A stretch of DNA of 64,000 bases from Candidatus Aminicenantes bacterium. Its GTDB lineage: Bacteria; Acidobacteriota; Aminicenantia; Aminicenantales; JAFGBC01. The notes under the pieces were generated by a model. It saw only the letters and a list, made by a program, of their open reading frames with translations. It did no database searches and was not told where the DNA came from. The stretch lies in NCBI GenBank assembly GCA_963702005.1, contig OY969696.1, positions 3,200,001 to 3,264,000 of the forward strand. The letters run 5' to 3'. Below, in pieces: positions 1 to 64,000 of the stretch (position 1 is the stretch's first letter; each line of letters begins with the position of its first letter). The position numbers and the translations under genes were made by a program.

Positions 1-843
1 GAAGACGCCCGGCTGGCGGATGCCCATGGCGATGTTGACGCCGTGGTAGAATTCGCTCTCCACCCAGTTTTGATCCCGCTCGGCCGAGAGGATGGGCGAT
101 GTCCAGTCCGAGGTCCGCTCGAAGAGGCGCTTGCCCAGGTTGAGGAGCCAGGCTTCCCCCGTCCTGTTGTAGAGCCAGTAGACGCTTTCGAGGTTGTCGC
201 CGCCGCGGAGCTTCTGCCAACTGCCGGGCAGGAGCTTGTCGACGGGGAGGTCGAACTCGTAGCGGAAGTACCCGGTTATCAGGGGGAGGACGCGATCGTC
301 GCCGGTCGCCTCATAATAGCTCTGAAAAGCGAACAGCATGACCATGTTGGGCCACAGGTCGAAGTTGGCTTTGTTCCCGGCCGGCCCGAAATAGCCGTCC
401 GGCTGCTGGGAGCGGAGGGCCACCTCCAGCCAGCGCCGGGACCGGGCGATGATATCAGGATCCTTGAGGACATAGCCAAGGTCGCCGTAGCCCTTGAGCC
501 AATAGGGCATCTCCTCCCATCCCTTGCCCTTGGGATCGATCCAGCCGCTGTCGGACTTGAGGAACCGGCTGATGTCTTCGAGCCGGCCCGTGAATCCATC
601 GCGCATGAGCTGGAGCTGGCTCGCCAGCCAGCCTTTGGGATCGATCGCCCCGATCGGAAGCTTGATGAGCGGAGCGGGCCGGAGCGGCGGCCGGTTTGAC
701 ACATAGAAATGGCTGGCCCCCTCCAGGGGAGGGGTCGGGACGCTCTTAACGGTCGAGACCATGGTTGCCTCCATGGAAGCGGAATAAGACAGGATGAGCA
801 GGACTAAGAGAACTCCGAAGATCGCTTTGTTTTTTCCGGTCAT
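1..843 (-). CDS. Secreted glycoside hydrolase, GH127/GH146 (DUF1680, beta-L-arabinofuranosidase-like); 5' part only, runs off the left edge
   Basis: Absent from the ORF track. Hand translation from ATG 843 (GGAGG RBS upstream): MTGKNKAIFGVLLVLLILSYSAS... LPIGAIDPKGWLASQLQLMRDGFTGRL... GWEEMPYWLKG... HGVNIAMG, motifs typical of this family. Confidence 0.75.
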   Translation of the reverse strand, partial: MTGKNKAIFGVLLVLLILSYSASMEATMVSTVKSVPTPPLEGASHFYVSNRPPLRPAPLIKLPIGAIDPKGWLASQLQLMRDGFTGRLEDISRFLKSDSGWIDPKGKGWEEMPYWLKGYGDLGYVLKDPDIIARSRRWLEVALRSQQPDGYFGPAGNKANFDLWPNMVMLFAFQSYYEATGDDRVLPLITGYFRYEFDLPVDKLLPGSWQKLRGGDNLESVYWLYNRTGEAWLLNLGKRLFERTSDWTSPILSAERDQNWVESEFYHGVNIAMGIRQPGVF

Positions 844-861
844 GACGCCTCCGGCGAATCG

Positions 862-1317
862 CTAAGACAGCCTCTTGATGATATGCCAGCCGTATTTGGA
901 ATCCTTGGGATCGTGTTCGGCGAGGCCGATGCCGCCAACCTTGAGCCGGAAAGAGACGTCGCCGAAGGCCTTGACCATCTTGGCCCGGGCGTATTCCTTT
1001 TTGGCGGCGTCGGGAGCGATCCCGAAGTTGGACAGGCTGTAAACCCCGGGATACTCGTCGTCCGTGAATTGTTTGACGAGGGCGTCGAAGTCCTCTCCCT
1101 TCCTGGCCCGGGCGTAGAGCGCGAAGGCGAGCTCGCGGGCCTCCCGGAGGGACCGGGTGACCTTGGCCTCGGGGATTGACCCCTGAAAGGCGATCAGGAT
1201 GTGCTGAACCGTGACCCGGTCGGGGGCCTTCCGGGAACAGGCGGCCGGACCGAGAACGGCGGCGGCCAAAAGCAGGGCGGCCGGAATCGCTTTTCGGAAA
1301 ACGGAAGAGCTGATCAT
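862..1317 (-). CDS. Parvulin/PpiC-type peptidyl-prolyl isomerase, probable lipoprotein
   Basis: VQHILI, GEDFDAL, MVKAF and YGWHIIK motifs; lipobox-like PAAC; start chosen at ATG 1317 behind GAGAGG. Confidence 0.85.
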   Translation of the reverse strand: MISSSVFRKAIPAALLLAAAVLGPAACSRKAPDRVTVQHILIAFQGSIPEAKVTRSLREARELAFALYARARKGEDFDALVKQFTDDEYPGVYSLSNFGIAPDAAKKEYARAKMVKAFGDVSFRLKVGGIGLAEHDPKDSKYGWHIIKRLS

Positions 1318-1318
1318 T

Positions 1319-2263
1319 TCAACCTCTCTCATCGAATCCCGGGGATCCGGGGTTTGGAAGCATCAGGCGGCCGCGGATATAGCGAATAATGGCGGCCGCG
1401 ATATTACGGACGAGCGCGTCCGGGACGCCGTCGATCGCCCGGGATTGGAGCCGAACGTCGCAGGATTCGTTGACGTAGTCGATGACGATGAACCGGCCGT
1501 CGGGCGCCAGGGCGATCTCGGTCGAGAAGAAGCGGAGCCGCGAAACCCCGGCGATCCGGGACACGACCTCGAACAGCGGCAGGAGGCCAAAGCCCTCGAC
1601 GTCTTCCGCCGAGAGCTCCCGGTAGCGGTGGGTCAGGTCGTCCCACCAGGCGCACTGGACGAGCCCGCAGCTGTAGAAGCCCCGGAACCAGAAACGGCGG
1701 CCGTCGCGCTCGAGGGGCCTGACTTTTTCCTGGACGAGGTACTTGTCGTCTCTGTATTCGCGCCTGGCGCCGAGGACGTCCTCGATTGAGACGGCGTTCT
1801 TGATAACGCCGATGCTCCCGCCCGTCGTGTTGGCGGGCTTGATGACGAAGGGCCGACCCAGGCGTTCGAGGTTGTCCGCGGCGATCTCGACCGCCTCGCT
1901 TCGGCTGAAGGGCGGGAGGATGACCGTGAACGGGGTCTGCAGGCCGGCCGTGATGAACTCGAGATGCATGGTCGCCTTGTCCGACGCCCAACGCAGGCTC
2001 TCGATCGGGTCGATGACGTCGATGCCGCGCCCGGCCAGGATTCTTTGGAGCGGGAGGAAATCGGGCGTCGTCGACGACGCGCGGTCGAACAGGAACCGGA
2101 CGGCGAGCTCGCCGGACTCGAGGCCGGCCAGGACGGCGCCGAGTCCGGAGGGAGGGATGGTCAGCGTCGAGAGCCCGAAGCCTTGAGCCTCTTCCCGGCA
2201 GAGGGCGATGAAATCCGCGTCGTATTCCCAGTCGTAGGCGAAGGCCAAGTCGACCGTAGTCAT
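1319..2263 (-). CDS. ATP-grasp domain protein
   Basis: ASDKA, PFVIKPA-GGSIGV, YLVQEKV and VIDYVN motifs. Confidence 0.7.
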   Translation of the reverse strand: MTTVDLAFAYDWEYDADFIALCREEAQGFGLSTLTIPPSGLGAVLAGLESGELAVRFLFDRASSTTPDFLPLQRILAGRGIDVIDPIESLRWASDKATMHLEFITAGLQTPFTVILPPFSRSEAVEIAADNLERLGRPFVIKPANTTGGSIGVIKNAVSIEDVLGARREYRDDKYLVQEKVRPLERDGRRFWFRGFYSCGLVQCAWWDDLTHRYRELSAEDVEGFGLLPLFEVVSRIAGVSRLRFFSTEIALAPDGRFIVIDYVNESCDVRLQSRAIDGVPDALVRNIAAAIIRYIRGRLMLPNPGSPGFDERG

Positions 2264-2291
2264 GTTCGGGGCCATTATAGCACAGGCGGCT

Positions 2292-2915
2292 TTAGCCCAG
2301 GACCCGGACGAGACCCAGGCTGAGGTACAGGACGCCGGCGATGACGGCCGCGAGCTGGGCGATCGCCCGCAAGACGGGGTCCCGGGCCAAGCCGCCGGCT
2401 CCGGCGAGAGGAAGCAGAAAGACCGACGTGACCAGGAAGAAGACGGCGAAAAAGACGAGGCCGTAGCCGGGTCGTCCCGCCGCGATGACGTCGGTGAGCG
2501 CGGCCAGAAAGGGCGGGCAGAGGTTGAAGCCCATGAACAGGCCGAGGACCAGGGGCGTTCGCGCCCGGCCCAAAAGCGGGCCCAACCTCCGGCACAAGGC
2601 CAAGCCGGGGAAGCCGCGGACGAGTCCGAAGATGATCATCATCAGACCGATCCCGATATAGGGAATACCTGCCAACCCCGGGGGGAAGCGGCCCTGCAGA
2701 AGCCCTCCCGCCGCGCCGGCCGCCAGGCCGACCAGGAGATAGGCCGCCAACCGTCCGGCCACGAATTGAAGGAACGGGGCCCAGCGGGCGGCCGCGCCCT
2801 TCCTCTCCTCGGCCAGCAGGACCGGGAGGAGGACCGGGGCGCACGTCCCGAGGCAGAGGAGCCCCGTCGAAAGACCCAGGACAAAAGCGCGAGCGGCCGC
2901 CTCGAATAGGTTCAT
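2292..2915 (-). CDS. Membrane protein, DsbD_2/TauE-SafE-like
   Basis: Hydrophobic; CLGTCAP, GRL-AY and GFNLCPP motifs. Confidence 0.7.
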   Translation of the reverse strand: MNLFEAAARAFVLGLSTGLLCLGTCAPVLLPVLLAEERKGAAARWAPFLQFVAGRLAAYLLVGLAAGAAGGLLQGRFPPGLAGIPYIGIGLMMIIFGLVRGFPGLALCRRLGPLLGRARTPLVLGLFMGFNLCPPFLAALTDVIAAGRPGYGLVFFAVFFLVTSVFLLPLAGAGGLARDPVLRAIAQLAAVIAGVLYLSLGLVRVLG

Positions 2916-2940
2916 CGGTCAGCCCTTCGGAGCCGAACCG

Positions 2941-3153
2941 CTATTTCCGGACGTCGCTCCTGTCGAGCTGGAGCTCGCCCGTCGCGCTGAATCGGCCTTC
3001 GCGGAGCGGGATCTTCCGTCCGACTTTTTCCACGAGGCCGGATCCAAAGGCGAAGAACAGGATGGGGACGAGCAAAACGAGCAGGACGGCGATGAAATAG
3101 ATCAGCCTGATTCTGGCTGTGACGAGAAACGCGCGGATGTTGGCCATGACCAC
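2941..3153 (-). CDS. Small single-TM hypothetical protein
   Basis: One hydrophobic helix; AGGGGAG RBS; fills the gap in an operon. Confidence 0.5.
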   Translation of the reverse strand: MVMANIRAFLVTARIRLIYFIAVLLVLLVPILFFAFGSGLVEKVGRKIPLREGRFSATGELQLDRSDVRK

Positions 3154-3162
3154 TCCCCTTTC

Positions 3163-4356
3163 CTATCTCAAGAGCAGCGAGCCGGTCCTGATGAAATGAA
3201 GAAGCCTGAGCAGGCTCCCGGCGACCATCCCTCCGGAGATGATCCCCCCGAACAGGAGCGCGGCGAAAACGAACAGGCTGTCCGGCCTGAAGACCTCCCG
3301 CCAAAATTTCCCTTTGGCGGCCGCCCCGGCGTCCCCCCGGAGGGGCACGCCCAGCAGGGAGTACTGGATGGCGCCGCGCGGGCAGACCTCCATGCAACGG
3401 CCGCAACGAGTGCAGCTGATCGAGACCTTGTGCTTGGCCAGCGTTTCCTTGGTGATGGAGAAGGTCGGACACTCGCCGACGCAGGCGGCGCATTGGTTGC
3501 ATTTGTCCTTATCGACCCGGACCCGATAGGGATTGATGAGGCCGGCCAGGGATTGGAACGCCCCGAACGGGCAGAACAGCCCGCATTGAGTCCTCCGCTT
3601 CATGAGCAGGGGCAGGATGACGACGAGTCCCAGGAAGAGGCTGATGAAAAGCCCGGTCTGGATCCAGATCAGGAAGTTGACCGGCTTGACGAACTCGGTC
3701 ACGGCCTTGAACGGACAGAACCAGGTGCAGTAGACCGGCTCCAGGGCCAGGAAGGCCCACAGGACGATGACGGAAAGGAGGGCGAAGGGAAACCAGCGGA
3801 GCTTGGGGTTGAAGTTTTTGGAGGACAGTCGCCGTTTGGGAAGAAGCTTGGAGAAAAATTCGTCGAGCCCGCCGTAGAAGCAACCCCAGCTGCACCAGCC
3901 CTTGCCGATCGTCACGGTCGCGCCCAGCCAGAGGAAGAGCATCGGGAAGAAACCGAGGTTGGAGAAGAGCTTGGTCGGAAAGATCAGGACGCCGTAGACG
4001 AGGCCGGGAATGACGAGCATGGGGATGGTCAGGTGGCAGAGCGGCGTCGAAAGGTTGGCGATGTCCTGCCCGGTCAAGGCCAGGTGGCCTCGCTCCTCCA
4101 ACAGCATCGGGATGAATCCGACGACAAAGGCCAGGCTGTAGACCGAGAAGAACAGAGACCGGTAGCGGGAAACGAAGCCGGTCCGGAAGATGAGATAGCC
4201 CAAAGTGGTCAAAAAGACAAGATAGACGGCGCTGGCCGCCATCATCCGGGGATTCCTCTGGTTCCCGCCGATCAGCATGAAGGCCAGGAACAGAAAGAGG
4301 AGGGCTGTCAGGAAGATGGACGCAGCGCGCGAGTGAGAGTTGATGAGGTCTCTCAT
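3163..4356 (-). CDS. Membrane 4Fe-4S protein (NapH/MauN/YccM-like)
   Basis: CxxxC/CxxxCP motifs (WCSWGC, YCTWFCP, QCGLFCP) and two CxxCxxCxxxCP clusters; ATG 4356 overlaps the upstream stop (ATGA). Confidence 0.85.
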   Translation of the reverse strand: MRDLINSHSRAASIFLTALLFLFLAFMLIGGNQRNPRMMAASAVYLVFLTTLGYLIFRTGFVSRYRSLFFSVYSLAFVVGFIPMLLEERGHLALTGQDIANLSTPLCHLTIPMLVIPGLVYGVLIFPTKLFSNLGFFPMLFLWLGATVTIGKGWCSWGCFYGGLDEFFSKLLPKRRLSSKNFNPKLRWFPFALLSVIVLWAFLALEPVYCTWFCPFKAVTEFVKPVNFLIWIQTGLFISLFLGLVVILPLLMKRRTQCGLFCPFGAFQSLAGLINPYRVRVDKDKCNQCAACVGECPTFSITKETLAKHKVSISCTRCGRCMEVCPRGAIQYSLLGVPLRGDAGAAAKGKFWREVFRPDSLFVFAALLFGGIISGGMVAGSLLRLLHFIRTGSLLLR

Positions 4357-5528
4357 GGTGTTTTGACTCCTTCCGCACCGAAACTCACTCGGATCAGGAC
4401 GATCTCGGGGCGGCTCCCGGTCCGGATCGGCGGGCCCCAGGTCCCGACGCCGCAGGAAACGTAGTAGTGGGTCGCGCCCCTCCGCCAATAGCCCCAATTC
4501 TGTTCGTAGACGCTCTTGTTGATGAGGTTGAGCGGGAAGAGCTGGCCGGCGTGGGTATGGCCGGAAAGCTGCAGGTCGACCCCGTTCGCCTCGGCCTCCT
4601 CGAGGCGGAAGGGCTGGTGGTCGAGCAGGATGACCGGCCGCCCGCGGTCCGGCGAGCCGAGGACCTCGGCCAGGCTCTTCCGGCTCTGGCCGAAGCGGAC
4701 GGACGTCGGATCCTTCCGTCCGGCCAGCAGGAACGCGTCGGCAACCAGGACCGTTTCGTCCTCGAGGACCCGGACCCCGGACCGCCTTAAGTATTCGATA
4801 TTCTTGACGATCCCCCCGTAGTATTCATGATTCCCGCTGACGGCGTAGACGCCGAGCGGAGCTTGGATCCCCCGGAGCGTCGCCGTCATCTTCTCTTCTT
4901 CTTCGGCCGGGACGCTTTCGTCCACGACGTCCCCCGGCAGGAGGACGATGTCGGGACGGAGGCCGTTGATCATGGATACGATCTTGGCCAGCCTGGAGTT
5001 CCGGATGATCGTCCCCAGGTGAATGTCCGAGGCCATCACGATCCGGAGGCCTTGGAGGGCGCCGGCCGGCTTGGGGATGGCAACGTCCAACGTCCGGATC
5101 CGCGGCCGGAGGGCGTTGAGGTACCCCCAGACCGCGATGAGGAGCACGGCGGCGGCGACTCCGGCCAGCACCCCGGCGCCGGCCCGGGCGGGATGACGGC
5201 GGACGAAGGCGGGAAAGATATGGAGGAGGCGGTCGGCGAGCCTGAGGATATCGACGAGGAGAACGAAGAGGAAGCCGTAGAGCATGATGGCGAAGTAAAA
5301 AGACCCGACTTGGAGAAGGACGCCGCCCGCCGCCGCATGGAGACCGCGCTCCAGGAAGCGGCCGAGCGGATAGGCGAGGACGAGGATCAGAAACACGCCA
5401 AGAAAACTCCAACCCGGAAGTCCGGCTCCGCTCCAGGCCTGCCAGCCTCTCCGGCCGATATAAAAATTGACCAGCGTATAGATCGTCAGGGCTACAGTCA
5501 GGAAAATGATCAAAGTCAGACTCCTCAT
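4353..5528 (-). CDS. Membrane-anchored calcineurin-like metallophosphoesterase (YkuE/YaeI-like)
   Basis: SDIHLG, GDVVD, GNHE, LDHQP and SGHTHAGQ motifs after N-terminal TM helices. Confidence 0.9.
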   Translation of the reverse strand: MRSLTLIIFLTVALTIYTLVNFYIGRRGWQAWSGAGLPGWSFLGVFLILVLAYPLGRFLERGLHAAAGGVLLQVGSFYFAIMLYGFLFVLLVDILRLADRLLHIFPAFVRRHPARAGAGVLAGVAAAVLLIAVWGYLNALRPRIRTLDVAIPKPAGALQGLRIVMASDIHLGTIIRNSRLAKIVSMINGLRPDIVLLPGDVVDESVPAEEEEKMTATLRGIQAPLGVYAVSGNHEYYGGIVKNIEYLRRSGVRVLEDETVLVADAFLLAGRKDPTSVRFGQSRKSLAEVLGSPDRGRPVILLDHQPFRLEEAEANGVDLQLSGHTHAGQLFPLNLINKSVYEQNWGYWRRGATHYYVSCGVGTWGPPIRTGSRPEIVLIRVSFGAEGVKTP

Positions 5529-5541
5529 TGGGCCGGACGCT

Positions 5542-6093
5542 TCAGTAATCGGGGCGGTTGAACCAAGCGATCTCGGCGAGCGGCAGCCTTTTCTTCTCCT
5601 TGGGCGGCTTCGGCTCATGGTAGCCCATCGCCATCAGCGCCATGACCTTGTAGGATCGCGGGACCTTGAGAAACCTGCGGGCCTTTTTATAATTGAACCA
5701 GCCGATCCAACAGGTTCCCAAGCCGAGCTCCCGGGCTTGAAGGGCGATGTGCTCGCCGGCGATGCCGATATCGATGGAGAGGTAAGGAATCCCTTGGAGG
5801 ACGCTCCCGATCCTGTCGGCCAGGAGATCCGGCTTCCCCAGAATCACGATCAGGACGGGGGCCTGGGCGGCGAACATGGTCGTCTTGTAGATGCCGCTGA
5901 AGACCTCTTTGGCGAAACGGTCCTTGAGTTCGGGATCGTCGATGACCAGAAACCGCCCGGGCTGGGCGTTATGGGCGGAGGGCGCCATCCGGGCGGCCTC
6001 GAGACAGGCCGTGATCTTTTCCCTATCCACCGGCGTCGGAAGATAGTGGCGGACGCTCCTCCGCGCCTCGACGAGATCGCGAAAAGCTCCCAT
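5542..6093 (-). CDS. Nitroreductase family protein
   Basis: RRSVRHY, APSAHNAQP and LGLGTCWIG motifs. Confidence 0.92.
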   Translation of the reverse strand: MGAFRDLVEARRSVRHYLPTPVDREKITACLEAARMAPSAHNAQPGRFLVIDDPELKDRFAKEVFSGIYKTTMFAAQAPVLIVILGKPDLLADRIGSVLQGIPYLSIDIGIAGEHIALQARELGLGTCWIGWFNYKKARRFLKVPRSYKVMALMAMGYHEPKPPKEKKRLPLAEIAWFNRPDY

Positions 6094-6151
6094 GGTCCTT
6101 CTCCTGATCAGCTCATTTTTGCGGTCCCAAACGCGCCGCCCGGTTCGTCGC

Positions 6152-7465
6152 TCATTTAATAAGGAAGAGGACGGTCTGGCGCCCGTCGAGGAACCAGGGA
6201 CCGCCTCTCGTGAAAGCGGCGTCTTCCTCGAGCGCGATGGTGACCTCTTGGCCGCCCCAACCCGGAACGGAGACTTTCGTGTTGAGCTCGATGGAATAGC
6301 AGGTGTCGAAGGCGAGGGGGTAGTCGCCTTGGCCGGGGACTCCGCCCTGCTTATCCCAAAGCCCGATCGTCGGCCCCGCCGCGTGGCCGTGGACGCCGAG
6401 CGGGTGGGTGTAGATGCTCGGCTTGAGGCCGGCCTCCTTGGCTCTTTTCAGGGCGGACGCTAAAACCTCGTTGCCGGTCCGGCCTTCCCCGAACTCGGCG
6501 AGCAGAATGTCCTGAAGGCGGTTCCCGGCCGCAAGAGCGGTCTTCAGCCCCTGGGGAGCGTCCTCCTCGCCGGGTCTCAACACGTAGGCGTGCTCTTGCT
6601 GGTCGGTCTTCAGGCCCAGGTAGTCGATGCCCATATCGCAGTGGAGGAGGTCGCCGCGGCGGATGACCGGGTCCTTGCCGTCTTTGTCCTTGGGCCGCTG
6701 GATGGAAATGGAGGGCGGGAACCAGGTTTCGAGCTTGAGGGCTCGGATCCGTTCCCACATCCACCACTCAACGTCTTCGGCCGTCGTGACGCCCGGCGTG
6801 ATGACGTCCGGCGAGAACGCCTCGGCGATGATGGCGTGGGCGATGGCCGTGATGTGGGGATAGACCTCGAGTTCCTCGGCCGTGCGCCGCTCGAGCCAGC
6901 CCACGGCCAGCCTCTCCGCGGAACCGATCCGGCCCGCCCATTCGGGACCGAGAGCCTTCAGGAAGCGGGCTTTCAGGGAGGCCGTCAGCCCGTCGCCGAA
7001 GGCGAAGATCTCCGATTCGTCGATTCCGATCCGCTTCGGGTTCCTGTCTTTGACGACCCGGGCCAGGCACTCCCATTGATCCTGCTTGTCCTTGTCCGGC
7101 TGCCAGGCCGCCGTATAGAGAGTCCCGATCGGGTAGCGGCCGACCACGATCTTCTCCACCCCCTGGGCGCCCCTGTCGAAGAAGACGAGCATGGACAACC
7201 GCCGGGCCGAGAGCGAATTGGCCGGGACCAGGGTCAGATAGACGGGGTCTTCGTTATACTCCTGGCAGATGACGACCCACATGTCGAACTTCTCCCGCCG
7301 CATAATCTCGGGAAGCACGGTATCGAGGCGGGCTTTGAGCCATCGGTCTTGGACGGCCGCCCGGTCCTTGAGGGGCAGGATGGAGGGCGTCCACGCTTCC
7401 GCGCGAGCGGACTGAAGCCCGGCGCAGACGGCCAGGATGACGAGAATGGGAAGAAATTTTCTCAT
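6152..7465 (-). CDS. Secreted M24 (Xaa-Pro) aminopeptidase
   Basis: Signal peptide; metal ligands in HCDMG...TD, YTHPLG-HGH, SIE and LEED. Confidence 0.88.
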   Translation of the reverse strand: MRKFLPILVILAVCAGLQSARAEAWTPSILPLKDRAAVQDRWLKARLDTVLPEIMRREKFDMWVVICQEYNEDPVYLTLVPANSLSARRLSMLVFFDRGAQGVEKIVVGRYPIGTLYTAAWQPDKDKQDQWECLARVVKDRNPKRIGIDESEIFAFGDGLTASLKARFLKALGPEWAGRIGSAERLAVGWLERRTAEELEVYPHITAIAHAIIAEAFSPDVITPGVTTAEDVEWWMWERIRALKLETWFPPSISIQRPKDKDGKDPVIRRGDLLHCDMGIDYLGLKTDQQEHAYVLRPGEEDAPQGLKTALAAGNRLQDILLAEFGEGRTGNEVLASALKRAKEAGLKPSIYTHPLGVHGHAAGPTIGLWDKQGGVPGQGDYPLAFDTCYSIELNTKVSVPGWGGQEVTIALEEDAAFTRGGPWFLDGRQTVLFLIK

Positions 7466-7522
7466 CGGGTCCTCCGTTAACCATAGAATATAGACTAAAA
7501 CGCGGTCCCCGTAAACTCGGGA

Positions 7523-7552
7523 TTGAACTTAGCGCCCAAAATTTCGTATACT
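7523..7552 (+). promoter_or_regulatory. Putative sigma70 promoter
   Basis: TTGAAC-18 bp-TATACT, followed by an AAGGAGG RBS before ATG 7579. Confidence 0.5.
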
Positions 7553-7578
7553 AAGAAGAGTCAAGGAGGCGTTATACC

Positions 7579-8595
7579 ATGAAAAAAATCGTCATCTTCG
7601 TCCTGGCATTGACCCTGGCCCTCATCCTGCTGATGTCCTGCGCCAAGAAAGGCGGGGGGGTCACGGGCGAAGGGCTGTTGGCCTATCTCCCCAAGGCCAC
7701 CAACGGCGTCATCGTCCTGGATCTCAACCGGATCATGAACACGGACGCCGCCAACAAAGCCATCAAGGAGGACAAGGCCGTCCAGAAGTATCAGGAATTC
7801 ATCCAGAAGACCGGGATCGACCCCCAGAAGGACATCCACTTTGCGGCGATCGGTCTGGCCGGCGACCTGACGGCCAAATCGGCGGAGGCCGCGGTCGTCG
7901 TCAACATGACTTACAAGAAAGACGACCTCATCGCCAAGATCAAGGCCGAGGCCAAGAACCTCCAGGAGTCGACCTATAACGGCGTCACGCTCTACACGGT
8001 CCCCGAGGGCGAAGGCAAGAAGCAGGCTTACCTCGCCTTCCTCGATGCCTCACTGGTCGCCGGTGGCAGCGAGACCTCCATCAAGTCCGTCATCGACGTT
8101 TTCCAGAACAAAGGCGAGAGCGTCCTGAAGAACGAAGCTCTGGCCGGAATCCTCAAGGGCGTTCATAAGGACGCCATGGTCTGGTGCGCTTTCTCCATCC
8201 CGCCCCAAGCCATGGAGATGGCGACCTCCCAGAGCCCGATGCTGGCCAACCTCAAGGGCCTCTACGGCCTGACCATGTTCTTCGACTACAAGAACAAGAG
8301 CCTCATCGCCGAAATCAAGGGGCTCAATAAGGACGAGGCCAAGAACAAGGAAATCGCGACCATGCTCGACGGGCTCAAGGCCATGGGCGCCATGGCCTCG
8401 ACCAAAGACCCGAGCCTGGGCGAAGTCCTCGACAAGATTCAGATCGCCTCGGGCCCAACCGACATCACGATCTCGGCCGACATCCCCGAAGACCTCCTCA
8501 ACAAGCTCAAGGCCAAGGCCGAGGAAAAAGTCCAGGGCATGATCCCCAAGAAGCCCGAGGGCCAGCCAGAGACGCCGAAGGAAGAGAAAAAATAA
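7579..8595 (+). CDS. Hypothetical lipoprotein (DUF3352-like)
   Basis: Lipobox LMSC; strong RBS; highly biased codon usage. Confidence 0.7.
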   Translation: MKKIVIFVLALTLALILLMSCAKKGGGVTGEGLLAYLPKATNGVIVLDLNRIMNTDAANKAIKEDKAVQKYQEFIQKTGIDPQKDIHFAAIGLAGDLTAKSAEAAVVVNMTYKKDDLIAKIKAEAKNLQESTYNGVTLYTVPEGEGKKQAYLAFLDASLVAGGSETSIKSVIDVFQNKGESVLKNEALAGILKGVHKDAMVWCAFSIPPQAMEMATSQSPMLANLKGLYGLTMFFDYKNKSLIAEIKGLNKDEAKNKEIATMLDGLKAMGAMASTKDPSLGEVLDKIQIASGPTDITISADIPEDLLNKLKAKAEEKVQGMIPKKPEGQPETPKEEKK

Positions 8596-8640
8596 TCGAC
8601 TGAAGAGCGGATCAACGGTTCGTTAGATATCGAACTCGGA

Positions 8641-8672
8641 GGGCGGCTTTCCCTCGAAGGCCGCCCGTTTTT
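8641..8672 (+). terminator. Putative intrinsic terminator
   Basis: GGGCGGCTTT/AAGGCCGCCC stem followed by GTTTTT. Confidence 0.6.
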
Positions 8673-8833
8673 CTGAATATCCCCATGACCTCCCTCAAGA
8701 ACAGTGAATAAAAGGGGCAAGGAAGCAGCCGCCTCCTGTCCGCCGGTCACCATCGAGACTGATTATCCTCGCTTGTCAAAATTCATTTTTTTCAATATCG
8801 TATCAAGCATCAGAAAATGAAGGAGTATTGCGC

Positions 8834-10936
<2,103 letters not shown>

Positions 10937-10995
10937 AATCCCGGGCAGGATATAAGATCGTCCTGCCGGCAAGGAATATCGGGAGGCCCGCTCAG

Positions 10996-12543
10996 CTACC
11001 AGGCCTGACCGAGGCCGGAGAGGAGAGCGGCGAATACAGCAATACCGTCCCAAAGGTTCTTAAGGCGGATGTTTTCGTTCGGGCCGTGCTGGTTGTTGTC
11101 GTAGTTGGCGATCGGAAGCCCCAACACGGGGATGCCCAGCACGTCGGCAAACATCTTCATCGGCACGCTGCCGCCGAGCGCCGGCAATCGGAGCGGCGGT
11201 TCGCTCAGGGCGCTTCCCAGAGTCCGGGCCACCGCAAGGCCGAAAGGATCGTCGAGCGCCAGCCTGTAGGGGGGATAACCGTCCTCCCACTCTAGCTTGA
11301 TGAGCTTAGGGAGCTTGATGCGCTCATCCGGATTCGGATCTTTTCGAATGATGTGAAAGCCTCGGGCGGCGATGTGCGCTTCGACCAGCTTTTTCACGGT
11401 ATCGGGGTCCTGGTCGGGCACGAGCCGGAAGTCGATCGAAGCCCGCGCCTGGGCGGGAACGGCGTTGGCAGCCTTGGCGCCGACGGCGCCGGCCTCCAGC
11501 CCTCGAAAGTTAAGGGCCGGCATCAGGATGCGGCTCGCCAGGCGGGCATTGCCGGCTTCGCTCCAAGCCAGCCCGTACTCGCGCCGGAGCCTGGCATCGA
11601 TGTCGGGCAACTCCGCGATGGCCTTTTGATCGGCCTCGGAAATGGGGCGGACCCTGTCATAGAATCCTTCGATAAGGATGGCGCCTTCTTCGTTGCGCAT
11701 GCCGGCCAGCAAGCTCGCCAATAACGAGATCGGGTTGGGAGCCCAGTTTCCGTAGTGGCCGCTGTGGAGGGGATGGTTCGGCCCATAGACGGTCATTTCC
11801 AAGCCCATGCTGCCCCGGGCCCCGAAAGTGACCTGCATCCGGCCGGTCTGGTCCACGGGTCCGTCGCAGATAAACATGGCATCGGCGCGCAAGAGCTCTC
11901 GGTATTTTCGAAGTAGCCCTTGGAGATGCGGGGAGCCGGCTTCTTCCTCGCCCTCGAACAATAATTTCACGTTGATCGAAGGCAAGGATGATTCGGACTT
12001 GAGGAAATCGACGGCCGCGGCCAGGGCCATAATGGGGGCCTTATCGTCGCTCGTCGAGCGCCCATAGAGACGATAATCACGGCCCCTATCTAAGGTGACG
12101 GCCGACGGGTCGATGATCTTTCCCCCATCCTCGAGCCGCCCGTCTCTCAGCGCGGGTTTCCAGGGATCGTCTTTCCATTGGGCGGGATCGACCGGCTGGC
12201 CGTCGTAGTGCGCGTAAAAAATAACGGTCCTCTTCGCCCCGGGCTGCGCTATTTCTCCATAAACAAGCGGCGGGCCCCCCTCCCCTTCCAGGAGCCGCGC
12301 CTCGACTCCTCTCCGCCGGAGCATCACCACGATGGCCTCCGCGTTGCGCCGAATGTTCGGTCGGTCGGAAGCGATGTTGGGGATCGATAGAAGCTCGGAA
12401 TACTCCTTGAGAATGGACGCGCAGTTTTTATCGATGAAGGCTTTGACCATCAGGCCTTGATCGGGGAAAGCCGGCGGCGCCGCGAGAGCCAGAGCCAATA
12501 ACGAGCACAAAGCCAAAGCGCGAAACAGAGCCGGACGTTTCAT
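10996..12543 (-). CDS. Secreted M20/M25/M40 metallopeptidase
   Basis: FYAHYDGQP, GRSTSDDK, EGEEEAGS and QHGPNEN motifs; signal peptide. Confidence 0.92.
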   Translation of the reverse strand: MKRPALFRALALCSLLALALAAPPAFPDQGLMVKAFIDKNCASILKEYSELLSIPNIASDRPNIRRNAEAIVVMLRRRGVEARLLEGEGGPPLVYGEIAQPGAKRTVIFYAHYDGQPVDPAQWKDDPWKPALRDGRLEDGGKIIDPSAVTLDRGRDYRLYGRSTSDDKAPIMALAAAVDFLKSESSLPSINVKLLFEGEEEAGSPHLQGLLRKYRELLRADAMFICDGPVDQTGRMQVTFGARGSMGLEMTVYGPNHPLHSGHYGNWAPNPISLLASLLAGMRNEEGAILIEGFYDRVRPISEADQKAIAELPDIDARLRREYGLAWSEAGNARLASRILMPALNFRGLEAGAVGAKAANAVPAQARASIDFRLVPDQDPDTVKKLVEAHIAARGFHIIRKDPNPDERIKLPKLIKLEWEDGYPPYRLALDDPFGLAVARTLGSALSEPPLRLPALGGSVPMKMFADVLGIPVLGLPIANYDNNQHGPNENIRLKNLWDGIAVFAALLSGLGQAW

Positions 12544-12564
12544 CCCGCGACTCCTCTCTTAAAA

Positions 12565-12634
12565 TGGGGTCAAACCTACACTTTGGTAAAAAGTACAAAT
12601 TTGCACTTAGTGACAAAGTGTAGGTTTGACCCCA
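12565..12634. repeat. 70-bp palindromic intergenic element (REP/MITE-like)
   Basis: Perfect 21-bp inverted repeat TGGGGTCAAACCTACACTTTG (12565-12585 / 12614-12634) around an imperfect palindrome AAGTACAAATTTGCACTT. Confidence 0.85.
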
Positions 12635-12641
12635 AGACTCC

Positions 12642-13424
12642 TCAGTCTTCGTAGATGTATTCTTTGTAATGGAAGAAGAGGGCGGCCAGGGTCAGGAATC
12701 CGGCCGTGATTAGGATCAGGGTCAGGATCGAGACCGGCCAGGCGGTCGGCTCGAGGCGGAAGGTCAGGAAGGAAAAACGGCCCCGCGAAGTTATAATCCT
12801 GGGCAGGAGCGACTTAAGATAGTGGGCGATGGCGAAACGCTGGGTCGAGCCCGGAAAATATTGAATGACGTTCTCCCAGCCAAACGAGAACAGCAGCCCG
12901 ACCATGATCGACTTTTTAAGGAATGTCCCCAGGAAGGTGAAGAAGCCGCCGTAGGCCAAAATCCCCAAGGTCAGGACGCCGAGGTAGCGGAGGAGGACCA
13001 GCCAGGTCTGGGCCTCGCCCAGCCTTTCGAAATTCAGGATCAGAAAACAGGCGATGAGGCCGGTCCAGACCATAGCCGTCACGATGAGGGTATAGGCCGC
13101 GTATTTCCCGATCAGGATGGCCGACTTGGGGACGGGACGGGTCACCAGATAGGTCAGGGTCCGCCCTTCGACCTCCTCGGACGTCACCGACGTCCCGAAG
13201 AAAAGCGTCAGGATCAGGACCAGGAACTGAAGGAAGAAGGTCATGATGACGTTGGTGAACAGATGCATCCCGTTGAAGCTGCCGTCCCCGCCCACGGCCT
13301 GGTTGAAGCGAAAGACGGTGGCGATGACGACCGGGATGAGCGAGATCAGGAGGAAGGCCTGGGTCCGCCGCGTTTTGCGGCCGTAGAAGGCGAAAAAACC
13401 GAACACCTCCCGGATCGTTTTCAT
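12642..13424 (-). CDS. ABC-2-type transporter permease
   Basis: Multiple TM helices; SEEVEGRTLTYLVTRPV...ILIGK motif. Confidence 0.88.
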   Translation of the reverse strand: MKTIREVFGFFAFYGRKTRRTQAFLLISLIPVVIATVFRFNQAVGGDGSFNGMHLFTNVIMTFFLQFLVLILTLFFGTSVTSEEVEGRTLTYLVTRPVPKSAILIGKYAAYTLIVTAMVWTGLIACFLILNFERLGEAQTWLVLLRYLGVLTLGILAYGGFFTFLGTFLKKSIMVGLLFSFGWENVIQYFPGSTQRFAIAHYLKSLLPRIITSRGRFSFLTFRLEPTAWPVSILTLILITAGFLTLAALFFHYKEYIYED

Positions 13425-13425
13425 C

Positions 13426-14352
13426 TCACGTCCCCACCAGATAATCGAAGACGGCCTGGAGGTTGTCGTCGGGCGAGGTGATCTCCTCGACGCCCGCCGC
13501 CGGCTCGGCCGCGTAACGGGTCAGCCGCTCGAAGAAGCGCTCCCGGTTCGTCGTCTCGAACAGGACCATATCCCGGTTGTTCTCGAAATGGACCTTGAGG
13601 ACGTAATCCTCCCCGACGAAATGGGCGGCCAGCGCCCGCGGCGCCGCCGACCGGACGGCGATGATGTGGGGGTGGGCGTCGATGAGGTCCCGGATGTAAT
13701 GGATATCCCCCACCGCCAGGATCTTGCCCTGGTGAATGAGGACGATGTTGGCCGTCAGGGCTTCGATCTCGGGCAGGACGTGGCTCGAGACCAGGACGGT
13801 CCGGCCTTCGCGGCCGAAGTCCTTGATGAGCCGGATGAGCTTCCGCTTACCGAGCGGATCGAGGCCGTTCAGGGGCTCGTCGAGGATGACGACCTCGGGG
13901 TCGTGGGCGATGGCCTGGGCGAACTTGAGCCGCTGGCGCATGCCGCGGCTGTAGCTCCGCACGACCCGGTCCTTATCCGAGAGCAGCTCGACGATCCCCA
14001 GAGCTCGCTCCGTCCGCGCGGCGATCTCGGAAGGATTATAGCCCTGGAGGCGGAGGAGGTTGGTCAGGAACTCCCTGCCGCTGAGCTCTTCGTAGAAGGC
14101 GTCCTGCTCGGGGCAGAGGCCGATCCGTCCGAAGGCCCGGCTGTTGTTGCGGACCGGCTCTCCGAACACGGACACGGACCCGATCGACGGCTTGAGCTGG
14201 CCGGTCAGGAGCTTGAAGAAGGTCGACTTTCCGGCGCCGTTCGGCCCGAGCAGGCCGGTGATGCCGGGACCGATCGAGATCGTGACGTCGCTCAAGCCGA
14301 GGACGTTCCCATACCACTTGGAGAGCTTGGAGGTCTCGACCACGGCGCTCAT
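13426..14352 (-). CDS. ABC transporter ATP-binding protein
   Basis: GPNGAGKST, YSRGMRQR, ILDEP and SSH motifs; real start MSAVVETSK at 14352. Confidence 0.93.
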   Translation of the reverse strand: MSAVVETSKLSKWYGNVLGLSDVTISIGPGITGLLGPNGAGKSTFFKLLTGQLKPSIGSVSVFGEPVRNNSRAFGRIGLCPEQDAFYEELSGREFLTNLLRLQGYNPSEIAARTERALGIVELLSDKDRVVRSYSRGMRQRLKFAQAIAHDPEVVILDEPLNGLDPLGKRKLIRLIKDFGREGRTVLVSSHVLPEIEALTANIVLIHQGKILAVGDIHYIRDLIDAHPHIIAVRSAAPRALAAHFVGEDYVLKVHFENNRDMVLFETTNRERFFERLTRYAAEPAAGVEEITSPDDNLQAVFDYLVGT

Positions 14353-15218
14353 TTGATGACCTCGACGCCCTTGACGCGCTGGCGGAGGACGAGGGCCGAC
14401 ACCGCGCAGATGGCCAGCAGGATCAAGAGGGAATAGAGCCAGGGGACGGCGTAGGGGGCTTTGACGTTGAAGAAGGCGGCTCCGACCTGCTGGAGGTTGG
14501 CTTTGATCGAGAGGAGGGCGAAATAGGGGCTCCGGAACGATTCGTAAAAAATTCCGAACAGGACGTCGGAGAAAATGTAAATCGTGAAGAGCAGAATGGC
14601 CGTGTAGCGGCGGTTCTTGCTGACCGAGGAGATCATGAGCGTGTAGAAGGAGAAAAAGGCCGTGACTAGCGCGCTGTAGCCGATGACGGACAGGGGAATC
14701 CAGGGATAGGAGGCCAAAAACCGGAAGCTCCCCGCAAAGATAAGCTTGCAAAGGACGAAGACGAGGCCGGGGACGACGGTGACCAGCGACAGGAAGAAGA
14801 CGAGGATGGCCGCCTTGCCCAGGAAGTAATCCTTCTTGGTCAGGGGACGGGCGAAGTAGAGCTGAAGGGCGTTGTGGCGGAGCTCGTCGGCGATGAGTCC
14901 CGACCCGGCCAGGACCATGAGCATGAGCATCATGAACAGCAGGAAATCGCCGGCGAAATAAGCCCGGAAGAAACCGGGATTGACCTCGAGGAAGGTCGGG
15001 GTCCCCTTGATCATGACCTTGAAGTCCTGGATCTTCTCGGAGGCATAGATGCCGACGAGAAAAGCGAAGGCCGGGGCCAGGGAGACGAAGAAGGAGAACT
15101 TAAAGAATTTCCGCTTGAAGGCGAGCCGGATCCCCTGCCGGGTGATCGGCGACCAGGGGCGGCGCCGCTCGAGGAGCTCGCCGTCCCAGTGGCTGTAGCC
15201 TCGTTCCGCGATCCCCAT
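14349..15218 (-). CDS. ABC-2-type transporter permease
   Basis: IADELRHNALQLYFARPL...YFLGK; start MGIAERGY at 15218 is coupled to the upstream stop. Confidence 0.88.
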   Translation of the reverse strand: MGIAERGYSHWDGELLERRRPWSPITRQGIRLAFKRKFFKFSFFVSLAPAFAFLVGIYASEKIQDFKVMIKGTPTFLEVNPGFFRAYFAGDFLLFMMLMLMVLAGSGLIADELRHNALQLYFARPLTKKDYFLGKAAILVFFLSLVTVVPGLVFVLCKLIFAGSFRFLASYPWIPLSVIGYSALVTAFFSFYTLMISSVSKNRRYTAILLFTIYIFSDVLFGIFYESFRSPYFALLSIKANLQQVGAAFFNVKAPYAVPWLYSLLILLAICAVSALVLRQRVKGVEVIK

Positions 15219-16129
15219 CAGTCGACTCCGACGGCTTTGGCGAAGACGTCCTCGAGGGACGTCTGGCTCTTCAGGAATTGGCGGACCTGGAGGCGCTCCT
15301 CGGCCGCGGCCTGGAAGATGACCCTCCGGTCGAGGCCGGGCGGCATGTAGACCTTGAGGATCATGTCCTCGGTCTCCTCGACCTTGCAACCGAACCCTCG
15401 GATACGGTCCAAGAAGCGGGCCGGTTCGCCCTTGACCTTGAGCTCGAACAGCCGGAAGCTCGTTTCGCGGAGGTTGGCCAGCTCGCCCTGGGCCGCGACC
15501 CGGCCCTTGTTGAGGATGACGACGAAGGCGCAGATGGCCTCGATGTCGGACAGGATGTGGGACGAGATCAGGACCTGAATGTCTTTCTTGGAGGAAATGT
15601 CCAGGATGAGCTCCAGAATCTCCTTCCGGCCCTGGGGGTCGAGGTTGCTGGTCGGCTCGTCGAGGAAAAGAAGCTTCGGATCGTGGACGATGGCTTGGGC
15701 AAGCTTGAGGCGCTGCTTCATGCCGGACGAGTAGGTCTCAAGCTGGCGGTAGCGGGACTCCCCCAGCCCGACGTAGAAGAGGACGTCGTGGGCCCTCTTC
15801 ATGGCCTCCTGGCGGGGCATGCCCGAGAGCTCCCCGAAATAGGCCGTGAAGGTGACGGCGTCCATGCCCGGGATGAAGCAGTCGTTTTCGGGCATGTAGC
15901 CGACCCGGCGCCGGATGAGGGGCTGTTGGGTCCGGATGTCGTAATTGAGAACCCGGCCCTCGCCCCGGTCGGGCCGGAGGAAGCCGAGCATGATCCGGAG
16001 GAGCGTGCTCTTGCCGGCGCCGTTCGGACCGAGCAGGCCGACGGCCCCTTCTTCGAGACGGACGTCGACGCCGTCAAGGGCCCGGACCTTGCCGTAGCTG
16101 AATCGAATATCTTTGAGCTCGATGCTCAT
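15218..16129 (-). CDS. ABC transporter ATP-binding protein
   Basis: GPNGAGKST, YSSGMKQR and FLDEP motifs. Confidence 0.93.
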   Translation of the reverse strand: MSIELKDIRFSYGKVRALDGVDVRLEEGAVGLLGPNGAGKSTLLRIMLGFLRPDRGEGRVLNYDIRTQQPLIRRRVGYMPENDCFIPGMDAVTFTAYFGELSGMPRQEAMKRAHDVLFYVGLGESRYRQLETYSSGMKQRLKLAQAIVHDPKLLFLDEPTSNLDPQGRKEILELILDISSKKDIQVLISSHILSDIEAICAFVVILNKGRVAAQGELANLRETSFRLFELKVKGEPARFLDRIRGFGCKVEETEDMILKVYMPPGLDRRVIFQAAAEERLQVRQFLKSQTSLEDVFAKAVGVD

Positions 16130-16174
16130 GCTATAACCGTCTCTAATAAACTACGGGAATCGGGCCGGTAAAGT

Positions 16175-17779
16175 TCAAGGAAGGACCTTGGTCCCCGCTC
16201 CCTGGACGAGGGCCCGGAAGGTCTTCTCGACCCGGTCCCAGTTCTCCTCCCGATCCAGGGCCCAGAACCGGCCGATGACGGTCACCAGGTCGCCCAGGCC
16301 GATCCGGCGGCATTCCTCCTCGACCTTCTCGACATAGAAAGCGCCGCTCTCGGGCTTTTCGCCGCGGCGGCCGATCAGGGCATGGATGTAAATGCGCTTC
16401 ATCCCCTGTTCGCGGGCCATCCGGAGCAGCGCGAACAAGTGGCGGAGCGTGCCGTGCGAGCTGTAGAACGAAACGATCCCCAGCAGGTGGAGGGCCGCGT
16501 CGCGCCGGCGGGCGCCTTCCATGGCCCACAGGAACGCTTCGTTCTTGAAGAAAGATCCGTCCTCGATGGACTTGTCGATCTTGACCCGGTCGAGGAGGAT
16601 GCGGCGGCCGGCGCCGATATGGAGGTGGCCCGCCTCGGAATTCCCGACCGTGCCGGCCGGCATCCCGACGGCTTCCCCGAACGATTCGAGCAGGGCGTGG
16701 GGGAAACGGGACCAGAGCCGGTCGAAGTTCGGCGTCCGGGCTTCGGCTATCAGGTTCCCCCGCCGATCTTCGCGCATCCCCCAGCCGTCCATGATCAGGA
16801 GGAGGACGCGTTTGGGGGAGGCGCCCGAAGGACTGGCCGCATCCGGAAGGATCATGGTGCGCCCTGTCATCTCGGCCGCGGGGTCAATTCCGACGAGACC
16901 GAGGACGGTCGGGGCGATGTCGGCGAGCTCGCCCCGCTCCCGCGTCATGATCCGTTCGGGCTCGGGGACGGCGAAATCGCAGAGGATGAAAGGGACGGGA
17001 TTCTTGGTGTGGCCCGTGTTGACGGCGCCGTCCGGGTAGAGCCATTCCTCGACCGTGCCGTGGTCCGAGGTGACGATGAGAGTCAGGCCGGCGGCGCGGG
17101 CCGCGGCCTCGATCTCGCCCAGCGCCGAATCCACAGCCTCGACGGCCCTGAGGACGGCGGCTTTGTCCTCGATGTGGCCGATGACATCGACATTGGCCAT
17201 GTTGGCGATGATGACCCGATAGGCCTGGTCATGGATCTTGGCCAGGACGGCCTCGACGACGTCCCGAACGCTCATTTCAGGCTTCTCGGCATAATTGGAG
17301 ACGCCCTGCGGCGACGGGACGACGACCCTCTCCTCGCCGGCGAAAACTTCGTCGCTCTTGCCGTTCAGGAAGTGGCCGACGTGGATGGCCTTCTCCGACT
17401 CCGAAACTTTGACCAGGCGGAGGCCGGCGCCCGTTACGACCTCGGTCAGGGTGTTCTTGACCCTCCCTTCGGGCGGATAGGCGACTTTAACGGCCAGGCG
17501 CGGCGCGTACTCGATCATGGTCGCGAAATCGAGCTCAGGCCTGGGATGGACGGGAAAATGGCCGAACGCCGGGTCGGTCAGGGCTTCGGTCAGCTCGACC
17601 TCGCGCTCCCCGCGGATATCGTAGAAGATGACCGCATCGCCGGCGCGGAAACGGCCGATCGGCCGGCCCGTTTCGTCGCACTTAACGATGGGTTCGAGGG
17701 CTTCGTCCTCCTGGCCGGCCGCATAGGCGGCTCGGATGGCCGGGGCGAGGGAACGATACTTGATTCCGCTATTGTCCAT
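16175..17779 (-). CDS. gpmI: 2,3-bisphosphoglycerate-independent phosphoglycerate mutase, circularly permuted
   Basis: All iPGM motifs are present (IMDGWG, GNSEAGH, GRFWALDR, ESEK, NVDVIGH, TSDHG, GHT), but the normal N-terminal ~200 residues lie at the C-terminus. Confidence 0.9.
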   Translation of the reverse strand: MDNSGIKYRSLAPAIRAAYAAGQEDEALEPIVKCDETGRPIGRFRAGDAVIFYDIRGEREVELTEALTDPAFGHFPVHPRPELDFATMIEYAPRLAVKVAYPPEGRVKNTLTEVVTGAGLRLVKVSESEKAIHVGHFLNGKSDEVFAGEERVVVPSPQGVSNYAEKPEMSVRDVVEAVLAKIHDQAYRVIIANMANVDVIGHIEDKAAVLRAVEAVDSALGEIEAAARAAGLTLIVTSDHGTVEEWLYPDGAVNTGHTKNPVPFILCDFAVPEPERIMTRERGELADIAPTVLGLVGIDPAAEMTGRTMILPDAASPSGASPKRVLLLIMDGWGMREDRRGNLIAEARTPNFDRLWSRFPHALLESFGEAVGMPAGTVGNSEAGHLHIGAGRRILLDRVKIDKSIEDGSFFKNEAFLWAMEGARRRDAALHLLGIVSFYSSHGTLRHLFALLRMAREQGMKRIYIHALIGRRGEKPESGAFYVEKVEEECRRIGLGDLVTVIGRFWALDREENWDRVEKTFRALVQGAGTKVLP

Positions 17780-17813
17780 GGGAACCTTCAAGCCTGGCGA
17801 AAATCGGTCTATT

Positions 17814-17842
17814 AATATATGAGCCCGGCCGTCTGAAGTCAA
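17814..17842 (-). promoter_or_regulatory. Putative sigma70 promoter of gpmI; its -35 coincides with the repeat-element end
   Basis: Minus strand TTGACT-17 bp-TATATT. Confidence 0.6.
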
Positions 17843-18038
17843 ATCATCGACACCCATACTAAGCCGTTTCCGGCTTAGTATGAGTGCTGCAAGGCTGCTC
17901 CCCGGCCGAAGCTCCACGGACTAATGCTCATTGGAGCGCCAGTACTCATGAACCGTTTCCGGTTCATGAGTACTGCAAGGCTGGGCTCCGATTTTTAGCC
18001 CCGCTTTCAGAGCGGGGTAGCGTCGGCGAACGGGTCAA
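17838..18038. mobile_element. GTCAA-bounded hairpin mini-element, copy 1 (composite, 201 bp)
   Basis: Begins GTCAAATCATCGAC and ends GCGTCGGCGAACGGGTCAA; 16-bp stems at 17851-17886 and 17940-17975 with TTTC loops; CCCCGCT/AGCGGGG hairpin. Confidence 0.75.
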
Positions 18039-18100
18039 CTCGGAGTGACCGCCTCCCCCCGTTCTGTTATAATTTATTCATTATTACCAAAGGAGGCGCC

Positions 18101-18997
18101 ATGAAACCAAAAATCGCGGTCGCGGTCCTGAGCGGAATCATCTTGGTCACTGCGGGGGCCATCGGAATCCTCCAAGGAGGATCGCCCTCCCTCCAACAAG
18201 AGAAGGTCCCCCTCGTCAAATTCGCCGGGGTCCGGTCCTCGGCTTATGGCATCAAGCCCTTTCCCGAGCCCCAGGAATGGATCAAGGCCATCTCGACCAT
18301 GGGCGGCTATTTCCCGGGATCGACGCCGTGCGCCGTCTGGATCGTCGGCCATCTCAGCCAGCGCCGGAACTGCAAGCTCGATTTCCCCTCGGAGGGAAAG
18401 AGCTATCCCAACGTCGAATTCCTCGACTTCGAGAAGCATGAGCGCTTCCTGAGCGAGTTCGACAAGGCCGGCATCAAGATCTTCCTCCAGGTCGAGCCCG
18501 CCAACGCCGACATGAAAACGCTCATCGACCTCGTCCTGGGCCGCTACAAGAGCCATTCCTGCGTCATCGGCTTCGGGGTCGATGTCGAATGGAACAAGGA
18601 GGCCGATTTCCCGGAAAGAGGCGAGAAGGTCAGCGACGACGTGGCCCGGCAATGGGAAGCCTGGGTCAAGTCTCACAATCCCAGCTACCGGCTTTTCATC
18701 AAGCATTGGGATCAGCTCTGGATGCCGCCGACCTACCGGGGCGACCTCGTCTTCGTGGACGACAGCCAGATCTTCAAGGGCTTCGACGAGATGGCCGCGG
18801 AGTTCGAGGCCTGGGGGAAGTCCTTCGCGTCGAATACGGTCATGTTCCAGATCGGCTACAACTCGGACAAGCCCTGGTGGCAGAAGATTCCCGACGCGCC
18901 CAAGACGATGGGAGAGGCGATCGCGCGCCGGATCTCCCAGGAGTGCGGGATCATCTGGGTCGATTTCAGCCTGCGCGACGTCCTCCCTCTGAAGTAG
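18101..18997 (+). CDS. Exported hypothetical protein, possible TIM-barrel glycoside hydrolase-like
   Basis: AAGGAGG RBS; N-terminal hydrophobic segment; GFGVDVEW motif. Confidence 0.6.
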   Translation: MKPKIAVAVLSGIILVTAGAIGILQGGSPSLQQEKVPLVKFAGVRSSAYGIKPFPEPQEWIKAISTMGGYFPGSTPCAVWIVGHLSQRRNCKLDFPSEGKSYPNVEFLDFEKHERFLSEFDKAGIKIFLQVEPANADMKTLIDLVLGRYKSHSCVIGFGVDVEWNKEADFPERGEKVSDDVARQWEAWVKSHNPSYRLFIKHWDQLWMPPTYRGDLVFVDDSQIFKGFDEMAAEFEAWGKSFASNTVMFQIGYNSDKPWWQKIPDAPKTMGEAIARRISQECGIIWVDFSLRDVLPLK

Positions 18998-19031
18998 GAA
19001 CGGGACGATGCCGTTTCGTCAGGATGTTCGA

Positions 19032-20144
19032 ATGAGGGCCGTTCGCGCCCTCTTCCTCTTTCTGCTCGTCGGCGCAATCATCGGCGGTACGGCGGCCGAA
19101 GCGCGCCCGACCGGGAGCCCGGACCTTATGATCGGGGTCAAGATCTATGAACGCGCGGGGGACTTCCCCGAGCTCTTCCGGGACTGGCGTTCGCTCGGGA
19201 TCAACACGGCCTTCGTCAGCGCGGCCCTGGCCTCGAACCCCGAATTCAGGGGACTGGCCAGGACGAACGGGATCGCCTTGTTCATCATCCTGCCCACCTT
19301 CCAGAACCCCGAGGCTTTGAAAGAAAGACCCGACCAGGCGGCGATCACCTCCGAAGGGAAACCCGCCCGCGAGGAATGGGTCGAGTTCGTCTGCCCGTCG
19401 CGAGAGGATTATCGGACGCGCCACGTTGAATACGTCAAAGGCCTGGTCCGCGATTGCGACCCGGAAGGCATCAGCCTCGACTTCATCCGCTATTTCGTCT
19501 TCTGGGAGAAGGTCTATCCGGACCGAAGCCCCGGCTCTCTGCCCCAAACCTGCTTCTGCCCCGTCTGCCTCGAGCGGTTTCAGAAAGAAACGGGCATCCG
19601 GATTCCCGGGGATCTTGCCGGAACGGTCCGCCAAGCAGAATGGATTTTAAGCCGCCATCTCCGGGAATGGACGGAATGGAAGTGCGGGATCGTTGCCTCG
19701 CTGGTGGAGACCTTGGCCGGCGAAGCGAGGCGGATCAAGCCGGGGATCAAAATCAACCTCCATGCGGTTCCCTGGAGGCGGCGGGATTTTGACGGCGCCC
19801 TCCGGACTATCGCGGCCCAGGACCTGGCCCGGATCGGCCGATCGGTCGACTATATCTCGCCCATGTGCTACCACCACATGGTCCTCCGGACGCCGGACTG
19901 GGTCCATTCGGTCGTCGAGGATTTCGCGGGCGAGGTCCGAGTGCCGGTCATCCCCAGCATCCAAGTCGGCGAAGCTTATATCGATAAGCCTTTGCTTCCG
20001 GAGGAATTCGAGGCGGCTCTCGCCGAAGCCCTGAAACCGCCCTCGCGCGGGGTCGTCTTCTGGAACTGGGATGCCCTGGCCCGGTCTCCCGAAAAAAGGG
20101 AGATCGTCAGACGATTCGGAACTCCCGCGAAGTCGCCTCGATAG
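19032..20144 (+). CDS. Secreted glycoside hydrolase-like protein (GHL10/DUF187-like TIM barrel)
   Basis: Signal peptide; FVCPS, GISLDFIRY, CFCPVC, AQD and DYISPMCYH motifs. Confidence 0.7.
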   Translation: MRAVRALFLFLLVGAIIGGTAAEARPTGSPDLMIGVKIYERAGDFPELFRDWRSLGINTAFVSAALASNPEFRGLARTNGIALFIILPTFQNPEALKERPDQAAITSEGKPAREEWVEFVCPSREDYRTRHVEYVKGLVRDCDPEGISLDFIRYFVFWEKVYPDRSPGSLPQTCFCPVCLERFQKETGIRIPGDLAGTVRQAEWILSRHLREWTEWKCGIVASLVETLAGEARRIKPGIKINLHAVPWRRRDFDGALRTIAAQDLARIGRSVDYISPMCYHHMVLRTPDWVHSVVEDFAGEVRVPVIPSIQVGEAYIDKPLLPEEFEAALAEALKPPSRGVVFWNWDALARSPEKREIVRRFGTPAKSPR

Positions 20145-22080
20145 GCTCCAGCTTCCTGGGAAACCGGTCCCAGTAGTGGCCGAAGTAGCGCATCCGGTAG
20201 GTCCCTAACGGCTGGTCCTCGGGAATAAGCCATTCGATCGTGATTATGGAAGCCCCCCCGGCGTTTTTCCAGCGGAACCATGTGCCGGAATCGGCGTCTA
20301 TCGCCATGGTCGACCAGGAGCCTCCCTCCTTGCGATCGACGGCGAGGTAGGTTCCTTCCGTCCTCAAGTCGTTGTTGGGATAGCCTCCCAGGAAATCCAC
20401 TGAGACTCTGTCGCCCCGTTTGTATTGCTTTTTAGCGTCGTGCATGAGATCGCCGAACGTCCAGCCCGGGATCCTCGAGTCCGGAGTCCGGCGCAGATTG
20501 AGGATCTTGAGCTGGTCCCTGCGGATCGGGAGAGGCGCCGAACCCGGATCGACCGGCCGGCCTTCCTTTAAAGCTTCGGCCAACCGGGCGTACTCCTGGA
20601 GGTAGGCTTCGAGCGTCCAAGGCCCGAACAGGGTCGAAGCCCCCTCGTAGTGCTGCTTGGCGTACTCCTCCCGCGTCGTCGTGTAGCTGCTGTAGGCGTT
20701 GGCGTAGGTTGCGACGACCACGGGAAGCTCCGCTCCTGCGCCGAACACCCTGCGGATCTTGACCTTCAGCCTCCATCCCGCCATGGCCGTCATTTCGCCC
20801 GGATGGGCGACCAGGACGAGTCCGCCGATCTTGATGATCTGGAGGGGAAGGATGGAAGGCGCCAGGGGGACTCCCTTGAAGCGGGCCAGCCCCATGTGAA
20901 GGAGAATGGGCTTCTCGGCATGGCCCTCGACGTAGCCGGGCGGCAGCGCATTCTGGTCCGGCCAATCCACGCCCAGGATCAGGGGAAAAGCCAGTTCCAT
21001 GATTTCGTTGATGAGCGCGGCGTTGCCCACAAAATTCGCCCGGGTCGTCCCTTCCCCCCAGGCCTGGATGTTGAGACCTTTGGAATCCTGCTGGCTGCCG
21101 TTGACCATTCCGTAGCCCAGGGCGGCCGGCCAGGTCCTATTGGCCGTCCCGGGGACGGGGCGGTCGCTCATGTCCCTAAAAGCGTGAAGGGATTGGATAG
21201 GTCCGTCCAGCTCGACCGCCACTGATCCGAATAATTCCTCGGCTTTCCGGAATTGTTTCCGGCCCGCCTCCAAAGCCCTGTCGAGGTCGTGGATGCCGTC
21301 GGGAAATCCCGTGAGGTTCGGGGAATTGTCCCCGCAGCAGGAGTTGGCGAAGGCGGCGACGACGCCCGGATGCTTTTTTTCAAAAAATTCTTCGGCGTAG
21401 CCCTTGTTGTCGCCCGAAACAAGATGGTTCGTCTCGCCCAGGTTGGTGGGATGGCAGGCGAACCAGTTGATCGAGCCCAGCGGAGCGCCCGTCTCCCCGA
21501 CGAACTTGAGGAGGACCATCTCGGGATCGATATCGTAGACGCAGGCCCGCCTCTCCTCCTCGGGATTGTTTAAATACGCGGACAGTGAACGGTTGAACGT
21601 GCAATCCAGGAGGTTCCCCCTGGCCAGGAAAACCTTCCCGGGGGCCAAGGACAGATGAGCCTGGAAGATCGATCGGACGATTCCGTCCACGATGGCGTTG
21701 AAATTCATATCGTTGAAGCCGCGGATGGACGCGTTGTAGACGAAATAATGGGAGTAGCCGCCCGGCCCGCTGTGGGTGTGGGTGGCGGCGATCAATAGGT
21801 TCTCCTCGGTGTAGAGCGCCTTCCCGCCGCTCTGGAGAGACGCCTCGGTCTTGAGACGCTCGACCACCGCCGTCTTGACGGCCAGAGAACACATGCCCAG
21901 ATCCGCCGAGACGAGGGCGATCCGATTTCCCCTGTTCGCGTCCTCGATGATGAATGTCCGGGCGTAGAGCCGGCTCTGGAGACCCTCCCCTTTTTGGAAG
22001 AGGTTCGACATGCCCATGAACCCGAGCTCGGCGCTCGGCCCGGTGATGTCGGCTTTCCCGACGCCTATCCTGAAACCCAT
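20107..22080 (-). CDS. Neutral/alkaline ceramidase
   Basis: GVGKADITG, RLYAR, ATHTHSGPG, WFACHPT, SGDNKGYA, YANAYSSYTTTREEY-QHYEGASTLFGP motifs. Confidence 0.92.
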   Translation of the reverse strand: MGFRIGVGKADITGPSAELGFMGMSNLFQKGEGLQSRLYARTFIIEDANRGNRIALVSADLGMCSLAVKTAVVERLKTEASLQSGGKALYTEENLLIAATHTHSGPGGYSHYFVYNASIRGFNDMNFNAIVDGIVRSIFQAHLSLAPGKVFLARGNLLDCTFNRSLSAYLNNPEEERRACVYDIDPEMVLLKFVGETGAPLGSINWFACHPTNLGETNHLVSGDNKGYAEEFFEKKHPGVVAAFANSCCGDNSPNLTGFPDGIHDLDRALEAGRKQFRKAEELFGSVAVELDGPIQSLHAFRDMSDRPVPGTANRTWPAALGYGMVNGSQQDSKGLNIQAWGEGTTRANFVGNAALINEIMELAFPLILGVDWPDQNALPPGYVEGHAEKPILLHMGLARFKGVPLAPSILPLQIIKIGGLVLVAHPGEMTAMAGWRLKVKIRRVFGAGAELPVVVATYANAYSSYTTTREEYAKQHYEGASTLFGPWTLEAYLQEYARLAEALKEGRPVDPGSAPLPIRRDQLKILNLRRTPDSRIPGWTFGDLMHDAKKQYKRGDRVSVDFLGGYPNNDLRTEGTYLAVDRKEGGSWSTMAIDADSGTWFRWKNAGGASIITIEWLIPEDQPLGTYRMRYFGHYWDRFPRKLEPIEATSREFRIV

Positions 22081-22347
22081 TCGTCCCCCCTTTCTTAAGC
22101 CTGGATGTAGGTTTTTCCGGTCGTCCCCTTCAACCCGTTAAGGATCTCGTTCATATCCTGATCGTCCCAGACCGGCTCCCTTTTCTGAAAGCGGAAAGGG
22201 AAGTCATGGCGAAAGGCTGAATTCAGTTTGAGCAGCGGCCGTTGTAGCCAAGAGCGAAAAAGCCAGGACCATCGCAAAAAATTGGACTGACTCGTTTCTC
22301 GTTATTTACCTCCTGAGGCCATTTGAGCCTATTTTCCCGATTTTTTT

Positions 22348-22553
22348 TAGGAAATTGCTTTTTCCTGGGCATGCTGAAAAGCCGTTCCCCGCGCTGAACC
22401 TCCCCTCCTGATCACGATCGAATTATATTTCCAGCCGCGCGGGGATGTCAAGATAGGCCAAAAGCGACACGAACGTCGGCTTGAGGTGACGGATGATCCT
22501 GTCCGCCGCGGCATAATCCGTGATTGAGGACAGACCATCGGGTCGACTTCGTA
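22348..22553 (-). pseudogene. Remnant of an IS91-like (Y2) transposase C-terminus and probable element end
   Basis: YEVDPMVCPQ in one frame, then ITDYAAADRIIRHLKPTFV in another; resembles the YEVDPLxCPxCG...MK-IAFITD...I-RIL-HL pattern with the middle deleted. Confidence 0.6.
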
Positions 22554-22558
22554 AGAGT

Positions 22559-23848
22559 TTATTGAAGATGCAGGCGCCCAAGGGTTGACATCGTCTTGAA
22601 CAGGTTCTGACACAATATCTCCGTCGACGTAAGGCCGCTCGCCTGCGCAGGGGGAAGGGCATAGAGATCGTAGGTATCGGGAGGCACGGGCAAACGGTAA
22701 TGACCCTTAGCATCCGATATAGTAATTAGCCAAACCCAATCGCCCGGCTTGTTGCTGGCAGCCGCACCTATCTTGCTGAAACCGATGGTACCCGATTTGA
22801 CGATCTTCTTCCTCGCATCAGTGACTTTGCCCGAAAGCACCACGCCGTTCTGCGCCACCAGGTTGAACATTTTATCAGAGGCGGGCATCACCAGATCGAA
22901 AGACGTCTTGGTGGCCTTTCCCTTATATCCAGGATTCATTCCTGATAAATAGGGCAAAAAGACGAGTGTAAAACTTCCCTTGAGAAGATAGCCTGAATAC
23001 GTCCCATTCATGACGATAAACTGCATGATGAACATGCCTTTGACATAGGGATTACTTTTCTGGAAGACACCCAAGACGCCGCTCAATCCAATATTTCCCG
23101 AATCTTTAACGGTCCCCCAGATCTTGTAACCTTTTGGCGCTTTGATGTTCTCGACTGTATCCTTGGAAATCGTGACTCCGTCTGTTTTGAAAGTCATGGG
23201 GATGGGTTGCATCGTGCTGCTATAACCCAAAAGCGGCATGAGGATGAGCTTGTAGCTTCCGGCGGGGACCGCCATCGCATATTTCGTCGAGTCGAGGCCC
23301 GATCCGAACTGGGCGGCAAAGATCGTCGAATTCGCGTTGCCTGAAGGGAATGCCATCAACGTGCCCGTGAACATGCGGATCGTCCCGGACGGCGGGTAGA
23401 CCTTTCCGCTCATGAGATAGCCATTCTTGAGTTTGATCTCCCCCATATTCGTGTCGTTAACGATAGAGACGTCCTTGACCGTTGAAGGCACGAGCCGAGA
23501 AAATGTGGTCGGGTCGATGGATGTGCTCAGTGGCGGCGTGATGTGAACAGAGTAGCTTCCCGCCTGGAGGGGTAAAGAAAACTTGCCCGTGGCATCCGTC
23601 GTGGTTTCCCATACGTCTCCGATGTTGGGATTAGGAACTTGTGCAAAGGCATTTTTGAGCGGAACGCCCAGGGCATCTTTTACGATTCCGGAAAGAAAAT
23701 ATCCGTCCGGAAGCGTGATGTTCAATGCCTTGTCACTGATGATCTTGACTTTCAGCTTGTGGAATTCGGTCGTTCGTGATTGAGCCGCGATCCCGAGTTG
23801 CGCGATAAGAAACGTCAGAATGAGCGCACCATAAATGGCCTTTTTCAT
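22559..23848 (-). CDS. Secreted protein with repeated carboxypeptidase-regulatory-like (Cna-B/transthyretin-like) domains
   Basis: Signal peptide; repeated SG-VxD...G-P...TDAxGxY/F units; lower GC than the flanks. Confidence 0.7.
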   Translation of the reverse strand: MKKAIYGALILTFLIAQLGIAAQSRTTEFHKLKVKIISDKALNITLPDGYFLSGIVKDALGVPLKNAFAQVPNPNIGDVWETTTDATGKFSLPLQAGSYSVHITPPLSTSIDPTTFSRLVPSTVKDVSIVNDTNMGEIKLKNGYLMSGKVYPPSGTIRMFTGTLMAFPSGNANSTIFAAQFGSGLDSTKYAMAVPAGSYKLILMPLLGYSSTMQPIPMTFKTDGVTISKDTVENIKAPKGYKIWGTVKDSGNIGLSGVLGVFQKSNPYVKGMFIMQFIVMNGTYSGYLLKGSFTLVFLPYLSGMNPGYKGKATKTSFDLVMPASDKMFNLVAQNGVVLSGKVTDARKKIVKSGTIGFSKIGAAASNKPGDWVWLITISDAKGHYRLPVPPDTYDLYALPPAQASGLTSTEILCQNLFKTMSTLGRLHLQ

Positions 23849-24174
23849 TTTTTCCTCCTTAATTATTCCACGCGGCGACCTTATCCCCGCCTCTCGCCTG
23901 ACAACATCACATGATATGACCAGGAATTTCGTTTTGGCCGCTGCAATAATCTTCTTTCTTTCAATCTTGGATAGAAAAAGCTAACTCTCGTATAAAAAAT
24001 AGCACTCTGCATCTGAGGCTGTCAACATAATGCATATCACTCAGGGCAGATCCCTGCCAATATTATAAGAAATCAAAACATTAGGAACGCCTGCAGCGAT
24101 GTATTCGCTGCGCGCTTCGACCATCTGGCGTCAACGCTCGTTGACCATGCCTAAAAGAGGGATTCGGGGAAAAA

Positions 24175-25212
24175 CTACATCGCTCTCCTGTAAACGACGA
24201 GGCACTTTTTGTTTTCTAGGGCGACCCACTTGAAAACGGTGTTTCCTTTTTCCTGGAATACGACGATGTCCAACGGAGAGGGGAACTTTATCCCATCGCT
24301 GAAAGCAATATTCTCGTAGCTGAAAAGGGCGTACTTCTTGCCGTCGGCGCTGGGATAGAAGGAACAAGGATTGATCCAACTGGTTTTAAAAAAGGGCGTC
24401 CCGTTTATATAAAGCTGTCCGCCGACCTCATAATAGAGGTCGTTGCCGTTGGCCGGGTACCAAAACGAACCCGAGTCAAAGTCTTTGTTGAAAGGGCCGA
24501 ACTTCTTTCCATCGATGGTATAAAGAAACGTGGTGTTATCGTTCTCGTTCAACTTTTCGGGAGGTATCGAAGCCGCATTTTCCATTTCGCCCATAGTGAG
24601 AGTTCCCGTGCACACCACGGCGGCGTTCTTGCCGTTGGGGCTGAACTTGAAATCCACGGGGATGCCCCCGAACGAGGTTTTACGACCGTCGCTGTCAGCG
24701 AACCACGCCCGGTCCTTGTCGCTCGCCGTGTAATAGGCCCGAGCTCCGTCCGGGGTGACCCGGCTCGAGAAAATGATGAGATGGGGCCCGAACGTCTTCC
24801 CGCTGAACTGAAGTATCTGTCCTCCTTTACCGTCGGAATCGGTCGAGACAACCATGTCTTCCGGAGCCGGCTCCGGCTTATACTCGGCACAATCGCGATT
24901 CCTTTCACAGGTTTCTTTCTTGCCCTCATAGGCCGCCTTCATGGCGTCCTCCAGCTTGGCGAACGGCCCTTGCTTCTTGCCGTCCCTGAAAACAAAGAAC
25001 GGCCCGTTCTCCCCTTTGCGGATGACCAGGACCACGTCCTCGCTATCGGCACAAACGGCGATCTTACTTTCGGCCAGCATGATCTCTTCCCCCGGCTCGA
25101 GGCAATAGGCAACGCTCCGTCCGACGGGCGGTTGCTGGGCGGACGACACGGCCGCAAGAACGATCAGTCCGGCGAAGAAAACCATGGCCGACGCGGTCAG
25201 TTTTCGATTCAT
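24175..25212 (-). CDS. Secreted hypothetical protein, probable beta-propeller
   Basis: AAGGAGG RBS before ATG 25212; signal peptide; repeated DGKK-GPF and SPDG/SADG-type motifs. Confidence 0.65.
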   Translation of the reverse strand: MNRKLTASAMVFFAGLIVLAAVSSAQQPPVGRSVAYCLEPGEEIMLAESKIAVCADSEDVVLVIRKGENGPFFVFRDGKKQGPFAKLEDAMKAAYEGKKETCERNRDCAEYKPEPAPEDMVVSTDSDGKGGQILQFSGKTFGPHLIIFSSRVTPDGARAYYTASDKDRAWFADSDGRKTSFGGIPVDFKFSPNGKNAAVVCTGTLTMGEMENAASIPPEKLNENDNTTFLYTIDGKKFGPFNKDFDSGSFWYPANGNDLYYEVGGQLYINGTPFFKTSWINPCSFYPSADGKKYALFSYENIAFSDGIKFPSPLDIVVFQEKGNTVFKWVALENKKCLVVYRRAM

Positions 25213-25228
25213 AATTTCCTCCTTGGAT

Positions 25229-25981
25229 TTATTTGGCGGCGGGAACAAGGTGACTTCTGAAATAATACGCCGCCACGTCCCCGTAATTATAACGAGTCCC
25301 GGCAAAGAGCAACTGGATGTGAAACCTCCTAACCTCCATCATTTTCCGGAGAAACTTTTCACCCTGGGCAAAACCGGCGTTGTAGGCGGTGGCATAGAAA
25401 CGCAGTTTCTCAAGATCCGTGGCGAAGTCAAGCTTCACGTACAACTTGTCCATCACCATCATAAAAAGCCGGAGATAACTCACTTGCCAGCGCAGATCAT
25501 CGAGCCTGAGCACGCGCTCGTTGCGCAGTTTTGGAGTCACCCCGGATTCAAAGGCCGCGATCCCCGCGACCGACTTCTCGTCCTCGGAAAAGAGCAGGTT
25601 GTACTCTCGCTCGACCTGCTCTGCGAATGTCGGCTTCATCTGGAAATGCCCGACTGAGAAGTTTGCGTATTGCTGCCCATACTGGACATATAGAACTTTG
25701 AGTGCTCGCACCTGGATCTCGTCCTCCAGGGCCCGGAAACGGATGATCTCTGGAAACACCACGGCCAGGGCGATCCGGGTCTCTAATAGAGGAAGCCGAA
25801 GCGAGTCAGCGATCCAGGAGTTCCGTCGCAGGAACTGCTCGGCATCCGAGTACTTCGCGCCGAAGATTGAAGCATAGTCTTCTCCCGCAGAAAAAGATGA
25901 TAGAACCAGGACAAGGAGAGGGATTCCGGCGAGTCTCCAGGCCCGCCCCGCCGGGCGGCCTCCAGCTGATAGATTGTCCAT
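25229..25981 (-). CDS. Exported hypothetical protein with lysozyme/SLT-like motifs
   Basis: VVFPE, SVGHFQMKP and ATAYNAG motifs. Confidence 0.55.
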   Translation of the reverse strand: MDNLSAGGRPAGRAWRLAGIPLLVLVLSSFSAGEDYASIFGAKYSDAEQFLRRNSWIADSLRLPLLETRIALAVVFPEIIRFRALEDEIQVRALKVLYVQYGQQYANFSVGHFQMKPTFAEQVEREYNLLFSEDEKSVAGIAAFESGVTPKLRNERVLRLDDLRWQVSYLRLFMMVMDKLYVKLDFATDLEKLRFYATAYNAGFAQGEKFLRKMMEVRRFHIQLLFAGTRYNYGDVAAYYFRSHLVPAAK

Positions 25982-26255
25982 CAGTTTTCCTGATCTTGTG
26001 GCCAGTCCTTGAGAATCAACGCTTCACATCGCCATACGACTCTAAAGCATCGGGCCGAACGATGTCAATGAACTTATTCACTGCATTAGTGCCGACTTGA
26101 GCGTAGATTCCTTTAGCCAAAGCTGATAGTGCTCATTGGGCGCTGATCATAAAGGGTGCTGCCCAGGCTGATCGACAAGTCACGTACCTTTCAGCACGGC
26201 CAGCCGCTTCCTGGCATGCTTAAGCTCGGGATGACAGGGTCGGCATCTTTATTGC

Positions 26256-26309
26256 TCACTTCTCCAATCCGATCTTCTTCAAGATCATCTCAAACCTTGG
26301 GTCGTCCCG
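26256..26309 (-). pseudogene. 3'-end remnant of a kinase-TPR-type gene
   Basis: Translates RDDPRFEMILKKIGLEK*, matching the C-terminus of the kinase at 56911-59067 (RSHPRFQALLAKLG*). Confidence 0.55.
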
Positions 26310-26381
26310 GCCGCGCAAAGACGATAGACTCCCGCTCCCAGTGATCACGAAATAATATTCCAAGTCACGCCCCAGGCGTCG

Positions 26382-27590
26382 TCATCCCAGTCGGCGTTTG
26401 AGAAGCGAGAAAGACGCGGCCAGGAGGAGTCCGGCCGTGCCGCAGCCGAACCAGAGGGCGCTCCCTCCGAAGCGGCCATAGACGGCGGTCCCGAGCACGG
26501 GCCCGATGATGAAGGCCAACGAGAAAGCGAAGCTGAAGAGCCCCAGATATCGCCCCCGGCTTTCCGGACCGGCGCGGCCGCTGATGAGCGACGTGAACAG
26601 CGGCATGCTCAGCATTTCGCCGAACGTCCAGACGGCCACCGTCATAGCCGCATAAACGAAACCTCGTCCGAGAGGAATCAGGCCGAAGCCAAAGCCCAAC
26701 AGCAGGAAGGAGATGTTGATCATCCGGGTCAAGGGATATTTCCGGATGGACTCCATCAAGGCCATTTCGAGAAGGACGATCATGACGGTGTTCACCGCCA
26801 AGAGCCGCCCGATCGCATCTTCGGCCAGGCCGTAGACGCTTCGCATATAAAGGGGGAAGGTTGACAGGAGCTGGATGAAAATAACCCCAAAGCCGATGGT
26901 GACGAGCATAAGGCCGAGGAAGGGTCCGTCTCGCCAGGGCGAACGGCCGCAGCCGACAGCTCGGACCTCTTTCTTTTCGGCGATCCGGAGACCGCTCTCG
27001 GCCTTCGGCCAGATCAGGACGAACAAGCCTGCCGCGGCCAGACAGGTCAGCCCGTCGACCCAGAACAGGAGCCGGTAGTCCCGCAGGGCGAGTAGACCTC
27101 CCACGGCGGGACCGATTGTCACGCCTAAATTATTGGCGAGACGGTTGAGGGCGAATCCTTTGACCTGGAGTTCCGGCGGACAGACGCGGGACATGGACGT
27201 GGCGTTGGCCGGATATAGGCAACCGGCGAAGAGGCCGAAGACTAAAAGGGCCGGGAGGACTAATGCCGATGACCGGATCTGGCCGATTGCGATCAGCAAT
27301 AATCCGGACGAGGCCAGGCTGAGCTTCTGGACCGAAGTCGAGCCGATCCGATCCGACAGCCACCCTCCCAGATAGGCTCCCCCTAGAGACCCAACGCCAT
27401 AGAGGCTCAGCGCCCGCCCCGCCTTAGCCGCGGAGAAACCGAGCTTTCGCGTAAAGTAGAGGCTCAGGAAAAAGATGACCATGGCCCCCGCGGCGTTCAC
27501 GAGGTTGACGGCGAACAGAATCCAGGCTTCACGCGGGAGCCCGGTGTAGGCCCTGCGGTAGGTGGCGATGAGGTTCTTGAGCGGATTCAT
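26382..27590 (-). CDS. MFS transporter
   Basis: About 12 TM helices; GGWLSDRIG motif A. Confidence 0.92.
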   Translation of the reverse strand: MNPLKNLIATYRRAYTGLPREAWILFAVNLVNAAGAMVIFFLSLYFTRKLGFSAAKAGRALSLYGVGSLGGAYLGGWLSDRIGSTSVQKLSLASSGLLLIAIGQIRSSALVLPALLVFGLFAGCLYPANATSMSRVCPPELQVKGFALNRLANNLGVTIGPAVGGLLALRDYRLLFWVDGLTCLAAAGLFVLIWPKAESGLRIAEKKEVRAVGCGRSPWRDGPFLGLMLVTIGFGVIFIQLLSTFPLYMRSVYGLAEDAIGRLLAVNTVMIVLLEMALMESIRKYPLTRMINISFLLLGFGFGLIPLGRGFVYAAMTVAVWTFGEMLSMPLFTSLISGRAGPESRGRYLGLFSFAFSLAFIIGPVLGTAVYGRFGGSALWFGCGTAGLLLAASFSLLKRRLG

Positions 27591-27631
27591 GCGATACTTC
27601 GGCCCATTGTATCAAAACTGCATCCGGAGAG

Positions 27632-27821
27632 GTCAAATCATCGACTCCCCGGCCTGAAGGCCGGGGCTTGTTCATGATTAACCCTGAGCCTCGCTCTCAT
27701 CCCCGCCTTGAAAGGCGGGGCTTGGCATCGGCGAACGGGTCAACCCCTCGACACCCATACTAAGCCGTTTCCGGCTTAGTATGAGTACTGCAAGGCTGGG
27801 TAGCGTCGGCGAACGGGTCAA
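27632..27821. mobile_element. GTCAA-bounded hairpin mini-elements, two tandem units (27632-27743 and 27739-27821)
   Basis: Unit A has CCCCGGCCTGAAGGCCGGGGCTTG and CCCCGCCTTGAAAGGCGGGGCTTG hairpins (IS200/IS605-end-like); unit B is 82/83 identical to 51319-51401; the units share the central GTCAA. Confidence 0.8.
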
Positions 27822-28528
27822 GCGCCGCGGGAGGAACCGGGCGCCTTTCGTCCGGCCTTCTTGAAGGTCAGCGAGATGCCGCTCGAGCTCGAACGGTCGA
27901 TCCGCGTCTCGGCGTCGGGCAGTCGCCCGGCAGCGCCCAGGAATTCCCGGATGCCGTGCATGAACTCGAGGTTGAGGACGTTGTGGGCGGCGAAACAGCC
28001 GCCGGGCGCGACTTTGGGCCAAAGCAGTTCGAGATACCTCTTGTACCACTCCTTATCGGCGTCGACGAAGATAAAGTCGAACGGCCCGGCCAGCCGGGGC
28101 ACGATCTCATGGGCGTCTCCGAGCTGCGCGTCGATCAGGCCGTCGAGGCCGGCCTTTTTGAAATTGGCCACGGCCGTTCCGTGACGGCCTTCGTCGATCT
28201 CGATGGTCGTGAGCCGTCCCCCCGTCTTGCTCAGGGCCCAGGCGATCCAAGTCCCGGAACGCCCCGTCGAGGTTCCGACCTCGAGCGCCCTGGTATAGCC
28301 GCGTTCGACGATGAGGTCGAAAAGAGCCTTGCCATCCTCTTCGCGGATGTTCTCATCGTGCCAGCTTCGCCGCTGCGAATCGAGAAACGCCCGGACCTTC
28401 TCGTCCAAGCTCGGCCCGGACTGGATCGCCCCGGCCGGACGGATCATCCCCGTCAATCCCCATCCGAAAAGAACGGCCAACGAACCCGATAGGATTCTCC
28501 ATCTAAGGGCGCCGCGCGTAAACGTCAT
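27818..28528 (-). CDS. Class I SAM-dependent O-methyltransferase with an N-terminal signal-like segment
   Basis: LEVGTSTG, TIEID and FDFIFVDADK motifs. Confidence 0.88.
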   Translation of the reverse strand: MTFTRGALRWRILSGSLAVLFGWGLTGMIRPAGAIQSGPSLDEKVRAFLDSQRRSWHDENIREEDGKALFDLIVERGYTRALEVGTSTGRSGTWIAWALSKTGGRLTTIEIDEGRHGTAVANFKKAGLDGLIDAQLGDAHEIVPRLAGPFDFIFVDADKEWYKRYLELLWPKVAPGGCFAAHNVLNLEFMHGIREFLGAAGRLPDAETRIDRSSSSGISLTFKKAGRKAPGSSRGA

Positions 28529-28548
28529 GTCCCTTCCTCGCTTTCCGC

Positions 28549-29451
28549 TCAGAATTGAAACCCAAGAATGGAATCGGGGTCGACCCTGGCATCGCAGATT
28601 TTAACCCCCCAATGGAGATGGGGTCCCGTCGAGCGCCCCGTCGAGCCGACCCGCCCGATCGGGTCGCCCTTCCGGACGGCGTCGCCGCGCTTGACGAGGA
28701 GCCGGCTGAAATGGCAGTAGAAGGTGAACACGCCCAGGCCGTGATCGATGACGACCGTGTTCCCGGCCAGGTAGAGCTCGCCGGAGTAAACGACCGTCCC
28801 GGCGTTCGCGGCCCGAACAATCTCGTTCGGCCCGGCCTCGACGTCGACGCCGGAATGCAGGGATCGGGGCACGCCGTTGTAGATCCGCAGCTCGCCGAAA
28901 TTGGGCAGCGCCTTCCCCGGATGAGGAGGCTCAAACGCGCCTTCTCCCAGCCAGGCGGGCGTCCTGATCCCGTAAAGCTGAGTCAGGAGCTCGGCTTCGC
29001 GACGGATCCGCTCTTCGGCTTCGGGCGGATAGAAGACGTACTCGTCCTTGACCGTGAGCTTTTTCCTGGCGAACCGCTTGGGCAGGATTTCGACCGCCCG
29101 CTTCAGGGAGAGCGGGCCGCGGTCGTCCGTCCGATCCTCGACCTCCAATTCGTAGCGGCCGGGCTTGAGCGCGGCATCGAGCCCGATGAAGGCCAAGCCG
29201 GTCGCGGGATTCCCCTGGACATCGATGGGATAATCCCGTCCCAGAAAGCGGACGGTCGTTTTCAGCCCGGGGGGATTGTCGGCAAGCCGGACTAGGATCG
29301 CTTCGCCCGGCTGCCAGGAGCGGAGCGTCAGTTCGAGATTCGCCCCGGACGGGGTCTGGATAACCGTCGTCTCAGAGCCGGCAAGAACGAACGGCCCGCC
29401 GAGCATTGCGCCAAAGATGAGTCCGGAGACGAAGCAACGCCCTATCCTCAA
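28549..29451 (-). CDS. M23 family metallopeptidase
   Basis: HSGVD, IDHG and STGPHLHW motifs. Confidence 0.92.
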   Translation of the reverse strand: MRIGRCFVSGLIFGAMLGGPFVLAGSETTVIQTPSGANLELTLRSWQPGEAILVRLADNPPGLKTTVRFLGRDYPIDVQGNPATGLAFIGLDAALKPGRYELEVEDRTDDRGPLSLKRAVEILPKRFARKKLTVKDEYVFYPPEAEERIRREAELLTQLYGIRTPAWLGEGAFEPPHPGKALPNFGELRIYNGVPRSLHSGVDVEAGPNEIVRAANAGTVVYSGELYLAGNTVVIDHGLGVFTFYCHFSRLLVKRGDAVRKGDPIGRVGSTGRSTGPHLHWGVKICDARVDPDSILGFQF

Positions 29452-31157
29452 GCCTGCTCCCCTCGCTTCAGGAGCCGTCCCGGCAGCCGGCCGGTATGCT
29501 CGCCCTTCTCGATAACGACGGCACCGTTGACGACGACGTATTCGACGCCGATCGGATATCGGGCCGGCTCCGTCCAGGTCGCCCGGTCGATGATCTTGGC
29601 CGGGTCGAAGACCGCGATGTCGGCGGCCGCGCCGGGCTTAAGGATGCCGCGGCCCTCCAGCCGAAAGCGCCGGGCCGGAACCGAAGTGATCTTGCGGATC
29701 ATCTCCGCGAGCGGCAGGAGCTTTTCCTCCCGGACATACTTGCCGAGGGCTCGGGGGAACGTCCCGTAGAGCCGCGGGTGAGGCTTGCCCTTCCCAAGAA
29801 TCCCGTAGGGCGCGACGGCAGCCCCGTCCGAGGCCACGCCGACGAGCGGATGGGCCAGAATTCGCCTCAGGTTGTCCTCGCTCATAACGAAGGTGATCAT
29901 CCCGACGCGCCCCTCTTCTTCGATCAGAAGGTCCCTCATGAATTCGTAAGCGTCCTTGCCGGCATGGGCGGCCGCCTCGCGGACGGTCTTTCCTTCAACC
30001 CAGCGGTTCTTCTCGGTGTGAACGGACGACAGGAGAATTTTATCCCACGATCCTAGGCTCTTTTCAGCCTCGGCCAGGGCCGACCGGAGCTTGTCCTGAA
30101 GGGCCGGGTCTTTGAGGCGCGCGATGAAATCCTCGGTCCGGCCTTCCCTCGCCCACATCGGAAAATAGAGGCTGAGGCCGGTCGCCCCCGCGATGTAGGG
30201 ATAGCGATCGCAGAAGACGTCGACGCCCTCGCGCCGGGCCGCCTCGATCTTGGCGATGGCCTGGTCGAGCTTGGGCCAGTTCCGGGGATAGCCGATTTTG
30301 AAATGGGAGATCTGGAGCGGAAGCCCGCCCCCCCGCGCGATCGCGATCGCTTCGTCGATGGCCTTGAGGACCTCGTCCTCCTCGTCCCTCATGTGGGTCG
30401 CGTAGAGGCCGCCGTAGCCGGCGGCGACGCGGGCGAGCCCGATGATCTCGTCCGTATCGGCGAAGCTTCCCGGCGTATATTCGAGGCCGGTCGAAAGGCC
30501 GACGGCGCCCTGCTCCATGGCGCGGGCGGTCAGCGTCTTCATGAGCTCGCTTTCGGAGGACGTCGGTTTCCTGTCGCTGAAACCCATGGCTGCGGCCCGG
30601 ATCGTGCCTTGTCCGACCAGGGTCGCGTAGTTAAGGGCGGTCCCGCGCTCGCGGAGGCGGGCGAAAAAGCCGTCGAGGTCCTGCCAGCTCAGGTCGAGGT
30701 CGTATTCCTCCTTGAGGGCTTTGGCGTCGTCGGCCCGGGTGATATCCGTGACCGGGAACGGGCTGCCCCCGCAATTACCGCTGATGAGGGTCGTGACCCC
30801 CTGCCGGATGGCGCTTTCGGCCCTGGGATTGACCAGGAGTTCGGCCGCGGTATGATTGTGGGCGTCGATAAAGCCGGGGGACACGGCCAGACCGGAGGCG
30901 TCGATGACGATTTTGGCGCGCGCTTGAGCGAGCCTTCCCACCGCCCTGATCTCCGATCCTGAGACGCCGAGGTCGGCCGAGACGCCGTCGGCGCCCGCGC
31001 CGTCATACACCGTCCCTCCGCGGATGAGGAGGTCGAATTCGCCGCCCTTCACGACCTGGGCTCGCCCGATACGGCCTCCCGCGCCCGCCCCGACCCCGGC
31101 CGCCGCTGCCGCCCGGGCCGCTCCCTTGATAAATTCCCGCCGTGTTATTATTGCCAT
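29448..31157 (-). CDS. N-acyl-D-amino-acid deacylase (amidohydrolase) with a Tat signal
   Basis: TRREFIK Tat motif at ATG 31157; PGFIDAHNH, QGVTT-GNCG, THMRDE, SH-K, SDG and HPRLYGTFPR motifs. Confidence 0.9.
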   Translation of the reverse strand: MAIITRREFIKGAARAAAAAGVGAGAGGRIGRAQVVKGGEFDLLIRGGTVYDGAGADGVSADLGVSGSEIRAVGRLAQARAKIVIDASGLAVSPGFIDAHNHTAAELLVNPRAESAIRQGVTTLISGNCGGSPFPVTDITRADDAKALKEEYDLDLSWQDLDGFFARLRERGTALNYATLVGQGTIRAAAMGFSDRKPTSSESELMKTLTARAMEQGAVGLSTGLEYTPGSFADTDEIIGLARVAAGYGGLYATHMRDEEDEVLKAIDEAIAIARGGGLPLQISHFKIGYPRNWPKLDQAIAKIEAARREGVDVFCDRYPYIAGATGLSLYFPMWAREGRTEDFIARLKDPALQDKLRSALAEAEKSLGSWDKILLSSVHTEKNRWVEGKTVREAAAHAGKDAYEFMRDLLIEEEGRVGMITFVMSEDNLRRILAHPLVGVASDGAAVAPYGILGKGKPHPRLYGTFPRALGKYVREEKLLPLAEMIRKITSVPARRFRLEGRGILKPGAAADIAVFDPAKIIDRATWTEPARYPIGVEYVVVNGAVVIEKGEHTGRLPGRLLKRGEQA

Positions 31158-31186
31158 CGGTCCTCGTCTTTCATGAAGATCATAAC

Positions 31187-31221
31187 AAAAAAGGTGACGC
31201 TTAACCATGTTAAGCGTCACC
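31187..31221 (-). terminator. Perfect 13-bp hairpin with a T6 tail (terminator or REP-like)
   Basis: GGTGACGCTTAAC-CAT-GTTAAGCGTCACC (31193-31221) flanked by A6 on the left and ATTTT on the right. Confidence 0.6.
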
Positions 31222-31257
31222 ATTTTATTAAATCGGGAAGCCGGAGACGGATGGAAT

Positions 31258-32109
31258 TTACCAGGACAAGGTCAGGGTCAGGGAGCGGCGTTGTCCGGTG
31301 AGCTCAAAAGAGAGATCGGCGTTCTCGAGCAAGGTGGGGCTGATCCGAGGCTTGGGACAGTTGAGGCGGCAAATCTTCTTCGCCGTGAAATAACCGAGGG
31401 CCGAACCCAGGAAAGCATCCGACGCCCAGTGCTTGTTGTCGTGGACGCGAGAGATCGCGGCCAGGGCGGCCAAACTGTAGGCGGCCGCGTCGACGACCGG
31501 ACTTTCGCTTTGATCGGCGATCGTCGCGGCCACCGCCCAGGCCGACGCCGCGTGGCCGGAGGGCATCGAGTAATAGGCGCTTCGCGTCGAGAACGGCTTA
31601 AAGCTGCGATCCCCCTCGTGGGCATCGGGCCTGGCCCGGCCGATGGCGAACTTGGAAACAAAAACGATCAACGCCGCGGACCCCAAGCTCTCCAGGCTTA
31701 ACAGGGCCGTCCGACGCCAGGACGGCCGGCCCGCCCCTTCGCCGGCCGCGTAGACTCCGAACAGAACCGTCGTCAGGACGAGGCCGTCCCCGAAATTGGA
31801 GATGAATCCGTAGACGTCGTTCGCGGTATCGCTGCGATGCTTCTGGGTCCATTCCTGGATCTCGCTATCGGCCGCATAGAGGACGAGCCCTCCTCCCAGG
31901 ATCGAGGCGAATGTCCAGAGGTCCCGGCCCTTCCAGCCTGCGGGCGACTTGCAGACCTGCCCGAAATCCTTGAAAAACTTCTTGAGTGTATCCTTGTTGA
32001 TCCGGTCGATCTGGTCCGACGACGAAGAGGCCTGGGCAGAGAGCCTCCCCGGAGCCGCGAAAAGAATAAGCGCCGTGATCAGCACGGAAGCCGTTAGCGT
32101 CTTCCTCAT
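31258..32109 (-). CDS. PAP2 family phosphatase
   Basis: K-AIGRARP, MPSGH and SRVHDNKHWASD motifs. Confidence 0.9.
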   Translation of the reverse strand: MRKTLTASVLITALILFAAPGRLSAQASSSSDQIDRINKDTLKKFFKDFGQVCKSPAGWKGRDLWTFASILGGGLVLYAADSEIQEWTQKHRSDTANDVYGFISNFGDGLVLTTVLFGVYAAGEGAGRPSWRRTALLSLESLGSAALIVFVSKFAIGRARPDAHEGDRSFKPFSTRSAYYSMPSGHAASAWAVAATIADQSESPVVDAAAYSLAALAAISRVHDNKHWASDAFLGSALGYFTAKKICRLNCPKPRISPTLLENADLSFELTGQRRSLTLTLSW

Positions 32110-33386
32110 CGGCTTCTCCCTTCCATCATTTTTTCAATGGCCTGAATGGTCCGTTCCGTCGCGCCCGACATGGATGCGAGGAGAGCGGCCGCCCTCTGGC
32201 CCATCTCCCGGAGCGCTTTTTCGTCCTCGAGCCGGAACATCCGGACGAGGTCCTCTTCGCTCTCAACGACGCGGGCCGCTCCATTCTTGATGAAGGCTTC
32301 GGCCAAGGCCGCGAAATTCCTCGTGTACGGCCCGAAGAAGACCGGTTTTCCATAAAAAGCCGGCTCGAGAAAGTTATGCCCCCCCCAATCGACGATGCTC
32401 CCGCCCACGAAGGCCGCATCGCATAAGGCATAGAAGCGGGCGAGCTCTCCGATGGTGTCCAGGATGAGGACATCCCATCTGTCGCCCGGCTTAACCACGG
32501 TCCTCCTGACGCAAGCCAAAGAGAGAGATTCGGCTAGACGCTCGACCTCTCCCGCCCGCTCGGGATGGCGGGGCGCGACGATCAGAGCGGTCTCGCGGGA
32601 AGTCTTCCCGGCCTCGGCGAACGCCTTGAGAAGCTTCTCCTCCTCACCTTTCCGGGTGCTCCCTGCCAGCACGACTTTTTTGGCGGGGGGAAGGCTGAGG
32701 TCTTTTTTGAGACCGGCTATGTCGCGGCCGTCGAGGGCGGGAAGGTGGACCTCGGTTTTCAGGTTCCCGGCGACCTCGATTCGGGCCGGATCGATCCCGA
32801 TGCCCGCGATCCTGTCTTTGTCCAGTTCGGTCTGAACGAGAAAACGGTCGACCGTGCCGAGGACGCGGCCCGTCAGAGCCTTGAACCTGAGGTATCTTTT
32901 ATAGGTGCGCTCCGAGATCCGGCCGTTGATCAGGAGGACTCCTTTCGTCCGGCGCTGGGCTTCCCTGAGAAGGTTGGGCCACAGCTCGGATTCGGCCAGG
33001 ACGAGGATATCGGGCTTCAAGCGGTCGATGACGCGGCGGACCGGGCCTCGGAAATCAAGCGGGACGAAGAAGATCGGGTCGGCGTCTTTCAGTTTCTCCC
33101 TGGCTTGGCGGAGACCCGTGCCGGTCAGGGAGGAAAAGGCGATCTCCCAGCCGGGATGCCTTTTCTTGATCTCGCGGATGAGATACTGGAGAGAAAGGAC
33201 CTCCCCCACCGAAACGGCGTGGATCCAGACGGCGGGCCGGGAAGAAGTCCTTGGGGGGAGGCTGAGGCCCAGCCTCTGGCGGAGGTGAAGCTTGTCCTTC
33301 TTGATGAACCTGAGCTTGAACCAATAAAAGGGCCCGTAAAAAACCAGGGTTAGGAAGAGAAGGGACGAATATAAAGAATAAAACAC
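32106..33386 (-). CDS. waaA: 3-deoxy-D-manno-octulosonic acid (Kdo) transferase
   Basis: WIHAVSVGE, ESELWPN, NGRIS, GNLK, APRHPER, DTIGEL and GGHNFLEP motifs; GTG 33386 or TTG 33404 start. Confidence 0.93.
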   Translation of the reverse strand: MFYSLYSSLLFLTLVFYGPFYWFKLRFIKKDKLHLRQRLGLSLPPRTSSRPAVWIHAVSVGEVLSLQYLIREIKKRHPGWEIAFSSLTGTGLRQAREKLKDADPIFFVPLDFRGPVRRVIDRLKPDILVLAESELWPNLLREAQRRTKGVLLINGRISERTYKRYLRFKALTGRVLGTVDRFLVQTELDKDRIAGIGIDPARIEVAGNLKTEVHLPALDGRDIAGLKKDLSLPPAKKVVLAGSTRKGEEEKLLKAFAEAGKTSRETALIVAPRHPERAGEVERLAESLSLACVRRTVVKPGDRWDVLILDTIGELARFYALCDAAFVGGSIVDWGGHNFLEPAFYGKPVFFGPYTRNFAALAEAFIKNGAARVVESEEDLVRMFRLEDEKALREMGQRAAALLASMSGATERTIQAIEKMMEGRSR

Positions 33387-33599
33387 GTCCCGTTGACTAT
33401 ACAAAAATTAGGGAGCGGGGTCAAACCTCGATCATTCCCGGGAAGTGCTTCACTCCATGCGATTTCCGGAGGAGGGCCCCGAAAGCGGGAAGAAGCGGCT
33501 ATATTTCGCTTGCAGAGCGAGCCGAAAACTGATATAGTGCGCATCCTGGCGATTCGCCTGGGCAACCCCGGACATAAGTACGGAAAGGATTGGCCATAG

Positions 33600-33818
33600 A
33601 TGGCTGACGAAAAGAAAGACAAAAAGGACGCCGCCAAGGCTGAGCCGGCCCCTGCCGCCGAAGCCCAGAAGAAGGCCGACCGCAACCCCAAGGTCAACAA
33701 GATGACCCTGGCCGAGGTCGAAAAAAAGATCGAAGAGGTCAAAAGCGGGCAAGGCGGGCTCCTGTCCCGGTACGCCAAGCAGCTCATCCGGCGGCGCGAT
33801 TTATTGAAATCCAAATAG
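33600..33818 (+). CDS. Small charged hypothetical protein (72 aa)
   Basis: Host-like codon usage; followed by a terminator. Confidence 0.65.
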   Translation: MADEKKDKKDAAKAEPAPAAEAQKKADRNPKVNKMTLAEVEKKIEEVKSGQGGLLSRYAKQLIRRRDLLKSK

Positions 33819-33842
33819 GCCCGGGCGTCCGGATCGAGCCCT

Positions 33843-33865
33843 CGTCCCCGGAGGGACGTTTTTTT
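33843..33865 (+). terminator. Intrinsic terminator
   Basis: CGTCCC-CGGA-GGGACG followed by T7. Confidence 0.75.
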
Positions 33866-34018
33866 CACCCCGCGCCTCGTCCATTGAGGACGGGATCGCG
33901 CTTTCTTTGAGTCCCGCCCTGGCAAAGATCGGAGGGGGGCGACCCGGCTTCGCCCGGATTTACATTTCAGGCAATTTTTGATAGCATAAGAACGAAAAAA
34001 TTAAGGAGTATAAAAAGC

Positions 34019-34285
34019 GTGAGTACGAAGGAAGACAAAACGAAGCTCATCAAGGACAACCAGGTCCATGCAACGGACACGGGCTCACCCGAGGTCCAGA
34101 TTGCCTTGATGACCGAGCGCATCAACACGCTCATCCACCATTTCGAGACCCACAAGAAGGACCAGATTTCCCGCCGGGGTCTCATGCAGGTCGTCGGACA
34201 GAGAAAGCGGCTCCTGGAGCACCTCAAGAAAGAGGACATCAAGCGCTACGAGCAGCTCATCCAGAAGCTCAACATCCGCAAGTAA
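34019..34285 (+). CDS. rpsO: 30S ribosomal protein S15
   Basis: [14 protein letters not shown] and SRRGL motifs; directly upstream of pnp. Confidence 0.97.
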
Positions 34286-34309
34286 CCGTCCCCCCTCAAA
34301 GGAATCATC

Positions 34310-36535
34310 ATGTCACACATAATCAGTCTTGTCATCGGACATCGTCCCCTGACCATCGAAATCGACAAAATCGGTAAGCAGGCCGACGGCTCGGCCCTCG
34401 TCCGCTACGGCGAAACGGTCATGTTCGTCACGGCGACTTCCAAGAAGGAAGTCAAGGAGCCCAAGCCCTTCCTGCCCCTGATCGTCGATTACCGCGAGAA
34501 CACCTACGCGGCCGGGAAGATCCCGGGCGGCTTCTTCAAACGCGAGGGCCGGCCCTCGGAGCGCGAAATCCTGGTCGCCCGCCTGATCGACCGGCCCATC
34601 CGTCCCCTTTTCCCGGACGGCTACTTTTTCGACACCCAGGTTGTCGGCCTCCTCCTTTCGGCGGACCTTGAGAACGAGCCGGACACTTTGGGCGTCATCG
34701 GGGCCTCTGCGGCCCTCTATTTTTCGGACATCCCGTTCACAACGCCCCTGGGGGCGGTCAAGATCGGGATCGTTGACGACCGCTTCGTCGTCAACCCGAC
34801 CGGTCCCCAGCTCGAGACGAGCCCCCTCAACATGACCGTCGTCGGGAACGAGAAGGGGATCATCATGATCGAGACCGGCGCCCAAGAGGTCGAGGAGGCC
34901 CGGATCATCGAAGCGCTCAAGATCGCCCAGGGGCCCATCCAGGAGATTATCCGGGCCCAGAAAGCCCTGTTCGCCCAGCTCGACGTCAAAAAGCGCGAAT
35001 ACGCGGCCTTGGCCCTCGACCCCGAAAAAACGGCCCGGATCGAGGCCCAGATCGGCGGCGCCCTCAAGGAAGCCTTCCTGGCCAAGCCCAAGAAGGCCAG
35101 CGAGAATCGCCTGCGGACCATCCTCAACGACCTCGTCAAGGATATCCCCGCCGAGAACGAGGACGAGATCAAGAAAACCAAGGAGATCTATTATCAGGTC
35201 CAGAAGAAGGTCGCCCGGGACTTCATCCTCAAGGAAGGCCGCCGGCCCGACGGCCGGGCCTTCGACGAGATCCGGCCGATCACGATCGAGGTCGGGCTCC
35301 TGCCCCGGACCCACGGCTCGGCCCTGTTCACCCGGGGCGAGACCCAATGCCTGTCGACCGTGACCCTGGGGACGTTCGAAGACGTCCAACGCATCGACGG
35401 CCTGGGAGAGGACTCCGAGAAGCGGTTCATGCTCCACTACAATTTCCCGCCCTTCAGCGTCGGCGAGGTCGGCTTCCTGCGGGCGCCCGGACGGCGCGAG
35501 ATCGGCCACGGCGCGCTTGCCGAAAAGGGCATCCTGCCCGCCGTCCCCAAGGACGCCTCCTTCCCCTACACGATCCGGATCGTTTCCGACATCCTCGAGT
35601 CCAACGGCTCGTCCTCGATGGCGACCGCCTGCGGCGGCGTCCTGGCCCTCATGGACGCGGGCGTCCCCCTGTCGATGACGCCGGCCGGGATCGCGATGGG
35701 CCTGGTGACAGAGAGCGACCGGGTCGAGGAGCGCTACGTCATCCTGACCGACATCCAAGGTCTCGAGGACCACTTCGGCGACATGGACTTCAAGGTCGTA
35801 GGGACCGCGAAGGGCGTCACGGCCCTCCAGCTCGACCTCAAGGCCCCCTACATCACGATCCCCATGCTCGAGGAGGCCCTGGCCAAGGCCCGGGTCGCCC
35901 GGCTTCAAGTTCTGGAAAAGATGAAGGCCGTCCTGCCGGCGCCCCGTCCCGAGATCTCCCCCTACGCCCCACGGATCATCATCCTGTTCATCAACCCAGA
36001 GAAAGTCAGCGAGGTCATCGGACCGGCCGGCAAGATCATCAAACGGATCATCGCCACGACCAAGGCCAAAATCGACATCGAGGAAGACGGCAAGATCATC
36101 ATCGCCTCCGTCGACATGGAGGCCGCCGAGAAAGCCCGGAAGATGATCGAGGACATCACGGCCGAGGCCGAGCTGGGCAAGGTCTACAAGGGCAAGGTCG
36201 TCAGGATCGAAGAGTATGGGGCCTTCCTCGATATTCTGCCCAACGTCCAGGGCCTGCTCCACGTCTCCGAGATCGCCCACCACCGGATTCGGAGCGTCCG
36301 CGACGTCCTTAAAATGGGCGACGTCTTGGACGTCAAGGTCACCAATATCGACGAGGACGGCAAGGTCCGGCTCAGCAAGAAGGCCCTCGAGGAGCCGCCG
36401 CCCGGGACTCCCGAAGGCGAGGAATCCGCGCCGGGAACCCAGCCCTCCGGCCCCCCTCCCTATAAAAAGAGACCCTACAGCCGCGACCAAGGCAACGACA
36501 GGGGCCGCGACCGGCGTCCCCGAAACCGCTATTAA
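34310..36535 (+). CDS. pnp: Polyribonucleotide nucleotidyltransferase (PNPase)
   Basis: GKIPGGFFKREGRP, FTRGETQ, RREIGHG, ESNGSSSMA and GDMDFKV motifs; KH and S1 domains. Confidence 0.98.
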   Translation: MSHIISLVIGHRPLTIEIDKIGKQADGSALVRYGETVMFVTATSKKEVKEPKPFLPLIVDYRENTYAAGKIPGGFFKREGRPSEREILVARLIDRPIRPLFPDGYFFDTQVVGLLLSADLENEPDTLGVIGASAALYFSDIPFTTPLGAVKIGIVDDRFVVNPTGPQLETSPLNMTVVGNEKGIIMIETGAQEVEEARIIEALKIAQGPIQEIIRAQKALFAQLDVKKREYAALALDPEKTARIEAQIGGALKEAFLAKPKKASENRLRTILNDLVKDIPAENEDEIKKTKEIYYQVQKKVARDFILKEGRRPDGRAFDEIRPITIEVGLLPRTHGSALFTRGETQCLSTVTLGTFEDVQRIDGLGEDSEKRFMLHYNFPPFSVGEVGFLRAPGRREIGHGALAEKGILPAVPKDASFPYTIRIVSDILESNGSSSMATACGGVLALMDAGVPLSMTPAGIAMGLVTESDRVEERYVILTDIQGLEDHFGDMDFKVVGTAKGVTALQLDLKAPYITIPMLEEALAKARVARLQVLEKMKAVLPAPRPEISPYAPRIIILFINPEKVSEVIGPAGKIIKRIIATTKAKIDIEEDGKIIIASVDMEAAEKARKMIEDITAEAELGKVYKGKVVRIEEYGAFLDILPNVQGLLHVSEIAHHRIRSVRDVLKMGDVLDVKVTNIDEDGKVRLSKKALEEPPPGTPEGEESAPGTQPSGPPPYKKRPYSRDQGNDRGRDRRPRNRY

Positions 36536-36569
36536 TCTGGTATAATAAGGGCAAGAGAAGGCAACGGCC

Positions 36570-37115
36570 ATGAAAGTCCGGCGCCCGGGCCGACAAGGGT
36601 TCACTCTGACCGAGATTATGGTCGTCTGCGCAGTCCTGGCCATTTTGGCCGGGGCCGCCCTGCCCGTCGCCAAGACGGCCGTCAAGCGCGAGAGGGAGAT
36701 CGAGCTCCGCCGGGACCTCCGCCTCATCCGGGACGCCATCGACGTCTACAAGCGTATGGCCGACGAGGGCAAGATCGAAATCAAGGACGAGACCAAGGGC
36801 TACCCGCCCGACCTGGAGACGCTCGTCAAGGGCGTCGAAATCCAGGAGGATTCGAGCAATCAAGGCAATCAAGGAAGCGACGAATCCGCCAATTCCGGCG
36901 ATACCGGCGATACCGGCGCATCCGAAGCCGGCAAGAAGACGATCAAGTTCCTGCGCCGCATTCCTAAGGATCCGATGACGAATTCCACGGACTGGGGGTT
37001 TCGGTCCTACCAGGACGCCCCGGACTCGACGGTCTGGGGAAAGGAGAACGTCTACGATGTTTACACTAAGAGCCAAGCCAAGGCCCTGGACGGTTCCAAA
37101 TACCGGGACTGGTGA
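36570..37115 (+). CDS. Type II secretion/type IV prepilin-like protein (GspG-like)
   Basis: QG|FTLTE cleavage/methylation motif; LRRIPKDPM. Confidence 0.85.
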   Translation: MKVRRPGRQGFTLTEIMVVCAVLAILAGAALPVAKTAVKREREIELRRDLRLIRDAIDVYKRMADEGKIEIKDETKGYPPDLETLVKGVEIQEDSSNQGNQGSDESANSGDTGDTGASEAGKKTIKFLRRIPKDPMTNSTDWGFRSYQDAPDSTVWGKENVYDVYTKSQAKALDGSKYRDW

Positions 37116-37536
37116 TCGGGAGGCAATCCGGCCGCGCCCCCTCCGGGGATCGCGGGGATTCACGCTGATCGAGATCATCATCGTCTTCACCCTGATCGGG
37201 ATCCTGGTCGGGATGGGCATTCCTCAGTACAAGTACGCCCGCAAGAAGAGCACCGAGGCCGTCCTCAAGGAAAACCTGTTCCAGATCCGGAAGGTCATCG
37301 ACCAGTACTTCCAGGACAAGGGCAAATACCCGGCCACCCTCCAGAGCCTGGTCGACGATCAGTATTTTCGCCGAACCCCCTTCGACCCGATGACGGGCCG
37401 ATCCGACACCTGGAGGCTGGTCCGGGAACAGCCGGCCAAGGGCGAGATCATGCCGGGACAAGAGTTCGGCGTCATGGACCTCCACTCCTCTTCGGACGAG
37501 AAAGCCATCGATGGAACCCTTTACAGCAGCTGGTAA
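37057..37536 (+). CDS. Prepilin-like protein (GspG-like); start uncertain
   Basis: RG|FTLIE; IDQYFQDKGKYP; PFDPMTG. Confidence 0.85.
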   Translation: MFTLRAKPRPWTVPNTGTGDREAIRPRPLRGSRGFTLIEIIIVFTLIGILVGMGIPQYKYARKKSTEAVLKENLFQIRKVIDQYFQDKGKYPATLQSLVDDQYFRRTPFDPMTGRSDTWRLVREQPAKGEIMPGQEFGVMDLHSSSDEKAIDGTLYSSW

Positions 37537-38095
37537 ACGCGCCCCGGCCCGGCCGGGCCGGGACCGGGCGGCCCGCGGCTACGTCCTCATCATGCTCATG
37601 ATCGTCGTCTTCGCCCTGAGCGTCGGCGCCCTTATCGCTCTCCCCATCTGGCAGACCCAGGTCCAGCGTGAAAACGAGGAGGAGCTCATCTTCCGGGGCA
37701 AGCAGTACGTCGAAGCCGTCCGGCTTTACCAGATGAAATACCCCGGCAGTTTCCCCCAGTCGTTCGAGGAACTCGTCGAGGAAAAGTGCATCCGCCGTCT
37801 CTACAAAGATCCGATGAGCAAAGACGGCGGCTGGAACGTCATCCTCCAAACCTCAGGGCTGGAAGAGGTCCAGGAAGAGAACGCGCCCCAGAAAGTCCTG
37901 GTCGCCCCTCAGAGCGCCCTGTCCGCGATCGATCTTCCCGCGATCCTGGGCGTCGTCAGCGCCTCGACCCGGAAGTCCGTCCGCATCTACAATAAGCAGA
38001 CGAACTACGACAAGTGGCTGTTTTACTACGGCCAGGATCCCGAGAAGCTTCCCCAGATCGTGGTCTACGGCCAGGAAGAGAAGCCAAAGGACTGA
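37511..38095 (+). CDS. Minor pseudopilin-like protein lacking Glu5
   Basis: RG|YVLIM; QRENEEELIFRGKQY; IRRLYKDPM. Confidence 0.75.
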   Translation: MEPFTAAGKRAPARPGRDRAARGYVLIMLMIVVFALSVGALIALPIWQTQVQRENEEELIFRGKQYVEAVRLYQMKYPGSFPQSFEELVEEKCIRRLYKDPMSKDGGWNVILQTSGLEEVQEENAPQKVLVAPQSALSAIDLPAILGVVSASTRKSVRIYNKQTNYDKWLFYYGQDPEKLPQIVVYGQEEKPKD

Positions 38096-38105
38096 AGCCG
38101 GCGCC

Positions 38106-39239
38106 ATGACCTCCGTCCTGATCGTCGCCGGAGAGACGTCGGGGGACCGGCATGCCGCCGGGCTCGTCCGGGCCTATAAAAGGCTCGATCCCTCCGTTAG
38201 GTTCTTCGGGACGGGCGGACCGGCCCTGGAGGGCGAGGGCGTCAAGCTCCTCTACTCCGTTAAGGAGCTGGCCTTGGTCGGCGTCTTCGAGATCCTGACG
38301 GCCCTTCCCCGGGTTAAGCGGATCTTCAACCATATCGTCAGGGAATGCGAGGCGCGCCGGCCGGCCGCGGCCGTCCTGGTCGATTCGCCCGATTTCAACC
38401 TGAGGCTGGCCAAGGCCCTCAAGAAGCGCGGCGTCCCCGTCCTCTATTATATCAGCCCCACGGTCTGGGCCTGGCGCCGGAGCCGGCTCAGGACCGTCAA
38501 GGCCAACGTCGCGAAAATGCTCCTTATCTTCCCGTTCGAAACCGAAATCTATCGCGAAGCGGGCATCCCCGCCTCCTATATCGGCCATCCCTTGATCGAA
38601 AGGATCAAGGTCGAGCTCGGACGCGAGGCGTTCGCGCGGAAGTTCGGCCTCGACCCGAAGAAGCGGATCCTGACGCTGCTCCCCGGCAGCCGGCGGAGCG
38701 AGTTGAGCTTCCACATACCCGTCCTGGCCGAAGCCGCCGCCCGTCTACGGGATGCCCTCGGCGCCCAACTCGTCCTGGTCCTGGCCAAGAACCTCGAGGA
38801 GGAATTCCTGAGGTCGCTCCTTCCGCCGGGCGGAGTGGACGCGCTGACCGTCATCCGGACCCGAGCCTACGAAGCCATGGCCGCCTCCGACCTCGTCCTC
38901 TCTTCCTGCGGAACGGCAACGCTCGAAGCGGCCCTGGTCGGGACGCCGCTCGTCGCCTTCTACCGGATCTCGCCCCTCAGCTATTTCTTTGGCCGTCCCT
39001 TTGTCCGGGCCAAGCAGTATTGCATCGTCAATATTCTGGCCGGAAAGACCGTCGTCCCCGAACTCATCCAGAAGAAATTCACGGCCGACAACCTGGTTGC
39101 GGAGACGCGGCGCCTCCTCGATTCCGAGGAAGAGCGCGCGCGAATGAAGACGGCCTTCGCCGAGATCCGCTCCCTGCTCGGCACGGAAAAAGCCTCAACG
39201 AACGCCGCCCGGGAACTAGCCGCCCTCCTCAAACGGTAG
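38106..39239 (+). CDS. lpxB: Lipid-A-disaccharide synthase
   Basis: VAGETSGD, DSPDFNL, YYISPTVWAWR, IFPFE, GHPL, LPGSR and GTATLE motifs. Confidence 0.96.
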   Translation: MTSVLIVAGETSGDRHAAGLVRAYKRLDPSVRFFGTGGPALEGEGVKLLYSVKELALVGVFEILTALPRVKRIFNHIVRECEARRPAAAVLVDSPDFNLRLAKALKKRGVPVLYYISPTVWAWRRSRLRTVKANVAKMLLIFPFETEIYREAGIPASYIGHPLIERIKVELGREAFARKFGLDPKKRILTLLPGSRRSELSFHIPVLAEAAARLRDALGAQLVLVLAKNLEEEFLRSLLPPGGVDALTVIRTRAYEAMAASDLVLSSCGTATLEAALVGTPLVAFYRISPLSYFFGRPFVRAKQYCIVNILAGKTVVPELIQKKFTADNLVAETRRLLDSEEERARMKTAFAEIRSLLGTEKASTNAARELAALLKR

Positions 39240-39386
39240 CTTCGTTTTTTCCTGGTTGAGGTTTAGCTCGTCAAAGCTATATTTTGATAATAGGACCCGA
39301 GCCTCGCCGGCGCGGGAGTCAACGCGGGGGATTCCAAGCGGACGACAAATCGGATACTATGGCTCCGGCCGTTATGGGAGGCGCCG

Positions 39387-39731
39387 ATGGACACGAATGC
39401 CTGGATCAAAGATTTTCCGGGAGCGGTGACGGTCTGCGATGCGGAAGGCCGGATCGTTGCCATGAACGACCGAGCGCTTGAGGTATTTGCGGCCGACGGC
39501 GGGGCGAAGCTCATCGGCACCGATATTCTCGACTGCCACCCCGAACCGAGCCGGTCGAAACTCAAGGGGATGATGGACGAACGCCGAACGAACGTTTACA
39601 CTATTCAGAAGAGCGGGAAGAAAAAGCTGATCTTCCAGGCTCCTTGGTTCGTGAAAGGGACCTACGCCGGTTTCGTCGAGCTGTCGCTCGAAATCCCGTG
39701 GGAGATGCCCCACTTCAATCGCGACAAATAA
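39387..39731 (+). CDS. Stand-alone PAS domain protein
   Basis: VTVCDAEGRIVAMN, LIG-ILDCHP; GGGAGG RBS. Confidence 0.8.
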   Translation: MDTNAWIKDFPGAVTVCDAEGRIVAMNDRALEVFAADGGAKLIGTDILDCHPEPSRSKLKGMMDERRTNVYTIQKSGKKKLIFQAPWFVKGTYAGFVELSLEIPWEMPHFNRDK

Positions 39732-39900
39732 AATAACGATACAAGATCACATCTACCGCGTCGTGAATTGAGTTCCCTCCGGACTGAATCCGCCAAATCC
39801 CGGCAGGTCGGCGGACTATCCCCCGGTCATAATTATATTGCAATAAAAAAAAGGAATCCTATACTATTCGTTGGTAATGAAACAACGGAGGTTATTATCC

Positions 39901-42426
39901 ATGCTTAAAAAGATCTCGATCGCGCTCGCGTTAGGTTGTCTTCTCGGCACGGCCGCGGCTCCATTCCTCGACGCCGCGCAGGCGGCGAAGCCCGACTTGA
40001 AGCCCGTTGAAATCAGTCTTGAACGCCAGTCTCCCGCAACGGCTCCCGTCAGCGTCCAGGTCACGGTCCGCATCCTGAATGCAGGAGCTTGCATAAAAAA
40101 TACCCATTTTCGACTCGACCTCCTTTGGCGCCCTCGTCCCGACGGCTCCTGGTCCAAGCTCAAGGAATGGGACTGCCCTCCCCTGTGTTCGAACGCCGAA
40201 GGCGCCGTTCAGACAACGGCCGACCTCCCCAAGGCCGGCTCCTATGATTTCAAGGCCGTCGCCGACGCCGGGGACGCCGTTGCGGAATCGGACGAGGCCA
40301 ACAACACGATCGAGGCCTCCCGCGACATCGCCGCCGAAGAGCCTGGCCCCGCGGCCGGCGACCCGCTCCAGAATCAGCGAGATCAACAAACGCCCGCCGA
40401 GCCCAAAGTCAACGCCGGAAACCTCGAGATCGTCGTGACGGCGACCCGCATGGATATCCCCCTCAAAAATAACCCGGCCGCGACGACCGTCGTCGAGACC
40501 GCCCTTCTCCGCAACATGCCCAGGACGATCGCCGCCGACGAAGCTTTCAAGCTCGTGCCCGGGGTCAAGGTCGACAACCAGGCCGATGGGGAGCGGGTCC
40601 ATCTCTCCATCCGGGGCCAGGGCATCCTGACCGAGCGGGGCACGCGCGGCGTCAAGACGCTCGTCGACGGCATTCCCCTCAACGATCCCTCGGGCTTCGT
40701 GGCCGACTTCTTCGATATCGATTGGGCGACCGTCCGCCGGATCGAGGTCCTGCGCGGCCCGGCCGCGGCCTTTTACGGCAGCGGCTCGTCGGGGGGCATC
40801 CTGAATATCCTGACCCGGGACGGAAGCTCGGCCTGCGCCGCCGGCAACGGATTCCTCAGCGCCGGATCCTTCGGATTCGTCAAGGGGCTGGCCGAGGCCG
40901 GAGGCACGACTGGGCCGTTGAACTACCGAATCTCGGGATCCGGCCTCTCGGGCCGGGGTTACCGCGATCATACCAAATACTGGGCCGACAATTTCTACGG
41001 CAAGTTCCACCTCAAGGCTGCCCCCGCAATCAAGCTGACGGCCGTCCTAGGCTGGACCGACTTTTTCAACGAAAACGCCGAAGGCCTCAACCTCGACTGG
41101 TTCAGCGCCGACCCGAGCAGCCTGCGCCGCAAGGCCAATCCCGACGCCTACAAATTCAACGAATACCAGAGGACGAGCCGGGCGACGGCCGGCCTGACGG
41201 GAACGATCAGCCTGGGGGCGAACTGGGACTTGGGACTAACCGCCTATTTCCGTCACACCAAATACAAAGAAGCCGTCCCCTCCTCGCTCATCCACCGCTC
41301 CTACGACACCCCCGGGTTCTCGCTCCAGGTCAACCATCGCGCGGGCGAAGGCTGGCTCAAAAACCATTTGAGCGTCGGAACCGATCTCGCCTGGCAGACC
41401 CTCGACGAATTCAAGCATCCCAACCTGGGCAACGCCGTCGAGGGGCCCGAACTTCTCTCCGACCAAACCATGAGCCAAAGCGGGGCGGGCGTCTTCGTCC
41501 TGGACCGCGTCGAGCTCGGCGCGCACTGGGGCCTGTCGCTGAGCCTCCGTTACGACAAGGTCGGCAACACCCTCGACGATAAGTTTCGAGCCGGAGGGAT
41601 CGATTTCTCGGGCGAAGCCGACTACGAGAAGGCGACGGGCCGGGTCGGACTGACTTGGAATCCCGCCTCCGACCTCGGATTCTACGCGAGTTGGGGAACC
41701 GGTTTTCTGCCTCCCGGAACCAAGGAACTCGTCAACAATCCCTACGCGCTCGGAGGCTTCAACACCCGGCTCGTCTCGGCCACATCGAGGGGCGAGGAGG
41801 TCGGCGCCCGGGGCTCGGTCGGAAGCTCCTTCGTCTACGACGTCGCCCTCTTCCATCTCGCCACCGATCATGACTTCGGCCGCTACCGCATGGCGGCGCG
41901 GCCTCTCGAGACCTTCTACGGCAACGTCGGCGCGACGACCCGCTACGGACTGGAGACGTTCCTCGGCTGGTATCCGATCGAACCCTTGGCCTTGAAACTG
42001 GCCTACACCTATTCCCGGTTCAAGTACGATTCCGTCCAGACGCTGGACGCGGGGGTGACCTACACCAAAACCTGGCTGCCCAATTCCCCCCAGCATCAGA
42101 TCTATCTCGACGGCGAGCTCAAGATCCTGCCCGAGCTGACGGCCGGCGCCGCCCTGGAACACCTCAGCTCCTGGTACGTCGACGCGACGAACCGGGTCTT
42201 CCCGAACGGATACGGCCGCACCGACCCTTACACGCTCGTCCACGCCCGGCTGAGCTATCGGTTTAATCTCGACGGGAAGCCCTTCGAGATCGTCCTCTCA
42301 GGCCGGAACATCTTCGGCGTCGAATATTATGGATTCACCGAGCCCGATCCGGACGGAAATTCCTACCAGCCCGCGGCGACGGCGGAATGGACGCTCGGGT
42401 TGAGGGTCAGCCTGGGCCAGCAATAG
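39901..42426 (+). CDS. TonB-dependent receptor with an N-terminal CARDB (Ig-like) domain
   Basis: Signal peptide; CARDB pattern PDL...ADAGDAVAESDEANNT; TonB box EIVVTATR; plug motifs SIRG, LVDGIP and IEVLRGP...YG. Confidence 0.88.
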   Translation: MLKKISIALALGCLLGTAAAPFLDAAQAAKPDLKPVEISLERQSPATAPVSVQVTVRILNAGACIKNTHFRLDLLWRPRPDGSWSKLKEWDCPPLCSNAEGAVQTTADLPKAGSYDFKAVADAGDAVAESDEANNTIEASRDIAAEEPGPAAGDPLQNQRDQQTPAEPKVNAGNLEIVVTATRMDIPLKNNPAATTVVETALLRNMPRTIAADEAFKLVPGVKVDNQADGERVHLSIRGQGILTERGTRGVKTLVDGIPLNDPSGFVADFFDIDWATVRRIEVLRGPAAAFYGSGSSGGILNILTRDGSSACAAGNGFLSAGSFGFVKGLAEAGGTTGPLNYRISGSGLSGRGYRDHTKYWADNFYGKFHLKAAPAIKLTAVLGWTDFFNENAEGLNLDWFSADPSSLRRKANPDAYKFNEYQRTSRATAGLTGTISLGANWDLGLTAYFRHTKYKEAVPSSLIHRSYDTPGFSLQVNHRAGEGWLKNHLSVGTDLAWQTLDEFKHPNLGNAVEGPELLSDQTMSQSGAGVFVLDRVELGAHWGLSLSLRYDKVGNTLDDKFRAGGIDFSGEADYEKATGRVGLTWNPASDLGFYASWGTGFLPPGTKELVNNPYALGGFNTRLVSATSRGEEVGARGSVGSSFVYDVALFHLATDHDFGRYRMAARPLETFYGNVGATTRYGLETFLGWYPIEPLALKLAYTYSRFKYDSVQTLDAGVTYTKTWLPNSPQHQIYLDGELKILPELTAGAALEHLSSWYVDATNRVFPNGYGRTDPYTLVHARLSYRFNLDGKPFEIVLSGRNIFGVEYYGFTEPDPDGNSYQPAATAEWTLGLRVSLGQQ

Positions 42427-42434
42427 CCCCGGCC

Positions 42435-43391
42435 TCAGATTTTCTGGAAGAGCTCGCTGCCGATGCCGCTGGCCAGAAAGCGCTCCTTTTTATTCGCGAG
42501 GAGCTTCTGGGTCCAGTCCGTCAGGCCGCCGTCGACGAGATGATCGTAGATTCCACCCTTCCGCCCCGCGATCCGGATATTGAAACAAAGCCCCGTATAG
42601 TACCCGACCCCAGCCCGCCGGCCGGGATCGAAGGCGAACGAAGCGCCCGGAAAGCGTGCGGCCAGCGCGTCTAAGACTTCCCTCTTCAGGATGTCCGTAT
42701 TCCTGCCGCCGAGGTCGGTCAGGAGAACCTCGACTTTGCCCGCCGCCGGATCCTCGAAGTCGATGATCCCGTGGAGGAGCGACAGGTAGAAACCGATGTG
42801 CTCCCGCGCGTTCTCGGTTTCGAAGGCCAAGCCTCCCGTGTCGCGCCCCGCGGTCACGAGGCAAAAGACCTTGAAGTGGGCCGTATATTTCTCATCCAGG
42901 AGGGGCTGGGCGCGGACGTGCCGGTGGCTCGCGCATAATTTCGTCGGGGCACGGAGGTCGCCGCTCCGGCCGCGGAGATCCCTACGCCGCAGGGCGCATT
43001 CCAGGGCCAGGACGTTGGTCGCGTCGGCGACCAGCTCGGTCGCCCGGAGGGCGCCCACGATGTTGTTCTGATTGACCGGCGCGACGGCCGCGCATGTCCC
43101 CAGGGGGCAGAGCGGCGAAAGCTCGACGGCTTCGAACCCGGACGGCAACAGAGAATAGGCTTTGAGGTCGAATTTCGCGAACACGACGGGATCGATGACC
43201 GAAGGCCGGACGAACCGGTTTTCGCGATAGGCTTTGAGAAGCCCGGCCGGCGTGACCGTCCTGGCCCGACGCGCATAGATCTCGATGAGCAGAGACTGGA
43301 GGTCGCTGGCCGAAAGGCGCTCGGCCAAGATGTCGACGAGGCCGGTACAGCCGGTCGCGCCGACGATCCGCTCGAGAAGCTTTTCGTTCAC
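42435..43391 (-). CDS. Hypothetical protein resembling a class II aaRS (HisRS/HisZ-like) catalytic domain
   Basis: GFEAVELSP, HRHVRAQP...AHF, GYYTGLCF, LVDGG and SGIGSE segments. Confidence 0.55.
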   Translation of the reverse strand: MNEKLLERIVGATGCTGLVDILAERLSASDLQSLLIEIYARRARTVTPAGLLKAYRENRFVRPSVIDPVVFAKFDLKAYSLLPSGFEAVELSPLCPLGTCAAVAPVNQNNIVGALRATELVADATNVLALECALRRRDLRGRSGDLRAPTKLCASHRHVRAQPLLDEKYTAHFKVFCLVTAGRDTGGLAFETENAREHIGFYLSLLHGIIDFEDPAAGKVEVLLTDLGGRNTDILKREVLDALAARFPGASFAFDPGRRAGVGYYTGLCFNIRIAGRKGGIYDHLVDGGLTDWTQKLLANKKERFLASGIGSELFQKI

Positions 43392-43428
43392 AACTCCGGC
43401 CCCCGGAAAGACGGACAGGACCCCGCGG

Positions 43429-44028
43429 CTATCGGGCCGCGTTTTGGAGCATGACCCGCATCGTTTCGTAGCCTACCGTTTCGCTGACGGCCTCGACATA
43501 TCCGGTTTGGACGGCGCTGGGGCTCATCAGGGCGTCCTTGATCATGAAGGCGTTGAAATCCAGGTCCAGCGCGCCGTGGTAAGTGGCCAAGACGCAGCCT
43601 GTGGCGCTGAGCCCGCAGAGAAAAACGGCGTTGACCCCCTGATCGCGCAGGAGTTTCTCGAGTCCGGTCTTCTTGAATGCGTTGGGAAAGTTCTTGACGA
43701 TCTGAGGGTCGTCGGACTTGACCTCGATGTCCTGGGGAAAATCGAAGTCCTTCGTCCCGGCCGCGGGCCCGTAGCCGGGATCGGTATGATGGACGCGGAT
43801 GACGGGGCAATGGAAAAACCGGAAGAGAGAGATGGAGCTGTTGATCATCCAAGTGACCTGGGTCCGGTCCTTGGGCTCCATCAGGGGCAGGAAGGCGTTT
43901 TGAATGTCGATGATGAGGAGCGCCGGTTTCAGCCGGGGCGGCGCCGCTTGTTGGACCGAAGCGGACGGCCCGGCCAGGGCCGCTATTAGGAGCGCGCTCA
44001 TGACGATCGAAACCGTGAGTCTTTTCAT
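43429..44028 (-). CDS. Isochorismatase-family cysteine hydrolase with a signal peptide
   Basis: ALLIIDIQN, IVK-PNAF and GLSATGCV motifs. Confidence 0.9.
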   Translation of the reverse strand: MKRLTVSIVMSALLIAALAGPSASVQQAAPPRLKPALLIIDIQNAFLPLMEPKDRTQVTWMINSSISLFRFFHCPVIRVHHTDPGYGPAAGTKDFDFPQDIEVKSDDPQIVKNFPNAFKKTGLEKLLRDQGVNAVFLCGLSATGCVLATYHGALDLDFNAFMIKDALMSPSAVQTGYVEAVSETVGYETMRVMLQNAAR

Positions 44029-44112
44029 GGAACCTCCTTACGATATCTGGATTTCGGCTCGACCGCCGCCCTCCCCGTACAGGGACCTTTATAATACCCG
44101 TCGAGGGAATCT

Positions 44113-44183
44113 GTCAACCCCTCAACCCCCAGCTATAAGGCGGGGCTGTTCGGGATGACACTGAGGCTCTGCGAACGTGTCAA
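44113..44183. mobile_element. Degenerate GTCAA-bounded mini-element, followed by a hairpin remnant to about 44222
   Basis: Begins GTCAACCCCTC, ends GCGAACGTGTCAA; TCCACGGAC...GTCCATGGA follows, similar to 17913-17936. Confidence 0.6.
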
Positions 44184-44243
44184 TCCCCTTCGCGGGATTC
44201 CACGGACGTTAGTCCATGGAGCTTCAGGCGAGGCGAGAGAGGC

Positions 44244-44699
44244 TCAGCGCCCGGCACGCTCGGGAAGTACGAACTCGATCCGGTCCGGAACTTTGAGCTT
44301 ATGGGTTCGAGCGCTTCCGGCCTTGAGCTCGAGGACATACAGCGCGGGCAGCTCCGGCCCGTAGGAGGGACAGGGATCCGTTAAGCAGGGCGAGACGTCC
44401 TCTTCGATATGGATGATCCTCCGCTCCCGGTCGAGCCAGAGCATGTCGAGCGAAATCGTGCAGTTCTTCATCCAGAAGGAATGGATACTCTCTTCTTCAA
44501 AAACGAACAGCATGCCCTGGTCGGAGTTGATCCGCTCCCGGAACATGAGCCCCCGCATCCGCTCCGCATCGGTCACGGCCAGCTCGGCCGTGATCGAGGC
44601 CCCGTCGGGCAGGAAGACCTTCACGAAGCGGGGCCGTCGCGGCGCTTGGGCGCAAAGGCTCACCGCGGATAGGGCGAGGATAAGGACCGTTTTTTTCAT
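44244..44699 (-). CDS. DUF192 family protein
   Basis: ELA...RMRGLMFR, GMLFVF, FWMKN, LDMLW and YVLELKAG motifs. Confidence 0.92.
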   Translation of the reverse strand: MKKTVLILALSAVSLCAQAPRRPRFVKVFLPDGASITAELAVTDAERMRGLMFRERINSDQGMLFVFEEESIHSFWMKNCTISLDMLWLDRERRIIHIEEDVSPCLTDPCPSYGPELPALYVLELKAGSARTHKLKVPDRIEFVLPERAGR

Positions 44700-44719
44700 G
44701 ACCGCTCCTAACATGTACG

Positions 44720-45433
44720 CTAATCCGGGCCGGAAATCAAGGGAACAAACCGGACCGAAAGGAGCCGGGTCCGCTCGAATCCCCGTTGGGTCCGGACGAT
44801 CCGGACAAGCTCTTGGGATATGGATCCGATAGGGATGATCATCCGGCCTCCGACCTTAAGTTGGTTTTCCAGGGCGGCCGGGATCTCGTCCGGGGCCGCG
44901 GCGACGAGGATGGCGTCGAAAGGCGCTTGCTCGCTCCAGCCCAGCGCCCCGTCTCCGGACCGATAAACGATATTCCGGTATCCCAGCCCTTCGAGCGTTT
45001 CCCGGGCGCGCCGTGACAGGGATTCGATGATCTCCACCGTGTCGACCTCGCGGACGATCTCGGCCAGAACGGCCGTCTGGTACCCGGAGCCCGTCCCGAC
45101 CTCGAGGACCTTGTCGTCTCCGCCCAGCGCCAAAGCCTCGGTCATGAAAGCCACGATGTAGGGTTGGCTGATCGTCTGCCCTTCGCCGATGGGCAGCGGT
45201 TCATCGCTATAGGCATGGGGTTGAAGATTGGCGGGGACGAAGACATGGCGCGGTATCTTTCTCAGAGCGGCCAGGACCTTTTCGTCCCTGACGCCGCGAG
45301 CGGCGATCTGGGCCTCGACCATGCGGAGCCGTCGCCTATCGAAATCGGACGCCGCGGCGGATGCGGCTTCCCCCTTTAGGCGCTGGCCGGCGCCCCGCTT
45401 CAGCATCCGTCTCAGCGGTCCTATGGGGGCCAC
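44720..45433 (-). CDS. pcm: Protein-L-isoaspartate O-methyltransferase
   Basis: PRHVFV, GQTISQP, VLEVGTGSGY, APFDAI and VRFVPL motifs; start uncertain. Confidence 0.95.
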   Translation of the reverse strand: MAPIGPLRRMLKRGAGQRLKGEAASAAASDFDRRRLRMVEAQIAARGVRDEKVLAALRKIPRHVFVPANLQPHAYSDEPLPIGEGQTISQPYIVAFMTEALALGGDDKVLEVGTGSGYQTAVLAEIVREVDTVEIIESLSRRARETLEGLGYRNIVYRSGDGALGWSEQAPFDAILVAAAPDEIPAALENQLKVGGRMIIPIGSISQELVRIVRTQRGFERTRLLSVRFVPLISGPD

Positions 45434-45451
45434 GGCCGTCCCCGGCCGGCC

Positions 45452-46888
45452 TCAGTAGGCCTTCGCGAAATAGGCCCGGTCGACGGCCGGCTTCCCGCAG
45501 GCGACGCAAGCTCCGGCGGCGGCATTCGCGCCGGCCTCCCCAGGAATCACCCGAATGGTGGCCATGGTCTCGTTCTTGATCTTTTCCTCGCAGTCCTCCC
45601 CGCCGCACCAATCCGCGATCACGAAGCCGCGCTTCGTCTCCAGGATCTCCTTGAACTCCTGGTAGCTTCGGGCTTCCCGGGTGTTCTCTTCCCGGAAGCG
45701 AAGGGCCCGGTCGAAGAGGCTTTTCTGGATTTCGGCGAGGAGGACCGGCAGCCGGTCCTTGAGCGAGCCGAGGGCGATCGATTCCTTCCGACGGGAATCG
45801 CGCCGCACGGCGACGGCCGTTCCCGCTTTGACGTCGCGGGGTCCGATCTCGATCCGGAGAGGGACGCCCCTCATCTCATGTTCGGCGAATTTCCAGCCGG
45901 GCGTGTACTCCTCCCGGGCGTCAAGCTCGACCCGGAGGCCGTACGATTTGAGCTCCCGCTCGACCTCGCGGGCGACGGGAAGGACCGAGGTTTTCCAGTC
46001 GCCGAGCGCGATGGGGATGATGACCGCCTGGACGGGCGCCACGTTGGGCGGGAAGGCCAGCCCGGAATCGTCGCCGTGCACCATGATCAAGGCGCCGATC
46101 AGCCGGGTCGTGGTGCCCCAGGAGGTTTGCCAGACGTATTGGAGGGCCTGGGCGCGATCCTCGAATTTAATATCGAAGGCCTTAGCGAAATGCTGGCCCA
46201 GGTTGTGCGAGGTCCCCATCTGGAGGGCCTTGCCGTCCGACATCAAGGCCTCGATGGCGTAGGTCATCTGGGCCCCGGCGAATTTCTCGCGGAGCGACTT
46301 GCGTCCGGCGATGACCGGGACGGCCAGCTCGGTCTCGCAGAACTCCTTGTACATCTCCAGGATCTTCAAAGTCTCGGCCTCGGCCTCCTCGGCCGTCTCG
46401 TGGCAGGTGTGGCCCTCCTGCCACAGAAACTCGGTCGTCCGCAGGAAAGGCCGCGTCACTTTCTCCCAGCGGACGATATTGGCCCACTGATTGATGAGGA
46501 CGGGCAGGTCCCGCCAGGATTTGATCCACTTCGAATACATGTGGCCGATGATCGCCTCGGAGGTCGGCCGGACCGCCAGCTTCTCCTCGAGCTCCTCCTT
46601 GCCGCCGATCGTCACCCAGGCCACTTCGGGCGAGAAGCCCTTGACATGCTCGGCCTCCTTCTGAAGAAAGCTCTCCGGGATGAATAGCGGGAAATAAGCG
46701 TTCCTGTGGCCGGTCGCCTTGATGCGCTGATCCATCAGCCGCTGGATGTTTTCCCAGACGGCATAGCCGTAGGGACGGATGACCATCATGCCCTTCATCG
46801 GCGTGTAATCGGCGAGTTCGGCTCTGCGGATGATCTCGACGTACCAAGCCGAGAAATCCTCGCTTTTAGCGGTGACCTGCTTGACCAA
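45452..46888 (-). CDS. proS: Proline--tRNA ligase (archaeal/eukaryote type)
   Basis: DFSAWY, YFPLFIP, VRPTSE, FLRTTEFLWQEGHT, QMGTSHNLGQ and terminal FAKAY; TTG start 46888 behind GAGGAG. Confidence 0.97.
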   Translation of the reverse strand: MVKQVTAKSEDFSAWYVEIIRRAELADYTPMKGMMVIRPYGYAVWENIQRLMDQRIKATGHRNAYFPLFIPESFLQKEAEHVKGFSPEVAWVTIGGKEELEEKLAVRPTSEAIIGHMYSKWIKSWRDLPVLINQWANIVRWEKVTRPFLRTTEFLWQEGHTCHETAEEAEAETLKILEMYKEFCETELAVPVIAGRKSLREKFAGAQMTYAIEALMSDGKALQMGTSHNLGQHFAKAFDIKFEDRAQALQYVWQTSWGTTTRLIGALIMVHGDDSGLAFPPNVAPVQAVIIPIALGDWKTSVLPVAREVERELKSYGLRVELDAREEYTPGWKFAEHEMRGVPLRIEIGPRDVKAGTAVAVRRDSRRKESIALGSLKDRLPVLLAEIQKSLFDRALRFREENTREARSYQEFKEILETKRGFVIADWCGGEDCEEKIKNETMATIRVIPGEAGANAAAGACVACGKPAVDRAYFAKAY

Positions 46889-46937
46889 ACGCTCCTCTGG
46901 GCTCAAGGGTTGACTCCTGGGGTGGCTGTACCGGCAA

Positions 46938-46966
46938 ATTTTAGTCGCCCCCCCGGAGTTTGTCAA
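46938..46966 (-). promoter_or_regulatory. sigma70 promoter of proS
   Basis: Minus strand TTGACA-17 bp-TAAAAT. Confidence 0.75.
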
Positions 46967-47064
46967 GAAAAGGGGGGTGAGGCCAAAACGGCAGTTCCGG
47001 ACGGCACCTCCCCGCCAAGGGGCCCGGAAGGTGACAAAAATAAAAAAAAAATTCACCCCTGATT

Positions 47065-47080
47065 TCACCCTGGGGGGTGA
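47065..47080. promoter_or_regulatory. Candidate NarL/LuxR-type 7-2-7 operator
   Basis: TCACCCT-GG-GGGGTGA; further half-sites at 46974-46980 and 47053-47059. Confidence 0.5.
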
Positions 47081-47151
47081 TTGACCCCGCAGGAAGGGAC
47101 ATGGCATTGTAGGCACGATTTGAGCAGGGACTTTAGACGAAGGATTCGATC

Positions 47152-47511
47152 ATGCTAAGGAAATCTTCCAGCAGCGATGCCCTTAGGCTGGGCGCCCTCG
47201 AGACGGGATTCAAACTTCCCCTGGCCACGACCGTCGAGGGGCAGGACGCCCAGGGCCGGCGGTTTCGGGAAGACACCAAGCTCTCCTACATCAGTCACCA
47301 GGGCGCCTCGTTCCTCCTCAAGAGCTCCATGACGATCGGCGCCAAGGTGAAGCTGATCATCGACCTTCCCCCTAGGCTTTCCGAGGACAAAGACCTCAAG
47401 CTCGCCATCCACGGCAAAGTCGTATTCGTCGAAGCGGGCGACCACGGGGAGGGACGCCTGAAGATTTCGGTCCGCCTCGAAAGCAAATACATCATCAAGC
47501 CCGAAGAATAA
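47152..47511 (+). CDS. PilZ-like domain protein (degenerate c-di-GMP motifs)
   Basis: FKLPL-VEG...F-E-T-L-YISHQGASF...IGAKVKL...GKVV pattern shared with 48876-49298. Confidence 0.65.
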   Translation: MLRKSSSSDALRLGALETGFKLPLATTVEGQDAQGRRFREDTKLSYISHQGASFLLKSSMTIGAKVKLIIDLPPRLSEDKDLKLAIHGKVVFVEAGDHGEGRLKISVRLESKYIIKPEE

Positions 47512-47632
47512 CCCCCGACACCCCCCCAGGGGTACCGTCCGGAGCGATCCGGGGTTAGTCCATATCACCCTCCAAATCACCGCAAAGAGGGATTGTCGAA
47601 GGAAGCCGTCTGTCTCATAATCAGCCTCTGCG

Positions 47633-48004
47633 ATGAATCGAGTGAAAACTGCCGAAAAATCATCCATCCAAGGCGCGACCGAAGAGGGAAAGAGAGAGCG
47701 GTCCTTCGAGCTCTCTCTTTCCGCTCTGGTATCGGGCCGGGACGTCCTGGATCGGGAATTCGAGGAAGAAACCTATATCGTCTCCATCAGCGCCCGGGAG
47801 GTCCACGTCGGGCTGACCTCGCCCGTCCAAACCGGTGCCAAGCTCCGGCTCAGCCTCCAAGTCCCCCAAACCCTCTACTTGGAAAAAGGACTATCCCTGG
47901 CCCTCTCGGGGACCGTCGCCCAGGTTCGGCCCGAATTCCCCCTGTCCTCGAAACGCTCGGTTTTACTGCGGCTCGACCGCCGGTTCCGGATCGAGCATAA
48001 CTGA
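47633..48004 (+). CDS. PilZ-like domain protein (degenerate)
   Basis: KRERSFELSL...FEEET-IVSISA...GAKLRL...GTV; paralogous to its neighbours. Confidence 0.6.
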   Translation: MNRVKTAEKSSIQGATEEGKRERSFELSLSALVSGRDVLDREFEEETYIVSISAREVHVGLTSPVQTGAKLRLSLQVPQTLYLEKGLSLALSGTVAQVRPEFPLSSKRSVLLRLDRRFRIEHN

Positions 48005-48054
48005 TCCCCCCCACCCCGGCCGATTTCGCCCCAAAAAGAGACATGCGATCGTTC

Positions 48055-48083
48055 TTGACAAAAAGTGTCCATTTATATAAAAT
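48055..48083 (+). promoter_or_regulatory. sigma70 promoter of the LuxR-family gene (near-leaderless)
   Basis: TTGACA-17 bp-TAAAAT, 10 bp before ATG 48094. Confidence 0.75.
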
Positions 48084-48093
48084 TTGCCTAAAA

Positions 48094-48846
48094 ATGAAGA
48101 AGATAGCCAAAAAAGACACGGCTGCTAAAGGGGAGACGGCCAGCAAGAAAGAACCCGCGCCCCCCAAGGCCAAACCCGTCGTCAGGACCAACGGACAGGT
48201 CCAGGTCCTCGTCTTCTGTCCCTCGGACCTGATCCTGGCCGGCATTCTCAAAGCCCTGGAACCGGACGCCGCGATCGAGGTTCTTAACATCGAGAAGAAC
48301 ACGATCGATATCTTCATGGATTCCATCCGGAAGCTCCGGCCCGAGGTCGTCCTGTTCGCTTCGATCGAGCCGCTCCCCAACATACGGGAGATCTGCAAGG
48401 CGATCCGCGAGCTGGCCAAAGGCCAGAAGACCCAGCTCCTCCTGCTGGGCAACATCCCCTCTCACGAGGAAGTCGTCGGACTCATCAATTCCGGGGCCAG
48501 AGGTTACTTCGACCTCAACGACCCCCTCAGCCAGTTGACCGAGGCCATCCGGATCGTCCAGAAGGGAGAGATCTGGCTGCCCCGCGACAAGATGTCGAGC
48601 ATCATGGACCGGATCATCTCGGTCGTCGGCCGCGACATGAAGGAAAAGACGCTCGACCAGCTGACGCCGACCGAATTCCAAGTCCTGCGGCTTATCGGCC
48701 AGGGCAAGAGCAACGACGAGATCGCCGAGGTTCTGTTCATCAGCAAGAACACCGTTCGTTCCCATATCAAGAGCATCTACGCCAAACTCGATACGCACAG
48801 CCGTCTCCAGCTCGCCCTCTACGCGATTAACTCAGCCCTCTTCTAA
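48094..48846 (+). CDS. NarL/LuxR-family response regulator with an atypical receiver domain
   Basis: LTPTEFQVL...GKSNDEIA...ISKNTVRSHIKSIYAKL HTH; receiver-like RPEVVLFA and GARGYF. Confidence 0.88.
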   Translation: MKKIAKKDTAAKGETASKKEPAPPKAKPVVRTNGQVQVLVFCPSDLILAGILKALEPDAAIEVLNIEKNTIDIFMDSIRKLRPEVVLFASIEPLPNIREICKAIRELAKGQKTQLLLLGNIPSHEEVVGLINSGARGYFDLNDPLSQLTEAIRIVQKGEIWLPRDKMSSIMDRIISVVGRDMKEKTLDQLTPTEFQVLRLIGQGKSNDEIAEVLFISKNTVRSHIKSIYAKLDTHSRLQLALYAINSALF

Positions 48847-48875
48847 GGACGGTCGGGGGATCCGACGAGGACGCC

Positions 48876-49298
48876 ATGACAAAAAAAGCCCCGGCCAAGA
48901 GTTCTTCCAAGAAGACGAGCCTGCTCGTCGACGATTCCCTTCACAACCGACGGCGAGAGTGGCGCCTCGACCTTCCCTTGGTGGTCGTCGTTGAAGGCAA
49001 GCTCCCCCGCGGCAACAAATTCCGCGAGCCGACCCAGCTCGAAAACATCAGCTCGGGCGGGGCTTATTTCTGTCTCGATTCGGGGATCATCGTCGGGTCC
49101 AAGCTCAACCTCGTCATCGACCTTCCCAAAAGGATGACCAAAGGGAGACGGGTCAAGCTCATGGTCGGCGGGACCACGGTCCGGCTCGAAGACGTCGGTA
49201 AAATGGTCAAAAAGCAGGGTGTCGCCGTCCGTTTTTTTAAACGTTATCGGTTCCTGCCTCCCAACCCCTCCTCCCCTCCCAAGCGGGCGGGAGGCTAG
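48876..49298 (+). CDS. PilZ domain protein
   Basis: RRREWR (RxxxR) and NISSGG (D/NxSxxG) motifs; GVAVRF. Confidence 0.8.
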   Translation: MTKKAPAKSSSKKTSLLVDDSLHNRRREWRLDLPLVVVVEGKLPRGNKFREPTQLENISSGGAYFCLDSGIIVGSKLNLVIDLPKRMTKGRRVKLMVGGTTVRLEDVGKMVKKQGVAVRFFKRYRFLPPNPSSPPKRAGG

Positions 49299-49303
49299 GG
49301 ACC

Positions 49304-50047
49304 GTGCTGACCGTCGCGCTTACGGGAGGAATCGCCAGCGGAAAATCCGTCGTCGCTTCCATCCTGGGCGACCTCGGCTGCTTCATTCATACGGCCGACG
49401 CCGTCGCCCGCGAGCTCATGGCGCCGGGAGGGCCGGCCTTCGCCAAGGTCGTGGCCCGCTTCGGCCCGTCCATTCTCGCCCTCGACGGGTCGATCGACCG
49501 CGCCCGGCTGGGGGCCGTCGTTTTCGCCGACGCCTCGGCCCGGGCCGCCCTCAACGCCATCGTCCATCCGCTCGTGCTGGCAAAAAAAAAGAAGGTCATG
49601 GCCGCCCTCGAGCGGGACGGCCGCACCTCCATCTACGTTTCCGAGGCCGCCTTGACCGTCGAGGCGGGATTCCAGGCTTACTTCGATACGGTCGTCGTCA
49701 CGACCTGCCGGCCCGAGATTCAGCTCCGCCGGCTCATGGACCGAGATGGGATCGGCGAGGAGGAGGCCCTCCGCAAGATCCGCTCCCAGATGCCGGCCGG
49801 GGAGAAAGTCAAGTTCGCCGATCACGTCATCGACACGTCGGGGAGCTTGGCCGAAACGGTCGAGCGGACGGAGGAAGTCTGGCGGGCCCTGGTTCAAGCC
49901 GCCGCTCTCAAGGAAAAGCCTAAGCGCGCAGGGCGGCCGCAAAGAGAGGGATCAGCAGCTCGTGGGGCCCGACAAAGTAAAACCCCCGGCCCTTCTCGCC
50001 GACGGGGCGGCGGACGACGTTCTGGTAGGGCCGGTAGTGATGGATGA
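49304..50047 (+). CDS. coaE: Dephospho-CoA kinase
   Basis: ALTGGIASGKS, AD, IDRARLG-VF, LNAIVHP and RSQMP motifs; 3' end overlaps the convergent gene. Confidence 0.95.
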   Translation: MLTVALTGGIASGKSVVASILGDLGCFIHTADAVARELMAPGGPAFAKVVARFGPSILALDGSIDRARLGAVVFADASARAALNAIVHPLVLAKKKKVMAALERDGRTSIYVSEAALTVEAGFQAYFDTVVVTTCRPEIQLRRLMDRDGIGEEEALRKIRSQMPAGEKVKFADHVIDTSGSLAETVERTEEVWRALVQAAALKEKPKRAGRPQREGSAARGARQSKTPGPSRRRGGGRRSGRAGSDG

Positions 50048-50984
50048 AATCGAAGACGGCCGTTGAGAAATTCTCGACCTTGGTCCCTTTGTTCCGGACG
50101 TAGTTGAGAGCTTTGAGAAAGACCTCGGGCAGGATGACGGCCGAGCCGGCGTTGATGAAGACGCCACCCTCCCCCAGCCCCTCCAGGATGCCGCAGAGCA
50201 GGAAGAAATCCTGAAGAGACGTCTTCCCCAGCGCCTCCCCGCTCGCTTGGGGATGGACATGGATCGTGTCCGTTCCGAGCGCGACGTGGACGGTCGCCGG
50301 AATGCCCTGGCGCTGGGCGGCCGCGAGCAGGCTGAGATCTTTGTGCGGGAAATCGGAGGCGGCGATCATCCGCCCGACGGCTTCGCCCAGACCGAGCCCG
50401 GCCCGGGCGCCTTCGTTGATGGCGCGGTTGATGAGCTCGCCCGTCTCCCGGGCCATCCCGAACCGGCCGTCCCGGATCCGGTCCTCGACGTCCTCCGAGG
50501 TTTGGCCGGCGAAGGCGATCTCGAAATCGTGGATGACGCCTGCGCCGTTGAGGACGAGGGCCGTGATCCAGCCTTCCCGGATGAGGTCGATCAGGACGGG
50601 GCTCAGGCCGACCTTGATGACGTGGGCGCCCATTCCGAAAACGACGGCCCGCTCCCGGCTCCGGGCGCTCCGGACCAGACCGCAGAACTCACGGAGGTCC
50701 TTGGCGGACAGGAAGTCGGGAAGGTTGGAGAGGAAACGGCCGACCGTGTCCTGGGAGGTCGAGGAGCGGGCGAACTGCCCGACATGAACCTTGCTCGGCC
50801 GCGAGCGAAGGGAATAGGTCTTTAATCCCTGGCGGGCGGGCGGGCGGACCACGGCCCCGCTTTGGGTCTGAAGGCTCGACTCCGTTCGGCCCTTGTTCGA
50901 GGCGCCGCGGCGCCGCCGGATAGTCTTGGTGGTCTTCGTAGTCTTGGGCATGGTCGGGATCGGACGGCCCGGGTCGGCCGTCAC
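49920..50984 (-). CDS. Deoxyhypusine synthase-like protein (GSU2086-type)
   Basis: RPSKV, GMGAHVIKVGL, NGAG-IHDFE, FGMARETG and GSAVILPEVFLKA motifs; start at 50984 or 50951. Confidence 0.7.
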   Translation of the reverse strand: MTADPGRPIPTMPKTTKTTKTIRRRRGASNKGRTESSLQTQSGAVVRPPARQGLKTYSLRSRPSKVHVGQFARSSTSQDTVGRFLSNLPDFLSAKDLREFCGLVRSARSRERAVVFGMGAHVIKVGLSPVLIDLIREGWITALVLNGAGVIHDFEIAFAGQTSEDVEDRIRDGRFGMARETGELINRAINEGARAGLGLGEAVGRMIAASDFPHKDLSLLAAAQRQGIPATVHVALGTDTIHVHPQASGEALGKTSLQDFFLLCGILEGLGEGGVFINAGSAVILPEVFLKALNYVRNKGTKVENFSTAVFDFIHHYRPYQNVVRRPVGEKGRGFYFVGPHELLIPLFAAALRA

Positions 50985-51256
50985 TTGTTGGCCAGGTGCT
51001 TGAGGTCCTGGCCGGAGCGGAATTTTACGCGCCGGCCTTCGGCGATCTTGATCTGTTTACGGCGGCGGATGTCGCGGCCGAAGCCCGTCTTCTTGGCCAC
51101 GACCTTGAAACTGCCGAACCCCCGGATCTCGATTTTCTCGGACGCGGCCAGCGCGCGCTTGAGGGCGTCGAGGATGGTCTCCACGATCTGCAAAGACTTG
51201 GCCCTGTTCAATTCGGTCTTCTTCTCAATTACAAGGGCGATGTCGTTCTTGATCAT
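50981..51256 (-). CDS. HU/IHF family DNA-binding protein
   Basis: MIKNDI..., IEIRGFGSF, GR and VKFR-G motifs. Confidence 0.93.
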   Translation of the reverse strand: MIKNDIALVIEKKTELNRAKSLQIVETILDALKRALAASEKIEIRGFGSFKVVAKKTGFGRDIRRRKQIKIAEGRRVKFRSGQDLKHLANK

Positions 51257-51318
51257 GGGAGAACTCCTCTGCTCCGCAAAACGTAGGCACATAATAATTA
51301 AACAAACACCCTAGAAAA

Positions 51319-51401
51319 GTCAACCCCTCGACACCCATACTAAGCCGTTTTCGGCTTAGTATGAGTACTGCAAGGCTGGGTAGCGTCGGCGAACGGGTCA
51401 A
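51319..51401. mobile_element. GTCAA-bounded hairpin mini-element, 83-bp single unit
   Basis: 82/83 identical to 27739-27821; the only change is in the hairpin loop (TTTC to TTTT). Confidence 0.85.
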
Positions 51402-51465
51402 GATCGCCGCCGTTTCGGCGCGGTCGCGTCGGCAGGCGCGGAGGAGACAGACCGGGCGTTATCGG

Positions 51466-51494
51466 TTGACTTGAGATCGGGACCTTTCTATAAT
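51466..51494 (+). promoter_or_regulatory. sigma70 promoter of nfeD-slipin
   Basis: TTGACT-17 bp-TATAAT, 9 bp before GTG 51504. Confidence 0.8.
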
Positions 51495-51503
51495 CAAAGC
51501 AAG

Positions 51504-52781
51504 GTGAAAAAGTTTCCGCTCCTTTGGCTGTGGCTGGCGTCCGCCTCGACGCTTTCAGCGGGGACGGTCCTCCGCCTCGACGTCCAAGCGCCCATTCATC
51601 CCATCAGCTCGGAGTACATCCGAAACGGCATCGCCCGGGCCGAGCGCGACGGCGCCGCCCTCATCATCCTCCGCCTCAACACCCCGGGCGGGTTGGACTC
51701 GTCGATGCGCGAGATCATCGAACGAATCCTGGCCTCGCGCGTCCCGGTCGCTGCCTACGTGAGCCCGAGCGGGGCCCGGTCGGCCTCGGCCGGCTTCTTC
51801 ATCGGCGTCGCCTGCGATCTGTTCGTCATGGCGCCGGGAACGAACACGGGGGCCGCCCATCCGGTCGGGATCGGGATCGGCGGCCAGGCCATGGACAAGA
51901 CCACGGAGGACAAGATCACCCATGACGCGGCCTCCTACATTAAAACCCTGGCCGAACGGCGCGGCCGGAATGTCAAGATGGCCGAGGACGCCGTTCGCAA
52001 CAGCTTGTCCTACACGGAGAAAGAGGCCCTGGCCGGCAAGCTGATCGATTTCATCGCCGCCGACGAGGCCGAGCTCCTGGCCCGCCTGGACGGTAAAACG
52101 GTTCGGCTCTTCAACGGCGAAGAGCGGACCCTCGGCCTCAAGGACGCCCGGATCGTGGACCTGCCCATGTCGTTCCGGCAGAGGTTTCTGATCACGATAT
52201 CGAACCCCAATTTAGCCTACATCCTGCTCATGCTGGGACTGCTCGGCCTCTACTTCGAGTTCGCGAACCCGGGCGCCATCCTGCCCGGGGTATTTGGCGG
52301 CATCAGCCTGCTCCTGGCCATCTTCGCCTTCCAGATCCTGCCCATCAACTACGTCGGCCTTCTTCTCATCCTGCTGGCCGTCGCCTTTTTCGTCCTCGAA
52401 GTCAAGGTCCACAGCTACGGACTGCTGTCGGTGGGAGGAATCGCCGCCATGGTCATCGGATCGCTCATGCTCATCAACGCCCCCATCCCGGAAATGAAGC
52501 CGAGCCTGAGCATAATCATTCCGGTCGCCCTGAGCGTGTCGGCGATCGTCATCTTTCTCGTCTTTCTCGTCGTCCGCGCCCACCTCCGGCGGGCCGTCAC
52601 CGGTCGCGAGGGGCTGCTGGGCGAGATCGGGGAAACCCGGACCGAACTCTCTCCCGAAGGCCGGGTCTTCGTCCACGGCGAAATCTGGAACGCGGTGGCC
52701 GACCGGCCGCTGGCCAAGGGCGTCAAAGTCAAAGTCATCGAAGTCCTGGATCATCTCAAGGTCCGGGTGACCGAAATTTAG
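51504..52781 (+). CDS. nfeD: NfeD family membrane-bound serine protease
   Basis: LNTPGG, ARSASAG, MAPGTNTGAAHP, TM domain and C-terminal OB fold GRVFVHGEIWNA. Confidence 0.92.
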   Translation: MKKFPLLWLWLASASTLSAGTVLRLDVQAPIHPISSEYIRNGIARAERDGAALIILRLNTPGGLDSSMREIIERILASRVPVAAYVSPSGARSASAGFFIGVACDLFVMAPGTNTGAAHPVGIGIGGQAMDKTTEDKITHDAASYIKTLAERRGRNVKMAEDAVRNSLSYTEKEALAGKLIDFIAADEAELLARLDGKTVRLFNGEERTLGLKDARIVDLPMSFRQRFLITISNPNLAYILLMLGLLGLYFEFANPGAILPGVFGGISLLLAIFAFQILPINYVGLLLILLAVAFFVLEVKVHSYGLLSVGGIAAMVIGSLMLINAPIPEMKPSLSIIIPVALSVSAIVIFLVFLVVRAHLRRAVTGREGLLGEIGETRTELSPEGRVFVHGEIWNAVADRPLAKGVKVKVIEVLDHLKVRVTEI

Positions 52782-52802
52782 GGCCGAAAAAGGAGGCATG
52801 TC

Positions 52803-53558
52803 ATGGTCTTTTGGCCGCTGTGGATCGTCGGGTTTTTCGTTCTTTATATTCTCAATTCGATCAAAATCCTGAGGGAGTACGAGCGGGGCGTCATCTTCCG
52901 TCTCGGCCGCGTCCTGCCCAAGCCCAAGGGGCCGGGCATCATCCTCGTTTTCTCGCCGATCGACCGCATTGTCAGGATCAGCCTGCGGCTCATCACGATG
53001 GACGTCCCGCCGCAGGACGTCATCACCAAGGACAACGTCACGGTGAAGGTCAACGCCGTGCTCTACTTCAGGGTCATCGACCCGCTCAAGTGTGTGATCG
53101 AGGTCCAGGATTACATCTACGCCACGTCCCAGCTGGCCCAGACGACCCTGCGCAGCCTCCTCGGTCAGGTCCCGCTCGACGACCTTCTCTCGGAGCGGGA
53201 CAAGTTGAACGCCCGCCTCCAGGAGATCATCGAGCAGCACACCGACCCCTGGGGCATCAAGGTCCAGCTCGTCGAGATGAAACAGGTCGACCTGCCGGAG
53301 AACATGATCCGGGCCATCGCCAAGCAGGCCGAGGCCGAGCGCGAACGGCGGGCCAAGGTCATCCACGCGGACGGCGAATTCCAGGCCGCCGACAAGCTGG
53401 TCCAGGCCGCCGACATCATTTCCCGCAACCCCCAGGCCCTCCAGCTCCGCTTCCTCAGCACCCTGACCGAGATCGCGACCGAGAAGAATTCGACGATCAT
53501 TTTCCCGCTTCCCCTCGAACTCCTCAGGGCCTTCACATTTGACAAAAAGGATAAATAG
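52803..53558 (+). CDS. Slipin/stomatin (SPFH) protein
   Basis: [26 protein letters not shown] and [11 protein letters not shown] motifs; canonical nfeD partner. Confidence 0.95.
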
Positions 53559-53576
53559 AAGTAGATAGAAAGTGAT

Positions 53577-54251
53577 ATGAGCAACAAGGACTACCGCGAG
53601 CTTCAGGTCTCGAGCTCCCATCTCGTCGTCATCTTCATCGGCATCCTGATCATCTGCGGGATCAGCTTTCTGCTCGGCGTCAACGTCGGGAAGAAGAAAA
53701 CCCAGCTCCAGGGCCAGACTTCCCTCCCCTCCCCCCAGGTCTTGTCCAAGGTCCAGGACCAGAAACCGGAGCCGAAACAGGCCGGGCCATCCTTGAAACC
53801 GGAGGCGGCTCCGGGCCGGACCTCCAAGCCGGCTTCGGAACAAGCCGGAGAAAGCGGCGGGGCCAAAACGCCCTCCCAGGCCAAGGAACCCGCTCCGGGA
53901 CCCGCTTCCAAAACCATCGAGTCCGCGAAGCCAAAGCCGGCCCCCACGAAGCCGGCGACCGCGTCGCCGACGACGTCTTCAAAAATAACCCCGCCCCCCC
54001 TGACGGCGGCCAAGGGGACCTTTTCCATCCAGGTCGCCGCGTTCGAGAAGCGCGAGGACGCCCTTCAAGCCGCCAAGAAATTCGACGGCCAGGGCTATAT
54101 CTGCCGCGTCCTCGACCCCTTCCCCGGCGACCGGATCAAATACTACCGAGTCAGGATCGGCGCTTTCAAGACCCGAGATGAAGCTCTGGCCGCCCGAAAT
54201 AAGTTTCTGACGACCGGACACAAGAGCGATTATTTCGTGGTCCAGAATTGA
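53577..54251 (+). CDS. SPOR domain protein (DedD/FtsN-like)
   Basis: One TM helix, P/K/A-rich linker, FSIQVAAF...YRVRIGAF. Confidence 0.85.
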   Translation: MSNKDYRELQVSSSHLVVIFIGILIICGISFLLGVNVGKKKTQLQGQTSLPSPQVLSKVQDQKPEPKQAGPSLKPEAAPGRTSKPASEQAGESGGAKTPSQAKEPAPGPASKTIESAKPKPAPTKPATASPTTSSKITPPPLTAAKGTFSIQVAAFEKREDALQAAKKFDGQGYICRVLDPFPGDRIKYYRVRIGAFKTRDEALAARNKFLTTGHKSDYFVVQN

Positions 54252-55783
54252 GGCGGTCGGCGATCCTCCTTTCTCTGCTCGGCGGCGCCCTGACCGCGCT
54301 CAGCTTTCCCAAATTCGGCCTGTCCTTCCTGGCCTGGATCTCGCTTATCCCATTCTTCTTCGCCCTCCAAGGACGCCGACCCCGCTCCGCCTTCGGCCTG
54401 GGCCTCGCCGCCGGCGCCGTCTTCTACGGAATCCTGCTCTACTGGATCCCGGACGTCCCGGCCCACTACGGGAACATGTCCAAGGGCTTGAGCTTTCTCA
54501 TCTACATCATTCTCATCATCTTCCTCGGCCTCTTCTGGGGATTGTTCTCTTCCGTCTATGCCGTCGCGGGCCGCGCCTTCCCCCGCTGGGCTTGGCTCCT
54601 CGCCCCTATCATCTGGACCGGGTCCGAATTCATCCTGAGCCGTTTCTTGACGGGGTTCCCTTGGGGGATCCTCGGGACGAGCCAATACCAAAATCTCCCC
54701 CTGATCCAGGTCGCGACCCTGACCGGGGTCTATGGGATCTCCTTCGCCCTCGTTCTATTCCAGGCGTCCTTCGTCCACTCCATAAGATACGCCGTCCGCG
54801 CCCCCTTCTTCGTAGGATTGATTGTCCTGACCGGCCTGCATCTCGCCGGAACTTTGAGCCTGAAAGAGACGCCGCGCGGACCGGAAGCGTTCACGGCGGC
54901 GGTCATCCAGGGGAACGTCTCCTCCGACATCTACTGGGACGCCGTGCCCGAATCGGAAATCAGCGATCTCTTCAACCGCCATCTCGACCTGAGCCGCCGG
55001 GCCCGCGAAGCGGGCGCCGACCTCATCCTCTGGCCCGAGTTCAGCGTCCCCCTCTGCTTCAGCTGCCCAGGCCAGCCCTACCGGATGCTCTCCGACGGCG
55101 TCCGCGGTTTCGTGGCCGAGACCGGGGCCACCCTCGTGGTCGGCTCCAACGAGACGGGCGGAACGCCCCGGGACCCGACTTATTTCAACACGGCCCTCTG
55201 CCTGGGGCCCGACGGCTCCCAGTCCCAATATTATAAAATGCACCTCGTCCCCTTCGGCGAGTACACACCCTACAAGAGAGTCTTCGGCTTCATCGAAAAA
55301 ATGACCCACGCCATCGGGGACATCACGCCCGGCCGGGATCAGGTCCTCCACCGCTACAAGGGAATCCCGTTCGGGACGCCGATCTGCTACGAAATCGTTT
55401 TTCCCGACCTCGTCCGCCGTTTCGTCCGGAAGGGCGCCGCCTTTTTAGGCACGATCACCAACGACGGCTGGTACGGGAAGACCTCGGCGCCCAGCCAGCA
55501 CTTCGCCCAAGCCGTCCTTCGGGCCGTCGAAAACCGCCGCTTCCTGCTCCGGGCCGCCACGACCGGGATCAGCGGAATCATCGATCCCTACGGCCGGATC
55601 CTGGCCCGGAGCAAGCTCCTGACCCAGGACGTCCTGGTCGGCCGGGTCGTCCCCTCGACACGCCTGACTTTCTATAGCAGCTACGGCGACGCGTTCGCCG
55701 TCCTTTGCTTGACATTAGCCGGCCTCTCCCTTATCCTGGGGGTCCTCAAACACCGCCATGAGAGACGCCACGATCGAGTTTAA
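54248..55783 (+). CDS. lnt: Apolipoprotein N-acyltransferase
   Basis: GFPW, QGN, WPE, K-HLVPFGE, ICYE, TNDGW and RAVE motifs. Confidence 0.96.
   Translation: MRRSAILLSLLGGALTALSFPKFGLSFLAWISLIPFFFALQGRRPRSAFGLGLAAGAVFYGILLYWIPDVPAHYGNMSKGLSFLIYIILIIFLGLFWGLFSSVYAVAGRAFPRWAWLLAPIIWTGSEFILSRFLTGFPWGILGTSQYQNLPLIQVATLTGVYGISFALVLFQASFVHSIRYAVRAPFFVGLIVLTGLHLAGTLSLKETPRGPEAFTAAVIQGNVSSDIYWDAVPESEISDLFNRHLDLSRRAREAGADLILWPEFSVPLCFSCPGQPYRMLSDGVRGFVAETGATLVVGSNETGGTPRDPTYFNTALCLGPDGSQSQYYKMHLVPFGEYTPYKRVFGFIEKMTHAIGDITPGRDQVLHRYKGIPFGTPICYEIVFPDLVRRFVRKGAAFLGTITNDGWYGKTSAPSQHFAQAVLRAVENRRFLLRAATTGISGIIDPYGRILARSKLLTQDVLVGRVVPSTRLTFYSSYGDAFAVLCLTLAGLSLILGVLKHRHERRHDRV
55709..55737 (+). promoter_or_regulatory. 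Putative internal promoter for prfB inside the lnt 3' end
   Basis: TTGACA-17 bp-TATCCT, 20 bp before ATG 55758. Confidence 0.55.
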
Positions 55784-56907
55784 GGCCAGGGTCGCGGAAT
55801 TCGAAGCGGCCTTCCAAAACCTCCTCATCAAGTACCAAGACGTCCGAGGTTTTCTTTGACGTCGACCGCAAGAGGTCCGAATCCGCATCCGTCCAGGAGG
55901 ATTTGACCAAACCCGAGGCCTGGCAGGACCAGAAGAAATTTCAGTCCCTCCAGCAGAAGAAGAAGCGCCTCGACCGAGAGCTCCAGTCCTTCGGCCGGCT
56001 CGAATCCAAGAAGCAGGACATCGAAGTTCTGTTCGAGCTGGGCCGGGAGGGCGAGCCGGTCGATGAGGACCTCGCCAAGTCCCTGGCCGAGTTCGGCCGG
56101 CGTCTCGATGAAGCCGAGCTCCAGTCCCTGTTCTTCGACGCCGACGACGCCCTCAACGCCATCCTGACCATCCACCCCGGAGCGGGCGGAACGGAGTCCC
56201 AGGACTGGGCCTCGATCCTGCTCCGGATGTATCTCCGCTACGCCGAACGCAAAGGCTACAAGTCCGAAATCCTCGACCATCAGCCGGGGGAAGAGGCCGG
56301 CCTCAAGAGCGTGACGGTCCGGGTCGAGGGCGACTACGCTTTTGGAAACCTGAGCCAGGAGTCGGGCGTCCATCGCCTGGTCCGGATCTCGCCCTTCGAC
56401 GCCAACAACCGCCGCCACACCTCCTTCGCGGCCGTCTTCGTCTACCCCGAGATCTCCGACGACATCGAGGTCGCCGTCAACCCCGATGACCTCCGGGTCG
56501 ACACCTACCGGTCCTCGGGCAAGGGCGGCCAGCATGTCAACACGACCGATTCGGCCGTCCGGATCACCCACCTGCCGACCGGCATCGTCGTCCAGTGCCA
56601 GAACGAGCGCTCCCAGCACAAGAACAAGGCCGTCGCCATGAAGATGCTCATGTCGCGGCTCCATGAGATCGAGAAGAAAAAGAAGCACGCCAAGATCGAA
56701 AAGATGGAGGACGCCAAGTCCGACATCGCCTGGGGGAACCAGATCCGCTCCTACGTCCTCCATCCCTACCGGCTCATCAAAGACCTCCGGACCCGGCTCG
56801 AGACGGGCGACGTCGACAAGATCCTCGACGGCGACCTGGACGATTTCATCAAGGCCGCCCTCGTCCAGAGAAAGAAAGAAACGATCGCGGCGGCCGGGGA
56901 GCGTTGA
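55758..56907 (+). CDS. prfB: Peptide chain release factor 2 with a programmed +1 frameshift
   Basis: ATG 55758 is in frame to CTT TGA C (55854-55860) with SD-like GAGGT just upstream; the +1 frame carries SPF and GGQ. Confidence 0.96.
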
Positions 56908-56910
56908 TCC

Positions 56911-59067
56911 GTGCACCTCAAAGCCGGGCAGATTCTGGGCCACTACCGCCTCCTGGAGAAACTCGGGGAGGGCGGAATGGGGGTTGTCTGGAAGGGTCGC
57001 GACCTCAAACTGGACCGGGACGTCGCCGTCAAATTCCTGCCCGAGGGCTTCGCCCAGGACGCCTCGCGGCGCGCCTTCTTCGAGCGCGAGGCCAAAGCCG
57101 TCGCCGCCCTCCGCCACCCCAACATCGTCACGATCTTCGCCGTCCTGGAGGCGGAGGGGACCTACTTTTTCACGATGGAATTTGTCGAGGGCGATCCCCT
57201 TTCCAAACTCATCGTTCCCGGGGGAGTCCCCTTCGGCGGCTTCCTCAAGATCGCGGTCCCCTTGGCCGACGCCGTCGCGGCCGCCCACGAGCGGGGCATT
57301 ATCCACCGCGACCTCAAGCCCGGAAATATCATGATCGACCGGGCGGGCGACCTCAAGGTCCTCGACTTCGGCATGGCCCGCTTCCTCCAAGCGGGCCCCG
57401 TCCTGGCCGAGGAGGACAAGGGCGAGACGGCGACCCTGGAAAACGTCATCACCGGCACCGTATCCTATATGTCCCCGGAACAGCTCCGGGGCGAAGCCCT
57501 CGACCACCGGACCGATATCTTCTCCCTGGGGCTCATCCTCTACGAGCTGGCGGCGGGGCGCCATCCTTTCCGGGGAGCGACGCCGGTCGAGACGATCGCC
57601 GCCGTTCTCAAGGACAAACCCCGGCCGGTCATCGAACTCAATCCCAGCCTCCCCGAATTGCTCGACCGGATCCTGGAACGCTGCCTGGAAAAGGACGTCC
57701 GGATGCGCATCCTGTCGGCCTCCGAGCTCCGGGACGAGTTGCGCTGGCTCGGCGAGGAGAACCGGGCCGTCCGCGCCGGGGACGTGCCGTCCATCGCCGT
57801 CCTGCCGTTCACCGACATGAGCCGCGAGAAGGACCAGTCCTACTTCTGCGACGGCATCGCAGAGGAGATCATCAACGCCCTCTGCCGCGTCCAGGGACTC
57901 CGGGTGTCCGCCCGGTCGGCCTCCTTCCAGTTCAAGGATTCCGGCGCTGAGCCGGGCGAGATCGGGCGCCGCTTGGGCGTCGAAACCCTTCTCGAGGGCA
58001 GCGTCCGTAAGGCCGGCAACCGGCTCCGAATAACGGCTCAGCTCATCGACATCGCCTCCGGATACCACCTCTGGTCGGAATCCTACGACCGCGAGCTCAA
58101 GGACATCTTCGAGATTCAGGAGGAGATCGCCCGGAGCATCGTCCAAGCCCTCCGCATCACCCTGACCCCCCAGGAAAAAGGGGCCTTGGAAATAGCGCCC
58201 ACGCGCCACGTCCAAGCTTATGACTATTATCTCAGGGGAAGGAGCTTCTATCATCGCTACGGCCGGCACGACATCGAATTCGCCCTTCAGCTTTTTTCGC
58301 GGGCGACCGAGCTTGACTCGGGCTACGCCCTGGCCTACGCGGGACTCGCCGACTGCTGGTCTTTCATCTATTTGCACGCCGAGCGAACCGACACGGTCCG
58401 CCGCCAGGCCGAGGAAGCCGCCCGGCGCACGATCGAACTGGCCCCCGACTCGGCCCAGGCCCAGGCATCGCATGCTTTGGCCATGTCGATCAGCGGCTCC
58501 AATCAAGAGGCCGAACGAGGTTTCGAAGCCGCTATCCGGCTCGACCCCGAATTATTCGAAGCCTGGTACTTCTATGCCCGCCATGTCTTCGGCTGCGGCG
58601 ATCTCAAGAGGGCGGCCCGCTACTACGAACAGGCCATGCGGGTCCGGCCCGGCGATTACCAGTCTCCGCTGCTGGTCGCCCAGATCTACGACGACCTAGG
58701 CCGGCCCGAAGAGGCTCGGGCCTCCCGCCGCCGCGGCGTCGACCTTGTCGCCGAGCGCATCGAGCTTCATCCCGACGACGCCCGGGCACTGTACATGGGC
58801 GCCAACGGCCTAGTCGCCCTGGGCGAGAAGGAGCGGAGTTTGGCCTGGGCCCGCCGGGCGAAGGCGATCGCGCCCGACGAATCCATGGTCCTCTACAACC
58901 TGGGCTGCATCTACTCCCTGGCCGGCGAAATCGACGAAGCCATCGAATGCCTGGAGCAAGCCGTCGCCCTCGGCATAACCTACACGGGCTGGTTCGAGCA
59001 CGACAGCAACCTCGACCCGCTCCGCTCTCATCCGCGTTTCCAGGCGCTCCTGGCCAAGCTCGGATAG
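56911..59067 (+). CDS. Hanks-type Ser/Thr kinase with TolB-like and TPR domains
   Basis: LGEGGMG, VAVK, HRDLKPGN, DFG and YMSPE motifs; SIAVLPF domain; TPR repeats. Confidence 0.95.
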   Translation: MHLKAGQILGHYRLLEKLGEGGMGVVWKGRDLKLDRDVAVKFLPEGFAQDASRRAFFEREAKAVAALRHPNIVTIFAVLEAEGTYFFTMEFVEGDPLSKLIVPGGVPFGGFLKIAVPLADAVAAAHERGIIHRDLKPGNIMIDRAGDLKVLDFGMARFLQAGPVLAEEDKGETATLENVITGTVSYMSPEQLRGEALDHRTDIFSLGLILYELAAGRHPFRGATPVETIAAVLKDKPRPVIELNPSLPELLDRILERCLEKDVRMRILSASELRDELRWLGEENRAVRAGDVPSIAVLPFTDMSREKDQSYFCDGIAEEIINALCRVQGLRVSARSASFQFKDSGAEPGEIGRRLGVETLLEGSVRKAGNRLRITAQLIDIASGYHLWSESYDRELKDIFEIQEEIARSIVQALRITLTPQEKGALEIAPTRHVQAYDYYLRGRSFYHRYGRHDIEFALQLFSRATELDSGYALAYAGLADCWSFIYLHAERTDTVRRQAEEAARRTIELAPDSAQAQASHALAMSISGSNQEAERGFEAAIRLDPELFEAWYFYARHVFGCGDLKRAARYYEQAMRVRPGDYQSPLLVAQIYDDLGRPEEARASRRRGVDLVAERIELHPDDARALYMGANGLVALGEKERSLAWARRAKAIAPDESMVLYNLGCIYSLAGEIDEAIECLEQAVALGITYTGWFEHDSNLDPLRSHPRFQALLAKLG

Positions 59068-59080
59068 CGGAACCGCCGTT

Positions 59081-59109
59081 TTGACTTACGCCTGGAGACA
59101 TGGTATAAA
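59081..59109 (+). promoter_or_regulatory. sigma70 promoter of the mnh operon
   Basis: TTGACT-17 bp-TATAAA with an extended TG. Confidence 0.7.
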
Positions 59110-59123
59110 ATTTTTCTTATTCC

Positions 59124-59735
59124 ATGGACGACTCAGAAACCATCTCCACCGATAGCGGCGGCTTCCCGTCGCGAAAAGCGCGGCTGCTTTTCCTCAGAAA
59201 CAACCTCGTCTTGTTCGTGCTCCTGTTCGGGCTGTGGCTCCTGATGAGCGGGCACTACGATTTCTTCCACACCTCGATCGGCTTCCTGTGCTCGATCCTG
59301 ATTGTTGTCCTCAACGCCCGCCTCAATAAGTATTTCTTCATCCAAGACAAACTCTGGGAATGCGCGCCCCTCCGGATCGGACGCCTTCTCTTCTACATTC
59401 CCTGGCTCATCTGGCAAATAGTGATCGCCAGCCTCCAAGTCGCCGGCGTCGTCCTGCGCCGCCGGATGCCGGTCAATCCTTCTCTCCTCCGCTTCAGGAC
59501 CAAGCTCCCGACCCAAGCCGCCCGGGTCATCTTGGCTAATTCGATCACCCTGACGCCCGGAACGATCACGCTCCTGCTCGAGGGCGACGAGTACCTGGTC
59601 CACTCCTTGATCGACGCTTCGCATTCGGGCATCGTCGACGGGACCCTGCCCGGGGAAGTCGCCAAGCTCTACGACCGCAAGCCCCGCGACGTCGTCTCCG
59701 AGGTCGAGATCCTCAGGCGAATGAGGACGATCTGA
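59124..59735 (+). CDS. mnhE: Na+/H+ antiporter subunit E
   Basis: LANSITLTPGT motif. Confidence 0.92.
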   Translation: MDDSETISTDSGGFPSRKARLLFLRNNLVLFVLLFGLWLLMSGHYDFFHTSIGFLCSILIVVLNARLNKYFFIQDKLWECAPLRIGRLLFYIPWLIWQIVIASLQVAGVVLRRRMPVNPSLLRFRTKLPTQAARVILANSITLTPGTITLLLEGDEYLVHSLIDASHSGIVDGTLPGEVAKLYDRKPRDVVSEVEILRRMRTI

Positions 59736-60010
59736 TGGACAAGTACTTTGTCTACCTCGGCGTCGTCCTGACCGTCATCATCCTCATCCCCCTCTACCGG
59801 GTCCTGCGCGGCCCGACCCTCTTCGATCGGATGCTCGGGGCGGGTGCGGTCGGGACCAAGACTATGGTCCTCATCCTGGTCATCGGTTTCATCTTCAACC
59901 GGGTCGACATGTTCATCGACATCACCCTGGCTTACGCCATCCTCAACTTTCTTGGCACGATCGCCATCGCCAAATACCTCCTGACGCTCAAGACGAGGGG
60001 GAAACCGTGA
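59735..60010 (+). CDS. mnhF: Na+/H+ antiporter subunit F
   Basis: RVLRGPTLFDR motif. Confidence 0.92.
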   Translation: MDKYFVYLGVVLTVIILIPLYRVLRGPTLFDRMLGAGAVGTKTMVLILVIGFIFNRVDMFIDITLAYAILNFLGTIAIAKYLLTLKTRGKP

Positions 60011-60333
60011 CGCTCCAGTTCATCTTGGCCAACCTCGTCGTCACGGCCGGCGCCTTTTTCCTGCTCATCGGGAGCGTCGGGCTGGTCCGGCTTCCCGACT
60101 TTTATTCCCGGGCCCACGCCACGGGCAAGAGCGACACGCTGGGCGTCATCCTGGTGACGCTCGGCCTCGTCATCCACCAGGGCCTGACCCTGAACGGCGC
60201 CAAGATCATCCTGATCATGGCCTTTGTCGGCCTGACCAACCCGACGGCGACCCACGCCCTGACCCGGGCCGCCATCCGCTTCGGGCTCAAGCCCTGGTTC
60301 CGCAAGGCCGGCCCGCAGGGGAAGGAGGGCTGA
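60007..60333 (+). CDS. mnhG: Na+/H+ antiporter subunit G
   Basis: RLPDFYSRAHATGKSDTLG and TNPTATH motifs. Confidence 0.92.
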   Translation: MTLQFILANLVVTAGAFFLLIGSVGLVRLPDFYSRAHATGKSDTLGVILVTLGLVIHQGLTLNGAKIILIMAFVGLTNPTATHALTRAAIRFGLKPWFRKAGPQGKEG

Positions 60334-60578
60334 TGCACTGGGAGCTCGAGGTCACTCTGTTCGTGTTCCTGGTCGGCACGGCCCTCATCGCCCTCGAAAG
60401 CCGGAACCTGCTCACGGCCGTCGTCAGCCTCAGCGTCTTCAGCTTCCTGTCGGCCCTCCTCTATGTTGCCATGGGCGCCGTCGACGTCGGCTTCACCGAG
60501 GCCGTCGTCGGGGGCGGGGCGAGCGGTGTCCTGTTCGTAGTCACCGTCTTCAGAACGTCAAGAAAGAGTAAAGATTGA
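60333..60578 (+). CDS. MnhB-related small subunit (DUF4040/MbhD-like)
   Basis: AVDVGFTEAVVG motif. Confidence 0.85.
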   Translation: MHWELEVTLFVFLVGTALIALESRNLLTAVVSLSVFSFLSALLYVAMGAVDVGFTEAVVGGGASGVLFVVTVFRTSRKSKD

Positions 60579-60886
60579 AAGTCCTTCGCTACGTCGTGCT
60601 GATCCTGTTCGGAGGGGTTCTGATCCTGGCCAGCCTGAACCTTCCCGACCGGGGCGATCCCTATGCCCCCCTCAACCGGGACAAGAGCGCGGCCGGGACG
60701 CCCAACGCCCCCTCCTACTACATCCGCAACCCGGAGCGGGACGCCGCGACGCCCAACATGGTCACGGTCATCCTGGCCGATTACCGCGGCTTCGACACGA
60801 TGGGGGAAGAAACGGTCATCCTGACGGCGGGCCTCATCTGTTTCCTGATCCTGCGCCGTGGGCGGTCCAAGGAAAAGCGTCCATGA
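60575..60886 (+). CDS. MnhB-related subunit (MbhE-like)
   Basis: PNMVTVILADYRGFDTMGE motif. Confidence 0.85.
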   Translation: MKVLRYVVLILFGGVLILASLNLPDRGDPYAPLNRDKSAAGTPNAPSYYIRNPERDAATPNMVTVILADYRGFDTMGEETVILTAGLICFLILRRGRSKEKRP

Positions 60887-61320
60887 TGCGCCGCGACGAC
60901 GATATCATCCTCAGCCTGGTCAGCCGGACCGTATCGCCCTTTATCATGATCTTCGCCCTCTACGTCATCTTCCACGGCCACTACAGCCCCGGCGGCGGCT
61001 TCCAGGGCGGGACCATGCTGGCGGCCTCTCTGATCCTGGTCCGGCTGGCCGCGGGGAGCGATCTCGCCCAGCTCCAGTTCCCCCGTTCCTGGGGGACGCC
61101 GCTCGGCTCGGCCGGCGTCCTTATCTATTGGGGGACCGGGTTCGTGTCCATGCTCTGCGGCGGCAACTTCCTCAACTACGCCTTCCTCCCGGTATCGGGG
61201 CTTCCTCCCTACCACCGCTACCTGGGCATCCTGTTCATCGAAGTCGGGGTCGGGCTGGCCGTCATGGGCATCCTGACGGCCATCTATGACGACCTCCTGG
61301 AGGGCCGGCCCCATGACTAG
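60883..61320 (+). CDS. mnhB: Na+/H+ antiporter subunit B
   Basis: HGHYSPGGGFQGG motif. Confidence 0.9.
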   Translation: MMRRDDDIILSLVSRTVSPFIMIFALYVIFHGHYSPGGGFQGGTMLAASLILVRLAAGSDLAQLQFPRSWGTPLGSAGVLIYWGTGFVSMLCGGNFLNYAFLPVSGLPPYHRYLGILFIEVGVGLAVMGILTAIYDDLLEGRPHD

Positions 61321-61699
61321 GCTTCTCCTCGGCCACTACGGCTATTGGTTCGTCTTCCTCCTGATGACCCTCGGCTTCTACGGCATGGTCGTCAAGAAGA
61401 ACCTGGTCAAGAAGCTCATCGGGATGAACATCTTCCAGGTCTCGATCATCATGTTCTACCTGTCGAGCGCCGTCAAATGGAAGGCAACCATCCCCATCGT
61501 CGATCGGGCGATCGGAACGGTCGACACGGCCCGCTACATCGACCCCCTCCAGCACTGCCTGATGCTGACGGCCATCGTCGTCGGCGTAGCCACCAGCGGC
61601 GTCGCCTACGCGCTCCTGATCACGATCTACAAGCGCTACGGGACCCTCCACGAGGACGAGCTCGTCGAGCGGATGAAACATGACTTGGATATGGAATAA
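61313..61699 (+). CDS. mnhC: Na+/H+ antiporter subunit C
   Basis: NLVKKLIG and DPLQHCLMLTAIVVG motifs; ATG 61313. Confidence 0.92.
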   Translation: MTRLLLGHYGYWFVFLLMTLGFYGMVVKKNLVKKLIGMNIFQVSIIMFYLSSAVKWKATIPIVDRAIGTVDTARYIDPLQHCLMLTAIVVGVATSGVAYALLITIYKRYGTLHEDELVERMKHDLDME

Positions 61700-63173
61700 C
61701 TCGCCGGCCCTGCCGGTCGTCCTGCTCCTGCCGACGGCCATCGCCATCCCACTTTTCGCCCTGATCGAGCGCCGGCTCGCCCGCGTCCTCGCCCTGACCG
61801 TGTCGTTGACGACGGTCGCTCTGAGCGCCCTCAATCTCTTCAAGGTCCTCAGCCTCGGCCCCATCCATTACCGCATGGGCGGCTGGCCGCCGCCGATCGG
61901 GATCGAATACGTCCTCGACCCCCTGTCCGCCTTCGTCCTTCTCCTCATCAACGCGATCGGCTTTCTCGTCCTCGTTCATGCCAAGCGGGTCGTCGAGCGG
62001 GAGGTCCCCGAGCCCGCCAAGCACGTCCCCTATTACGCCGTGGCCGTCCTCATGCTCTGCGGCTTTAACGGGATCGTCGTCACCGGCGATTTCTTCAACC
62101 TCTACGTCTGGCTCGAGATCGCCTCCCTTTCCCTCTACGGTCTCATCGCGGTCGGAAGCCGCAAGGCGCCCGTGGCCGCCTTTCGCTACTTGATCATGGG
62201 GACGATCGGCGCCTGCTTCTATCTCCTCGGGCTGGGCTTCCTGTTCACGATGACCGGAACCCTCAACATGGCCGACCTCAAGGCCATCCTGCCGGCCGTC
62301 GGCCACGAGCCGGCGGTCGTCATCGGTCTCGGCCTGATCGCGGCCGGGATGGGTCTCAAGATGGCCCTCTTCCCGCTCCACGGCTGGCTGCCAGACGCTT
62401 ACACCTACGCGCCCTCCTCCTCGTCGGCCCTCATCGCGCCGCTCGGAACTAAGGTCGGGGCCTACGTCCTCATCCGCGTCCTGTTCTTCATCTTCGGAAT
62501 CGGCGCCGTCAGCAAGGGCATTCCCCTAACGACGGTCATCGGTTGGCTGGCGGCGGCCGGCATCCTTTACGGTTCGATCATGGCCATGGCCCAGACCGAG
62601 CTTAAGCGGATGCTGGCTTACAGCTCGATCGCCCAGGTCGGTTATATCGGGCTGGGCATCGGTCTGGCCAACCCGCTCGGGCTCATCGGCGCCGTCCTCC
62701 ATGTCATGAACCATGCGGCCATGAAGGCCCTCCTCTTCCTGGTCGCCGGGAACTTCCGGACGAAGCTCGGGCATTCCGACATCAGCCGCCTCGACGGATC
62801 GACTCGGCGCCGGATGCCCTGGACGACGGCAGCCTTCACGGTCGGAGCCCTGTCCATGATCGGGATTCCGCCCCTGGCCGGGTTCTTCAGCAAATGGTAC
62901 CTGGCCTTGGGCGCCGTCCAGAAGCGGCAGTGGGTGTTCCTGGCCGTCATCCTGTCGAGCAGCCTCCTCAACGCCGTCTATTTCTTCCGGGTCATCGAGA
63001 AGATTTATTTCGGCCGCGCGGAGTCGGATGAAAATCAGGCCCGGAGCGAAGCGTCTCCGTCCATGCTCGTCCCCGTCCTGATCCTGGCCGCGGCCCTCAT
63101 CGGGCTGGGAGTATTCAACGCATTCATCGTCAAGGGCGTCATCGAAAAAATAGTCACGTCGGTCATGTTTTAG
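61680..63173 (+). CDS. mnhD: Na+/H+ antiporter subunit D
   Basis: GDFFNLYVWLE, KMALFPLHGWLPDAY, KRMLAYSS and GIPPLAGFFSKW motifs. Confidence 0.92.
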   Translation: MTWIWNNSPALPVVLLLPTAIAIPLFALIERRLARVLALTVSLTTVALSALNLFKVLSLGPIHYRMGGWPPPIGIEYVLDPLSAFVLLLINAIGFLVLVHAKRVVEREVPEPAKHVPYYAVAVLMLCGFNGIVVTGDFFNLYVWLEIASLSLYGLIAVGSRKAPVAAFRYLIMGTIGACFYLLGLGFLFTMTGTLNMADLKAILPAVGHEPAVVIGLGLIAAGMGLKMALFPLHGWLPDAYTYAPSSSSALIAPLGTKVGAYVLIRVLFFIFGIGAVSKGIPLTTVIGWLAAAGILYGSIMAMAQTELKRMLAYSSIAQVGYIGLGIGLANPLGLIGAVLHVMNHAAMKALLFLVAGNFRTKLGHSDISRLDGSTRRRMPWTTAAFTVGALSMIGIPPLAGFFSKWYLALGAVQKRQWVFLAVILSSSLLNAVYFFRVIEKIYFGRAESDENQARSEASPSMLVPVLILAAALIGLGVFNAFIVKGVIEKIVTSVMF

Positions 63174-63182
63174 CCGGAGATC

Positions 63183-64000
63183 ATGGAAACGACCTTTCCC
63201 TCGCTCATCCCGCTCCTGGCCGTGGCCGTCTCCTTGGCCGCCGTCCCCCTGATCCTGCTCAGCTCGAACCGGCCCAACCTCCGTGAATCCTGGACGCTGG
63301 CGGCCGCCGTCGTTAAATTCGGGCTCGTCCTCGCCCTCCTCCCCCAGGTTCTGGCCGGGCGAGTCGCCGAAACGCGTCTTTTCGAGCTGGCTCCGGGCAT
63401 TCGGCTGGCGCTCAAAGCCGATCCGGCCGGAGTCTTCTTCGCGCTGGTCGCATCGGGACTTTGGATCCTGACCTCAATCTACAACATCGGATACATGCGC
63501 GGGTTGGACGAGCGCAAGCAGACCCGTTATTACGCCGCGTTCGCCGTCTCCCTTTCGGCGACGATCGGCGTCGCGTTCGCCGCCAACCTGCTGACCTTCG
63601 TCCTGTTCTACGAAATCCTGACCGTAGCCACCTATCCTCTCGTCGTGCATAAGGAAACGCCCGAGGCCGTCCGGGCAGGCCGGAAGTACCTGGTCTACAC
63701 GCTCTCGGCCGGAGTCCTCCTCATCGCGGCGACGGCCTTGACCTGGCAGACGGCGGGGCGCCTCGAATTCGTCCCGGGCGGCTTCCTGGCCGCGACGGCC
63801 CTCTCGGCCCGGACCGTGAAGGCTCTCTTCATCCTGTTCCTGGCCGGGGTCGGCGTCAAAGCCTCGATCATGCCCCTCCACGGCTGGCTTCCGACGGCCA
63901 TGATCGCGCCGACGCCGGTCAGCGCCCTCCTCCACGCCGTCGCCGTCGTCAAGTCGGGCGTCTTCGGCGTCATCCGCATCACGGGCTTTGTCTTCGGCCC
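63183..64000 (+). CDS. Second MnhD/MrpA-family antiporter subunit; 5' part only, runs off the right edge
   Basis: Hand translation METTFPSLIPLLAV...RPNLRESW...AANLLTFVLFYEILT...GVKASIMPLHGWLPTAMIAPTPVSALLHAVAVVKSG. Confidence 0.88.
   Translation, partial: METTFPSLIPLLAVAVSLAAVPLILLSSNRPNLRESWTLAAAVVKFGLVLALLPQVLAGRVAETRLFELAPGIRLALKADPAGVFFALVASGLWILTSIYNIGYMRGLDERKQTRYYAAFAVSLSATIGVAFAANLLTFVLFYEILTVATYPLVVHKETPEAVRAGRKYLVYTLSAGVLLIAATALTWQTAGRLEFVPGGFLAATALSARTVKALFILFLAGVGVKASIMPLHGWLPTAMIAPTPVSALLHAVAVVKSGVFGVIRITGFVFG

Follow-up and report, generated by a model that had tools for sequence, protein, structure and literature searches.

A family of short, gene-less hairpin elements, numbering about 130-167 copies in the 4.31-Mb genome of a Candidatus Aminicenantes bacterium (G000), inserts at TTGAC sites and carries TTGAC at its own end, which at promoters comes to stand where the -35 core stood before. 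Anatomy, target and strand bias support the proposal of the first-pass annotation that these are non-autonomous IS200/IS605-type elements on the -35 core: the family probably consists of mobile elements behaving like gene-less IS200/IS605 derivatives. Empty alleles exist in relatives, orientation is biased by replichore and -10 boxes are enriched beside the copies; none of the three results contradicts this assignment.

Abundance and distribution

The copies described individually lie at four loci of the window, that is, the whole stretch of 64,000 nucleotides analyzed (contig OY969696.1, positions 3,200,001 to 3,264,000). Across G000, a motif scan gave 97 start motifs and 98 end motifs in 133 loci, and BLAST gave 167 element regions with a summed length of 18,237 bp; this abundance is far beyond chance. 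Element length ranges from 63 to 330 nt. The family was found in 30/246 genomes of the same order, and the 112-nt type retains 84-90% identity between families of that order. No Rfam family reaches its gathering score in window positions 17000-52000, and literature searches on TTGAC with IS200/IS605, TnpB TAMs, Aminicenantes repeats and PATEs returned no description of the elements.

Copies in the window

The coordinates and ends of the four loci, as first annotated, were confirmed in the sequence. The end motifs are present throughout, the left-end motif of the third locus (44113-44183) being degenerate. The -35/-10 readings and spacings upstream of the gpmI, MFS, isochorismatase and HU genes all hold, and Pfam confirmed the four gene names, identifying the gpmI product as iPGM. 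The features are listed below; G001 and G002 are congeneric genomes.

17838..18033, minus strand: copy 1, 196 nt, several nested hairpin cassettes, fold z -9.4
17838-17842, minus strand: 3'-terminal TTGAC of copy 1 itself, from the orthologous site without the element in G002
18034..18038, minus strand: target TTGAC of copy 1, the former -35 core, now 196 bp further upstream, from the empty allele in G002
17814..17842, minus strand: putative gpmI promoter, with -35 TTGACT (17837-17842, from the element end), a 17-bp spacer and -10 TATATT (17814-17819)
27632..27738, minus strand: copy 2a, 107 nt, two-hairpin type, fold z -3.5
27632-27636, minus strand: own TTGAC of copy 2a, read as TTGACC, 19 bp from TACAAT with TG, upstream of the MFS gene
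27739..27816, minus strand: copy 2b, 78 nt, single long hairpin type, fold z -4.1
27739-27743, minus strand: terminal TTGAC of copy 2b, doubling as the target of copy 2a
27817..27821, minus strand: target TTGAC of copy 2b, from sequence
44113..44178, minus strand: copy 3, decayed, 66 nt, fold no better than shuffles (z -0.57)
44113-44117, minus strand: own TTGAC of copy 3, upstream of an isochorismatase-family gene, TTGACA-15-TATTAT or -18-TATAAA
44179..44183, minus strand: target TTGAC of copy 3, from sequence
51319..51396, minus strand: copy 4, 78 nt, 99% identical to copy 2b
51319-51323, minus strand: own TTGAC of copy 4, upstream of the HU gene, TTGACT-15-TTTAAT
51397..51401, minus strand: target TTGAC of copy 4, from sequence and comparison with G001
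4339..4343, minus strand: empty site in G000, exactly where G001 has a 110-nt copy

Copy 2a has inserted on the 3' side of the TTGAC that ends copy 2b, forming a head-to-tail tandem with one TTGAC common to both neighbors, an arrangement that also occurs elsewhere in the family. G001 and G002 both lack a counterpart of segment 27591-28548, which comprises copies 2a and 2b together with a methyltransferase gene, and no informative orthologous site was found for copy 3. At the locus of copy 4, G001 has the same junction, GTCAA|GATCGC, with a different and longer interior. The target at 4339..4343 is near-cognate, reading TTAAC in G001 and TCAAC in G000.

Assembled contigs of four wetland metagenome runs, compared over window positions 12001-32000, stop at the borders of elements, such as positions 17842 and 27631; no clean empty-allele joint was found in the same contigs over this interval.

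Filled and empty alleles

About ten filled/empty comparisons were made against the two congeneric genomes. Among approximately 40 G001 copies examined, 3 are common to G000 and about 9 have a clearly empty G000 site (L037, L038, L040, L069, L073, L075, L076, L077 and L078); L039 and L074 were left out of this set on account of ambiguous alignments, and many G001 loci have rearranged or unalignable flanks. Empty alleles with a single TTGAC, looked for as the signature of insertion, do exist: the gpmI site in G002 and the L040 site in G000 each show one TTGAC, a conserved promoter and an unchanged 17-bp spacing, the remaining sites being near-cognate. For gpmI, G002 has a single GTCAA at the promoter position and a conserved -10 box (TTGACT-17-TATAGT).

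These pairs define the polarity of insertion. The element sits directly 3' of a TTGAC-like target already present in the empty site, without target duplication. The TTGAC direct repeats that the first reading described as flanking the element are indeed both present (in 71/167 regions), but they are not equivalent: comparison of filled and empty alleles identifies the one adjoining the -10 box as the element's own 3' end and the distal one as the pre-existing target. This is clearest at the non-canonical sites, where the empty allele has, or nearly has, the target-side pentamer only (CTTAC, TTAAC, TTCAC, TTGGC, CTGAC or ATGAC), the promoter-side TTGAC is absent, and the two junctions have only AC in common.

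Ends, interior and fold

Read along its TTGAC strand, the element is 5'-CCGTTCGCCGAC ... hairpins ... GTCGA(GGGG/TGAT)TTGAC-3', its last five bases being identical to the target. Constant sequence is confined to about 14-27 nt at one end and 14 nt at the other; the interior between them is a patchwork of hairpin cassettes, which are freely swapped, and is invaded by other elements. Terminal inverted repeats are absent (about 6-7/12 matches between the ends, by eye), and the spacing is asymmetric, the first hairpin starting approximately 18 nt from the left end and the last being followed by 10-15 nt.

Three of the four window copies fold as single-stranded DNA with z values from -3.5 to -9.4. 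Among 47 distinct copies, covariation is seen in the outer stem of the TTGAC end (AACCCC/GGGGT in 15, AATCAT/ATGATT in 10, AATCCT/AGGATT in 4 and AACCCT/AGGGTT in 3); the pairs of this long stem were set by hand, as it had escaped automatic consensus folding under DNA parameters. The two-hairpin types have conserved and covarying stems, and the 78-nt type has one hairpin only. Since G-T and C-A stem mismatches are balanced (17 each, own count), the folds do not tell which strand is active. No convincing case of IS608-style pairing between a guide and the cleavage site was found beside the hairpin feet.

Target and promoter context

The sequence preceding the left end in 126 copies is TTGAC in 96, another NTGAC in 16 and NTCAC in 6, with no further conservation upstream of the pentamer. 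The base that follows the site in 116 copies is T in 56, A in 49, C in 11 and G in none, compared with A 529, T 237, C 376 and G 363 at free intergenic TTGACN sites.

The downstream gene lies on the same strand as the element in 99/116 cases, with its ORF starting a median of 52 nt away, gene calls in G000 coming from a crude in-house ORF caller. The expected excess of -10 boxes over free TTGAC sites is borne out: a strict -10 box occurs at 61/116 copies against 389/1505 intergenic sites, and the same 61/116, with the box 16-18 bp from the element TTGAC, compares with 38.9 expected after matching of the sixth base. The preference for T/A behind TTGAC and the tolerance of intergenic insertions account for part of this enrichment. 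Promoter-like TTGAC sites hold a copy in 53/258 cases on the lagging template and in 8/192 on the leading template.

The idea that the element's own end restores the -35 box agrees with the empty/filled pairs, in which the element TTGAC takes the former -35 position and the 17-bp spacing is kept. At the near-cognate site L075, the element end turns TTCACA into TTGACA. The rebuilt promoters would presumably still fire.

Strand and replication

With the origin set by dnaA at 504 kb and the detrended GC skew (minimum 502,572; maximum 2,758,723), the TTGAC strand is the lagging-strand template in 135/167 regions, and in 97/116 when only copies with a terminal TTGAC are counted; the suspected dependence of orientation on replichore is thus present. 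Element orientation switches at 475-500 kb and at 2.65-2.8 Mb. Genes are co-directional with replication in 1722/3213 cases (53.6%). The common orientation of all window loci, correctly noted at first, reflects a genome-wide replichore rule and not gene direction alone. In 9/11 copies of a bona fide IS200-like element of the same genome, used as an internal control, the tnpA-sense strand lies on the lagging-strand template. PMC5027513 describes IS200/IS605 elements as inserting, with their left end, 3' of a tetra- or pentanucleotide that is specific to the element and lies on the template of the lagging strand.

Proposed mechanism and the search for an enzyme

The IS200/IS605 mechanism is put forward because of the anatomy and the strand bias; no Y1 gene with these ends was found in the genomes searched. 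The element would move as single-stranded DNA at the replication fork through a Y1 (HUH) transposase supplied in trans, which would explain the position of the TTGAC strand on the lagging-strand template. Where a promoter is hit at its -35 core, the former -35 moves upstream and the element's own TTGAC takes over its exact position, so that the distance to the -10 box stays the same. Every insertion also creates a new TTGAC target, which accounts for the head-to-tail tandems. The candidate enzyme would be one of three RAYT-like Y1 proteins in G000, or a transposase no longer present.

A Y1 tnpA gene flanked by element ends, which the first-pass annotation had suggested seeking, was found neither in G000 nor in 10 related genomes, nor beside 28 copies from public MAGs. 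The Y1 loci of the 10 relatives have no element ends in the right arrangement; at the 28 MAG loci the right end lies 53-513 nt away or is lacking, with no autonomous copy among them. A scan of G000 for distant left/right end pairs, noisy at 2 mismatches, yielded IS110 insertions as the only real long cases. No TnpB was found, and the 11 IS200-like copies in G000 have ends that differ from those of the element.

The RAYT-like genes lead to a special case of the Y1 idea, in which the copies are REP/REPIN-like repeats spread by a single-copy RAYT-like Y1 protein. Three such genes exist in G000 (best match NF047646, below its cut-off), RAYT-like genes are the only Y1 genes found in the element-rich genomes G005, G025, G131, G184 and G164, and GTAG lies near the CCGTTCGCC end in many copies. 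However, each RAYT-like gene in G000 is flanked by its own different repeat and never by the element, the 312-aa RAYT-like gene co-occurs only weakly with the family (17/30 element-bearing genomes versus 70/216 others), and GTAG is not conserved, being replaced by CTTGG, GTGG or CTTAG in other copies. Moreover, it is IS200/IS605 elements, not REP sequences, that have a strict pentanucleotide target and left and right ends that differ from each other. The REP/REPIN explanation is rather unlikely.

Movement to the same target by a non-Y1 enzyme, such as an RNA-guided IS110/IS1111-type DEDD recombinase using an AC core common to donor and target, or another site-specific recombinase, is unlikely. 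A 2-bp core would also explain why junctions at non-canonical sites share only AC, no Y1 partner was found, and the 4 intact copies and 1 broken copy of an IS110-family element in G000 all adjoin hairpin cassettes of the family. Nevertheless, the ends of this resident IS110 are unrelated to the element ends, the hairpin stems are kept through compensatory change, and the strand bias of 81-84% is in line with that of the resident IS200; we know of no replichore-linked strand rule for the integration of double-stranded circles.

It is very unlikely that the copies are a host-selected promoter-upstream module (an insulator, a protein-binding unit or a structured RNA) whose spread is secondary. 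Their excess at promoter-like sites, the high identity of the 112-nt type across families and the conserved structure would fit such a role, but presence and absence vary at orthologous sites of congeneric genomes, some copies lie within conserved coding sequence, interiors are exchanged and invaded, Rfam offers no match, and orientation follows replication. The TTGAC bounding most copies on both sides would suggest a classical cut-and-paste MITE that has terminal inverted repeats and duplicates a 5-bp TTGAC target, but this is hardly credible: at least 6 non-canonical insertions have a promoter-side TTGAC that the empty site lacks and flanks sharing only 1-2 bases, the ends are not inverted repeats, and the strand bias is strong.

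Comparison with known systems

IS200/IS605 elements and their gene-less derivatives (PATEs) likewise lie 3' of a fixed target (TTAC for IS608, TTGAT for ISDra2), as the present family does with its pentanucleotide, without duplication; they also lack inverted-repeat ends and have hairpins near the ends, the latter shared by the main types of the present family. The asymmetric spacing of the element resembles the 19 and 10 nt of IS608. Its right terminus, identical to the target, differs from that of IS608, where the terminus is TCAA and the target TTAC. Further differences from IS200/IS605 are that tnpA, tnpB or iscB with the element's ends was not found in the genomes searched, that the target is the -35 core, that the body is a mosaic of exchangeable cassettes and that short types, such as the 78-nt one, have one hairpin in place of the two subterminal hairpins typical of IS200/IS605. 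As in the element, one defined strand of IS200/IS605 is on the lagging-strand template, according to PMC5027513. TTGAC is also mentioned as a predicted TnpB TAM in a study on Streptomyces (PMC12415229).

With REP/BIME/REPIN sequences and their RAYTs, the family shares a high copy number, extragenic hairpin repeats, RAYT-like Y1 genes in the genome and a putative single-copy enzyme acting in trans; it differs in flanking no RAYT-like gene, in its distinct ends and strict target, and in the variable GTAG. IS1, IS2, IS257 and others carry an outward-facing -35 hexamer at the IS end that makes hybrid promoters. There, too, a mobile end provides TTGAC at working distance from a resident -10 box, whereas the present element is gene-less, targets the resident -35 in a like-for-like swap instead of creating promoters by chance, and is found at roughly one in five promoter-like sites of one strand. 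The Correia (NEMIS) elements of Neisseria are similarly small, abundant, gene-less and often beside genes, and can carry promoter parts; their 26-bp inverted repeats, TA duplication and supposed DDE-driven movement do not apply here.

Biological implications

A broader and tentative reading, which as a whole is possible though doubtful, treats the -35 box as the ecological niche of the element, the target (tTGAC followed by T/A) and the TTGAC terminus having co-evolved. Insertion at sigma-70-type promoters would then be neutral or even promoter-improving. Because insertion would need the lagging-strand template, the upstream regions of co-directional genes would be rewired approximately 5 times more often than those of head-on genes. 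Activator and UP-element sites would be displaced by 60-330 bp and near-consensus -35 boxes upgraded (TTCACA to TTGACA), the element would serve as a landing pad for more hairpin elements and IS110-type insertions, and a domesticated RAYT-like enzyme may drive it in trans.

In practical terms, annotation calls for caution: assemblies break off at copies, some copies lie in frame within genes, and promoters predicted nearby are easily misread. On one strand of G000, a copy already sits at approximately 20% of promoter-like TTGAC sites. If the proposed reading of the family is true, a selfish element would, by copying part of a host promoter, have solved the question of insertion site in a compact genome; its insertions would constitute a natural experiment on the weight of the sequence upstream of the -35 box, and would also generate promoter-up changes and regulatory turnover that is asymmetric between strands.

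The Element Family and Its Distribution

The four loci described in the first-pass annotation agree exactly with the sequence in both position and description, and Pfam matches assign the downstream genes, in order, to an iPGM-type phosphoglycerate mutase (gpmI), an MFS transporter, an isochorismatase-family protein and HU. The source genome (G000) is one contig of 4,309,361 bp with 60.4% G+C, in which the window occupies G000:C1:3200001-3264000. Simple end motifs mark 133 loci, with 97 starts and 98 ends among them, and BLAST with every complete copy as query yields 167 element regions summing to 18,237 bp. The promoter-side GTCAA is present in 116 of these regions, the distal one in 93 and both in 71; complete copies measure 68-333 nt, counting both TTGAC copies.

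The family is found in 10 of the 41 nearest genomes and in 30 of the 246 genomes of the order, with a patchy distribution across its families (2/2, 20/87, 6/27, 1/20 and 0/96 genomes). Public records with the family bear titles of Candidatus Aminicenantes or Acidobacteriota MAGs, the exceptions being three loci (L131, L141 and L154), typical copies whose contigs belong to MAGs labelled "uncultured Eubacteriales bacterium". Either these MAGs are mis-binned or mis-labelled, or the element has been transferred beyond Aminicenantes. No account of such a family was found in the literature searched, supplements aside.

Anatomy of Filled and Empty Sites

The first-pass annotation predicted empty alleles with a single TTGAC, and these exist. 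At the gpmI promoter of the congeneric genome G002, a single GTCAA stands at the equivalent position, without the element and with a conserved -10 box: the empty promoter reads TTGACT-17-TATAGT and the filled one, in the source genome, TTGACT-17-TATATT. In the reverse comparison, the flanks of 40 element loci from the second congeneric genome, G001, were searched in the source genome. Clear empty sites were obtained for L037, L038, L040, L069, L073, L075, L076, L077 and L078, and the element is present in both genomes at L027, L071 and L084; L039, L074 and most remaining loci, the latter with rearranged or unalignable flanks, stand outside this tally. One empty site lies inside the window, between 4338 and 4339. 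At the canonical L040 site, the empty allele carries one TTGAC (TTGACA-17-TATAAA), and the 17-bp spacing is kept when the site is filled. At the non-canonical sites, the pentamer preceding the left end is CTTAC, TTAAC, TTCAC, TTGGC, CTGAC or ATGAC; the empty alleles show the same pentamer or a variant of one or two bases, and the TTGAC at the opposite end has no counterpart. The element is therefore defined as 5'-CCGTTCGCCGAC...TTGAC-3' on the TTGAC strand (the strand on which it ends in TTGAC), inserted 3' of its target without duplication.

Target Choice and Strand Preference

Before 126 left ends in the source genome, the target is TTGAC in 96 cases, ATGAC, CTGAC or GTGAC in 16, NTCAC in 6 and TTAAC in 2, with no constraint at positions farther upstream of the pentamer. 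The base following the insertion point is T in 56 of 116 copies, A in 49, C in 11 and G in none. Free intergenic TTGACN sites number 529 (A), 237 (T), 376 (C) and 363 (G), so that occupancy falls from about 19% (T) through 8.5% (A) and 2.8% (C) to 0% (G). Free promoter-like sites show another preference for this -35 base (A 66%, T 15%), so the ranking belongs to the element itself and is not due to promoters alone. Because the element terminates in TTGAC, each copy creates a new target, and six head-to-tail tandems with one common TTGAC are found, including that upstream of the MFS gene.

Orientation was also expected to follow the replichores, and a clear bias is observed: 135 of the 167 regions have their TTGAC strand as the lagging-strand template, as do 97 of the 116 with a terminal TTGAC, while just 1722 of 3213 called genes run in the direction of replication. 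The orientations split best at 475-500 kb and 2.65-2.8 Mb; dnaA lies at 504,097-504,579, and the detrended cumulative GC skew bottoms out at 502,572 and peaks at 2,758,723. The same preference is shown by a genuine IS200-like element (about 612 bp, 150-aa TnpA, ends unlike those of the mini-element), whose tnpA-sense strand is on the lagging-strand template in 9 of 11 near-identical copies. For IS608 and ISDra2, PMC5027513 describes a left end that inserts 3' of a particular sequence of four or five nucleotides, with excision and insertion favouring the lagging-strand template.

Coordinates of associated features in the source genome
IS200-like copies: 717274, 1259993, 1524908, 1832480, 1845480, 2083742, 2579953, 2614818, 3162563, 3577622, 3781633
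IS110-family copy: L055:513-1840 (3156012-3157339)
Other IS110-family copies: near 4076524, 3583921, 2354090, 988015
Element regions inside ORFs: 560275, 645547, 1893083, 2484234, 2534115, 2545340

Structure and Nested Insertions

Both GC-rich hairpins are retained in 47 distinct two-hairpin copies, in which the outer stem beside the terminal TTGAC exhibits paired substitutions (AACCCC/GGGGT in 15, AATCAT/ATGATT in 10, AATCCT/AGGATT in 4 and AACCCT/AGGGTT in 3). As single-stranded DNA, three of the four window copies fold better than 200 of 200 shuffles; the copy at the isochorismatase locus is decayed. The interiors are interchangeable hairpin cassettes, also found standing alone. In G001, the HU locus shares this target junction, yet the interior there is longer and an IS110 end is present, which indicates that interiors are remodelled after insertion.

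An insertion sequence of the IS110 family, with a 345-aa DEDD transposase (PF01548 and PF02371), lies within an element hairpin cassette, splitting ...GTATGAG|GTACTGC.... Its four intact and one broken copies all adjoin such cassettes, and its 5' non-coding part holds a reversed cassette copy; it looks as if it homes to the element's hairpins. Another dispersed module (…CGCGGGATTCCACGGAC…), with 26 copies at no more than one mismatch, directly adjoins the isochorismatase-locus element at window 44184-44235, and in other Aminicenantes genomes it is inserted within the element's hairpin loop. Window 27591-28548, comprising both tandem elements and an O-methyltransferase-like gene (236 aa, 27818-28528), is absent from both congeneric genomes, where the flanks directly abut; one edge of this indel of roughly 950 bp coincides with the elements. 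Six of the 130 regions of at least 60 nt lie wholly within called ORFs, and in all six the sense strand is the TTGAC strand. These may be in-frame insertions, since the usual element length, 108 nt, is divisible by three.

The Mobilising Enzyme

The Y1 (HUH-type transposase) genes of the source genome comprise the 11 IS200-like tnpA copies, with ends unrelated to the element, and three RAYT-like genes (217, 312 and 250 aa), each flanked by its own repeat family; their products match PF01797, and the best NCBIfam match, NF047646, is below its cut-off. The first-pass annotation suggested looking for a tnpA bounded by the element's ends; no Y1 gene lies between such ends in 10 other genomes or 28 public family loci, and no TnpB was found. 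The 312-aa RAYT-like gene is present in 17 of 30 element-bearing genomes versus 70 of 216 others. We infer that the element moves in trans by Y1-type single-strand transposition.

At window 12566-12634 there is an inverted doublet of another palindromic repeat (GGGGTCAAACCTACAC..., about 60 genome copies), and here one contig from the metagenomes carries 18 extra nucleotides. The repeat also flanks the 312-aa RAYT-like gene (713758-714693), thus forming a classical REP/RAYT-like pair, and several of the 11 IS200-like copies are inserted in it.

Relation to Promoters

With genes called by our own longest-ORF procedure, the first gene downstream shares the strand of the terminal TTGAC in 99 of 116 copies, at a median distance of 52 nt. 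A strict -10 box was defined as at least 4/6 matches to TATAAT, with A2 and T6 and a spacer of 16-18.

TTGAC sites with a strict -10 box
Element copies: 61/116
Free intergenic sites: 389/1505
Free sites 25-150 nt upstream of a gene: 263/542
Free coding sites: 277/7829

The expected -10 enrichment over free intergenic TTGAC is thus evident, and it persists when the following base is matched (61 observed versus 38.9 expected), in counts that do not separate targeting from retention. Where A follows TTGAC, the box accompanies 38/49 element copies versus 256/529 free sites; where T follows, 22/56 versus 60/237. Among promoter-like intergenic TTGAC sites, the element occupies 53 of the 258 that lie on the lagging template and 8 of the 192 that lie on the leading one. 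Beside the HU element, a free canonical promoter (TTGACT-17-TATAAT, window 51467-51495) faces a plus-strand gene.

At L075, the target is a near-consensus -35 box, and TTCAC precedes the element in the G001 flank. The promoter would read TTCACA-17-TAATTT without the element and reads TTGACA-17-TAATTT with it; judged from sequence, replacement of TTCACA by TTGACA would have improved the -35 box. Three of the four tests attached to the first-pass interpretation (empty alleles, replichore orientation and -10 enrichment, the fourth concerning transcription starts) came out in its favour. At the sequence level, this supports the view that these are non-autonomous elements whose target equals the -35 core and whose own end restores it, so that they could enter promoters without destroying them, or even create them.
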